In this document: piece after piece, positions 1 through 64,000 of the stretch
Layout of the letters: each line of letters begins with the position of its first letter
Numbering within the stretch: position 1 is the first letter of the stretch
From: Eledone cirrhosa
Taxonomy: Eukaryota
Direction: 5' to 3'
NCBI GenBank assembly: GCA_964016885.1
Contig: OZ024745.1
Coordinates: 13,020,001 to 13,084,000 of the forward strand
Length of the DNA: 64,000 bases
Notes under the pieces: generated by a model
What the model saw: the letters and a program-made list of their open reading frames with translations, nothing else
The model's database searches: none
What the model was told of the DNA's origin: nothing
Program-made: the position numbers and the translations under genes

Positions 1-3000
1 TACGCCCCTTGTGCCTCCATACACTTAGCCCAGTGATCCTTCTTCAAGTTACGCCCCTTGTGCCTCCATACACTTAGCCCAGTGATCCTTCTTCAAGTTA
101 CGCCCCTTGTGCCTCCATACACTTAGCCCAGTGATCCTTCATCAAGTTACGCCCCTTGTGCCTCCACATACACTTATTCCAGTGATCCTTCTTTAAGTTA
201 CGCCCCTTCTGCCTCCATACACTTAGCCCAGTGATTCTTCTTCAAGTTACGCCCCTTGTGCCTCCATACACTTAGCCCAGTGATCCTTCTTCAAGTTACG
301 CCCCTTGTGCCTCCATACACTTCGCCTAGTGATCCTTCATCAAGTTACGCCCCTTGTGCCTCCATACACTAAGCCCAATAATCCTTCTTCAAGTTACGCC
401 CCTTGTGCCTCCATACAATTAGCCCAGTGATCCTTCTTCAAGTTACGCCCCTTGTGCCTCCATACACTTAGCCCAATAATCCTTCTTCAAGTTACGCCCC
501 TTGTGCCTCCATACACTTAGCCCAATGATCCTTCATCAAGTTACGCCCCTTGTGCCTCCATACACTTAGCCCAATAATCCTTCTTCAAGTTACGCCCCTT
601 GTGCCTCCATACACTTAGCCCAGTGATCCTTTATCAAGTTACGCCCCTTGTGCCTCCATCCATTTAGCACAGTGATCCTTCATAAAGTTACGCCCATTGT
701 GCCTCCATACACTTAGCCCAGTGATCCTTCTTCAAGTTACGCCCCTTGTGCCTCCATACACTTAGCCCAGTGATCCTTCTTCAAGTTACGCGCCTTGTGC
801 CTCCATACACTTAGCCCAATAATCCTTCTTCAAGTTAGGCTCGTTGTGCCTTCATACACTTAGCCCAATAATCCTTTTTCAAGTTACGCCCCTTGTGCCT
901 CCATACATTTAGCCCAGTGATCCTGCTTCAAGTTACGCCCCTTGTGCCTCCATAGACTTAGCCCAGTGATCCTTCTTCAAGTTACGCCCCTTGTGCCTCC
1001 ATACACTTAGCCCAGTGATCCTTCTTCAAGTTACGCCCCTTGTGCTTTCATACACTTAGCCCAATAATCCTTCTTCAAGTTAGGCTCGTTGTGCCTTCAT
1101 ACACTTAGCCCAATAATCCTTTTTCAAGTTACGCCCCTTGTGCCTCCATACATTTAGCCCAGTGATCCTGCTTCAAGTTACGCCCCTTGTGCCTCCATAC
1201 ATTTAGCCCAGTGATCCTGCTTCAAGTTACGCCCCTTGTGCCTCCATACACTTAGCCCAGTGATCCTTCATCAAGTTACGCCCCTTGTGCCTCCATACAC
1301 TTAGCCCAGTGATCCTTCATCAAGTTACGCCCCTTGTGCCTCCATACACTTATCCCAGTGATCCTTCATCAAGTTACGCCCCTTGTGCCTCCATACACTG
1401 AGGCACAAAAGTCGTAACTTGAAGAAGGATCACTGGGCTAGGTGTATGGAGGCACAAGGGGCGTAACTTGAAGAAGGATCACTGGGCTAAGTGTATGGAG
1501 GCACAAGGGGCGTAACATGATGAAGGATCACTGGGCTAAGTGTATGGAGGCACAAGGGGCGTAACATGAAGAAAGATCACTGGGCCAAGTGTATGGAGGC
1601 ACATGGTGCGTAACTTGATGAAGGATCACTGGGCTAAGTGTATGGAGGCACAAGGGGCGTAACTTGATGAAGGATCACTGGGCTAAGTGTATGGGGGCAC
1701 AAGGGGCGTAACTTGAAGAAGGATCACTGGGATAAGTGTATGGAGGCACAAGGGGCGTAACTTGATGAAGGATCACTCGGCTAAGTGTATGGAAGCACAA
1801 GGGGCGTAACTTGAAGAAGGATCACTGGGCTAAGTGTATGGAGGCACAAGGTGCGTAACTTGAAGAAGAATTATTGGGCTAAGTGTATGGAGGCAAAAGG
1901 GGCGTAACTTGATAAAGGATCACTGGGCTAAGTGTATGGAGGCACAAGGTTCGTAACTTGAAGAAGAATTATTGGGCTAAGTGTATGGAGGCACAAAGGG
2001 CGTAACTTGAAGAAGGATTATTGGGCTAAGTGTATGGAAGCACAAGGGGCGTAACTTGAAGAAGGATCACTGGGATAAGTGTATGGAGGCACAAGGGGCG
2101 TAACTTGAAGAAGGATCACTGGGCTAAATGTATGGAGGCACAAGGGGCGTAACTTGATAAAGGGTTATTGGGCTAAGTGTATGGAGGCACACTGGGCGTA
2201 ACTTGATGAAGGATCACTGGGCTAAGTGTATGGAGGCACAAGGGGCGTAACTTGAAGAAGGATCACTGGGCTAATTGTATGGAGGCACAAGGGGCGTAAC
2301 TTGATAAAGGGTTATTGTACTAAGTGTATGGAGGCACAAGGGGCGTAACTTGATGAAGGATCACTGGGCTAAGTGTATGGAGGCACAAGGGGCGTAACTT
2401 GAAGAAGGATCACTGGGCTAAGTGTATGGACCCACAAGGGGCATAACTTGAAGGAGGATCACTCGGCTAAGTGTATGAGGCACAAGGGGCGTAACTTGAA
2501 GAAGGATCACTGGGCTAAGTGTATGGAGGCACAAGGGGCGTAACTTGATTAAGGGTAATTGGGCTAAGTGTATGGAGGCATTAAGGGCGTAACTTGATAA
2601 AGGGTTATTGGGCTAAGTGTATGGAGGCACAAGGAGCTTAACTTGAAAAGGATCACTGGGCTAAGTGTATGGAGGCACAAGGGGCGTAACTTGAAGAAGG
2701 ATCACTGGGCTATGTGCATGATGGCACAAGGGGCGTAACTTGAAGAAGGATCACTGGGCTAAGTGTATGGAGGCACACTGGGCGTAACTTGATGAAGGAT
2801 CACTGGGCTAAGTGTATGGACCCACAAGGGGCTTAACTTGAAGAAGGATCACTGGGCTAAGTGTATGGAGGCACAAGGGCCGTAACTTGAAGAAGGATCA
2901 CTGGGCTAAGTGTATGGAGCACAAGGGGCGTAACTTGAAGAAGGATCACTGGGCTAAGTGTATGGAGGCACAAGGGGCGTAACTTGAAGAAGGATTATTG

Positions 3001-4436
3001 GGCTAAGTGTATGGAGGTACAAGGGGCGTAACTTGAAGAAGGATCACTGGGCTAAATGTATGGAGGCACAAGGGGCGTAACTTGAAGAAGGATCACTGGG
3101 CTAAGTGTATGGAGGCACAAGGGGCGTAACTTGATAAAGGATTATTGTGCTGAGTGTATAGAGGCACAAGGGGCGTAACTTGATTAAGGATTATTGGGCT
3201 GAGTGTATGGAGCCAAACGGGGCGTAACTTGAAGAAGGATCACTGGGCTAAGTGTATGGAGGCACAAGGGGCGTAACTTGATTAAGGATTATTGGGCTAA
3301 GTGTATGGAGGCACAAGGGGCGTAACTTGAAGAAGGATCACTGGGCTAAGTGTATGGAGGCACAAGGGGCGTAACTTGAAGAAGGATTATTGGGCTAGGT
3401 GTATGGAGGCAAAAGGGGCGTAACTTGATGAAGGATCACTGGGCTAAGTGTATGGAGGCACAAGGGGTGTAACTTGATGAAGGATCACTATGCTAAGTGT
3501 ATGGAGGCACAAGGGGCGTAACTTGAAGAAGGATTATTGGGCTAAGTGTATGGAGGCACAAGGGGCGTAACCTGATGAAGTATCACTGGGCTAAGTGTAT
3601 GGAGGCACAAGGGGCGTAACTTGAAGAAGGATTATTGGGCTAAGCGTATGGAGGCACAAGGGGCGTAACTTGAAGAATGATTATTGGGCTAAGTGTATGG
3701 AGGCACAAGAGGCGTAACTTGAAGAAGGATCACTGGGCTAAGTGTATGGAGGCACAAGGGGCGTAACTTGATGAAGGATCACTGGGCTAAGTGTATGGAG
3801 GCACAAGGGGCGTAACTTGAAGAAGGATCACTGGGCTAAGTGTATGGAGGCACAAGGGGCGTAACTTGAAGAAGGATCACTGGGCAAAGTGTATGGAGGC
3901 ACAATGGGCGTAACTTGAAGAAGGATCACTGGGCTAAGTGTATGGAGGCACAAGGGGCGTAACTTGAAGAAGGATCACTGGGCTAAGTGTATGGAGGCAC
4001 AAGGGGCGTAACTTGAAGAAGGATCACTGGGCTAAGTGTATGGAGGCACAAGGGGCGTAACTTGAAGAAGGATCACTAGGCTAAGTGTATGGAGGCACAA
4101 GGGGCGTAACTTGAAGAAGGATCACTGGGCTAAGTGTATGGAGGCACAGGAGTCGTAACTTGAAGAAGGATCACTGGGCTAAGTGTATGGAGGCACAAGG
4201 GGCGTAACTTGAAGGAATACTGGGCTAAGTGTATGGAGGCACAAGGGGCGTAACTTGAAGAAGGATCACTGGGCTAAGTGTATGGAGGCACAAGGGGCGT
4301 AACTTGAAGAAGGATCACTGGGCTAAGTGTATGGAGGCACAAGGGGCGTAACTTGAAGAAGGATCACTGGGCTAAGTTTATGGAGGCACAAGGGCGTAAC
4401 TTGAAGAATGATTATTGGGCTAAGTGTATGGAGGCA
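1..4436. repeat. 49-bp tandem satellite with an orientation switch at ~1400
   Basis: Unit TACGCCCCTTGTGCCTCCATACACTTAGCCCAGTGATCCTTCTTCAAGT repeats with period 49 from 1 to 1399; its reverse complement repeats from 1400 to ~4436. Confidence 0.97.
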
Positions 4437-4704
4437 ATTACTCCGGGCCCCTGCAGTGGGGATCCCACCAGTGACACCCTTAGCAATTTATTTGTGACCT
4501 CAGCTGGAATTTTTAGTTTTAGAATGGTTAAAATGTTTTAATTTGCTATCTGTATATATAACTTTTTAATTCCAGTTACTTGAGGCAAGCTAACCTTGAT
4601 ATGTAAAATTTGAGGGGTTTGCTGTGTATTCTAGGTTTTTGTGTAAGAGAGCCCGAAAAACCTGAAGTGCCCCGGGGCCCCACCAAGGTCTAAATCCAAC
4701 CTCC
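4437..4704. mobile_element. Possible degenerate hAT-type MITE end adjoining the satellite
   Basis: Ends GGGCCCCACCAAGGTCTAAATCCAACC, resembling the GGGCCC...TAAATCCGCCACTG end of the hAT element at 37633-37659. Confidence 0.35.
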
Positions 4705-4794
4705 ATAGTAAATTTTCATAGAAACCTTTTATTAGTTATACTTTGATTAAGAAGAACTTCTAAGATGTAAACATTATGATATTCCTTTTCCTAG

Positions 4795-4896
4795 GTAACT
4801 TTTGAACATTGTCAAACATTTGTTGATGACTGGATTCTTGTTGAAGAAGAAACGATTACAAAAGCTATATTTTTTATGCTTTCACAACATCAAATG
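4795..4896 (+). CDS. Penultimate exon of a PLP-dependent threonine/serine dehydratase or serine racemase-family protein
   Basis: ttcctag| acceptor, |gtaag donor, 102 nt in phase 0, encoding VTFEHCQTFVDDWILVEEETITKAIFFMLSQHQM. Confidence 0.85.
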
Positions 4897-5182
4897 GTAA
4901 GGTTGTTTTTTATTTATTATTTTAGTATGGTTGAGACAACAAACTCATTATGTAGAAATTGGATGGGAGTCGTTGTCAACTGTTGATTATCTGATGGTAT
5001 GTGGGTGAGATAGAAGGAAGCTTTGTGATACAGAGGTAGTCACAGGGGTGGAGGATATTATGTAGTTGAGGTTAAAATGTAGGAGGAGAGCTCAGCAGAA
5101 GAATTCAAGATCCCAGCAGAATTTTAACTCAGAACATAGAAGGACCAAATTAGGCACTAAATCTGGTATTCTGACTTTAATA

Positions 5183-6010
5183 GTAATAATAATGAAATTA
5201 TTGTGTACAGTGCTCAGGTGCACTACAACTCATCAAAGGTGCATGTATGGTACATAGAATAATATACAGATGTCAGGAAAGTGAATAGTGTATGAGTCAT
5301 GATATACATGTGTGCGTGTGTATGGAGGGGGATATCAGGTGTAGTGTTGGTGAATCTCAGGTAGCATGGAGGTTTTAAAGGATGCAGTGTCTCGACAGCT
5401 AACAACTGATGCAGGTAGTTTGTTCCATGAAGGTTTTAAAGGATGCAGTGTCTCGACAGCTAACAACTGATGCAGGTAGTTTGTTCCATGGAGGTTTTAA
5501 AGGATGCAGTGTCTTGACAGCTAACAACTGATGCAGGTAGTTTGTTCCATGGAGGCTTTAAAGGATGCAGTGTCTTGACAGCTAACAACTGATGCAGGTA
5601 GTTTGTTCCATGCTTCAGCAACTCTAAGCATGAAAACATGTTTCAGAAAGTCATGGGAGCTGTGCTGTTTTCTGACTTTGTAGGCATGTCCACGTGTGTT
5701 AGACACATGGAAATCAAAAATGTGCTCAGGGTTGTTGTTGGCAAGATGGTTAATAATTTGGTGGGTGTCTACCAAGTCAGTTGCCAGACGTCGGAGCTTT
5801 AATGTGTCCATGCCCAGGGAAGCAAGGCATTCAGAGTATGGTAGATGCCTGATGGAGGGTATTCACTTGGTTGCACATCCCTGAACAGGTCAATGTTCTG
5901 AGCAAGATAGAGGTTCCAGAGTGGTGATGCAAATTCTAAGTGTGGCCACACCATAGCTATGTACAGCTTTAAGTAGATAGCTGGAGAGCGACTGACAAAG
6001 GTCTTTGCTG
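5183..6010 (-). mobile_element. 3' fragment of a CR1-type LINE (same family as 49930-54131), intronic, with a 61-bp unit repeated four times
   Basis: Peptides HLEFASPLWN and NTRGHAYKVRKQHS match ORF 52929-53843; (ATT)n tail; tandem unit at ~5365-5612. Confidence 0.9.
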
Positions 6011-6065
6011 CCAGACAGCAGACAGTCCAAGATATCATAAAATTTAATTACTTTTTCTCTTGCAG

Positions 6066-6209
6066 GTTATTGAAGGTTCTGCTGGAGTTTCTCTTGGAGC
6101 ATTTATTGCTAATGCGCCTCGCTTTGCTGGTCAGAAAAGTGTTATATTAGCTTGTGGTGCCAACATTTCAATGATGAAACTTAAGGATATCATCAATGCA
6201 GCAGTATAA
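6066..6209 (+). CDS. Last exon of the same dehydratase/racemase-family gene
   Basis: Polypyrimidine tract plus tgcag| acceptor; encodes VIEGSAGVSLGAFIANAPRFAGQKSVILACGANISMMKLKDIINAAV*; IEGSAG and CGANI match the fold-type II PLP enzyme C-terminus; AATAAA at ~6219. Confidence 0.88.
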   Translation, partial: VIEGSAGVSLGAFIANAPRFAGQKSVILACGANISMMKLKDIINAAV

Positions 6210-6379
6210 AGAATAGAAAATAAATATTTTGAAGTTAAGATATAATTCTTTCATTTATATATAAATACAGAAGACTTGCCTTCCCATGCATACAGATTGA
6301 AGCCTACATCTAGTATGTACCACTTAACCACTATCCTTCCCCTGCCATACACTACCCCACACTATAAAGTAGTTGCGTT

Positions 6380-6766
6380 GCTGTCATGGGAAGGTGGGTC
6401 TTCTGTATTACTGCATAACGCCAAAAATCTTGATCCTATTTTGTTGCTTTTAAGAGGTGCAATTGTGCAAGGTCAGCTTTTATCACCTCATCCCAGGTCT
6501 TCCTATTCCATAGTTTCCATCAACTTTGAGTACTCTACTCCTTTTTATACAGCTGTCATCCTTCCTACACATCATATGGTCATACCAACACAATCTCCTC
6601 TCATGCACACTGCATCTGATTCCTCTAATGCTAAATTTCTCTTTTAGTTCATTTATGCTTTACCATTCATGTATATTACTATTACACATTCATCAGAGCA
6701 AACAGGCTTCATTTCTTTCCAATCTTCACAGGACCTAGGTCTCACTACCATGCAATATTGCTGTTC
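6380..6766 (-). mobile_element. Degraded RTE LINE 3' fragment
   Basis: Reverse complement resembles the C-terminal LERNEAC / RLCWYDH region of the RTE copies at 60145-60543. Confidence 0.7.
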
Positions 6767-7188
6767 CTCTTTCAAATTTGACCTTTGGCGCCTAAAAATA
6801 TCTTGGTAACACAACTAAACACCATATATAGTCATTTGTATGTATGGACCTGTAACTCCTGATGAAGTGATAGGGGCACCCTAATGACATACAGCATTTC
6901 TTGGCCATTTAAAACCTGGTGAAGCTCATCTCTTCTCTCATAAGGCAAGCAATATGTGACAGAGGAATCAATGATAAAATGGAGTGTAGACTTATATTTG
7001 ACATCAATATTTTGCTGATTTTCACCAACTTCAACATCAAAAAGATACCAAAACACCCGAAGTGATTGCATTACAATGAAACACTGTTTTAATACATTTT
7101 TACAGAATATCTTTAGTACTTGCTGTCTTTACATTTTCATTTCTCTCAGCATGTGATTGGCTGAAAGTAAACAAATATTCAAGAAACT

Positions 7189-7602
7189 GGCACTACAACG
7201 CTATTAGCTGTCAGTCCAGTGGAAAACAGGCGAAGGTGACGTCACTCGTCAACATCGTTTATTTCCGTATTACTACCACGCGTAAGTGGAGTTTTCACGC
7301 GGTTTTTTGAGAGAGAGAGGGAAGAGGAGAGAGAGAGGGAAGACTTAAAAGGGCCAAATTAGAAAACAAATAGAAAAAACAAATAGAAAACAAGTCATGG
7401 TTATAAAGCATATCGATGTAAGTGGAGTTACTTAAATGAAAATATAGGTGGCCCTTAAAAGGGCCAAATTAGAAAACAAATTTAAGTTAATTAGAAAACA
7501 AGTCATGGTTATCAATGTAGAAAACAGGTCATTCATAAATTTAAGTTTTATAATCAAATTTTTTTTACCAACAAATATGACAGCTAATAGCGTTGTAGTG
7601 CC
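7189..7602. mobile_element. MITE with 25-bp terminal inverted repeats
   Basis: GGCACTACAACGCTATTAGCTGTCA at 7189-7213 and its exact reverse complement at 7578-7602; a partial inverted copy lies at ~40775-40983. Confidence 0.8.
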
Positions 7603-7637
7603 CGCAATTCTGTATCTTTACGTATATTGCGCATAGA

Positions 7638-7880
7638 TACGAGGGTTGACAAAGATACTCTCATGGAATGTGACCAAATGAGGTTTATTTTTCAACATAG
7701 TCTCCCTTGCGTTCCACACACTTCTTCCATCGGTGTTGCAGTACTGAGATCAATGTTTTCCTCGGTAGTGGCAGTTGTAGGACGTCCAGACATTGGGTCA
7801 TCTTCAAGAATCCCCTATCCTTTCCTAAATTCGGCTGCCCACTTTTGCACAAAGGAAAATTGTGGTACAATATTGTAAGG
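7638..7880 (-). mobile_element. Internally deleted Tc1/mariner transposon
   Basis: TACGAGGG end; minus strand encodes the mariner C-terminus LQHRWKKCVERKGDYVEK joined to an N-terminal VQKWAAEF...EDDPMSGRP segment. Confidence 0.8.
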
Positions 7881-8599
7881 TCTGCTTATAGCATTATCCA
7901 TCTTTCAAAAATGAAGGTCCACATTTCGTCGACTTCAATACACTTTATTACATTTTATTGTATTGTAAACATTAACTTTTATGGAAATTGTATTACAAAA
8001 TTTCAATTTAGTTCGATTTTTTGGAATTTATTTAACAAACATGGAAAAATAAGAAAAATAAGAAAAAGAATAAAATAATTTGATTGCCTTTAATAAAGAA
8101 GATAAATAGAGTGGAACTGATTTCCAAGTCATACTAATGAAACAAGGTTTTTTTCCATTACTGATATTATCTGTCTGCCGCAAGTCCTGGTAGAAGATGC
8201 TACATGAACTAAAGTATTTTACTGAAGGACGCAACATGCTGCAGGATCGAAGAAACGAGCCCATGACTTTATAATGGTTAGTCCAGTACCGTAACCCCTA
8301 AGGCATGTGCCTTCACAGAGGAAAGGTAAATCATATTATAACAGATTAGATGGGTACTATGTTAGATATTACTATGTGTCATATTATACCAAAGAGGAAG
8401 TGAGCTGTATAATAAACATTGATATCAGGTTGATTCAATAACTACCCGGTCCCAAATATGAACCCATGAACTAATGGTCGTCAGTCAAACACTTTAACCA
8501 TTGTATGTATGTATACACGTATGGATCGATGGATGTATGTATGTGTGTATACATGTATGTATGGATGTATGCATACATGTATATATGTAAGTATGTATG

Positions 8600-11070
8600 C
8601 GTGTATGAAAACAACTGGAAGGACTTCAGGAGCTCGGTCTATGAGGCTTCAGCAGAGGTCCTTGGCTTTGTCACAAGAAAACAAGGACTGGTTTGATGAG
8701 AATGACCAGGAGGTCAAGGCTCTGCTAGACAGAAAACAAAAGGCACTTGATGCAGTTCTTAAAGGTGGTAGCTCTGTTGGTGACAATTATGAGTGTTACA
8801 GACAGGTAAAGAAGGAAGTGCAGGTGAAACTCAGGGCTATGCAAAATACCTGGTGGAGCAACAAAGCAGATGAAGTTCAAGTGGCATCTGACGGCAACAA
8901 TGTGAAACTGCCGCACTTTCTACTCACAGAGGTGTATGGCCCTTTCAGCTCTCCAGTGGCCCCTTTGAGATCGAAAGATGGCAAGCAATTACTGCGTGAC
9001 CCAAAAGACACTCAACAGATAGAGAGATCACTTTGATGAGCTCTTAAACCAACCATCCCAGGTTGATGATGATTTCCTTTGTTCCATTCCTATTGAACCA
9101 GTGAAGCATATGAGATGGCTAATGTATCTTCTCTTGCAGAGGAGACTTCTGTTGTGCATAAGCTGAACTGTGGTAAGTCTCCTGGTATGGATGGTCTGAG
9201 TGGAGCGGTTTTGAAGTGTGGTGGTGAAAACTTCACGCAGCGCATGACTGACCTCATGAAAATGGTGTGGGAAGATAAGAATGTCCCACAAGAAGGATGC
9301 GCTCATGGTGATTCTCCATAAAGTAAAGGACGGCAAGGACAAATGTGGCAATTATCATGTCATATCCCTTCTTTCAGTAGTTGGTAAAGTTGTGTCGAAT
9401 ATTGATGGATAGATTGATCCCAAGAGTTGCTCTGAATGTGTTGCCTGAGTCGCAGTGTGGGTTCAGAAACGACAGAGGAACAGTGGATATGATCGTTTCT
9501 GCTCGGCAGCTGCAAGAAAAGTGTATCGAACAATGTATGGACCTCTACCAGGTCTTTGTTGACTTGACAAAGGCCTTTGACACTGTCAATCGAACTGCAT
9601 TGTGGGAAAAAATCCAAGGTAGGGTAGAAGATTCTGCATCTTTTCCATGATGACATGAAGGCTTTGGTCAGTATTGGTGGTAGCATCTCTGAACCAATAT
9701 CAGTTGAAAATGGAGTGAAGCAGGGGGACATTCCGGCTCCAACTCTGTTTCCCTTATATTTTACGATAGTGTTTCTCATGGCATTCAAATATTGTTCTCA
9801 TGGGGTTTACATCAGGTATCGCACTTCAGGAAGGTTGTTCAACACCAGGCGCTTTGGTACAAGCACAAAAGTATTAACATCTATAATCCGAGAGTTTTTG
9901 TATGCAGACGACTGCGATCTTTTTGCACACTCACAAAGTGACATGCAGCATATTATGAACTCTTTTTCTGCAGCCTGCAGCATTTTAGGCGTCACAATAA
10001 GCTTGGAAAAGACTGTTGTGATCTATCAGCCAGTACCTGGAAACGAGTACACTGCACCAAGTGTGTACGTGTACGGAAAGAGGCTAAACGTTGCTGACAA
10101 GTTTCTTTACCTTGGTAGTACGTTGAACACTTCATGCACACATGATAATGAAATATCCTTAAGAATCAAGAAAGCCAGTGATGCTTTTGGACGGCTGCAT
10201 CAACGTTTATGGTCCAGACGAGGTATCACTATCGAAACCAAGGTGAAAGTGTATCTGACTTGTGTCGTCTCCTCTTTACTTTATGTTTGTGAAACGTGGG
10301 TCACATACAGAAAGCACCTCAAGGATCTGGAGAGATTTCCCCAACAATCTCTTCATAAGTTACTTGGGGTGTGGTGGAAAATGTTCGCCAGTGACTTGGA
10401 AGTTCTAGAACGGAGCAGGTGCGTGACTATAGAGAGCATAATCTTTCGGTTGAGGTGGTACAGTCACGTGGTCCGGATGTCTGATGATCGTATTCCAAAA
10501 CAACTTCTCTATGGAGAACTGTGTGAAGGAAGGCGACCACCACATAAACCAAAATGGCGGTATCGGGACTGTATCAGGGGCACCTTGGCTTGTGCTGGAA
10601 TTTCATCTGACGAATGGGAGAAAATGGCTGACGAGCGTGTGAAGTTTGATCAAGTCAGGTGGTGAACACTTTGAAACTCGTCGGAGAGAACACCTAACAC
10701 TGAAAAGGAAGGTGAGGATTGAGACTGTTCTGAACTGCCTGCTGTTGAACATCATCTGGTTTGCCAGCACTGTGGTCGAGTCAGCCTGAGCAAAGCTGGT
10801 TTGATTAGACATGAATAAAGTCATATCAGTAGACCTCATGTAGATCATGATCTGAAAATGTACAAGCATAGGAGGTCTTAAAAGATACATGTGAACATAC
10901 AGCCAGAACAAAGCAATGGAAGGTTTCGGGGGAGCCTAAAGTTGCCATGTGTGTGCCAGAGGGTGCAAGTATTTGGCTGGTTTAAAGAGTCACATTTGTG
11001 CTTCACATTTTTGAACATTTTATCGGGCGATGGCAATACTTGAACACGAGTTTGCAGCCATCATATAGTA
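8600..11070 (+). mobile_element. 5'-truncated, frameshifted RTE (BovB-like) LINE
   Basis: ORF pieces carry GKSPGMDG, PESQCGFR, VFVDLTKAFDTV, GVKQG, LYADD, RLRWYSHVVRM and C-terminal Cys/His knuckles. Confidence 0.92.
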
Positions 11071-11654
11071 TGTATGTATGTATGTTGGGTCACTCTTGAG
11101 TGCTATTAGTAACATGTAACCCAGTACAACCTGTCGCGTGGTCGGGTCGTCGGCGACTAAACCGGCAACCCCACCAAGTTTACTTGGTGAGGAGGGTGAT
11201 TTTGGACACCCTGCAGGACAAAAAAACAAAACCTGACAAAGGGCGGAAGATCTCATAAGAGTCAACGGCCATCCAAAAGTGCGTAAATATGTATATACAC
11301 ATGTACATATGTATGTATATGTATGTGTGAATATACATGGGTGCATGTGTATGTACATACGCGGGGACATAGAAATAATTGGGCTGGACACCCGATTGCG
11401 CGGTTAAACCACTGGGTGTGAAGGACCCCTAGCCTTTGTCAGGGCATTCTTCTAGGTGAAGGCAACTCAGGAAACTGGGATAACTCCGATATAAAACCTG
11501 CGGCTCAGTAGTTACCGATGATGTTGATATTTTCTTCTTTTCGGGTTATAGCTACTGTCGCTCAGAGAGTGGGATTGGCTCAGTGCACAGTCTTTCCTCA
11601 TTTAAAAAAATATCTTCATGCACAGGCATTGCACGATAAAATTAATTAATAATA

Positions 11655-11790
11655 CGGCCCTTGCCATTCTGAGTTCAAATCCCGCCAAGGTTAACTTTGC
11701 CTTTCATCATTACGGGGTCGATAAAATAAAGTACCAGTAATGCACTGGGTAATTGCTGGCCTTGTGCCTAACGTAGAAACAATTATTAAT
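11655..11790 (+). mobile_element. tRNA-derived SINE, family A (core GCCTTTCATCC...GGGGTCGATAAA...AGTACCAG, AAT tail)
   Basis: B-box GAGTTCAAATCCC plus conserved core; other copies at ~13750-13885(+), 34975-35080(-), 37958-38013(-), 41173-41307(-), 41830-42012(+), 45775-45965(-), 45972-46035(-). Confidence 0.85.
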
Positions 11791-11999
11791 AATGGTATAT
11801 CGTGCAATGGGCAGCCATCATGTATGCATGCATGCGTGTATGTATGTGTGTGTTTGAGTGTATATATATATATGTGCATGTGGGTGTGTATATATATATC
11901 TCCATATACATATTTATTCAGCTGATATAGGCTGGATTGGTTGGAATATTCTGACGCGAATTCTTTCTGCTCTGTTAAATCGAAACAAATCTTGACTTT

Positions 12000-12645
12000 T
12001 TATTTGAGGTTTTCTATATAAGAGACCGGGAGAACATGTTGATACTATGAAGGCCATTTTTCCTAAGCCGCCTGGACTATTGCTCCCAGCTGTGGTCACC
12101 CCCATAGTATCAAACTAACCACGGAACTTGAGAAAATCCAACGAAGCTACACCAAGAGGATTGCACAATGAAGGAGATGAGCTACTAGGAGAGGCTAAAA
12201 GAACTGAAACTCTACTCCTTGGAACGAAGACGGGAGAGATACGCAGTGATATACATATGAAAAATCCTGGAGGGACTAGCGCCAAACTTTGGTATTGAGA
12301 GCGGGACCAACCCCCGAACAGGACGTCACTGTGTGGTGACAAAGGTCCCGTCTTCCACATCTAGAACAAGAAGCAGATATTGCAATAGACTGGGGTTCAA
12401 AGGCCCTCAACTCTTCAACAAACTGCCGAGGGATTTGAGAGATCTACATGGTGTGGCCGTGGATATTTTCAAGAAACTTCTTGACACCCTGTTATCCAGG
12501 ATCCCGGTACGAAGGTAACCTAAAGGCAGCAACAACGAACTCCCTCTTACATCAATGGCCAGCCAACACAGGCTGGAGATAGAATGTGTAGCAACAAGGG
12601 CAGTGCCCAATCATGGTCTCAGCCGGATGGCTGGAACAGCTACAA
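12000..12645 (+). mobile_element. 3' fragment of a second CR1-like LINE family
   Basis: RLDYCSQLWSP and ELEKIQRSYTKRI motifs; a near-identical inverted copy lies at ~15368-15663. Confidence 0.8.
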
Positions 12646-12675
12646 GAGTATATATATATATTTAATATAGAAATG

Positions 12676-12725
12676 GCTTCAACAGGACTAGAACTGTTTC
12701 ATACGGAGGAAATCATCAGAAAAGC
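12676..12725 (-). ncRNA. Degenerate type I hammerhead motif
   Basis: Minus strand gctttt-CTGATGA-tttcctccgtat-GAAA-cag..ctg-TT-gaagc; stem III is good, stems I and II are weak. Confidence 0.4.
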
Positions 12726-12988
12726 TGACTGTCAATGTAATATGGTGGTATTTTCTGGTGGTAGGGGAGGGTAGTAAATTGATGCTAAGTAGTCAAACAC
12801 ATACACACTGACAGGCACTCCTAATTTTCAAGATTCATTTATTCTAAAACAAAAGGTTTTCATTGAGTGGCAATATTAAAATGCTCTGCTAAAAGATATA
12901 AATGTGTGTGTATACATATATATATGTGTGTGTTTGTGTATATATATATATGTGTGTGTGTGTTTGTGTATATATATTTGTGTGTGTG

Positions 12989-13021
<33 letters not shown>

Positions 13022-13022
<1 letters not shown>

Positions 13023-14002
13023 CAAATTTCAATAATATTAATACACCCTAATGGGGGTTAAACTCCCTATAGTGAAAAGTTTGGCCAATAAATGGAACAA
13101 GATTTTACGAACTTATCCTCTGGTTTTGGAGATAGACCCCCATAACCATATATATTCTGAAACTACATTGCCCAGGGTACTTGTATAAGTATATTTCATT
13201 TTAATCAAAGGGTTCATCGGGGGCACAAAACCGCCGCTGATACTTTACCTTCGATTTATATGAAATTTAAACCATAGGTAAATGACAAGATATGATGCCT
13301 ATTCACATCATTTCAGCAAATTTCAATAAAATTACAATACCCTAAATCTGAGTTAAACCCTCTATTAGGGTTCACCAGAGGGCACAAAATCCCCGCTGAA
13401 AGTTTTTTCGGTTCGATTTATATGCAATTTAAACCATAGATAAATGAAGAGATATGATGCCTATTCACAAAATTTCAATACTATAAGACACCTTAATACT
13501 ATAAGACTCTATTAGGGTTCCCCGGGGGTACAAACCCCCGCTGAAAACTTCTCCCTTTCATTTTATATGAAACTTAAACCATAGGTAAATGACAAGATAT
13601 GATGCCTATTCACAAAAGTTTCAATTGATATTTTGAAAAAAATTATTTACAAGAAACAAAATAAGAATAAGATTTAATAATGCAATTTTGATTTGATATA
13701 TTACAAAAAAATGATGTTTTCCAATTTTTCATGCATTATATTTTACAGCATAGTTACGTCCCTTTACGATCTGAGTTCAAATCCCGAGGTTGACTTTATT
13801 TTATCGACCCCGTAAGGATGAAAGGCAAAGTACCAGTAATGCACTGGGTAATTGCTGGCCTTGTGCCTAAAGTAGAAACAATTATATTTTACATTGAGTA
13901 ATATTGAGTTTTTCTCCATAAATTATATCACTGATTTAAAATCAATCATTTTCTTACAAAAAAAATGAGTGAAACGCAGCAAGGCGCTGGTAATTCGGCT
14001 AG
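13022..14002 (+). mobile_element. Probable non-autonomous Helitron-like element with internal ~150-bp tandem repeats and a nested SINE
   Basis: Three AAACCATAG.TAAATGA.AAGATATGATGCCTATTCACA-type units; the 3' end has a short GC hairpin (cagc..gctg) followed by CTAG at 13999-14002 and (TA)n. Confidence 0.5.
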
Positions 14003-14044
14003 TATATATATATATGTGAGTGTGTGTATATATATGTGTGTATG

Positions 14045-14700
14045 TGTATGTAGGAGAGGTGTAGGTAGAAACTCCATCCTCCGCCACATATGCAAACTAT
14101 GGATACACAAGAGATGTAGTGGGATCTCAGGAAGTTTAGTTAAGAATGTAGGCTTTACATGTAGCAGTTGGACAAGTGACATCAAAGTCTGGGAGGACTT
14201 GGTAAAAACAATACCGAATTAGCAGCGGAGGGGGTGTTCTGAAAGGATGGGATGGAAGAAGTTGAGGGAGCTACTGCCGCAGCTGGATACAAAAGGCTTT
14301 TCCCTCAGAATAAAAGGTAGACTGTATGATGTGTGCACATGAACGGCAATGTTGCATGGTAGTGAGAGCTGGGTGCTGTGTGTAGAAGACTTGCGTAGAT
14401 TAGAAAGGAATGAAGCTTGTATGCTCCGATGGATGTGTAATAGTAATATACGCGAACAGCAAACCATAAACAAACTGTAAGAGAAACTAGGCATAAGAGG
14501 AATCAAATGTGCAGTAGAGGAGATTATGTTGGTATGGACATGTGATTCGTATGAAGGATGACAGCTACATAAAGTCCCAGAAAGACTTGAGATGAAGTGA
14601 TAAAAGCCGACCTTGCCCAATTGCATCTCTGAAAGGCAATGACACAGGACCAAGATCTCTGGCGTTATGAGGTAATACAGAAACCCCAACTTCCCACAGG
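14045..14700 (+). mobile_element. RTE LINE fragment (family of 57230-62900)
   Basis: CRRGVGRNSILRHICKLWIHKRCSGISG and downstream homology to 62100-62880. Confidence 0.85.
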
Positions 14701-14962
14701 CCAAGGCTGAAACATACATACAGTATGCACCACTCCATCCCACATGCCAATATATCTTTCATGAGAACAGGCCGAAACACTAAAGTGGTCGTGATGGTGA
14801 CACGGTAAAAAACACCCAGTCCACACTGTAAAGTAGTCGTGGAGGAATCACAACAAAAAAAACCCAGTACTCACTGTAAATGAACTTGGCATTAGGAAGG
14901 GCATCCAGCTGTAGAAACCAAGCCAAAATCAGTTCTTTATGAGCAAGACATGGTCACCTGAC

Positions 14963-15294
14963 CGCACATGGCTCAGTGGTTAGAGCATTGGGCTTGCAAT
15001 TGAAAGGTTGTGAGTTTAATTCTCGGACTGAGTGATGTGTTGTTTCCTTGAGCAAGACACTTTATTTCACATTGCTCCAGTTTACTCAGCTGTAGAAATG
15101 AGATGATAGGACTGGGGTCCCTATCATTCCACGGCAAAAAAAAAACAGCCAGCACTCACTGTAAATTAAGTTGGTGTTAGGAAGGGCATCCAGCTGTAGA
15201 AATCAAGACAAGGTCAGCCGACCGGACACTGCCCACAACAGGACAACCCATGCTAGCGTAGAAGAACTGACATAAATGATGATGATGATGATGA
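14963..15294 (+). mobile_element. tRNA-derived SINE, family B (CCTTGAGCAAGACACTT core, GAT tail)
   Basis: A-box TGGCTCAGTGG; other copies at ~15665-16005(-), 42688-42881(-), 42891-43230(+), 54165-54300(+); tail-only pieces at ~43720-43900, 54390-54850 and 62930-63195. Confidence 0.85.
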
Positions 15295-16021
15295 AATATA
15301 ATAGAGTTTTATAGCTTGCTTGAAGCATTGATGAATAGGAAACACAAATTAAAATTTTGAAAACCAAGTTGAGGGCCTTTGAACCCCAGGCTGCTCCTGA
15401 TTCTAGATGTGGAAGACGGGACCTTTGGTACCACACAGTGACGTCCTGTTCGAGAATTGGTCCAGCCCTCAATGCGAAAGTTTGGTCTTAGTCCCGGCAG
15501 GATTTTCCATATGTATATCATTGCGAAGGGTAGAGTTTCAGTTCTTTTAGCCTCTCCCAGTAGCTCATCTCCTTCATTGTGCAATCCTCTTGGTGTAGCT
15601 TCGTTGGATTTTCTCAAGTTCCGTGGTTAGTTTGATACTATGGCGTGACCACAGCTGGGAGCATTCATCATCATTTCATTTTATGTCCACTTTTTCCCTG
15701 CTTGCAAGGGTGGGACGGGAACTGATTCTGGCTTGATTTCTACAGCTGGATGCTGTTCCTAACACCAACCTCATTTACAGTGAGTGCTGGGTGCTTTTTT
15801 CCCCGTGGCAACTCCACATCCACTTTACAGTGTGGGCTGGGTACTTTTTTGTCATGGCACCTCCACGACTGCCAGTCCTATCATCTCATTTCTACAGCTG
15901 AGTAAACTGGAGCAATGTGAAATAAAGTGTCTTGCTCAAGGAAACAACACATCACCCGGTGTGAGAATTGAACTCACAACCTTTCGATTGCAAAGCCAAT
16001 GCTCTCAATATGTACACACAC

Positions 16022-16601
16022 AGTAATAATAATACATATGAAGACTAAAATCCAAAGAGGGCTCGATAGGGATAAATATATATCAAATATATAAGAACCG
16101 TAGAGCAAATATTTATTAAAATAACAGATTAAAGTTTAAGCAAAGAATCGGCTGCTTTCACCCTTAATGGGATCTTCTGAAACTAAAAAAGAAAAAAAAA
16201 AATCAATCTGTGAATGCAGAAGTAAATATTTCGAAAAACGTTGCAACCGAAAGAAGACAGGAAGGCGATACTTTGGTTCGTGGAGACGTAGTTTTAGGTA
16301 TTTCTTCTTGCTTGGTACGGGTATGTTCTTTGTAGAAATATTCAGATGTTTCTGCATTATGAATATAAGTCAATAGAGTACTCAATCAAGGGAGCCAAAT
16401 AGTAATAATAATAAATTTGAAGACATCCAAAGAGGGCTCGATAAGGATAAATATATATCAAATATATAAGAACCGTAGAGCAAATATTTATTAAAATAAC
16501 AAATTAAAGTTTAAGCAAAGAATCGGCTGCTTTCACCCTTAATGGGATCTTCTGAAACTAAAAAAAAAAAAATCAATCTGTGAACGCAGAAGTAAATATT
16601 T
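16022..16601 (-). repeat. Partial tandem repeat (~375-nt period); each copy carries a variant hammerhead
   Basis: 16022-16231 repeats at 16401-16601; hammerhead-like motifs at 16133-16184 and 16508-16559. Confidence 0.8.
16133..16184 (-). ncRNA. Type I hammerhead variant (U4A)
   Basis: agttt-CAGAAGA-tccc attaa gggt-GAAA-gca..tgc-TT-aaact; all three stems pair; identical copy at 16508-16559. Confidence 0.6.
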
Positions 16602-16729
16602 CTAAGCCGAGCTTTCCCAATTGCACCTCTCAAGGGCAATGACACACGACCATGACCTCTGGCGTCACACAGAAAACCCGACTTTCCACAGGAACATATA
16701 GACAATTTTTGTTTTCCTTTGTTGTTTTT

Positions 16730-19700
16730 ATGTCCTATCAACTAATCCGACCTCCAAAATGCTTGCAATTGACTATTATTTTAGCATATTAACAACAAAT
16801 ATGATTTCCACTGCAATTAAAAATGACTAGCTTTGTGAATGGTTTTTCCACCCACTTTCTGCCTTCATTTTTCTACAAAGCTAATCATTGACGATAGGTT
16901 TCAAAGTTATATTCATTCATAATATGTGAAAAAAATAGTCAACTGTGAGCATTGGTGTGATGAAAATGGTAGGAGTAGGTGTTCTGTAATAAATTTACCA
17001 TATAGTGAAGTATGGGGTAGATTAATGTACTGTGGTGTGCTTTGTTATAAGTGAGGATTTAAATTTCCACTTTGATTTATGTTAGAAAAAAAATTTTTCA
17101 TTCATTTTTGCATGCGTTATCAACTTCCAAGAAGCTCGCAGTGGACTATGCTTTTAGCATATTAACAAAAAATATGACTTCCGCTGCAATAAAAAATGAC
17201 TAGCTTTGTAAATGGTATTTCGTCCCACATCCTCCCTCCTTTTTTTACAAAGCTAGTCATTTTCATCAGGTTTCAATGTCATAACCATTGATAATATGTG
17301 CATAAAATAGTAATTTGCGAGCACCTTTTATGTCAAATTGGGTGGTAAGCACAAAAAAAAAAAAAAAAAATGCCAGATGAAAATTTGTCACACCAAAATC
17401 AATATCTTGGTGTGATTTGGTGAAGTTTCTACAAAGATAGTCATTTTCGACAGGTTTCCATGTCATATTTATTGATAAGTGGAAAAAAAAATAGTCAATT
17501 GGGAGCACCTTTAATGTCAGATTGGGTGGTAAGCACACACAAAAAAAAAAAAAAGGAAATGGGAAGAAAATTTTTCACACCAAGATCAATAGCTTGGTGT
17601 GATGTAGTATGGTGTAACTTGGTATGGTGTGGTTTGGTTTGGTGAAGTTATGAAATGGAAACCAATTGTAAACGATAGATTCCCATGTTATATTCATTGA
17701 TAATGTGTGGGAAAATAGTCATTTGCAAGCACCTTTGATGTTAGTTTGAGGTGGTAACCACAAAAAAAAAAAAAAATGCAAGTAGCAAATTTATCACATT
17801 AATGTCCAAGTGATGTAAATGATAGGAGTATGTGTTCTGTAATAAATTACCATATAGTGAAGTATGGTTATGGTGTGGATTGAGGTAGATTAATGTGCTG
17901 TGGTGTGCTTTGTTATAAGTGAGGATTTAAATTTCCACTTTGATTTATGTTAGAAAAAAAATTTTTCATTCATTTTTGCACGTGTTATCAACTTCCAAGA
18001 AGCTCGCAGTGAACTATGCTTTTAGCATATTAACAAAAAATATGACTTCCGCTGCAATAAAAAATGACTAGCTTTGTAAATGGTATTTCCACCCACATCC
18101 TCCCTCTTTTTTCTACAAAGCTAGTCATTTTCATCAGGTTTCCATGTCATAACCATTGATAATATGTGCATAAAATAGTAATTTGCGAGCATCTTTTATG
18201 TCAAATTGGGCGGTAAACACAAAAAAAAAAAAAAAAAAAAAAATGCCAGATGAAAATTTGTCACACCAAAATCAATATCTTGGTGTGATTTGGTGAAGTT
18301 TCTACAAAGATAGTCATTTTCGACAGGTTTCCATGTCATATTTATTGATAAGTGGAAAAAAAAATAGTCAATTGGGTGGTAAGCACACACACAAAAAAAA
18401 AAAAGGAAATGGGAAGAAAATTTTTCACACCAAGATCAATATCTTGGTGTGATTTGGTGAAGTTTCTACAAAGATAGTCATTTTCGACAGGTTTCCATGT
18501 CATATTTATTGATAAGTGGAAAAAAAAATAGTCAATTGGGAGGTAAGCACACACAAAAAAAAAAAAAGGAAACAGGAAAAAAATTTTTCACACCAAGATC
18601 AATAGCTTGGTGTGATGTAGTATGGTGTAACTTGGTATGGTGTGGTTTGGTTTGGTGAAGTTATGAAATGGAAACCAATTGTAAACGATAGATTCCCATG
18701 TCATATTCATTGATAATGTGTGGGAAAATAGTCATTTGCAAGCACCTTTGATGTTAGTTTGAGGTGGTAACCACAAAAAAAAAAAAAATGCAAGTAGCAA
18801 ATTTGTCACATTAATGTCCAAGTGATGTAAATGATAGGAGTATGTGTTCTGTAATAAATTACCATATAGTGAAGTATGGTTATGGTGTGGATTGAGGTAG
18901 ATTAATGTGCTGTGGTGTGCTTTGTTATAAGTGAGGATTTAAATTTCCACTTTGATTTATGTTAGAAAAAAAATTTTTCATTCATTTTTGCACGTGTTAT
19001 CAACTTCCAAGAAGCTCGCAGTGAACTATGCTTTTAGCATATTAACAAAAAATATGACTTCCGCTGCAATAAAAAATGACTAGCTTTGTAAATGGTATTT
19101 CCACCCACATCCTCCCTCTTTTTTCTACAAAGCTAGTCATTTTCATCAGGTTTCCATGTCATAGCCATTGATAATATGTGCATAAAATAGTAATTTGCGA
19201 GCACCTTTTATGTCAAATTGGGTGGTAAGCACAAAAAAAAAAAAAAAAAATGCCAGATGAAAATTTGTCACACCTAAATCAATATCTTGGTGTGATGTAG
19301 TATGGTGTGGTTTGGTGAAGTTTCTACAGGTTTCATTGTCATATTTATTGATAAGTGGAAAAAAAAATAGTCAATTGGGAGCACCTTTAATGTCAGATTG
19401 GGTGGTAAGCACACACACAAAAAAAAAAAAAGGAAATGGGAAGAAAATTTTTCACACCAAGATCAATAGCTTGGTGTGATGTAGTATGGTGAAGTTTCTA
19501 CAAAGATAGTCATTTTCGACAGGTTTCCATGTCATATTTATTGATAAGTGGAAAAAAAAATAGTCAATTGGGAGGTAAGCACACACAAAAAAAAAAAAAG
19601 GAAGTGGTAAGAAAATTTTTCACACCAAGATCAATAGCTTGGTGTGATGTAGTATGGTGTAACTTGGTATGGTGTGGTTTGGTTTGGTGAAATTATGAAA

Positions 19701-22700
19701 TGGAAACCAATTGTAAACGATAGATTCCCATGTCATATTCATTGATAATGTGTGGGAAAATAGTCATTTGCAAGCACCTTTGATGTTAGTTTGAGGTGGT
19801 AACCACAAAAAAAAAAAAAAATGCAAGTAGCAAATTTGTCACAATGTCCAAGTGGTGTAAATGATAGGAGTATGTGTTCTGTAATAAATTACCATATAGT
19901 GAAGTATGGTTATGGTGTGGATTGAGGTAGATTAATGTGCTGTGGTGTGCTTTGTTATAAGTGAGGATTTAAATTTCCACTTTGATTTATGTTAGAAAAA
20001 AAATTTTTCATTCATTTTTGCACGTGTTATCAACTTCCAAGAAGCTCGCAGTGAACTATGCTTTTAGCATATTAACAAAAAATATGACTTCCGCTGCAAT
20101 AAAAAATGACTAGCTTTGTAAATGGTATTTCCACCCACATCCTCCCTCTTTTTTCTACAAAGCTAGTCATTTTCATCAGTTTTCCCTGTCATAACCATTG
20201 ATAATATGTGCATAAAATAGTAATTTGCGAGCATCTTTTATGCCAAATTGGGTGGTAAACACAAAAAAAAAAAAAAAAAATGCCAGATGAAAATTTGTCA
20301 CACCAAAATCAATATCTTGGTGTGATTTGGTGAAGTTTCTACAAAGATAGTCATTTTCGACAGGTTTCCATGTCATATTTATTGATGAGTGGAAAAAAAA
20401 ATAGTCAATTGGGAGGTAAGCACACACAAAAAAAAAAAAAGGAAATGGGAAGAAAATTTTTCACACCAAGATCAATAGCTTGGTGTGATGTAGTATGGTG
20501 TAACTTGGTATGGTGTGGTTTGGTTTGGTGAAGTTATGAAATGGAAACCAATTGTAAACGATAGATTCCCATGTCATATTCATTGATAATGTGTGGGAAA
20601 ATAGTCATTTGCAAGCACCTTTGATGTTAGTTTGAGGTGGTAACCACAAAAAAAAAAAAAATGCAAGTAGTAAATTTATCACATTAATGTCCAAGTGATG
20701 TAAATGATAGGAGTATGTGTTCTGTAATAAATTACCATATAGTGAAGTATGGTTATGGTGTGGATTGAGGTAGATTAATGTGCTGTGGTGTGCTTTGTTA
20801 TAAGTGAGGATTTAAATTTCCACTTTGATTTATGTTAGAAAAAAAATTTTTCATTCATTTTTGCACGTGTTATCAACTTCCAAGAAGCTCGCAGTGAACT
20901 ATGCTTTTAGCATATTAACAAAAAATATGACTTCCGCTGCAATAAAAAATGACTAGCTTTGTAAATGGTATTTCCACCCACATCCTCCCTCTTTTTTCTA
21001 CAAAGCTAGTCATTTTCATCAGTTTTCCCTGTCATAACCATTGATAATATGTGCATAAAATAGTAATTTGCGAGCATCTTTTATGCCAAATTGGGTGGTA
21101 AACACAAAAAAAAAAAAAAAAAATGCCAGATGAAAATTTGTCACACCAAAATCAATATCTTGGTGTGATTTGGTGAAGTTTCTACAAAGATAGTCATTTT
21201 CGACAGGTTTCCATGTCATATTTATTGATAAGTGGAAAAAAAAATAGTCAATTGGGAGGTAAGCACACACAAAAAAAAAAAAAGGAAATGGGAAGAAAAT
21301 TTTTCACACCAAGATCAATAGCTTGGTGTGATGTAGTATGGTGTAACTTGGTATGGTGTGGTTTGGTTTGGTGAAGTTATGAAATGGAAACCAATTGTAA
21401 ACGATAGATTCCCATGTCATATTCATTGATAATGTGTGGGAAAATAGTCATTTGCAAGCACCTTTGATGTTAGTTTGAGGTGGTAACCACAAAAAAAAAA
21501 AAAATGCAAGTAGTAAATTTATCACATTAATGTCCAAGTGATGTAAATGATAGGAGTATGTGTTCTGTAATAAATTACCATATAGTGAAGTATGGTTATG
21601 GTGTGGATTGAGGTAGATTAATGTGCTGTGGTGTGCTTTGTTATAAGTGAGGATTTAAATTTCCACTTTGATTTATGTTAGAAAAAAAATTTTTCATTCA
21701 TTTTTGCACGTGTTATCAACTTCCAAGAAGCTCGCAGTGAACTATGCTTTTAGCATATTAACAAAAAATATGACTTCCGCTGCAATAAAAAATGACTAGC
21801 TTTGTAAATGGTATTTCCACCCACATCCTCCCTCTTTTTTCTACAAAGCTAGTCATTTTCATCAGGTTTCCATGTCATAGCCATTGATAATATGTGCATA
21901 AAATAGTAATTTGCGAGCACCTTTTATGTCAAATTGGGTGGTAAGCACAAAAAAAAAAAAAAAAAATGCCAGATGAAAATTTGTCACACCTAAATCAATA
22001 TCTTGGTGTGATGTAGTATGGTGTGGTTTGGTGAAGTTTCTACAGGTTTCATTGTCATATTTATTGATAAGTGGAAAAAAAAATAGTCAATTGGGAGCAC
22101 CTTTAATGTCAGATTGGGTGGTAAGCACACACACAAAAAAAAAAAAAGGAAATGGGAAGAAAATTTTTCACACCAAGATCAATAGCTTGGTGTGATGTAG
22201 TATGGTGAAGTTTCTACAAAGATAGTCATTTTCGACAGGTTTCCATGTCATATTTATTGATAAGTGGAAAAAAAAATAGTCAATTGGGAGGTAAGCACAC
22301 ACAAAAAAAAAAAAAGGAAGTGGTAAGAAAATTTTTCACACCAAGATCAATAGCTTGGTGTGATGTAGTATGGTGTAACTTGGTATGGTGTGGTTTGGTT
22401 TGGTGAAGTTATGAAATGGAAACCAATTGTAAACGATAGATTCCCATGTCATATTCATTGATAATGTGTGGGAAAATAGTCATTTGCAAGCACCTTTGAT
22501 GTTAGTTTGAGGTGGTAACCACAAAAAAAAAAAAAATGCAAGTAGTAAATTTATCACATTAATGTCCAAGTGATGTAAATGATAGGAGTATGTGTTCTGT
22601 AATAAATTACCATATAGTGAAGTATGGTTATGGTGTGGATTGAGGTAGATTAATGTGCTGTGGTGTGCTTTGTTATAAGTGAGGATTTAAATTTCCACTT

Positions 22701-25700
22701 TGATTTATGTTAGAAAAAAAATTTTTCATTCATTTTTGCACGTGTTATCAACTTCCAAGAAGCTCGCAGTGAACTATGCTTTTAGCATATTAACAAAAAA
22801 TATGACTTCCGCTGCAATAAAAAATGACTAGCTTTGTAAATGGTATTTCCACCCACATCCTCCCTCTTTTTTCTACAAAGCTAGTCATTTTCATCAGTTT
22901 TCCCTGTCATAACCATTGATAATATGTGCATAAAATAGTAATTTGCGAGCATCTTTTATGCCAAATTGGGTGGTAAACACAAAAAAAAAAAAAAAAAATG
23001 CCAGATGAAAATTTGTCACACCAAAATCAATATCTTGGTGTGATTTGGTGAAGTTTCTACAAAGATAGTCATTTTCGACAGGTTTCCATGTCATATTTAT
23101 TGATAAGTGGAAAAAAAAATAGTCAATTGGGAGGTAAGCACACACAAAAAAAAAAAAAGGAAATGGGAAGAAAATTTTTCACACCAAGATCAATAGCTTG
23201 GTGTGATGTAGTATGGTGTAACTTGGTATGGTGTGGTTTGGTTTGGTGAAGTTATGAAATGGAAACCAATTGTAAACGATAGATTCCCATGTCATATTCA
23301 TTGATAATGTGTGGGAAAATAGTCATTTGCAAGCACCTTTGATGTTAGTTTGAGGTGGTAACCACAAAAAAAAAAAAAATGCAAGTAGTAAATTTATCAC
23401 ATTAATGTCCAAGTGATGTAAATGATAGGAGTATGTGTTCTGTAATAAATTACCATATAGTGAAGTATGGTTATGGTGTGGATTGAGGTAGATTAATGTG
23501 CTGTGGTGTGCTTTGTTATAAGTGAGGATTTAAATTTCCACTTTGATTTATGTTAGAAAAAAAATTTTTCATTCATTTTTGCACGTGTTATCAACTTCCA
23601 AGAAGCTCGCAGTGAACTATGCTTTTAGCATATTAACAAAAAATATGACTTCCGCTGCAATAAAAAATGACTAGCTTTGTAAATGGTATTTCCACCCACA
23701 TCCTCCCTCTTTTTTCTACAAAGCTAGTCATTTTCATCAGGTTTCCATGTCATAGCCATTGATAATATGTGCATAAAATAGTAATTTGCGAGCACCTTTT
23801 ATGTCAAATTGGGTGGTAAGCACAAAAAAAAAAAAAAAAAATGCCAGATGAAAATTTGTCACACCTAAATCAATATCTTGGTGTGATGTAGTATGGTGTG
23901 GTTTGGTGAAGTTTCTACAGGTTTCATTGTCATATTTATTGATAAGTGGAAAAAAAAATAGTCAATTGGGAGCACCTTTAATGTCAGATTGGGTGGTAAG
24001 CACACACACAAAAAAAAAAAAAGGAAATGGGAAGAAAATTTTTCACACCAAGATCAATAGCTTGGTGTGATGTAGTATGGTGAAGTTTCTACAAAGATAG
24101 TCATTTTCGACAGGTTTCCATGTCATATTTATTGATAAGTGGAAAAAAAAATAGTCAATTGGGAGGTAAGCACACACAAAAAAAAAAAAAGGAAGTGGTA
24201 AGAAAATTTTTCACACCAAGATCAATAGCTTGGTGTGATGTAGTATGGTGTAACTTGGTATGGTGTGGTTTGGTTTGGTGAAATTATGAAATGGAAACCA
24301 ATTGTAAACGATAGATTCCCATGTCATATTCATTGATAATGTGTGGGAAAATAGTCATTTGCAAGCACCTTTGATGTTAGTTTGAGGTGGTAACCACAAA
24401 AAAAAAAAAAAATGCAAGTAGCAAATTTGTCACAATGTCCAAGTGGTGTAAATGATAGGAGTATGTGTTCTGTAATAAATTACCATATAGTGAAGTATGG
24501 TTATGGTGTGGATTGAGGTAGATTAATGTGCTGTGGTGTGCTTTGTTATAAGTGAGGATTTAAATTTCCACTTTGATTTATGTTAGAAAAAAAATTTTTC
24601 ATTCATTTTTGCACGTGTTATCAACTTCCAAGAAGCTCGCAGTGAACTATGCTTTTAGCATATTAACAAAAAATATGACTTCCGCTGCAATAAAAAATGA
24701 CTAGCTTTGTAAATGGTATTTCCACCCACATCCTCCCTCTTTTTTCTACAAAGCTAGTCATTTTCATCAGTTTTCCCTGTCATAACCATTGATAATATGT
24801 GCATAAAATAGTAATTTGCGAGCATCTTTTATGCCAAATTGGGTGGTAAACACAAAAAAAAAAAAAAAAAATGCCAGATGAAAATTTGTCACACCAAAAT
24901 CAATATCTTGGTGTGATTTGGTGAAGTTTCTACAAAGATAGTCATTTTCGACAGGTTTCCATGTCATATTTATTGATAAGTGGAAAAAAAAATAGTCAAT
25001 TGGGAGGTAAGCACACACAAAAAAAAAAAAAGGAAATGGGAAGAAAATTTTTCACACCAAGATCAATAGCTTGGTGTGATGTAGTATGGTGTAACTTGGT
25101 ATGGTGTGGTTTGGTTTGGTGAAGTTATGAAATGGAAACCAATTGTAAACGATAGATTCCCATGTCATATTCATTGATAATGTGTGGGAAAATAGTCATT
25201 TGCAAGCACCTTTGATGTTAGTTTGAGGTGGTAACCACAAAAAAAAAAAAAAATGCAAGTAGCAAATTTGTCACGTTAATGTCCAAGTGGTGTAAATGAT
25301 AGGAGTATGTGTTCTGTAATAAATTACCATATAGTGAAGTATGGTTATGGTGAAGTATATGGTGTGGATTGAGGTAGATTAATGTGCTCTGTTATAAGTG
25401 AGGATTTAAATTTCCACTTCTATTTATGTTAGAAAAAAAATTTTTCATTCATTTTTGCATGTGTTATCAACTTCCAAGAAGCCCGCAGTGGACTATGCTC
25501 TTAGCATATTAACAAAATTATGACTTCCGCTGCAATAAAAAATGACTAGCTTTGTAAATGGTATTTCCACCCACATCCTCCCTCTTTTTTCTACAAAGCT
25601 AGTCATTTTTGACAGTTTTCCATGTCATAATTATTGATAATATGTGCAAAAAATAGTCAATTGCAGCACCTTTGATTGTCAGATTGGGTGGTAAGAGCAC

Positions 25701-26170
25701 ACACAAAAGAAAAAAAAGAAACAGGAAGAAAATTTTTCACACTGAGATCAAAAGCATGGTGTGGTGTAGAATGGTGCAGTTTGTTTTGGTGTGGTTTGGA
25801 TTGTTATAGTTATGACATGGGAACCTATTGCAAATGATAGGTTTCCATGTTATATACATTGATAATGTGTAAAAAAATAATCATTTGTGAGCACCTTTGA
25901 TATCAGATTGGGTGGTAAGCACACACACACACAGAAAAAAAAAAAACAGGAAGAAAAATGTTCTCACTGAGATTAATAGCATGGTGTGATGTAGTATGGT
26001 GTAGTTTGTTATGGTGAGGTTTGGTGTAGTTTGGTTTGGTGTAGTTTGGTTTGGTGTAGTTTGGTGTAGTTATAACATGGAAGCCTATCATAAATTTACC
26101 AAGGTATGGTATAATCTGGTTTGGTGTAGTGTAGGTTAGTGTAGTGTGGTGTGTTATTGTGTTGCATTGC
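16730..26170. repeat. Higher-order tandem array (843-bp and ~1030-bp units, ~1874-bp superunit) derived from a foldback element
   Basis: Anchor GTGAGGATTTAAATTTCCAC occurs at 17051, 17919, 18931, 19961, 20804, 21647, 22679, 23522, 24552 and 25398; each unit contains a degenerate palindrome. Confidence 0.95.
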
Positions 26171-26261
26171 ATCATATAGCGTGTTTCTCTTTAAATTAAA
26201 ATCATTAAAATGTAATGCCTATCTTCTATATCTTAAAGAGTGAGCTTAAATGTGATTGCAA

Positions 26262-29200
26262 ATGACTTTTTTCTCTGGGTTCATGTTAGATTTAGGGTAA
26301 GTTTTACTGTTAATGGTAAGTTTATTGTTAGTGACTGTGTTACTGTTAGCATTACTGTCACTGTTTGCGTTACTGTCTGCGTTAGCATTTGCATAAGCGT
26401 CTATGTAAGCTTTTGTGTTAGTGTCTATGTAAACTGGTGTTAGTGTTTGCGTAAGTGTCAGCATTTGCGTCAGCGTCTGCACTGGTGATAGTGATTGTGT
26501 CAGCATTTCCCTTAGTGTCTAAGTCAACATTAGTGTTAGCATTAGTGTTTGTTTCAGTGCCTGCGTCTACGTCAGCTTCTGAGTCAGCATTATCATTAGC
26601 GTCCGCGTCAGCATCAGTGTGCACGTCAGTATTTGCATTAGTGTTTGAGTCAGTGTTAGCATCAGCGTTTGCATTTGTGTAGGGGTTAGCATTTGTGTCA
26701 GCATCTGCATCAGCATTCACATTAGTCTTTGTCAGCATTTCCGTTAGCGTCTGTGTCAGTGTGTATGTTAGCTTCTACGTCAGCGTTTTCGTCTGTGTCA
26801 GTATCAGTATTTACATCTACATCAGCGTCAGCGTTTCAGTTAACGTCAGTGTTTATGTTAGCGTCTGTGTCAGCGTTTACGTTAGAGTCTGTGCCAGCGT
26901 TTACGTTAGCTTCTACGTCAGCGTTTCCGTAACGTGTACGTCAGCGTTTTCCGTTAGCATTAGCGTTTCCATTAACCTTTCCTGTGGCGTCCGCATCATT
27001 GCAGCGTCTGCATATCCCATGTAAGCGTTAACTTCAGCATTTGCGTCAGCCCTAGCGTCCGCATCAGCATTTGCGTTAGCGTCAGCATACACGTCAGCGC
27101 CGGCAATACTGCCTCAACATTTGCGTCAGCGTTAGCTTGGCTTTGGCTTCAGCAATCCGCATCAGCAATTGCGTTTTGGAGATCAGCTTCGGCGGTAAGG
27201 GTAAACGCTAACTTCTACGCCTGCTTCTACGTAACAACTACGTCAGCGTTTTGTTAGCTTCTACGTCAGCGTTTACGTTTGCTTCTACATCAGCATCTAC
27301 GTTAGCTTCTACGTCAGTGTCTACGTTAACATCTACATCATCGTTTACGTTAGCTTCTATGTCAGCATCTACATTAGCTTCTACGTCAGCGCTTACATTA
27401 GTGTCTGTGTCAGCATTTGTGTTAGCTTTTACGTCAGCGTCTGTGTCTGTATTTACATCTACATCAGCGTCAGTGTTTACGTTAGCGTCTGTGTCAGCGT
27501 TTACGTTAGAGTCTGTGCCAGCGTTTACGTTAGCTTCTACGTCAGCGTTTCCGTAACGTGTACGTCAGCGTTTTCCGTTAGCATTAGCGTTTCCATTAAC
27601 CTTTCCTGTGGCGTCCGCATCATTGCAGCGTCTGCATATCCCATGTAAGCGTTAACTTCAGCATTTGCATCAGCGTTAGCGTTAGCCTTAGCCCTAGCGT
27701 CCGCATCAGCATTTGCGTTAGCGTCAGCATACACGTCAGCGCCTGGCAATACTGCCTCAACATTTGCGTCAGCGTTAGCTTGGCTTTGGCTTCAGCAATC
27801 CGCATCAGCAATTGCGTTTTGGAGATCAGCTTCGGCGGTAAGGGTAAACGCTAACTTCTACGCCTGCTTCTACGTAACAACTACGTCAGCGTTTTGTTAG
27901 CTTCTACGTCAGCGTTTACGTTTGCTTCTACATCAGCATCTACGTCAGCTTCTACGTCAGTGTCTACGTCATCGTTTACGTTAGCTTCTATGTCAGCATC
28001 TACATTAGCTTCTATGTCAGCGCTTACATTAGTGTCTGTGTCAGCGTTTGTGTTAGCTTCTACGTCTATGTCAGTGTCTGTATTCACATCTACATCAGCG
28101 TTAGCGTTTATGTTAGCATCTGTTTCAGCGTTTATATTAGCTCTGCGTCAGTTTTTACGTTAGCATCTGTGTTAACGTGTGCTAGTGTCTGTGTCAGCGT
28201 CTGTGTCAGCGTCAGCGTCTGCGTCAGCATTTTCATTAGTGTTTCCTTTAGCTTCTACGTCAATGTTTACGCCTGCATTAAGGTTCACATTAGCATCGCT
28301 GTCATCGTTTTCGTTTGCTTTAACATCTGGATCAACATTTGCGTCTGTTTGCATTAGTGTCTGCATTTGCTTTTTTTATATCAGTGTCAGCGTTAGAGTC
28401 TGGGTAGCATTTACATCAGCGTGTACGTCAGAGTCTTTGTCAGCATTCGCCTTTGCACCTGCATTAGTATTCACGTTAGTGTTTGTGTCAGCGTAAGCGA
28501 TTGTGTCAACATTTGCACTAGCGTTTGTGCCAGCATAGCCATCTTCGTCAGTGTCAGCGTTGGCGTTGGCGTTAGTGTTTGATTTTGTATTAGTGTTAGC
28601 ATTTTTGTTAGTGTTAGTGTTCAGGTTAATGTTGACTTAGTTTTCAGGTTAGGGCTCGTGTTACTTTTAATGTTAGTGCTCAGGTTAGTGGTTTATGGTA
28701 GTGTTAGTTTTAGTGTTCAGGTTAATGTTCGTGTTAATGTCAGTGCTCAGGTTAGTGTTAGTGTTTACTGTAGTGTTAGTTTTAGTGTTGAGGTTAATGT
28801 TAGCTTAGTTTTCTGGTTAGTGTTAGTGTTAGTGTTAGTTTTTATGGTAGTGTTAGTGTTACTGTTAGTGCTCAGATCAGTGTTAGTGTTTGTGTTACTG
28901 TTTATGGTAGTGTTAGTTTAAGTGTTAATGTTAGTTTTAGTGTTAAGGTTAGTGTTTGTTTTTGTGTTAATATTTTTGTTAGTATCTCTGTTAGCATTAG
29001 TGATTGATGTTTCCATTAGTGTTAGTGATTGTGTTAGCGTTAGTCTTTGTTTTTGTGTTAATGTTAGCATTAGTATTTCTGTTAGTGTTAGCATGAGTGT
29101 TTGTGTTAGTTTTCAGGTTAGTGTTAGTGTTCAAGTTAGTGTTAGAGATTGTGTTAGTGTTAGTATTTGTTTTTGTGTTAGTATCTATGTTAGCATTAGT

Positions 29201-30216
29201 ATTTCTGTTAGTGTTAGCATTAGTGTTTATGTTAGTGTTCAAGTTAATGTTAGTGTGAGAGATTGCGTTAGTGTTTGTTTTTGTGTTAATATTTGTGTTA
29301 GTATCTCTGTTAGCGTTAGTGTTTATTTTAGTGTTGAAGTTAATGTTAGCTTAGTTTTCTGGTTAGTATCAGTTTTCAGATTAGTGTTTGTGTTAGTGTT
29401 ACTTTTAGTGTTAGTGCTCAGGTTAGTGTTTGTGGTAGTGTTAGTTTTAGTGTAAGTGTTCAGGTTAGTGTTAGTGTTCAAGTTAATGTTAGTTTTAGTG
29501 TTAAGGTTAATGTTAGTTTTAGTGTTAAGGTTAGTGTTAGAGATTGTGTTAGTGTTAGTATTTGTTTTTGTGTTAATATTTGTGTTAGCATCTCTGTTAG
29601 CATTAGTGTTTGATGTTTCCATTAGTGTTAGTGATTGTGTTAGCGTTAGTCTTTGTTTTTGTGTTAAGGTTAGCGTTAATGTTAGCATTAGTATTTCTGT
29701 TAGTGTTAGCATTAGTATTTCTGTTAGTGTTAGCATTAGTGTTTATGTTAGTGTTCAAGTTAATGTTAGTTTTAGTGTTGAGGTTAGTGTTAGAGATTGC
29801 GTTAGTGTTTGTTTTTGTGTTAATATTTGTGTTAGTGTTGAAGTTAATGTTAGCTTAGTTTTCTGGTTAGTATCAGTTTTCAGATTAGTGTTTGTGTTAG
29901 TGTTACTTTTAGTGTTAGTGCTCAGGTCAGTGTTAGTGTTTATGGTAGTGTTAGTTTTAGTGCTAGTGTTCGTGCTAATGTTAGTTTTAGTGTAAGTGTT
30001 CAGGTTAGTGTTAGTGTTTACGGTAGTGTTAGTTTTAGTGCTGCTGTTCAGGTTAGTGTTCGTGTCAGTTTTAGTGTTAGTGTTCAGGTTAGTGTTTGTG
30101 TTAGTTTTCATGTTAGCACTAAGTTCACTGTTAGAGCATGTGTGAGTGCAAGTGTTATTTTTAAAGTTCGGTTTTAGCTTAAAGTTAGGTTTTCTACTTT
30201 CCAGGAAAAAAGTTGA
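26262..30216. repeat. Degenerate hexamer array (GTTAGT/GTCAGC/GTTAGC) with an internal ~640-bp duplication
   Basis: 6-nt periodicity throughout; ~26860-27480 is repeated at ~27485-28120. Confidence 0.9.
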
Positions 30217-30429
30217 TCCTCTCTAACTTGAGTGGTGTGATATAGTGTGGTAAAGTATAGTGTTTTGTAGTGTGGTGTTGGATAATGTGGTATGGTTATA
30301 ATGTTTGTCAGTGTGGTGTGGTATGGTATAGGTTGATGTAGTGTGGCTTAGTTTGATTATAATAATTCAAATAATAATAACAATAATAATAGTAATAATA
30401 ATTGTTCTTGTTCATTTTCTTTGTCTTCT

Positions 30430-30545
30430 TCTGTGCCTTTGACTGCTTCTGTGCCTTTGACTGCTTCTGTGCCTTTGACTGCTTCTGTGCCTTTGACTGC
30501 TTCTGTGCCTTTGACTTCTTCTGTGCCTTTGACTTCTTCTGTGCC
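30430..30545. repeat. 18-bp minisatellite (TTCTGTGCCTTTGACTGC), about six copies
   Basis: Read directly from the sequence. Confidence 0.9.
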
Positions 30546-31754
30546 ATCTAAATACCAAAAACAAAGAATGTAAAACATATATGTTGCCTATCTCTCAGAC
30601 TTTACAAAGTGGTGAGGAGATAAAGTTAATTTAAAGAGCAGTGTGCTCATGCACTGTGATCCTATAATGTAGCTTATAAGCTATTTCATAACTAAAAAAC
30701 AATGTCAAACATCAACAAAAGTATATACAAATATCTTTGAATGTTTAAGTTAAACCTAAATAGATCGTATCTAAAGGTCATTAGGTTAAGACTGAACTAA
30801 GATCATATCTATAAATCATTAGGTTTAGACTGAACTGAGATCATACTTCTTTTCGTCATCTTCGTTTCCCGTGTCTTCTTTGTCTTTGTTGTCATTTTCA
30901 TTTTCATTTTAGTCATCTGCTTCGTCGTCTTTTTCTTCTTTTCCATCTAAATATAAAAAAAAATTGTAAACAAATATATAGCTGATCTCTCAGACTTTCA
31001 CGAAACACCGAGGAGATAGAGTTAATATAACGAGTGGGGAGCTCATATATATATATATATATATGGTATAGCATGGTGTTATGTGGTCTGGTGTGGTACA
31101 ACATGGTGTGATGTGGTGTGGTATGATATGGTGAGGCGGGGGAGGGGGACAACGTTAGATTAATGTTAACAATACACATGTAGCATCCACATGTGATGAG
31201 AAGGGGGAAACAGTGTTTAACTAATTTTAACATTACATGTAGCATCCATCTACAGGTGGTTAAGTTAAGACTGAGGTGTAATCATATGAAAAGGTCAATT
31301 TAAAACTACACAGATTCTGCTTAAAATGATGGTCAATGAAGTGTTTACTTACTCAGATCCTTTGAAATAACTTTCTTTCTCTTACTGTAACTGGACATAC
31401 CTACGAAATAGAAAACAGTCGAATAGAGAGTGGTGTGGTGTGGTGTGGTGTAGTGTAGTGTGGTGTGCGGTTTAGTGTAGTGGACAGTGGTGTGGTGTAG
31501 TGTAGTGGAGTGTGGTTTAGTGTAGTCGACAGTGGTGTGGTGTAGTGTGGTTCAATGTAGGGTGGGGATATGGTGTAGTGGAGTGTGGTGGGATGTAGTG
31601 TGGTAGCATGTGGTGTGTTGGCATGTGATGTGATGTGGCGTGGCGTGGTGAAATGTGATGTGATGTGATGTGGTGAAATGTGGCATGGTGTGGTGAAATG
31701 AGACGAGACGAGATGTGATGTGGTGTGATGTGATGTGAAATTTTGTCCTCCTAT

Positions 31755-32794
31755 TTTTCATGTGCTATCAACTAATCCAATCTCCAAGATGCTTGAAACC
31801 AACTTTCTCCCCCCAGGAAAACGGCGGGGTGAGGTGGTTCCCCCTTCACCCGGATAACCCCTGCTTACTCGGAATTTTCTCTTTGATTCTATTTTCATGC
31901 GTTATCAGTGAATATGACTTCCAAACCAGTCAAAAACAACTAGCTTTGGAGAAAGAGGAGAGGGAGAGGGGAAGAGTTTTGCAGATCTACACCCCACTCA
32001 CATGTTGTGGGACTTAATCATTTTCGGTATATTTCCTGTGCTATTAATTTCCTGTGCTATTTCCTATGCTATTTCCTATGCTATTTCCTATGCTATTTCC
32101 TATGCTATTTCCTGTGCTATTAATTAATCTGACCTCCTAGATGCTTCCAATCAACTTATTTCCCTGGGTTAGGTTTAGGGTGGGGTAATGTTTAGGGTTT
32201 AGTTTTAGGGTTGGGGTAAAGTTTAGGGTTTAGCTTTAGGTTTGGGGTAAAGTTTAGGGTTTAGCTTTAGGTTTGGGGTAAAGTTTAGGGTTTAGTTTTA
32301 GGGTTGGGGTAAAGTTTAGGGTTTAGCTTTAGGTTTGGGGTAAAGTTTAGGGTTTAGTTTTAGGGTTGGGGTAATGTTTAGGGTTTAGTTTTATGGTTGG
32401 GGTAATGTTTAGGGTTTAGATTTAGTTTGGTTTGGTTTAGATTTAGGGTTGGGGCTAGATTTAATTTTATGTTTAATTTAGTTTCCAAATCCCAGAAAAA
32501 AAAAATTGATTCAGAGCAACTAAAAGGTCAGATTAGTTGATAGCACTGAAAAGGAGACCGAAGAAAAATCATTAGGGTATATATCTACAAAACGACAATG
32601 GCTTTTCCACCTGCTTTACCCCTCCTTTTTCCTAGAACAACTAATCATTTCCAACTGGTTTGGAGGTCATATTCGTTGATAACATGAGAAAACTCTGGGG
32701 TTAAATGAGAGAAGTGCATCCACCTAAGTTTTCCATGAAGAGAGAGTCAATAACAAACATCTTGGAGTTCGGATTAGTTGATAACACATGAAAA
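31755..32794. mobile_element. ~1-kb foldback/MITE with a telomere-like (TTTAGGG/TTAGG) core
   Basis: Nested imperfect inverted repeats, e.g. 32114-32168 vs 32491-32546 and 31755-31790 vs 32760-32794; G-rich ~29-bp repeats at 32165-32460; flanked by GTGTG/GTGTA microsatellites. Confidence 0.75.
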
Positions 32795-33276
32795 AAAGAT
32801 GAGGAAAAAATTTTGGGTGTTATGTGGTGTGTGTGGAGTGGTGTGTTGTGGTGTGTTTTTATGTGGAGTGGAGTAGTGTGGTGTGTTGTGGTGTGTTTTT
32901 ATGTGGAGTGGAGTAGTGTGGTGTAGTGTTGTATTATTTTTATGGGGTGTGGTGTGATGTGGTGCGGTGCACTGTGGTGTTGTGCAGTGTGGTGTTGTGC
33001 AGTGCGGTGTTGTGCAGTGCGGTGCAGTGAGGTTCTTCATCTTTATCTTCATCTTTGTATTCATCTTTGTATTCATCTTTGTATTCATCTTTGTATTCAT
33101 CTTCTTTGTTTTGTCTTCCATCTAAACAAACAAAAATATATATATAAAACATATGTAGCCAATCTCTCAGACTTTTACAACTTTGTCTGATTTACTCGTT
33201 TTATTTACAATCCATTAAAATTATAATGGTATTAGAATGAAATAGTATGGTAGAATATTAAGTGTTAAGTGTTAAT

Positions 33277-33315
33277 TGAACAAGTAATTTCATGCTTTCG
33301 CAATCTTCAGGTTCA
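33277..33315 (-). ncRNA. Type I hammerhead (inverted pLTR copy, one stem III substitution)
   Basis: tgaac-CTGAAGA-ttgc gaaa gcat-GAAA-ttac-TT-gttca. Confidence 0.65.
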
Positions 33316-33621
33316 TATTCTGTGGTGACAGTCAAGTTTACAATTTTCAACTGTAATGAGATGGGTAAATTTTGTGCCTTATATACAGTGAAAAGCGGCT
33401 ACATGTGTAGTTTCACTGGATTACTGAAGCTGATTGGTTTAGGCATCACGGTTGGTTGGGCATGTCTAACGACTTCTATTTAGCATCTATTCAAAGCATC
33501 AATTGTTTTGCTATTTTTAGAAATGATGAAAATAGCATTTTCTAGGGTTTTATACCCCTAAGAATTATTATTGTTCATTTAGTTTGGGTTGGAATTTTGA
33601 AAAATATTCCCAAATGCAAAT

Positions 33622-33912
33622 ATGAACTGCAAAAGCAGAAATCTAATTTACTGCATTAAATGCCCGAATTGTGAAGAACTATATGTCGGTCAAACTGGAA
33701 ATGCACTATCGGAACGTGCACGGGTGCACCGACAGCAAATCAGAGACCCAAATGTCCGTCAGATACCCCTGAGTAACCATCTAGCAGCATGTGGTCAGAA
33801 AATATTTATATTTCCATTCTACAAATTACACAGGCCAAGTGAAATCAAGAGAAAAATCACAGAAAAGAATTTTATTGATAAATTCCAACCCAAGCTAAAT
33901 GAACAATTATAA
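33622..33912 (+). CDS. Penelope-type GIY-YIG endonuclease domain (C-terminal remnant)
   Basis: NLIYCIKCPNCEELYVGQT..L..R..H..H..E..I...PKLN motifs. Confidence 0.85.
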   Translation: MNCKSRNLIYCIKCPNCEELYVGQTGNALSERARVHRQQIRDPNVRQIPLSNHLAACGQKIFIFPFYKLHRPSEIKRKITEKNFIDKFQPKLNEQL

Positions 33913-34161
33913 TTCTTAGGGGTATAAAAACCCTAGAAAATGCTATTTACATCATTTCTAAAAATAGCAAAACAATTGATGCTTTGGATAGAGCCAAATA
34001 GAAGTCGTTAGACATGCTCAACCAACCATGACGCCTAAACCAATCAGCTTCAGTAATCCAGTGAAACTACACATGTAGCCGCTTTTCTCTGTATATAAGG
34101 CACAAAATTTACCCATCTCATTACAGTTGAAAATTGCAAACTTGACTGTCACCACAGAATA

Positions 34162-34200
34162 TGAACCTGAAGATTGCGAAAGCATGAAAGTACTTGTTCA
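34162..34200 (+). ncRNA. Minimal type I hammerhead ribozyme
   Basis: Stem I tgaac/gttca, CTGAAGA, stem II tgc-GAAA-gca, GAAA, palindromic stem III A-gtac-T, cleavage triplet CUU. Confidence 0.8.
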
Positions 34201-35120
34201 ATTAACACTTAACACTTAATATTCTAACATACTATTCAGATTACATCTATATATATATACACATGCATATATATATACATACATACATACACATATACAT
34301 ATATACAAATACATATATACATGCATATATATATATATACATATACAATATGTATAGGATTCCTTTCCCTTTGAGCACATAATTTACAGGGAATAACGCG
34401 ACTCTATGGCTCCGTTAATTTATCTTCATATATACATATATATACATACACACACACATATATATACATACACACATATGCATACACACACATGCATACA
34501 CACATATATACATACACACACATATACATACACACACATATACATACACACATATATACATACACACACATATATATAGATTCATACATACATACACACA
34601 CACATATATATATATATGTATAAAGTACTTGACGATGAGCATTCTAGTTGTTCAATAAACTGATTGAATAATACAAACGATGTTTTAATATACAGATTCA
34701 TTATTTGCGTATATATAATATATTTACAGTAGAATAACAGCAAATATGTTTTAAATATATACATAAATAATTACCAATGCTTAAAAAACATTATAAATTG
34801 CTCGCGATTCTTTCAGAAGGATATATTCCTTTAATGTTGCAATATTAAAGAAAATATACGTCTATATATACATACATATATTTATTCAACTAAGGAAAGT
34901 TGGTTGATTGAAAATTTGCCGACTCTTTCATAAGTTTAATATCAACAGTTTATGTTTATCCGGAGTTTTATTATAATAATTGTTTCTACTTTGGCACAAG
35001 GCCAGCAATTACCCAGTGTATTACTGCTACTTTATTTTATCGACCCCATAAGGATGAAAGGCAAAGTTAACCTCGGTGGATTATAATAATAAACAAGAAA
35101 GACGGTATCATTTGCCCATT

Positions 35121-35253
35121 TCATTTGTATAACATCTGCCCTACGTGTTCTCATATCAATGGATATCAACGAATATCTCATATCAACGGATATTTACATC
35201 TTGCATGGATTTTTTGTCGGAAGAAAACACGTAAGGCAGATATTATACAAATG
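35121..35253. mobile_element. Small MITE-like inverted repeat (~29-bp arms)
   Basis: TCATTTGTATAACATCTGCCCTACGTGTT ... AACACGTAAGGCAGATATTATACAAATGA. Confidence 0.6.
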
Positions 35254-35285
35254 ACATATGTCTTCGAAATAAGTATAATAAAATA

Positions 35286-35346
<61 letters not shown>

Positions 35347-35465
35347 AGGTGAGTTTTATTGTAGTACAATAAAGAGCAATGCAGATATCGGATAAGTACC
35401 ACTCTACAGTTTGTAGGACTGGAGTATAAATAATAAGGTCAAAAGATGGTTAAAAGAGTTCCATG

Positions 35466-35533
35466 TATTTTATTATGCGCATTTCAAAAACAAATATCAT
35501 GCGATGACATTTGCGTTTTCGTCAGATAAAATA
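35466..35533 (-). ncRNA. Type I hammerhead ribozyme
   Basis: tattttat-CTGACGA-stem II-GAAA-tgcgca-TA-ataaaata on the minus strand. Confidence 0.82.
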
Positions 35534-36274
35534 GGGAGACATGATATGAAGGTTAAAAAACACTTGTGAATAGTGCAGTTTTAAATCAACTTATGAAAAG
35601 TAATTCAAGATTGATATGTGATATTGGGAAAAAAATGAGGGTGGGTGGGTGGGGTGGAAAGGATGAAAAAGAGGAGGAGATGAGAGTAAAGAATGGAGGG
35701 GGAGGAGTATAATAAGGAAGGATGAGATAGGAGGAGAGATGGGTGATAGAAAGAGAGAGATAGCCTTTATAACTGAGAAAAATATATTGTTTTACTGAGA
35801 GAGGTTAAAAAGCCGTTGGAAGATAATATATAAATTAAAAGAATTTGAAAATTAATGAAAAGAAAAAAATTAAGAATAATGTTAAATTAAGGTTTGTATA
35901 TTGAAGAGTTTAATAATATGTGCGATGAAAAGAAATTGTTAATATATATTAAGAATAATGTTAAATTAAGGTTTGTATATTGAAGGGTTTAATAATGTGT
36001 TAAACCTTAATTTAACATTATTCTTAATATATATTAACAATTTCTTTTCATCGCACATATTATTAAACCCTTCAATATACAAACCTTAATTTAACATTAT
36101 TCTTAATTTTTTCTTTTCATTAATTTTCAAATTCTTTTAATTTATATATTATCTTCCAACGGCTTTTTAACCTCTCTCTCTCTGTAAAACAATATATTTT
36201 TCTCAGTTATAAAAGCTATCTCTCTCTCTCTATCACCCATCTCTCCTATCTCATCCTTCCTTATTATACTCCTC

Positions 36275-37659
36275 CAGTGGCGGATTTAACAGGTGGTGAA
36301 GGTGGAAAATGCCGACTGGGCCCCTGCCGACTGGGCGCTTGCAAAAAAAAAAAATTGTAATTTGGGCGATATCCAAAAATACCTCCCCCATGCCTAGGGC
36401 TAAATAACTTCGCTGTTCGCTGCTGATATGAGGCTAAATAACTTCGCTGCTGGCTGCTGAAATGAGGCTATTCCAACAAATTTACATTCCCTTTTTTTTA
36501 GCCGTTAAAAGAAATATAGATTTATTTATTTATTTGAAACGTTTTTGTTAGTTTCATTGTTTTGTTTTTTTGGCGATAATTTTGTTAGTTTCTTGTTGTT
36601 TTTTTTTAGTTTCTTTTTGATTTATTCCTTGTGACAGTGCTTTGAACGTTCAACAGATAAATTGGAAGAACTCAGATGCGATCACAAATTTGAACAATTT
36701 GTGGACCAGACAAAGAAAGCCTGGAATGACGTGGGATTTGATGCATCTGAAACTAATTTTAAAATAACACGAGTAAGGAGAAGAAAGATTATGGATGGTG
36801 AAGTTTGTGGTGTTGAAAGACTAGCTACTGCTTCAGATAGATATCGCACTGCAATTTATTTTCAATCACTGGATAGTATGATTGGGGAGATGAGAGCCCG
36901 AACTGAAGGAATAAAAAAAATATCTTCAATCTTTGGATTTTTTAGTCCAAATCGACTGGCTAAATGCTCAGATGATGAACTAAAAACACATGTAGCAACA
37001 TTGGTAGATAACTTTCCAAATGAATTCACACTGGAACTCAGAAATGAACTCTTTTCTTTCATTGGCCTCTACTTTTCACAGCCAAACGCAGCTTTAAAAC
37101 AAAGTGGGGTTATGCCATATCTGAAATTTTTACTGAACAATGACTTGTGTGATGTCTTTCCCGAGTTTGAAATTCTGGTAAGGTTATTTCTCACTTTACC
37201 AATTGGCATAGCAAGTGCGGAACGCTCTTTCAGTGTTCTACGAAGAATTAAAAATTATCTTCGTTCAACGATGGGCCAGGAGAGGCTATCCAGTTTTGCC
37301 CTGCTGGCAATTGAAAACAAAATTACTAAATCAGTAAACTTGGACCACGCTATAACTCATTTTTCAACTGTTAAAGCTCGCAGAGGTCTGCGCATGTAAA
37401 AGCAATTTGTGTAAAAGACTAACATATATACAACTTTATTACTTTATTATTTGTTTACAGTACAGCACATCTGTTTGTTTGTTTCAAATAAAGTATACTT
37501 GTAATTTAATTGTCTTCTTAATGATTATTGGTAGCTAAATGGGAAATAAAAAAAAAAACTTTTTCAATACTCGCTCGAAAAGATGGTACTTTAATTTTCA
37601 CTCTGGGACCTCCTTACTGACCAATGCCGACTGGGCCCTATTCCTTAAATCCGCCACTG
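36275..37659 (+). mobile_element. Internally deleted hAT DNA transposon
   Basis: 15-bp TIR CAGTGGCGGATTTAA, perfect 8-bp TSD TACTCCTC (36267-36274 and 37660-37667), subterminal TGCCGACTGGGC repeats. Confidence 0.96.
36662..37399 (+). CDS. C-terminal part of a hAT transposase (dimerisation domain)
   Basis: FPEFEILVRLFLTLPIGIASAERSFSVLRRIKNYLRSTMGQERLS motif; polypyrimidine tract plus AG upstream (~36638) and AATAAA downstream suggest a terminal exon. Confidence 0.85.
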   Translation: MEELRCDHKFEQFVDQTKKAWNDVGFDASETNFKITRVRRRKIMDGEVCGVERLATASDRYRTAIYFQSLDSMIGEMRARTEGIKKISSIFGFFSPNRLAKCSDDELKTHVATLVDNFPNEFTLELRNELFSFIGLYFSQPNAALKQSGVMPYLKFLLNNDLCDVFPEFEILVRLFLTLPIGIASAERSFSVLRRIKNYLRSTMGQERLSSFALLAIENKITKSVNLDHAITHFSTVKARRGLRM

Positions 37660-37826
37660 TACTCCTCCCCCACCATTCTTTACTTTCATCTCCTCTTTTT
37701 CATCCTTTCCACCCCCCCCCCTCATTTTTGCCCCAATATCACATATCAATCTTAAATTACTTTTCATATGTTGATTTAAAACTGCACTATTCATAAGTGT
37801 TTTTTAACCTTCATATCATGTCTCCC

Positions 37827-37897
37827 TATTTTATCTGACGAAAACGCAAATGTCATCGCATGATGATATTTGTTTTTGAAATGCGCATAATAAAATA
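37827..37897 (+). ncRNA. Type I hammerhead ribozyme
   Basis: 8-bp stem I tattttat/ataaaata, CTGACGA, long stem II, GAAA, palindromic stem III A-tgcgca-T, cleavage triplet AUA. Confidence 0.85.
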
Positions 37898-38245
37898 CAT
37901 GGAACCCTTTTAACCACCTTTTGATCTTATATTATATATATACATATACATACATAGTAATAATAATTGTTTCTACTTTAGGCACAAGGCCAGCAATTAC
38001 CCAGTGCATTACTGAATAATAATAATATTTATACTTATATATGATTATAAATATGGATGGTAGTACTAAGTACTAGCCGGAAGGAGAAAAGGCTCAATGT
38101 AAATTTTCAAATGTATTACAGAAGTTTAATACATTTAATTGGTGATAATTTTTTTTTTACATACATACATACATACATATATATATACAATATATTAATA
38201 AATGGAAACTATATTTATCATGGGCCACCGCTTTCATCAGATAAA

Positions 38246-38302
<57 letters not shown>

Positions 38303-38422
38303 AAACTTAATTATTCGTGTAACGTTTTTAATAATTATTTGATATTACTTACCGTTTTCTTATCTTTTGATTTACTGTTTCTTCATTTCTCCTGCGTTTG
38401 TTGAAATTCCCGCTATTCTCTG

Positions 38423-38738
38423 GAGAAAAATTGCGCCAAACGTTTCCTTTTGAAAGAATAATGTGATTTGTCACGAGATATTACCTCTAAATATGTGTAT
38501 ACGTATACACATTACCTCTAAATATGTGTATACGTATATACGTATACACATTACCTCTAAATATGTGTATACGTATATACGTATACACATTACCTCTAAA
38601 TATGTGTATACGTATATACGTATACACATTACCTCTAAACATGTGTATACGTATATACGTATACACATATTTAGAAGTACTATCACGTGACAAATCACAT
38701 TATTCTTTCAAAAGGAAAAGTTTGGCGCCATTTTTCTC
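38423..38738. mobile_element. Palindromic MITE with an amplified 39-bp centre
   Basis: ~58-bp inverted arms (38423-38481 vs 38681-38738); full-length internal units contain the perfect palindrome TGTGTATACGTATATACGTATACACA. Confidence 0.8.
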
Positions 38739-38835
38739 GTATATACGTATTTTTTCATTGTAAGTTCGGAAAAATGATAAATTGGAATAATTCTAAAATC
38801 GGGAAAATTTTTTATATCACTCAAATGATGTTATT

Positions 38836-38940
38836 GCATTAAGCATCCTTTTCACACTTCCAGTATCGATGGAAAATGGTGAGAGTAGTTTCTCAAAGCT
38901 GAAGCTTATAAAATTTTACATTCACTCTACAATGTTGCAA
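38836..38940 (+). pseudogene. Relic of a second hAT dimerisation domain
   Basis: Translates to ALSILFTLPVSMENGESSFSKLKLIKFYIHSTMLQ. Confidence 0.65.
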
Positions 38941-39290
38941 GGGAGTTTTGTTGACTTGCATTTTTAACGATAATAAACCGATTATTAATCATTGAAAGAC
39001 TCAAAATAATAATACTATGGAATATTTTTACTGAGTCCGGTTAAGAGTATACTATTTTCCATTCCCGAGGGTATACTCTTAAGCAGACTCGACTGTACCT
39101 GCGGGGCTAGACCGAGGGGGCGGGGAAAAGTCGGGTCCCATCACAATATTCCCGTTCCATGATAGTAAGGCCCCTTCACCTGAGAGGCAAAGGTAAAACC
39201 TGCAACGATACATTTTCTCAAACAAGAACCTGGTTAATTTCGTGCTCGACAAGTCTGTTATCATAATTCAATACACATCAGCAACCAACA

Positions 39291-39342
<52 letters not shown>

Positions 39343-40047
39343 CCCTGTTGTATATCAATACTAGCTGCTTCCTACCTCTTTATCAGATAAATATTTTTTT
39401 TTACAAGCTGTTTTTTAGTCTGTTTATAGATTCTGCATGGGATTACGTTATTGTTGTTGTTTAGCCCTAGGTCAACCTTGACTAAACCACAGAATTCCAT
39501 TATGATCAACGGTATTCCAGCCACGACCATCCCGTCGTTTTAGGTGTATCTAATACGTACATTATCAGACATCGTGTTCTTTCTTAATATTTTTTTTAAG
39601 GTGGGTGGAAAGAATTGGCTGTTATTTCTAGCAAACTGAGTGCCCACATAGTATGTGTATATGGGGGAGGGGTATGTTAAAGTAAGGGAGTACAAGTGTT
39701 TGTGAAACATTTAACCATTTACATTATAAATTCAAATGTGTGGGTACTTCTTGGTGATCGAACGAAAGGAACCGATACGAGATCCATTGATTCTGTATAA
39801 GCCTATCAGAGGTTCATCGATATACCAACCATTGGTAAATATTCTCCTCACGAAGGGCGAGAGTGGCGATCGCAAACATATATACATATACACACAAACA
39901 CATACACACCACATATATATATATATACGCAGAAACACACACATACAATAACGACTAGTACTACGATTCTGGAGGAGCGAATGATGGAGAAGATGAAGCT
40001 CTCTGTCGCAGAATAAATGGTATTTAATTTTAATAATAATACTAATA

Positions 40048-40115
<68 letters not shown>

Positions 40116-40629
40116 TTCTCAATTGAATTGATTATCATTATCGTTTTTATGGCAAAAGATAGACAGAGAGGGAAAGAGATAGATAGAGGGAAAGATTTTG
40201 ACATATATATATATATATATGTATTTTGTTTTTTTATATATATATATATGATAGAAAGAAGAGAAAAAAACGAAACCCTTAGAAACGAATAAGAGTCATC
40301 AAAGCGATCATATGTATTGCTTTAAACTGTAATGCGAAGGGATACACTAGTATTTGAAGTACCATCATTTGGGATTTTAACCCTCGGACTTTCCCCTCCT
40401 GGTTTTGAAATTTAGGGAAAATTTAGGGGTGACTGGGAATATTACATAATGTAGGGATTTTCTTTTCCTTTTCTATCATTTCTTATTTATGTATTTATAT
40501 ATTTATTTATCTACTCTCGTGATTGATATTCCGACAAATGTTAGGGGTGTATTTTGGTTTTTTATTATGTCAGGTATAGCATCCAAAAATTTCTCCCTTC
40601 CCCCAATATATATATATATATATATACAA

Positions 40630-40706
40630 ACAGTGTCCCAAAAAATGTATACACACTTCAACAGCAAAGTAATCAAAGTGTGTATATATTTTTGAGGGGA
40701 CACCGT
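40630..40706. mobile_element. Tiny Tc1/mariner-like TIR remnant
   Basis: GTGTCCCAAAAAATGTATACACAC ... GTGTGTATATATTTTTGAGGGGACAC within a TA microsatellite. Confidence 0.55.
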
Positions 40707-41454
40707 GTGTATATATATATATATGTGTGTGTGTATGTGTAACTAGTAAAACTGTTAAAACGCAGCGGTATATTCTAATTTGGCCCTTTTAAGGGCCACC
40801 TATATTTTCATTTAAGTAACTCCACTTACATCTATATGCTTTAATTAAAAAAATAATAAAAAAACGCGTGAAAATTTTTTTTTTATTTAAGTAACTCCAC
40901 TTACGCGTGGTAGTAATACGGAAATAAACGCTGTTTTGCTTTCATCGGCTGCTTCAACTGACAGCTAATAGCGTTGTAGTGCCAAGAAACTTGTTGATAC
41001 TTTATAAAACAAATGAAATAGTAAAATATTATTATGCAGTGGAGTTTTGAAACAATCAAAATATTAAAACATCATAGAAATACTCTCGTGGGAAGTTACG
41101 AAACCACATCTAAACATCATCATCATCATATGTTAACTGCCACGGCTTGTATAATATATATATATATATATATAATTGTCTCTACTTTAGGCACAAGGCC
41201 AGCAATTACCCAGTGCATTACTGGTACTTTATTTTATCGACCCCGTAAGGATGAAAGGCAAAGTCAACCTCGGCGGGATTTGAACTCAGATCGTAAAGGG
41301 ACGTAACAATGAAAGCTATACCCATTTTCACAAGAGAAGGCATCTCTCACCTGACGGACGGGCAGAGTTTACAGGTCTGCCCTTCATAGAAAGCATCACA
41401 CACACATACATACACATGTTGGTGACTCAATAGAGCCAAGTCATCCACTCCATT

Positions 41455-41499
41455 ACATGGCTGAAGATTCTCAGCTACTGAGCAAACATCGTTTCATGT
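41455..41499 (+). ncRNA. Degenerate hammerhead-like motif (G12C)
   Basis: acatgg-CTGAAGA-tt ctcag cta ctgag-CAAA-catcg-TT-tcatgt; stems I and II pair, GAAA is mutated. Confidence 0.45.
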
Positions 41500-42012
41500 C
41501 ATGCTGCCCTTTCTCTTGTCACACAGTAAAGCTGCAATACTCAAATTTCAATATGCTTCAGACGTGGATAGCTGGCAACAGATATAATGACCCAACAGAG
41601 CTCTCTATGACGACAACCCTTATACGGGAGACGTTTGTACAAGGACGAGATTCGACGTTTGATCCCATTGTATGTCACTTTAGATCAGAGGTTCTCAAAC
41701 TTTTGGGGCCACCTCCCCACTCACGGCCCCATTATACCCTCAGCGCCCCCACCCCTATTTCCGGAGAGACTTGCTAACACGAAAATTATAAATGATACAT
41801 AATAGATAAAATCATTAATTTATATATGGATTGGCAGTATCGGTAGAGGGTTTGACGCCATGCTTTGCAGCAAAGAGTTACGGCCCTTTATGGTCTGAGT
41901 TCAAATCCCGCCGAGGTTAACTTTGCCTTTCATCCTTACAGGGTCGGTAAAATAAAGTACCAGTAATACACTGAGATAATTGCTGGCCTTATGCCAAAAG
42001 TAGAAACAATTA

Positions 42013-42685
42013 ATTTATGGAAGCTGAACATGTCCCTACCGGCAAGTAAAGCTTACAGGAACCGGATTAGTACGTTAGTTAAGGAGTGGTTGACTGAAGC
42101 GATCGTCAACAGCAGGTGGTGGGTATCTCTAAAGAGAGAGATTAGATTAGTCTCGATAGAATTTAGTAAGGTTTTAGCTGCGGATAGGAATAGGAAGGAA
42201 AGGGAGCTGATAGACAGAGTAGAAGAGGCAATTAGAAGCGGCGACGTGGCCTCAGAACGGCTTTGAACCAGTTTTTCGACGCGAAGCACAAAGGCTGCGT
42301 TTTCCGAAGTAAAATACGTGCTCTAGGAAACGAGGGGACCAAAGCTGTTAGCTGGGCCCGCGTGACAGAAGCCAAGAGTGGAATTAAATCCACCATCCGG
42401 TCTTTGCGAGACCAGGATGGACGAGCGATCCTTGAACCTAAGCAGATGTGTGAGGCCTTTCAAAGGCACTTTGCCCGATTGTTCAAAAAGGGCGGGGAGC
42501 TGGTTGGGGAAGTGGACTTCGGTCCATACCTCGACGGCCTGCCGCGTCTTTCGGACGAGGAGGCGAAGTCCTGTGAGGAACCGATTTCAGCCGCTGAGAT
42601 AGAGGCTGTGCTGAGCCAATGCGGCAAACGCAAATCCCCGGTCTCGATGGTCTTCCATACGAACTATATCTAGCTATGCCGGACT
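42013..42685 (+). mobile_element. L1/Tx1-clade LINE ORF2 fragment
   Basis: WKLNMSL, WWVSLKREIR and PGLDGLPYELY motifs; frameshifted. Confidence 0.8.
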
Positions 42686-43306
42686 TGTTGCCCTTCCTAA
42701 CACCAACCTCATTTGCAGAGAGTGCTGGGTGCTTTTTTGGCGTGGCACCTCCACGACCACTTTGCAGTGGAATGATAGGGACCCCAGTCCCTATCATCTC
42801 ATTTCTTCAGCTGAGTAAACTGGAGCAATGTGAAATAAAGTGTCTTGCTCAAGGAAACAACACATCACCACGTCTGAGAATTTTTCATGGAGGCACATGG
42901 CTTAGTGGTTAGAGCATTGGCCTTGCAATAGAAAGGTTGTGAGTTCAATTCTCAGACCGGGTGATGTGTTGTTTCCTTGAGCAAGACACTTTATTTCACA
43001 TTGCTCCAGTTTACTCAGCTGAAGAAATGAGATGATAGGGATTGGGGTCCCTATCATTCCACTGCAAAGTGGTCATGGAGGTGCCACGGCAAAAAAGCAG
43101 CCAGCACTCACAGAAAATGAGGTTGGTGTTAGGAAGGGCATCCAGCTGTAGAAATCAAGCCAGAATCAGTTCCCGTCCCACCCTTGCAAGCAGGGAAAAG
43201 CGAACGTAAAATGAAATGATGATGATGAAATGATATATATATATATATATATATAGAATAAGTAAAAGCGAAGTAGTTTCAGATGTTCAAGTCCTTTAAT
43301 AATAAT

Positions 43307-43380
43307 GGTGTGATATATATTTCAATGACGACACTGGCCACACTGTTCTGTGTGCGAGTGTCGTGACATCATCAGACAGC
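43307..43380 (-). ncRNA. Type I hammerhead with long stem II
   Basis: gctgt-CTGATGA-tgtc acgacact..cacac/gtgtg..agtgtcgt catt-GAAA-tatata-TC-acacc; one mismatch in stem I. Confidence 0.7.
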
Positions 43381-44196
43381 TTGTTACATAATAATGTTAT
43401 GTTTCCGAGGCAATCTAAGTTAAATCGACATGGGAACGGACGAAGTGTGTGCTTTTGGGTTCTTCATCCGTTCCCCTGTGAGTACCAATTCACCCCCACC
43501 GGTCTGCGCAGGCGCATGTCCGAAGGAAGTTGACCATTAGCTACCGCCGATTTCAACGAAATTCGCTTAGTCAGTTCACTCTCTCAGCCAAACAATGACC
43601 CATTTAGGCCTGTACCATAGTTTACTGCTACCCGTCCCTTCTGTGGCAGTCAGCCGAAAGCCAGAGGGGATGGGAGAGTGTTAGTTTTTACAGGTCCCAA
43701 TACTATACCTCTCACCTTGCATGGGTTTGGACGGGCGTTTTCCCACTTGAGGCAAGAGTGGTTGTCTTGCTCGCATAGGACTGTCTGGCGGGTTTTCTAC
43801 GGCTGGATGCCCTTCCTAACACCAACCACGTTTACAGTGTGGACTGGGAGGTTTTTACCGTGTTACCTACACGGCCACATTACAGCGTGGACTGTGTGTT
43901 TTTTGTCGTGACACCTACACGACCTCATTTGTTTCGGACTGGATGTTGTGGTACCAACATAACTTTACATTGAAAGGGGTGGTGTGGATGGGGTGGGGGT
44001 AGTGGGACGGGGTGTATTTTTGTTATATATATATATATATAGTGTTAGTAAATTCTGTACCATACAGTTTTGTCAGCACAAGTCTAGGTCACAATTTATG
44101 CAAATAAAATTAAAGGAGAATAACTTCAGAATAGACAAGTTTTATTTAAAACATTTATAACATTGGTGGCACTATTTTGGGTGAGTGATAGGGTCT

Positions 44197-44685
<489 letters not shown>

Positions 44686-44686
<1 letters not shown>

Positions 44687-45187
44687 GTAGATGTGTGTGT
44701 ATGTAACACAGTAGATGTGTGTGTGTAATCCAGTAGATGTGTGTGTGTAATCCAGTAGATGTGTGTGTATGTAACAGTAGATGTGTGTATGCAACTCAGT
44801 AGATGTGTGTGTAACACAGTAGATGTGTGTGTGTAACACAGTAGATGTGTGTAACACAGATGTGTGTGTATGTATCTCAGTAGATGTGTGTGTAACACAG
44901 TAGATGTGTGCATGTAACACAGTAGATGTGTGTATGTAACTCAGTATATGTGTGTGTATGTAACTCAGTAGATCTGTGTGTATGTAACACAGTAGATGTG
45001 TGTGTGTATGTTGCACAGTAGATGTGTGTGTGTATGTTGCACAGTAGATGTGTGTGTACGTTGCACAATAGATGTGTGTGTAACACAGTAGATGTGTGTA
45101 TATAACACAGTAGATATGTGTATGTAACACAGTAGATATGTGTGTATGTAACACAGTAGATGTGTGTGTATGTAACTCACATGTAAC
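44686..45187. repeat. ~22-26-bp minisatellite (CAGTAGATGTGTGTGTATGTAACA) truncating the ZNF paralog
   Basis: Read directly; abuts the finger-coding sequence. Confidence 0.9.
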
Positions 45188-45389
45188 AGTGGAATCTGCT
45201 AAGTTTAAAATATCACGTCAACATTTCAGTTTGGAAGTTTTTTTTCTATATATAAAAGTGGAGAAATATATTTTTCCAATGTTATATATATTTTCACTTG
45301 TATATAATTACTGGATCGTTGTAGGGTTCACATAATTATATTATTTACAAACATTAATATAGACATTAAGTAAATCTTTGTTAACTTAC

Positions 45390-45507
45390 CTCCTTCAGAT
45401 ATAATCAATGTGATTAATGACATTAACGTTGGTGTATCTTCTTTATCTTTAGTCATAAATTGATATCTTGTTAGAATGAAGTAGTGAGGCTGACTTTATG
45501 TCTTTAG
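45390..45507 (-). other. Possible (non-coding) upstream exon of the ZNF paralog
   Basis: Minus strand ctgtag| acceptor and GAG|GTAAGT donor; splice signals only. Confidence 0.3.
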
Positions 45508-46039
45508 CTACAGATTTGATAGGAAATATATATATATATTAGGTTGATATGTGGTCTAAAATATATATATATATATTGTCTATAAACGACTGATAGCAGA
45601 TGTTCTGGTGAAATAGTAGGTTTACTACTACAGATTGTAATGGAACTCTTAGTAGACACAATTGTAAAGTAAGAATAGATATGACAGTGTAAGACTGATG
45701 TCGGGGAGAGAAAATTGTGTGTATATATATATATATAATTGTTACACAAGATATAATTAGATTAATTAAAGTTATAATTATTTCTACTATTGGCACAAGG
45801 CCAGCAATTACCCAGTACATTACTGGTACTTTATTTTATCGACCCCGTAAGGATGAAAGGCAAAGTTAACCTCGGCAGGATTTGAACTCAGACCATAAAG
45901 GGCCGTAACTCTTTGCTGCAAAGCATGGCGTCCGACCCTCTACCGATACTGCCAATCCACCGCCCTTAAATAATTGTTTCTACTTTTTGGCACAAGGCCA
46001 GCAATTTACCAGTGCATTACTGGTACTTTATTTTCCATC

Positions 46040-47340
46040 AATTTCAAGCGGTCAACCTTTTACACAGCATCTCTACCTTCATACACATCACATGTCCATA
46101 CCACAGCAATCTTCTCTCCTGCATAATGTATCTTATCCCTCTTATGCCCAGGTTCTCTCTCAGTTTATTTACACTTTGTTCTTCATGTATATTAATATTA
46201 CACATCCATTGGAGAATTCAAGCTTCATTTCTATCCAATCTTCGGAGGTCCTCTGCACACACACCGCCCACATCTCACTGCAATGCAGCATTGCTGTTCA
46301 TATGCAGACATCACTTTGATGAAACAACCTTTTGTAGCTAGCAGCAGTAGTAGCAACCTAAACCTTTGCCATCTTGTTCTTACTCTGGTTACTGTACTTT
46401 CAGAACACCTACCTCCACTGCATATTTGGTCACCTAGGTAACAGAAACTGTCAACTGCTTCTATGGAATCTTTTAAATATTTGATAGAGCTTGTTTCCTA
46501 AAAGCGATTGCTTCTTACTGCTCCAGTGCAATGACCCCATGTAAAATCTACTTTCTTAGCTAACTCACCTTGGGCATGCTGACATATATTAAAAGGAAGT
46601 TCTTTCCTCCAACAATTTTCACCCCAAACAGACGAGTTTCATATTGTCAAAAAGGGAGGTAAATCTTTAGTGGTGGAATTGTCAGACTTAATTATATATG
46701 TAATTAGATACACATAGAAGTGGTTGATAGCTTTTGCAATCTAGGTGACTTAATTAGCAGTGGAGTGGGCTGCTCTGAAAGATGAATAGCTAGAATAAGG
46801 ATAGGATGGAAAAAGTTTAGAGAGCTACTGCAACAGTTGACCACAAAAGGTTTCTCTCTGTATAAAAGGAGGACTGTATGACACATGTGGGTGATGTGCA
46901 ATGATGCATGGTAACGAAACAAGGGCTGTGACGGCAGAGGATATGTAGACTGGAGAGAAATGCAACAACCATGCTTTGTAGGATATGTTGTGTAAGTGTG
47001 AGAGAAAGGCAGAGCTTGGACAAGTTCAAGAAGAAGCTGGGTTTAAGAGTGATCCGAAGTGGTGTGTAAGAGAGAAGACTGTGTTTGTACGGACATGTGA
47101 TGCACATGGATAATGACTACTGGGTGAAGAAGTGCCAGGAAATCCCAGTGGAAGGAAGCCATAGTAGAGGTAGACCAAGAAAGACCTGGACAGAGGCTGT
47201 GTGAACTGACTTCTAATCACTGACTCTCACAGAGGAGATGACAAAGGAACACGACGAGTTCAAAGATGCCATGTTGAGAAGGACCTGTGCAACCCAAGCA
47301 AGCATGGAAAAATGGACATAAAAACAGTGATGATATTGAT
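46040..47340. mobile_element. Two old RTE fragments in opposite orientation (46040-46570 minus, 46715-47340 plus)
   Basis: FCYLGD / GWKKFREL / LERN / YGHVMH-like remnants. Confidence 0.75.
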
Positions 47341-47596
47341 GAAAATGACGTACATATACACACATACATACACAAATAAATCAAACACAGATATGCACAT
47401 ACTTATATACAAACATATACATGAACACAAATTTTTACACACATACATTCACATATATATATAACGTATGTAAATTCTGAACAATACAGTTTTGTCAGCA
47501 CAAGTCTTGGTTACAACTTCTACAAATAAAATGAAAGGAGAAGAATTTCGTAGTAAAACAGTTTTATTCAAAATATTAACATTGGTGGCACTATTT

Positions 47597-48371
47597 TGGG
47601 TGAGTGATATGGTTTTTATCTTGTCTCATTGTGTTGCATTAAGTAATCTTTACAAGAGAACGATTTATCACAGACATCACAGTGATATAGTTCCTCTCCT
47701 GTAGATGTTAGTGTGTAGTGAAGCCACAACATTTAGACAATGATTTACCACAGACATCACAGTGATATGGTTCCTCTCCTGTATATGTTAGTGTCTAGTG
47801 AAGCTACAACATTCAGAGAAGCATTTACCACAGACATCACAGTGATATGGTTCCTCTCCTGTATGTATATGTTAGTGTCTAGTGAAGCCACAACATTTAG
47901 AGAATGATTTACCAAATATATCAAAGTGATATGGCTTCCCAACTGTATGTTTGTGTGTAGTTAATGTAACATTGAAAGAGAATGATTTCCTTCAGATGTT
48001 ACAATGATAAGTATTTGTATTCTCATTAATTCACAATTTTGAGGGAATGATTATCACTGATGTCATGATGCGATATGATTTCTCCTCTGCATGTATAAGT
48101 TTGTGAGTAGTTATGCTACTTTTCCCAGAGAATGATTTACCACAGATCTCACAGTGATATGATTTCTCTCCAGAATGGGTACGTTTGTGACTAGTTAAAC
48201 TACCCAATTGAGAGAAGGATTTACTACAGATATCACAGTGATATGGCTTGTCTCCTGTATGTATATGTTTGCGTTGTAGTTAAGCTACTACTTTGAGAGA
48301 ATGATTAACCACAGATATCACAGTGATATGGTGTGCCTCCTGTATGTATACGTTTATGGCTAGTTAAGGAA
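47597..48371 (-). pseudogene. Degenerate zinc-finger repeats downstream of the ZNF stop codon
   Basis: ~84-nt finger units continue with indels and stops. Confidence 0.8.
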
Positions 48372-49391
<1,020 letters not shown>

Positions 49392-49929
49392 TCAACTGTG
49401 ATTTCATTTAATATCTGAAGATAATACAAACTTATATTTCATCCAAGTTTAGTTAAAATACAAAATCATCTCATAGTGAAGAAAATAAACTCAGTTTTGA
49501 GGAAATACTTCACAGTAATTCAATGACAGATTTATATAAACGGTGTTATATGAGTTCTGTATAAAACGTTTTAGTCTTCAAATGATTTTAAATAGAGGTG
49601 ATGTATCCAAGATTGAAAATAATAATTTATCCCAATGTCATCTGATATTCTGAAATAAGAAAGAAACAGTATGAGATAATAGAGAATACTTAAAAAGCAG
49701 AGATAGATTTAACAGTGGAAATTTTATATTTCTATATTGGTAAACTGTAGATATCAACTTTCCTGTCCAGAGCAATTCTCTCCAATGTAAGCAGTGGTAT
49801 TTCAGCATGCTATATAAATGTTATCCTTCTATCTCTTCAGAGGTCTGCTCTATGGCAGTTTAGCATAAAATTCATTCTTATAGGACTTATAAGAAAGAAA
49901 CAGTATGAGATAATAGAGAATACTTAAAA

Positions 49930-52900
49930 TACAGGGAGGATCCCAGACCAAAAAAAGAGACATCATAATGCTATGATGGATGGAATCTGGGAGATGGTCC
50001 AGCTAAAATCCTGGTCCTTTCAGTGCCTGGCCTGTGTGCCTGCCTCCACTAATGTTATTGAAAAACAACAACAACAACAAAAACCAATGACTGTATCTTC
50101 CTCTACCATTGTTACTGAACAATGGCAAAAACCTATGACACTAGCTTCTACTGCTATTCCTGTGGGAGAACATCAGAAACAACAACAACCCATGTCTTCC
50201 GCTCCCAGTACATCTCGACACAAACAACCTGCGCTGTGTCTTCCCCTATCATTCCTGTGGAGGAACATCATCATCACCAACAACAACAACAACAGCAACA
50301 ACCTGCGACTGTGTCTTCCCCTACCATTCCCGTGGAGGAACATCATCATCACCAACAACAACAATAGCAACAGCAACAGCAGCAACAACAACAACAACAA
50401 CCGACCAGTACAGATTTTGCAGAATTGCAACTAATGATTTCTGCTTTAAGAAGGGAAGTACCAGGAATAAAGGCAAGCATTCAGGTAGGACCCCACAATG
50501 AGGGGTCTTATCGGAATGCCTTGCTAAAGAATCTCCCTGTACCTCTTGCCGTATCTGGCCACACTGAAAAGACTGCGGAATCTGCTACCCATGAAGTAAT
50601 TGCCATTGGGGTACCAGAGGACAAGGCTGATCTTCAGGCATTTGCTGCCAGCTCAGCCAAAGACCTAGGCTGTGTTCCCCCAAAGGGTGCTCTCCGCCTT
50701 GGTTGACGTGGTCCAAAACCCAGACTCATCAGGCTGTCTTTTTCGGACCCCGCTGAGGCAACCTCATACCATCTGGCCTCTGTTAAAGCTGGGCGTGAAA
50801 ATCGGATTACCTTCCGAACACGCCCAGGCCTACCACCCCATGTACGTCCAAAGCTCCGTGCTGCAGCTTCCTTGAATCGGAACTCAGCACAACATGAAAG
50901 TTTTAGTCTGCGTGATGATGGGCAGATCTGGAGGTTTGTCAAGGCTGGTGAAACGTGGAAGAGAGATACCAGCTGGTCTGAGTGTGATCTACCCACAATA
51001 ACTGGCTATGTAAAAACTGCTACAACTCTGGGAAACTAAACCAGAACAACCTGCCACCCTCTACACACCATCATAAACTGCGAGCAGGGTACAAATTGTT
51101 GTCCTTAAATGCTCGCAGTTTATGCAACAAGATACATCTGTTTGAATCCTACGTCAGAAGCATCGACCCTGACTTCATCACAGTCACAGAAACATGGGCA
51201 CATTCCTTACTCTGTGATGGGGTTTTCAGCATTACTGGGTACAACCTTTTCAGCAAGGACCGCATTAATCGCCGTGGTGGTGGTGTGATGGTCTACGTTC
51301 GTTCAAACTTTTCGGTAATTCCTTGCGTTGATTTGAACGAATCACAGGAAGAAGTTTTTTTCTGTGACATATGTATGACCATGTCATCACTTCTGCTTGG
51401 TGTTGTTTATCGCCCCCCCAAACTACCATCAGGACACACAGCTTTGCGATATCCTCAGAGTTGCTGCCAAGAAACAGCCACTTATGTGTTTATTGCAGGT
51501 GACTTCAATCATCCTGAGATCGATTGGGAAACTTTTCGTTGGCCACAAGGTGCAAACGATTTCCTTGAACTAGTGCTGGACTCAAACTGGTCACCTCTCC
51601 AACAAGAGGTGACAACACTTTGGACCTGATCTTCACCACTACTCCTGAAGTGGTTATCAGTTGTACTACTGAGGAACCTCTAGGCGACTCTGATCATGCT
51701 ATGATCATTGCCAATCTGGCACTTGAGGGCAGCAACAAAAACCAGAGCCATCTCCAATCTGCTTGCTTTGATTGGAAGAGGGCGGATTGGAACTTGTACT
51801 GCACTGAGCTACAGCGCCCAAACTGGCATGAGATGTATAACTCTGGAGATGTGAACACTATACTCCAGAGCATCCTGGACTCAATATGGATAGTGTGTGC
51901 AGCATCGGTGCCATGTAAGCGGAAAAATAACCACCCCAAAAGTGCAATTTGGGAAACTTCAGCGGTCCGACTTGCCAGGAAAGAACGTCGGAACGCTGAA
52001 CGGGAATATAAACTGCATAAATCAGATGCCAACAGAAAAAAGCGGAATAAATCTTCTAACCATCTCAAGCAAGTGACAAAGAAGGCAGTGCTTGAATTTG
52101 AACAGTGCATAGCAACCAATCCTGACGGTAAGGTGTTCTGGAAATATGTTCATTCAAAGCAGAGACCTCACTCTCCAGTTGGTCCTCTTCGCAATCCCCA
52201 CACAAGCCAGATCACTGACGATCCCAAAGAATGCGCAGAACTCATTGCTGAGTGCTATGCAAGTATTTTTACTGTTGAAAACCAGAATGTACCATCTCCA
52301 CCATCTCTAACATCAAATTCCATAACAACTATGGAATTTACACCTGCAATATTGCGACGTCACCTTAAGAATAAGCGCAACTATGCCTCCCCTGGTCTTG
52401 ATGGTGTGACATACCTGCTTCTCAAACGTGGCGGGTATTTCCTTTTGCGCCAGCTTTCTTTCAATACTGTCTCAACAATGGTGCTACTCCAGAGCAGTGG
52501 AAAACTGCCAGTGTCATTCGCCTGTTCAAAAAGGGCAACCGCATGTCACCTGTCAACTATCGTGCAGTCAGTCTTACTAGCTGTATGGCCAAACTGATGG
52601 AATCCTGTGTCAGAGAAACACTTTTGAACTTCTGGAGCTCTCACAGCCTCATCCGGCCCTCACAGTTTGGATTTATCCCTAACTCCAGCTGCTGTGATCA
52701 GCTTATCGAGTTCCTTGAAGACATCACTCAGATCACTGACAGCGGCTCATGGGTGGATGTTGTTTACCTTGACTTTGCTAAGGCTTTTAATTCTGTGCCA
52801 CACAAAAGACTTATGGCAAAACTCTCTGCAATGGGTGTGAGGGATGATCTTTTCGACTGGTTGAAATCCTTCATTCTCAGCCGAAAGAAGTAGTCACGGT

Positions 52901-54131
52901 TCTAGGACAGCATTCTTCACCATATGAGATGTCATCTGGTGTACCACAGGGATCTGTTCTTGGTCCCCTTTTGTTTGTGGCATATATTAATGACATAGAT
53001 GCCAACTTACAGAATGCCACGGTACTGAAATATGCAGATGACATCAAGCTGTACCTTGAAATCAAAAGGACTGATCCTGAAATTTACAACTCTTTCCTAC
53101 AATCAGACCTGGACACAATGCAGCAATGGATCACAGACTGGCAACTGAAGCTGGCTGTGGACAAGTGTACCACCATGCATTTTGGAAGGAAAAATCCAGC
53201 GTCCACATACTCCCTCCACAACACTGATATCAAGAAGTCCTCTTGTGAACGTGACCTGGGCATTACTGTCAGCAGCGATTTGTGTTGGACAAAGCATGTC
53301 TCTAAGATTGTCAAGAAGGCCGAGGGTGTCTTGGCATCACTCAGCAAGACCTTTGTTAGCCGCTCTCCAGCCATCTATTTAAAACTGTATGCAGCTATGG
53401 TACGACCACACTTGGAATTCGCATCATCAGTCTGGAACCCTTATCTTGCTCAGAACATTGACCTCCTGGAAACTGTTCAGAGACGTGCAACCAAGCGCAT
53501 ACCCTCCATCAGACACCTACCATACTCTGAACGCCTTGCTTCTCTGGGCATGGATTCATTGAAGCTCCGACGTCTGGCAATGGACTTGGTGAATACCCAC
53601 AAAGTTATTAACCATCTCGCCAATTGCAACTCTGAGCACCTTTTTGATCTCCATGTGTCTAACACACGAGGACATGCCTACAAGATCAGAAAACAGCACA
53701 GCTCCCATGACTTTCGTAGACATTTTTTCACGCTCGGAGTTGCTGAAGCATGGAACAAACTGCCTGCGTCAGTTGTTAGCTGCCGAGACACTGCATCCTT
53801 TAAGACACTCATGCTTCCCGAAATACGCCAAGGCTACACCTGATGTACCCCTTCCATACACATGCACACATGTGTGTATCATGACTCGTGCACTGTTCAT
53901 TTTACTGATGTTTGTGCATTGCCCTATGTACTGTACATGCACTTTTTTATGAGCTGTGGTGCACCTGGGCACTGTACACAATATTTCATTATTATTATTA
54001 TTATATCATGACTCATACACTGTTCATTTTCCTGACATTTGTACATTATTCTATGTACTATACATGCACCTTTGATGAGTTGTAGTGCACCTGAGCACTG
54101 TACACAATAATTTCATTATTATATTATTATA
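49930..54131 (+). mobile_element. Near full-length CR1-type LINE (Gln-rich ORF1 remnant, frameshifted APE-RT ORF2, duplicated 3' tail)
   Basis: LNARSL, TETW, GDFN, SDH (APE); YLDFAKAF, GVPQGSVLGP, YADD (RT); tail at 53876-54003 repeated at 54005-54131, each ending in (ATT)n. Confidence 0.95.
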
Positions 54132-55039
54132 ACGGAGCCATCCATTTCCACACTGTAAACGTGAAGGCACATGGCTTAGTGGTGAGTTCAATTCTCGGAC
54201 CGGGTGATGTGTTGTTTCCTTGAGCAAGACACTTTATTTCACGTTGCTCCAGTTTACTCAACTGTAGAAATGAGATGATAGGACTGGGGTCCCTATCATT
54301 AAATTACCCAAGACACCTCCAACGAGATATACCTTGGAGGAGACCAGCTAAACCTGCATAGGTGTGAGCTGTCACACACAATGTAAACGTGGTTGGTGTC
54401 AGGAAGGGCATCCAGCTGTAAAATACCCAGCCAAATTTACAGTCTCACCGGAGAAGATACGACACATGGCGAACCATGGCCAAACTTGCCTCCTGGCATG
54501 GACAACCTGTCTAACCCATGCAAAAATGGAAAAATGGATGCTAAATGGTGATGATACATATATATATATATATATATCCCTCCCACATCCCAGCACACAC
54601 TGGATGTGTAAAAGACACACCAAAAAACACCCGGCCTACACTGGACTTGTAAAAGACACAGCAAAAAGCACCCAGCCTACACTGTAAATGTGGTTGGCAT
54701 TAGGATGGGCATCCAGCAGTAGAAAAGCAGCCAGAAACACCCCTATATGAGCGAGACACGGTCACCAGACCCAATTTGCGTCTAAATGGGACCTGGCTAA
54801 TCCATGCTAGCGTGGAAGATGGATGTTAATCGATGATGATGATGATGATATATAATAAAATGTTGTAGTTTGTTTGAAGCATTCTATATAATATATAACG
54901 TTGAAAGAATGCAAAATGGACTGTAAGATGAGGGAAGGAAAAGTAAAAGTTACCTGGTAACTTTTGTTTCATTTTTTTTTTTTCTTTTTTTATCTGTCCA
55001 ATATTTTGGGACCTAAAAGTCCCTTCCTTGGTGTTTAAC

Positions 55040-55735
55040 ACATTAGCATTTACATTACTCTATATATACTATTGTATTTTCATGGTAAAGGCTTTACCTC
55101 ACATAACATTTACATTACTCTATATTTACTATTATATTTCCATGGTAAAGTATTTACCTTACATAGCATTTAGATTACTCTATATATACTATTATATTTC
55201 CATGGTAAAGTCTTTATAACATTTACATTACTCTATATACACTATTATATTTTCACAGTAAAGCCTTTACCTCACATAATATCTCACATAACATTTAGAT
55301 TACTCTATATATACTATTATATTTCCATGGTAAAGTCTTTACCTCACATAACATTTACATTACTCTATATACACTATTATATTTTCACAGTAAAGCCTTT
55401 ACCTCACATAATATCTCACATAACATTTAGATTACTCTATATATACTATTATATTTCCATGGTAAAGTCTTTACCTCACATAACATTTACATTACTGTAT
55501 ATACACTATTATATTTTCACAGTAAAGTCTTTACCTCACATAATATCTCACATAACATTTACATTACTCTATATATACTATTATATTTCCATGGTAAAGT
55601 CTTTACCTCACATAACATTTACATTACTCTATATACACTATTATATTTTCACAGTAAAGTCTTTACCTCACATAACATTTACATTAATTTATATATATAC
55701 TATTATATTTCCATGGTAAAGCCTTTACCTCACAT
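55040..55735. repeat. AT-rich minisatellite, alternating ~59/70-bp units
   Basis: Repeated ACATTTACATTACTCTATATATACTATTATATTTCCATGGTAAAGTCTTTACCTCACATA. Confidence 0.92.
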
Positions 55736-56625
55736 ATGTCACAATATCGAATCTATGAGATTTTGATATTATTTATATTGAGAACAATATCTTTAATATC
55801 AATAAGAGTGGCCAGTTACAGCCAGTTTGAACAGAAAAAGGGGACAGAATTCTGGCCAGTTATGACCAGTTTAAATGTTAAAGGGTTAAGCAACTTTCAG
55901 TGGATAATGTTCCAATTTCCTCTCTTTGGGATTAAATTTTGCTTTTGATTAAAATTTTTTCTAAATCATTTTCAAGCATTTTATAAAACTGATGGAAGCT
56001 GTGGAGTAAGAAGACATAGGATGAGGTGATAAAAGCTGACCTCACATGTTTGATGGAAGCTATGAAGTAGGAAGACCTAATTTGAGGTTATAAAAGCTGA
56101 CCTCACACAATTGTTCTTCTCAAATACAATGACACAGGATCGAGATCTTTGGTGTTATACAGTAATATAGAAGACCAGCCTTCCCTAGCATTGGTATCAA
56201 TGACTCCAGCATGGACATCAATACACATCTATATATACACACCTAACATATAAAAGACCCCCATCAGTCACGAATGACCATGTGATTTGCAACTAGAAAG
56301 TTCCCCTCCGAGGCACAAGTCTGGTTGTTTGAGGAAGATCAGCAGTCACCCAAGTATACCAGTCTACCCTCTCCACGCCACTGATGTTGTCCAAGGGAAA
56401 GATAATGGCTGATACAGCTTGGCAGCAGTGACATCACAACATACACTATATATATATTATATATACACTGTGTACAGTATATATACACTATATATATATT
56501 ATATATACAGTGTACAATATATATATACACTATATATGATGTCCAAGAGAAAGGTAATGGCTGTTGTAGCTTGGCACCAGTGACATCACAACATATAAAT
56601 ACACTATATATATATTATATATACA

Positions 56626-57227
56626 CTTCGGTTCATTCATCTATATATCTTACAGTCCCCCAGAATCAAAAATTGTATTCATAATTGTCTTTCTATAATT
56701 CTGTCTCACTGTTGTTCTAAAAAATAAGTCTGCTCCTCGGTTCTTTCATCTATATATCTTACAATCCCCCAGTATCAAAAACCGTATTCATAATTGTCTT
56801 TCTAAAAATCTTCCCCACATTGTGCTAAATAATATTCCTGCAACCATTTTGGCCGAAAAATTTTGCCAGGTTTTATTGGGATGGCCTCTCTCTCTCGGCC
56901 TGCTGAAATCGCCTCTCACCCTCTAACCCTCTCACTCTCACTATCATATACGCTGCTCTCTCACTCCCTGCCAACCAAATATAAATAAGTCTTGTTACGG
57001 GGGACTAAACTCAGAATTTGTCAACTATTATTGATGGTCGCTCGCTCGTTCAGTCTACTTCTAAGAAATGTAACGTACATATCTCATTTTCTTCTCAACT
57101 CTCCACCCAACCCTTCGGTTCATTCATCTATATATCTTACAGTCCCCCAGAATCAAAAATCGTATTCATAATTGTCTTTCTATAATTCTGTCTCACTGTT
57201 GTTCTAAAAAATAAGTCTGCTCCTCGC
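56626..57227. repeat. ~113-bp direct repeats directly upstream of the RTE element
   Basis: 56626-56739 is nearly identical to 57113-57227, with a partial diverged copy at 56738-56805. Confidence 0.8.
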
Positions 57228-57229
57228 GA

Positions 57230-60200
57230 ACTACCCAATACCCCTCCCTCCCGCCCCCACTCACCACCTTATTATTTGGACCAATCACAAGTAAACGACC
57301 TATGCTAGCACTTCTGGTTGCTTTTCGATATGATGGATGAACTAGGGAATTGCTGGAGAGTAAGAAGAATCTGGACACCCGAAGACAATGCAAAAGATAA
57401 CGACAAATTCACCTCATGCTGCCGGACGAAAGGGCAAGGCCCCACCCTCTTTGTTGCGGCCGCGGATGGCCAACATAACCCCAACCCCATCCACCTCACC
57501 CCTCCCTGCACCCCACCCACCAAACGCAATCCAAAACTTCAGAGTTGGTACCATGAATGTAGGGACCTTAAAAGGCCGCTCTAACGAGGTTGTAGAAATG
57601 TTTGAACGTAAGGAGGTTGATGTCTGCTGTATCCAAGAGACCAGGTGGAGGGACGGGTCTGCTAGATTCATTGTGGGTAAAAAACGATGCTATAAGCTTT
57701 TCTGGGTGGGGTAGGAATCATGTTAGCAGAAAAATGGGTGGATAAGATAATAGACGTAAATAGAGTAAACGACAGAATAATTAAAATAAGACTTGTTCTA
57801 AATAGAACTACTGTGACGATAATATCTGCATACGCGCCCCAATCCGGACTGCCTGGCGCTATAAAAGACACTTTCTATGAGACACTGATGCTCACTACCT
57901 CCCAAATAACCGACAGTGACTATATTATTATTGCTGGCGACCTAAATGGTCACGTTGGACAACATTGTGATGGCTATGATGGAATCCACGGAGGCTATGG
58001 GTTTGGTACTAGAAATGAGGAAGGCTCCAGAATCCTGTGACACAAATAACCTAACAATCTGTAACACTAACTTCAAAAAACGAGACAATCACTTGATCAC
58101 CTACAGATCAGGGGAACATACCAGCCAGGTAGATTATATCCTTACCAGAAGACGTGACAGAGTGTCTGTTGTAAACACCAAATCCCTCCCCCATGAAGAA
58201 TGCACCTCCCAACACAGACTGATAATTAGCGACTTCATAGTCAGGACGAGACGTACCCGACAGCAGAAGAGGACTATCCTCAGGAGAAAAATATGGAAGC
58301 TAAAGGACCCTACAGCCAGAAATAAATTTCAAAGCATATTACTTGATGCTTTCGACAGTAAGGAAGAGCATTTAGAGTCGTACAATATAGAGGAACAGTG
58401 GGAATTCCTGAAAGCAAACCTGCTGATGGCGGCAGACGAAGTCTGTGGCCGGAGCAGGCCTATAGGCAGGAGGAGAGTAACATGGTGGTGGAACAGTAAG
58501 GTGGAGGAGTCGATTAAGGCCAAAAAGCAGGCTTGGAAAGTATGGCGGGATGGGGGAAGTAGAGAAGACTATCAAGTGGCCAGGAGGGAAGCTAGGAGAC
58601 AAGTGTACTTCGCAAGAAGGGAAGCAGAGGAAAGAAAGTTCAAGCATGTTCTACAACGCGAGGACCAAAAACGTGAGGTGTTCAGGATTGCTAGGCAATG
58701 TGTTAAGGAAAACCGTGATATTGTCGGGGAGAAGTGTGTACTAAATGATGATGGCGTACTTGCCATCACTGACGCTGATAAGAAGGTAGCTTGGAAGTGT
58801 CACTACGAAAGGCTACTAAATGAGGAGAATAAATGGGAGAAGAATAGTCTCCCCCAGATCGATCCAATAGAGGGACCAGCAGTGTTAGTTGAAGGTAGTA
58901 AAATAAGTAAGGCAATCAAAGATATGAAGACGGGTAAGGCGCCTGGGCCTTCGGAAATAGTTGCTGAGATGCTGAAAGCCTCTGGAATGGTGGGACACAC
59001 CATGGTCACCCAGATAGTAAACCAAGTCATACAGAATGGGTTTGTTCCGAAGGACTGGCGTAGCAGCATCATCATTAACTGTTACAAGGGTAAAGGAGAC
59101 GCCCTAGATAGGAGTAACTATAGAGGCATTAAATTAATCGACCAGGTCATGAAGGTCACGGAAAAAGTAATAGTGCAACTAATCAGAGAGAGAATTGATC
59201 TAGATGAAATGCAGTTCGGGTTTGTGTCAGGCAAAAGTACCACAGACGCTCTTTACATTGTACGACAACTACAGGAGAAGTACCTAGCTAAAAGTAAACC
59301 CCTATACTTAGCCTTTGTCGACTTGGAGACAGCGTTCGACAGAGTCCCCCGTTCCATTATCTGGTGGGCTCTTAGAAAACTAGGTGTTGATGAATGGCTT
59401 GTGAGAGCTATACAAGCCATGTATAAAGAAACAGTCAACAAGGTTAGAATTAACAACGAATATAGTGAAGAGTTTAGCGTAAAAGTTGGTGTTCATCAGG
59501 GCTCTGTTCTTAGCCCCCTACAATTTATTATTGCCCTACAGGCTATAACAGTGGAGTTCAAGACCGGCTGCCCATGGGAACTCCTATACGCAGATGATCT
59601 AATGCTCATAGCTGAATCAATGGCCGAGCTAGAGAAGAAATTCCAAACATGGAAGCACGGCCTAGAATCAAAAGGCCTTAAAATTAACCTGGCTAAGACT
59701 AAAGTTCTAGTTTGTAGGAAAGAAAATAAGGCGGCGGTCCCTTCCGGGAAATGGCCATGCTCAGTGTGTAGGAAAGGCGTAGGTAGAAACTCCATTTTAT
59801 GTCCCAAATGCAAAGTATGGGTGCATAAAAGATGTAGTGGGATCACAGGTAAGCTAACTAAGAACATAGATTTTACATGTGGCCGGTGCTCTGGTGCAAT
59901 AAGTAGCAGCAAGTGCCCACAAAATACTAGCTCTTTTAATTGCGCAGAGGGTCCTATAGAAATAGTGGACAGCTTCCATTACCTGGGTGACAAAATCAGC
60001 AGTGGGGGTGGGTGCTCTGAAAGTACAGTAGCTAGAGTCAGAACTGGATGGAAAAAGTTGAGAGAGCTTATACCACTATTAGCCGCTAAAGGGTTCTCCC
60101 TAAAAATGAAAGGTAGGCTGTATGATGCCTGCATATGAACAGCAATGTTGCATGGCAGTGAGACCTGGGCATTGTGTGCAGAGGATATACGCAGACTAGA

Positions 60201-60545
60201 GAGGAACGAAGCTTGCATGCTCCACTGGATGTGTAATAGTAATATACGCGAACGGCAAAGCATAAACGAACTAAGGGAAAAATTAGAAATAAGAGGGATC
60301 AGATGTTGTTTAGTCGAGAGAAGGCTACGTTGGTATGGTCACGTGATGCGCATGAAAGACGACAGCTGTATAAAAAAGTGCAGGGCAATAAAGATAGACG
60401 GTAGCCACGGAGTAGGCAGACCCAGAAAAACCTGGGACGACCTGATAAATTCCAACCTCACACACTTATACCTCTCCAAGACAATGTCACTGGACCGAGA
60501 TCTTTGGCGGTACTCAGTAATAGAGAAGAGCCGCCTTACCTGAAA
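57230..60545 (+). mobile_element. Near full-length RTE-clade LINE (APE, RT, Cys/His finger), with a few frameshifts
   Basis: VGTMNVGTL, IQETRW, SAYAPQ, GDLNGH, QFGF, AFVDLETAFD, GVHQGSVLSP, YADD, CSVC..CPKC..HKRC..CGRC. Confidence 0.95.
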
Positions 60546-60619
60546 TACAAAGTAAAACCTACTACAGTCAGTAGGCATCTCTAACAACCCTGTGATGATA
60601 TATGTCATGATGGCTACCT

Positions 60620-62893
60620 ATCTCACGATTTCCCACTCACCACCATTGGCTATTTGACCAATCAAACCTCAGCAACATGTCCTTACCCATTACCAGCCCC
60701 AACAAACTCTGCCATTACTCCTACTGTCCTTCTAGTCCTGCACCAAAGAATTTTTGTTTACCGTTATCTATGGATAAATGCAACAACCCTGAACAAATAA
60801 ATGAATATGAATCCATGGGTTACCAAGCACCCATGCGAAGCTTTAATTCAGAGACAGGAAGCATACACACTCCCCTGCAAAAATTCACCCTTTTTCACAA
60901 ATGATGGGAAATGTCCAAAACTCTGAGTTGGAACCATCAACGTAAGCACAATGAAAGGAAGAGCAGGAGAAATTGTAGAAATGCTAGAGTGAAAGGAAAT
61001 TGACGTATGCTTGAGGTGTTCAAGATTGCGAGGCAGTGTGTCAGAGAGAATTGTGATGTCATTGGAGAGAAGTGTATCCGGAATGATAAAGGTGAGCTTG
61101 CCCTCACAAGTGCTGAAAAGAAAGATGCATGGAAGAGTCATTATGATAGATTACTAAATGAGGAGAATACATGGGAAGAAGAGACCCTACCCCAAGTAGA
61201 CCCTATAGAAGGGCCAGCAGTACAAGTCAGCAGCAGCGTAGTAAGTAAGGCAATTAAAGATATGAAGATGGGGAAGGCAACCGGTCCATCGGGTATAGCT
61301 GCCGAGATGCTGAAGGCATCTGGGTCTGTAGGCCACACTATAACCACACATATTGTTAACCAGGTAATACTAGAAGGTGTCATACCAAAAGATTGGTGCA
61401 GTAGCATCATTGTCAACTGCTACAAAGGTAAAGGTGATGCACTCGATAGAGGAAACTATAGAGGTATAAAGCTGATGGACCAGGTCATGAAAGTAACAGA
61501 AAGAGTTATAGCACAGTTGATTAGGGACCGGGTGTAACTAGATGAGATGCAATTTGGGTTTGTACCAGGAAGAGGCACCACTGATGCCCTCTTCCTTGTG
61601 ATGCAGTTACAGGAAAAAAAGTACCTAGCTAAAAGTAAGCAACTCTACCTGGCATTCGTCGATCTCGAGAAAGCCTTTGACAGAGTTCCACATACTGTAA
61701 TCTGGTGGGCTCTTAGAAAACTAGGAGTGGATGAATGGCTTGTGAAAGCTGTACAAGCCATGTATAGGGGAGCAGTCAGCAAAGTTAGGATTAGCAATGA
61801 GTATAGCGAGGAATTTAGCATACAGGTTGGGGTCCACCAGGGCTCTGTTCTTAGCCCTCTCCTGTTCATCATAGTCCTGCCGGCAATAACGGAGGAGTTT
61901 AAGACCGGATGCCCATGGGAACTCCTATATGCTGATGACCTCGCACTTATAGCTGAATCTATGATAGAACTAGAGAAGAAATTCCAAACTTGGAAGCAGG
62001 GACTAGAAAGAAAGGGTCTCAAAGTCAACATGACAAAGACTAAGGTTCTTGTAAGTAGACGAGAAAACAGAACCCAGATCCCCTCAGGGAAATGGCCTTG
62101 CTCAGTATGTAGGAAAGGTGTAGGTACGAACTCCATTCTCTGCCCCAAATGCAAACAATGGGTACACAAGAGATGTAGCGGGATCTCAGGAAGCTTAATT
62201 AAGAATGTAGGCTTCACATGCAGCAGCTGTACTGGGACAGCAAGCAGCAAACAGCCACAGGAAACAAGTACCACCAATCTCTGGGAGGGCTCTGTAGAGA
62301 CAGTAGACAGCTTCTGCTACCTAGGTGACCGAATTAGCAGCGGAGGTGGGTGTTCAGAAAGTACAATAACTAGGGTAAGAATGGGATGGAAGAAGTTCAG
62401 GGAACTACTACCACTGCTAGCTGCAAAAGGCTTCTCCCTCAAAATGAAAGGCAGACTGTATGATGCGTGTATCTGAACAGCAATGTTACATGGTAGTGAG
62501 ACCTGGGCGCTGAAGGTGGAAGACTTACGTAGATTAGAGAGAAACGAAGCCTGCATGCTCCGATGGATGTGTAATAGTAATATACGCGAACGACAAAGCA
62601 TAAATGAATTGAGAGAGAGACTGAGCATAAGAGGAATCAAATGCTGTGTGCAGGAGAGACGGTTGCGTTGGTATGGACATGTGATGCATGTGAAGGATGA
62701 CAGCTGCATAAAAAGGTGCAGAGCACTAGAAGTCAATAGAAACCGCGGAGTGGGGAGACCCAAGATGACCTGGGATGAGGTGATAAAAGCTGACCTTACC
62801 CAATTACACCTCTCAAAGGCGATGACACACGACCGTGACCTCTGGCATCACGCAGTAATACAGAGTACCCGACCTCTCATGGGTACAAGCTGA
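60620..62893 (+). mobile_element. Second RTE copy, with most of the endonuclease and linker deleted
   Basis: VGTINVSTMKGR..EIDVC joins directly at ~61010 to LEVFKIARQC; RT motifs are otherwise recognisable. Confidence 0.93.
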
Positions 62894-63196
62894 AGCATAT
62901 AGACAATATTCCCCCACACCCTCCCACTGCAAGGTGGTCGTGGAGGTGCCACGGCACAAAAACACCCAGCCCACACTGTAAAGTGGACATGTAGGCGCCA
63001 CGAAAAAGCATCCAGCACTCACTGTAAATGAGGTTGGTGTTAGGAAGGGCATCCAGCTGTAGAAATCAAGCCAAATGAGTTCCTGTATGAGCAAGGCATG
63101 GTAAGCCGACCAGACACTGCCCACAACAGGACAACCCGTCTAACCCATGCTAGCATGGAAGAACGGACGTAAAACGGTGATGATGATGATGATGTG

Positions 63197-64000
63197 TGCA
63201 AGAGACTAGATGGAAAGGAGAGTTTGCTAGAGTGTTTGTAGGCAAAAATCAGTGCTATAAATTTTTCTGGGTGGGAAATGACAATGGGATGGGCGGTGTA
63301 GGTATACTATTAGCTGACAAATGGGTAGATAAGGTAATCTCAGTGAACAGGGTGAACGCAAGAATCATTAAACTCAGCTTAGTCCTGAATAAAACAATTG
63401 CTACAATCATATCAGCTTACGCACCCCAATCGGGGTGCCAGACAAACTTAAGAATAGGTGTTACGAGTCCTTAATGCACACTACTGGCCTAACAAGCAAC
63501 AATGACTTCATAATTATTGCAGGGGACTTTAATGGACATGTTGGGAAACACCGTTACGGCTTCTATAGAGTCCATGGAGGCAATACAAGTCAGGAGCAGT
63601 ATAGTAAATAAGGCAATTAAAGATATGAAGACTGGGAAGGCAAACGGTCCATCGGATATAGCTGCCAAGATGCTGAAAGCATCTGGGTCGGTAGGTCAAA
63701 CCATAACCACACGTATTGTTAACCAGGTAATACTAGAGGGTGTCATACCAAAGGATTGGTGCAGCAGCATCATTGTCAACTGCTACAAGGGTAAAGGAGA
63801 TGCACTAGATAGAAGAAACTATAGAGGTATAAAGCTGATGGACCAGGTCATGAAAGTAATGGAAAGAGTTACAGCACAGTTGATCAGGGACTGGGTAAAA
63901 TTGGATGAGATGCAGTTTGGGCTTGTGCCAGGAAAAAGCACCACTGATGTTCTCTTCCTTCTGAGGCAGTTACAGGAAAAGTACCTAGCTAAAAGTAAGC
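63197..64000 (+). mobile_element. Third RTE copy, internally deleted, running off the window
   Basis: QETRW..SAYAPQ..GDFNGH joins at ~63583 to the pre-RT region KAIKDMKTGKA. Confidence 0.9.

Follow-up and report, generated by a model that had tools for sequence, protein, structure and literature searches.

Hammerhead-like motifs at an Eledone cirrhosa locus: probable remnants of Penelope-type elements, most of them nested in a giant Merlin transposon

A stretch of 64,000 nucleotides from Eledone cirrhosa (contig OZ024745.1), here called the window, raises the question of why so many hammerhead-like motifs lie close together and whether they form a unit. A preliminary description listed nine hammerheads from six unrelated families. 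Eight of the nine coordinates do give the lower boundary of a type I hammerhead-like motif (Table 1), but the one at 41455(+) has CTGAAGA and a hairpin without a GAAA box; of the 20 copies examined from its repeat family, E, a single one has this box within 40 nt and the other 19 are without it. The eight motifs belong to five dispersed repeat families rather than six, three of them Hydra-type, with 945 to 26,119 exact genome matches per family. They are very probably copies of the hammerhead typical of terminal repeats of Penelope-type elements (PLEs), which survive here in truncated form; a single giant Merlin transposon encloses seven of the eight.

Table 1. Features of the window, with the confirmed hammerhead-like motifs
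Feature	Position	Strand	Confirmed motif	Details
Giant Merlin DNA transposon, putatively non-autonomous	7189..40983			33.8 kb; TIRs, TSD
Family F hammerhead	12676..12725	-	12676-12725	Broken stem II; Hydra-type pLTR end, element about 12649-12753
Family D partial tandem	16022..16605	-		373-bp unit
Family D hammerhead 1	16133..16184	-	16133-16184	A4 core CAGAAGA; stem III closed; predicted to be cut after 16138
Family D hammerhead 2	16508..16559	-	16508-16559	Tandem copy no. 2; predicted to be cut after 16513
Family A pLTR copy, inverted, 5'-truncated	33175..33609	-	33277-33315	Stem III ATTACT
GIY-YIG endonuclease fragment, family A PLE	33601..33912	+		C-terminal, 103 aa; PF01541, E 3.3e-07
Family A pLTR	33867..34236	+	34162-34200	Minimal hammerhead, palindromic AGTACT; predicted cut after 34195
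Family B pLTR copy, inverted	35342..36000	-	35466-35533	Palindromic ATGCGCAT
hAT element in family B pLTR	36275..37659	+		Transposase fragment 36635-37399 (PF05699); 8-bp TSD
Family B pLTR, 3' part	37660..37956	+	37827-37897	Predicted cut after 37889
Family G hammerhead	38180..38248	-		Internally deleted, without 3' core; overlooked in the preliminary description (38240)
Family E repeat	41308..41600	+		Holds the 41455 motif; non-hammerhead
Family C copy, 5'-truncated	43233..43724	-	43307-43380	Outside the Merlin element

Repeat families and their parent elements

The canonical core (C3 U4 G5 A6 N7 G8 A9 ... G12 A13 A14 A15.1 ... U16.1 H17) is found in families A, B, C and F. The CUGANGA core attributed to all motifs holds for these four, but 16133 and 16508 read CAGAAGA, which had gone unmentioned. 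In A, B, C, D and F, the copies typical of each family have three stems with an open stem I. The window copies at 33277, 43307 and 12676 are damaged; at 43307, stem I is broken by ACACC, against ACAGC in 100 of 109 matches within the genomic loci compared. Three palindromic stems III had been proposed and all three exist, but the 33277(-) copy is itself non-palindromic.

The suspected link with Penelope is well founded, as four families adjoin PLE RT/GIY-YIG frames found elsewhere in the genome. Judged by their sequences, these families are PLE terminal repeats (pLTRs), one of Neptune/Nematis type (A) and three of Hydra type (B, D and F). An RT with a C-terminal GIY-YIG endonuclease (EN) lies next to the repeat in A, B and D; family F (7,605 genome matches to its 3' half) is assigned to the EN+ PLEs by similarity to D only, and its motif occurs upstream of a Hydra-like ORF (locus L436). 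Full-length elements carry a hammerhead at both ends, 3.3-4.2 kb apart. The pLTRs occur in partial tandem or inverted arrangement at (TA)n targets, with 3' ends a fixed short way past the predicted cut, abutting (TA)n, and with 5'-inverted copies.

Family A (6,117 genome matches) is represented in the window by a pLTR and, immediately upstream of it, a GIY-YIG fragment that shares 95% identity with the EN of genomic locus L210. The RT in loci L209 and L210 has DKG and a CX4CX2C linker. With DKG, a CX2-5CxxC linker and a CCHH-type EN, family A appears to be a PLE of the Neptune/Nematis type, taken as a joint group. In family B (17,660 matches), the EN 1.2 kb upstream has the CxCX5C linker and CxxC/CxH motifs. 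The signs of the Hydra clade, i.e., the CxCX5C linker, no CCHH, and CxxC and CxH around E and N, are shared by B and D, and DKT with an RWK-like motif by D and H.

Family C (945 matches) is a 1,297-bp non-coding tandem unit with a type I hammerhead in each unit, found in arrays of 4+6 units. A coding partner was sought and none was found, and the unit has no match to nine PLE protein fragments. The possibility that it is the 3' UTR of an adjacent Neptune-like ORF (locus L351) was rejected, as this ORF comes with a repeat of its own and is flanked by two inverted C copies. Family C is probably retrozyme-like only, since its unit is 1,297 bp and not a small monomer of about 170-400 nt. Retrozyme-like dependants had also been postulated for this genome; family C fits this description, but the tandem pair 16133/16508 is a deletion product spread mainly with Merlin. 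Its 373-bp unit, in which the first ~28 ORF codons are fused to the 3' UTR, is an internal-deletion derivative of a Hydra-type PLE. An independent 373-nt retrozyme was rejected, as 20 of 21 dispersed best-match loci of the short tandem have Merlin-internal flanks and 30 pattern-picked D loci held no short tandems.

In the active parent elements, the literature suggests that the hammerhead likely cuts a tandem transcript, yielding RNA of unit length that is then reverse-transcribed. In A, B and C this would happen in dimers formed via the palindromic stem III, D and F would fold as monomers, and C may be mobilised in trans by a PLE enzyme. Dimer cleavage in cis, as proposed earlier, is not applicable to the two inverted pairs, because their members lie on opposite strands; in the sole tandem pair, 16133/16508, stem III is closed.

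Divergence within families A-D is too low to reveal selection on the core. In family D, eight sites vary in at least 10% of the depth outside the motif and none inside, a weak signal. In family G, which is related, stem II shows covariation: 94.1% of cells are paired, double changes number 26, and none of 500 shuffles reached this level, a control inflated by relatedness; RNAalifold prefers another helix. Stem covariation in family H is not above shuffles (164 of 500 as high).

Position 4 of the core in two Hydra-type families

Family D is the most abundant family counted, and the U of the U-turn is replaced by A in 21,869 of its 22,122 copies; the other 253 are distributed over G, T and C. 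By its sequence, this hammerhead would be a variant and not a canonical member of type I. As A takes the place of a near-invariant U in the catalytic core, self-cleavage is likely weakened or abolished, and it is predicted to be slow or absent. On folding of the D monomer, the hammerhead reaches -5.5 kcal/mol versus -8.8 for a competing fold. The full-length element (locus L201) has a hammerhead-ORF-hammerhead order with 3,259-bp spacing and has DKT, RWR and CxCX5C, and for 143 family D contigs the end is an (AT)n run located 29 nt beyond the predicted cut. CTGAAGA copies were rejected as the ancestral state, as those inspected arise at fold-back junctions and the non-A bases are spread over three nucleotides. 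A-to-I editing yields I, not U, and therefore does not restore the core.

Family H, with an 815-aa open frame, has 5,179 matches; among the first 100, 99 have C at position 4. Both families keep G5, A6, G8, A9, G12, A13, A14, A15.1-U16.1 and a non-G H17, as do divergent relatives of H. A single event behind A4 and C4 was rejected, as the RT tree, which holds this genome's copies only and has moderate support and a long outgroup, separates D from the group of H, B and others (85/99). We consider it an even call that two Hydra lineages independently lost the U of the U-turn (A4 in a family of >22,000 copies, C4 in one of >5,000) and kept the other catalytic bases and three stems, so that cleavage proceeds without the U-turn or the fold is needed rather than the cut, with Merlin elements of 25-48 kb as cargo carriers spreading PLE remnants. 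If so, either outcome, cleavage without the U-turn or a fold without a cut, would bear on the role of PLE hammerheads.

A tentative alternative, to which we give less weight, is that the hammerhead fold is a structural landmark, for RT binding or for fixing the 3' end in target-primed reverse transcription, and that catalysis is dispensable at least in the non-U4 Hydra families. The success of D with A4, and of H with C4 and an open frame, agrees with this, as do the low activity of every CUGA single mutant of a type III hammerhead (PMC9901934) and the proliferation of Naiads without hammerheads (PMC8557442). However, both D and H retain the core bases listed above, which is what one would expect were the chemistry still of importance, and a natural U4C viroid variant retains enough activity in vivo (PMC3088659). 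It is improbable that A4 results from overlap of the core with a 3' splice acceptor, splicing from an upstream donor rebuilding a different or canonical core. The D core does resemble an acceptor (pyrimidine tract, CAG), the upstream UTR has GT donors, and the end of the Drosophila virilis Penelope intron maps to helix I (PMC4209133). Yet no spliced genomic D copy was found for three candidate junctions, which is weak evidence since PLE copies usually retain introns, and C4 of family H is left unexplained. Three matches in the spliced-D search fit neither junction.

A giant Merlin element and the apparent cluster

Seven of the nine listed motifs lie inside a Merlin element with 24-bp TIRs that begin with GG (a third, inverted TIR copy lies at 7579-7602) and an 8-bp TSD (7181-7188 and 40984-40991). 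Two Rfam Histone3 matches are located in the Merlin ends. The TIR has 389 exact matches genome-wide, and collinear copies exist on C1, C2 and C4. Copies span 25.6-48.2 kb and carry nested LINE, SINE, PLE and hAT cargo. Elsewhere, an 8-bp TSD accompanies five of seven outer TIR pairings versus none of six inner ones, with one outer pairing in a TA run and one being an alternative partner of an already matched end. No Merlin transposase was found in the window copy; in other copies (L276 and L297), an ORF with PF12762 (DDE_Tnp_IS1595) lies 450-550 bp inside the matching terminus. The window element thus appears to be a non-autonomous derivative. A plain segmental duplication and a CACTA element were both rejected for the 34-kb unit, in view of the differing flanks, the 8-bp TSD and the GG termini.

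A plausible order of events is that PLEs inserted at (TA)n sites of a Merlin element that had lost its transposase gene, that transposase of a related Merlin subsequently mobilised the 25-48 kb unit, and that the locus was later segmentally duplicated. A functional ribozyme cluster, in which several hammerheads process one long transcript or are used by Merlin, is highly unlikely, even though eight motifs per 64 kb exceed the ~1.25 expected (58,446 summed exact matches in 3.0 Gb) and the cargo recurs in many Merlin copies. The families were picked for occurring here, only five insertion events are involved, strands are mixed, and damage affects three motifs, with another one deleted. Moreover, the cargo varies between copies, which already weakens this reading: the copy at C1 5.55 Mb is without D and B, and the one at C1 72.24 Mb without intact A. 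Given the five insertions, the three damaged motifs, the two pairs on opposite strands and the nesting of seven motifs, the apparent cluster is explained by nesting in a giant Merlin together with segmental duplication; it is no functional unit.

Coincidental matches in AT-rich repeats account for 41455 and probably for 36969, and Rfam is silent, but for the eight motifs this explanation is refuted, to the point of being the least credible of all, by the shuffles below, by the fixed placement in PLE pLTRs and by ~40 distinct motif sets with unrelated stems and an identical core in 1.6 Mb of genomic loci. A strict descriptor gave five matches, whereas 200 local dinucleotide shuffles averaged 0.01 (0/200 as high); for a relaxed one the figures were seven and 0.4 (0/100 as high), both descriptors having been composed after the motifs were known. 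The proposed covariance-model check did not recover the motifs: the 89 Rfam matches in the window at E<=5 include no hammerhead family. Rfam-based annotation therefore undercounts such hammerheads. The relaxed match at 36969(+) falls within the hAT ORF and is regarded as coincidental; the Rfam miRNA matches in the window are TA-repeat hairpins.

Comparison with known systems

Hammerheads in Penelope repeats, with many families per invertebrate genome, are ordinary and published. The idea of a hidden system missed by annotation is thus superseded, among others by Hydra-1_Obim (PMC4209133; PMC8557442 File S2). Minimal type I hammerheads with palindromic or short stem III were described in PLE pLTRs by Cervera & de la Pena 2014 (PMC4209133). 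The present motifs resemble those in having one additional nucleotide at the foot of stem II, in the many families per genome, in inverted pairs 100-900 bp apart and in tandem copies about 3 kb apart; the core variant there is U3-A8, whereas here it is A4 or C4. No octopus was found in the searchable supplementary files of that study. Published PLE hammerheads cleave poorly in vitro. Family A is like Neptune/Nematis PLEs in DKG, the CX2-5CxxC linker and, at the C terminus, a GIY-YIG with two core cysteines.

Like non-LTR retrozymes (PMC7229834; bioRxiv 10.64898/2026.07.22.740005), family C is non-coding and head-to-tail, with a type I hammerhead per unit. However, its unit of 1,297 bp exceeds their about 170-400 nt and 51-972 bp, its ribozyme is minimal rather than canonical, and it has PLE-style 5' inversions. 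Eight of nine Xenopus retrozyme dimers are without cleavage.

Merlin transposons are defined by TIRs of at least 24 bp starting 5'-GG and an 8-9 bp TSD (PMC8101967). The element described here agrees in both, in the IS1595 transposase of related copies and in internal tandem repeats, which are common to both. It differs in size, as recently active Merlin elements of O. vulgaris average 2.6 kb (11 insertions, 28,998 bp; PMC13282606), against 25.6-48.2 kb here, and no report of such a giant Merlin was found in the literature compared. Annotation with short consensus sequences would break this 25-48 kb repeat into fragments.

PLEs of the Hydra clade (PMC8557442) likewise insert at (TA)n targets and have a hammerhead near the 3' end with U...U at stem II, the latter common to A, D and F. 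Also shared are DKT, RW[K/R] and the CxCX5C linker, together with CxxC/CxH around E and N. They include Hydra-1_Obim, a Hydra PLE with hammerhead from Octopus bimaculoides (Craig et al., 2021), which was curated from few copies, whereas families here have thousands. Families B, D, F and H differ in sequence from the published elements, and four motif strings had no match in the supplement. Fixed position-4 variants (A4 or C4) in Hydra lineages were not found reported in the literature compared. Every motif in File S2 has CTGA, against CAGA in D and CCGA in H. The function of PLE hammerheads has been described as unclear (PMC8557442), and family D could offer a natural experiment on it, having multiplied with an altered core that is predicted to disable catalysis, with its canonical sister families as controls.

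Hammerhead motifs of the window

The hammerhead motifs in this window are real, they belong to a known system and their cluster is explained. The window covers 13,020,001-13,084,000 of contig C5; its (TA)n tracts, RTE LINEs and C2H2 zinc-finger arrays point to an octopus as the probable source. Of the nine type I hammerheads claimed in the preliminary description, eight coordinates mark the low end of a hammerhead-like motif, but 41455(+) fails. The latter was dropped, as GAAA follows the hairpin in only 1 of 20 copies of its family, an older dispersed repeat (family E; 122 candidates, 77-98% identity). Its conserved CTGANGA and hairpin, which lack the 3′ core, could have arisen by chance or be what is left of a hammerhead that decayed long ago.

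The remaining motifs clearly exceed shuffled sequence. Five motifs satisfied a strict descriptor, where shuffles averaged 0.01 and none of 200 scored as high; a relaxed descriptor gave 7 against 0.4, again unequalled in 100 shuffles. Both descriptors were composed post hoc, when the motifs had already been seen. One of the seven relaxed matches, inside the hAT open frame, is likely a chance match. An Rfam scan of the window gave 89 matches at E<=5, none of them a hammerhead.

Features of the window and copies of the locus
Feature	Position	Size	Remarks
Family A motifs	34162(+), 33277(-)		
Family B motifs	37827(+), 35466(-)		
Family C motif	43307(-)		
Family D motifs	16133(-), 16508(-)		Core CAGAAGA
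Family F motif	12676(-)		
Family E motif	41455(+)		CTGAAGA and hairpin; dropped
Family E repeat	41308-41600		
Family G, deleted copy	38240(-)		
Merlin element	7189-40983	33.8 kb	Non-autonomous; 24-bp inverted repeats starting GG, 8-bp direct repeat outside
hAT element	36275-37659	1.4 kb	Transposase C-terminal fragment, 8-bp target-site duplication; inside family B terminal repeat
Satellite	1-4436		49 bp, ~90 copies; inversion at 1399/1400; extends left beyond window
Tandem array in Merlin	16957-26030		0.84-1.03 kb units, CTGATGA in each, no hammerhead topology
Degenerate repeats in Merlin	26300-32500		6/12/24 bp
31-bp array in Merlin	32169-32425		TTAGGG-like words
Histone3 stem-loop matches	7426-7470, 40777-40821		In both Merlin ends; gathering score, 34 bits
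C2H2 frame	48372-49391(-)	339 aa	About ten zinc fingers, 84-bp repeats
Decayed C2H2 finger arrays	44236-44592, 47655-48382		
RTE-type and CR1/L2-type LINE fragments	9628-10665, 50988-53843, 57946-64000		Labels from reading translations
Locus copies	C5 12.47, 12.65, 12.82, 13.03 Mb; C211 (4 copies); C3 260.65 Mb		

Three of the window copies show damage compared with the typical form of their family: stem III is non-palindromic at 33277, and the damage affects stem I at 43307 (ACAGC in 100 of 109 matches from fetched loci) and stem II at 12676. Two motif pairs lie on opposite strands and therefore cannot dimerise within one transcript, and in the sole tandem pair, of family D, stem III is closed. 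The window hammerhead copies are most likely inert.

Parent elements and their insertion

Exact-pattern searches of the genome (3.0 Gb, 1,796 contigs) returned 6,117 matches for family A, 17,660 for B, 945 for C, 26,119 for D and 7,605 for F, with 0 matches for reversed-pattern controls. In family A, an inverted pair of Penelope-like element (PLE) terminal repeats with both motifs flanks a 103-aa GIY-YIG endonuclease fragment (PF01541, E 3.3e-07). Longer copies contain a reverse transcriptase (RT) with DKG and a CX4CX2C linker, which is the Neptune/Nematis pattern described in PMC8557442. In family B, the hAT element divides the inverted pair; other copies come after an endonuclease with the Hydra CxCX5C linker and CxxC/CxH motifs. 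Family D shows a hammerhead-ORF-hammerhead order at locus L201 (spacing 3,259 bp; DKT, RWR, CxCX5C), and in the window copy the first ~28 codons of the ORF are fused to the 3′ UTR. The core at L201 (3400-3430) overlaps a 3′ splice acceptor-like sequence, and the UTR ahead of it contains GT donors; searches with three candidate junctions found no spliced copy of family D in the genome. Family F has all three stems in family-typical copies, and one of its motifs (L436) lies upstream of an ORF that is 38-47% identical to that of D, a link by overall similarity. The family C unit measures 1,297 bp and is arrayed head to tail, in up to 4+6 units and with inversions among them. It has no similarity to nine PLE protein fragments from the same genome, and no coding partner was found.

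In families A, B, C, D and F, most copies stop at a short and fixed distance beyond the predicted cut, followed by (TA)n; for family D, 143 contigs stop 29 nt beyond it. Among the D and F insertions, many are very small fold-backs that invert at the hammerhead core or directly before it (L190-L194, L200, L242-L246, L425-L432), which suggests stalling or template switching of the RT at the hammerhead structure. Motif placement, element anatomy, insertion pattern and Merlin ends are observed directly; the model of PMC4209133 would have parent elements transcribed from tandem copies, the hammerhead cutting once per unit, and the PLE RT and endonuclease copying the cut product into (TA)n sites. 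Dimer cleavage has been described (PMC6765202); PLE hammerheads have low activity in vitro (PMC4209133), and eight of nine Xenopus retrozyme dimers did not cleave (bioRxiv 10.64898/2026.07.22.740005).

The Merlin carrier and the motif cluster

The cluster in the preliminary description stands as a count, with eight motifs against the ~1.25 per 64 kb expected from summed genome counts, but these derive from five insertions and a shared Merlin unit accounts for the clustering. Flanks shared with the window surround the best genome matches of D (20 of the 21 dispersed loci) and of F (9 of the 30 pattern-picked loci), and three distant 60-kb regions are collinear with the window over 7-35 kb at 75-98% identity. 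The ends of the 33.8-kb element, its 8-bp target-site duplication (TSD) and a DDE_Tnp_IS1595 domain are Merlin features according to PMC8101967. In other copies, matches to this domain (PF12762, E 5.4e-18) are located 450-550 bp inward from the same terminus; the window copy gave no transposase match. The terminal inverted repeat (TIR) has 389 exact genome matches, which suggest ~130-190 elements when 2-3 matches are taken per element. Among 13 TIR pairings examined elsewhere, an exact 8-bp TSD is present in five of seven outer pairings (spans 26.5-48.2 kb) and in none of six inner ones; of the remaining two outer pairings, one spans 25.6 kb and falls within a TA run, and the other is a second candidate partner of an already matched end.

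The window cargo comprises nested LINE, SINE, PLE and hAT sequences. Cargo varies among Merlin copies, as does the copy number of the 0.84-1.03 kb units, and one copy carries a 4.2-kb LTR-retrotransposon-like insertion (L359 900-5300). The Histone3 matches are likely false positives, with no histone gene seen nearby. Families C and E lie outside the element. The whole locus, including parts beyond Merlin, is repeated at 99-100% identity with a spacing of about 160-210 kb, representing recent segmental duplication or assembly redundancy.

Core variants, stem conservation and known systems

Position 4 of the core, canonically U, is A in family D. With stem I as anchor, 253 of 22,122 copies have another base; these are divided among G, T and C, a pattern that decay after insertion would produce. 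In one run (X1, 15,660 contigs) this position showed no variant at 5%. The CTG forms inspected originate at fold-back junctions. Family H, a Hydra-type family from outside the window (L393-L404, L439, L442), has the core CCGAAGA (5,179 matches), with C4 in 99 of the first 100, and a 4.2-kb unit with an 815-aa open frame; its divergent relatives retain C4 and a self-complementary stem III. D and H retain every other core base. In a tree of 13 RT segments, H groups with B and others (85/99) and D is placed separately; support is moderate and the outgroup long. The hammerhead fold of family D is predicted at -5.5 kcal/mol, against -8.8 for a more stable alternative. In pairwise mutagenesis, single changes in CUGA led to low activity (PMC9901934), and a viroid U4C variant was weak in vitro and sufficient in vivo (PMC3088659).

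Stem covariation, proposed earlier as a check, gave a divided answer. In family G (23 distinct motifs chosen via core and stem I, with stem II not used), 94.1% of 391 stem II cells are paired, 26 with changes on both sides. None of 500 shuffles equals this score, a control inflated by relatedness, and slid registers pair 39-57%; RNAalifold favoured a different helix. Family H (nine motifs) did not rise above shuffles (164/500). Among 392 loci (1.6 Mb, a sample biased to these repeats), ~40 motif sets were counted; their stems are unrelated and stem III is mostly self-complementary.

Lunse et al. (2017) reportedly treat PLE hammerhead variants, possibly including U4A cases. Outside that work, the literature searched and two of the three PMC4209133 supplement files brought up no U4A PLE hammerhead. 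No giant Merlin came up either, in searches covering article listings together with PMC8101967 and PMC13282606. Two features merit following: the fixed non-U4 cores and the Merlin carrier of 25-48 kb. PLE hammerheads, multiple families per genome and inverted pairs have already been published (PMC4209133), as have retrozymes as PLE dependants (PMC7229834; bioRxiv 10.64898/2026.07.22.740005). An O. vulgaris annotation reports 31 PLE families with recent activity and two small Merlin families, and makes no mention of ribozymes in the passages covered (PMC13282606). The Hydra clade with hammerheads includes Hydra-1_Obim of Octopus bimaculoides (PMC8557442 File S2), and that supplement held no match to four motif strings taken from families A, B and D. 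Every motif listed in File S2 has CTGA, whereas D has CAGA and H has CCGA.
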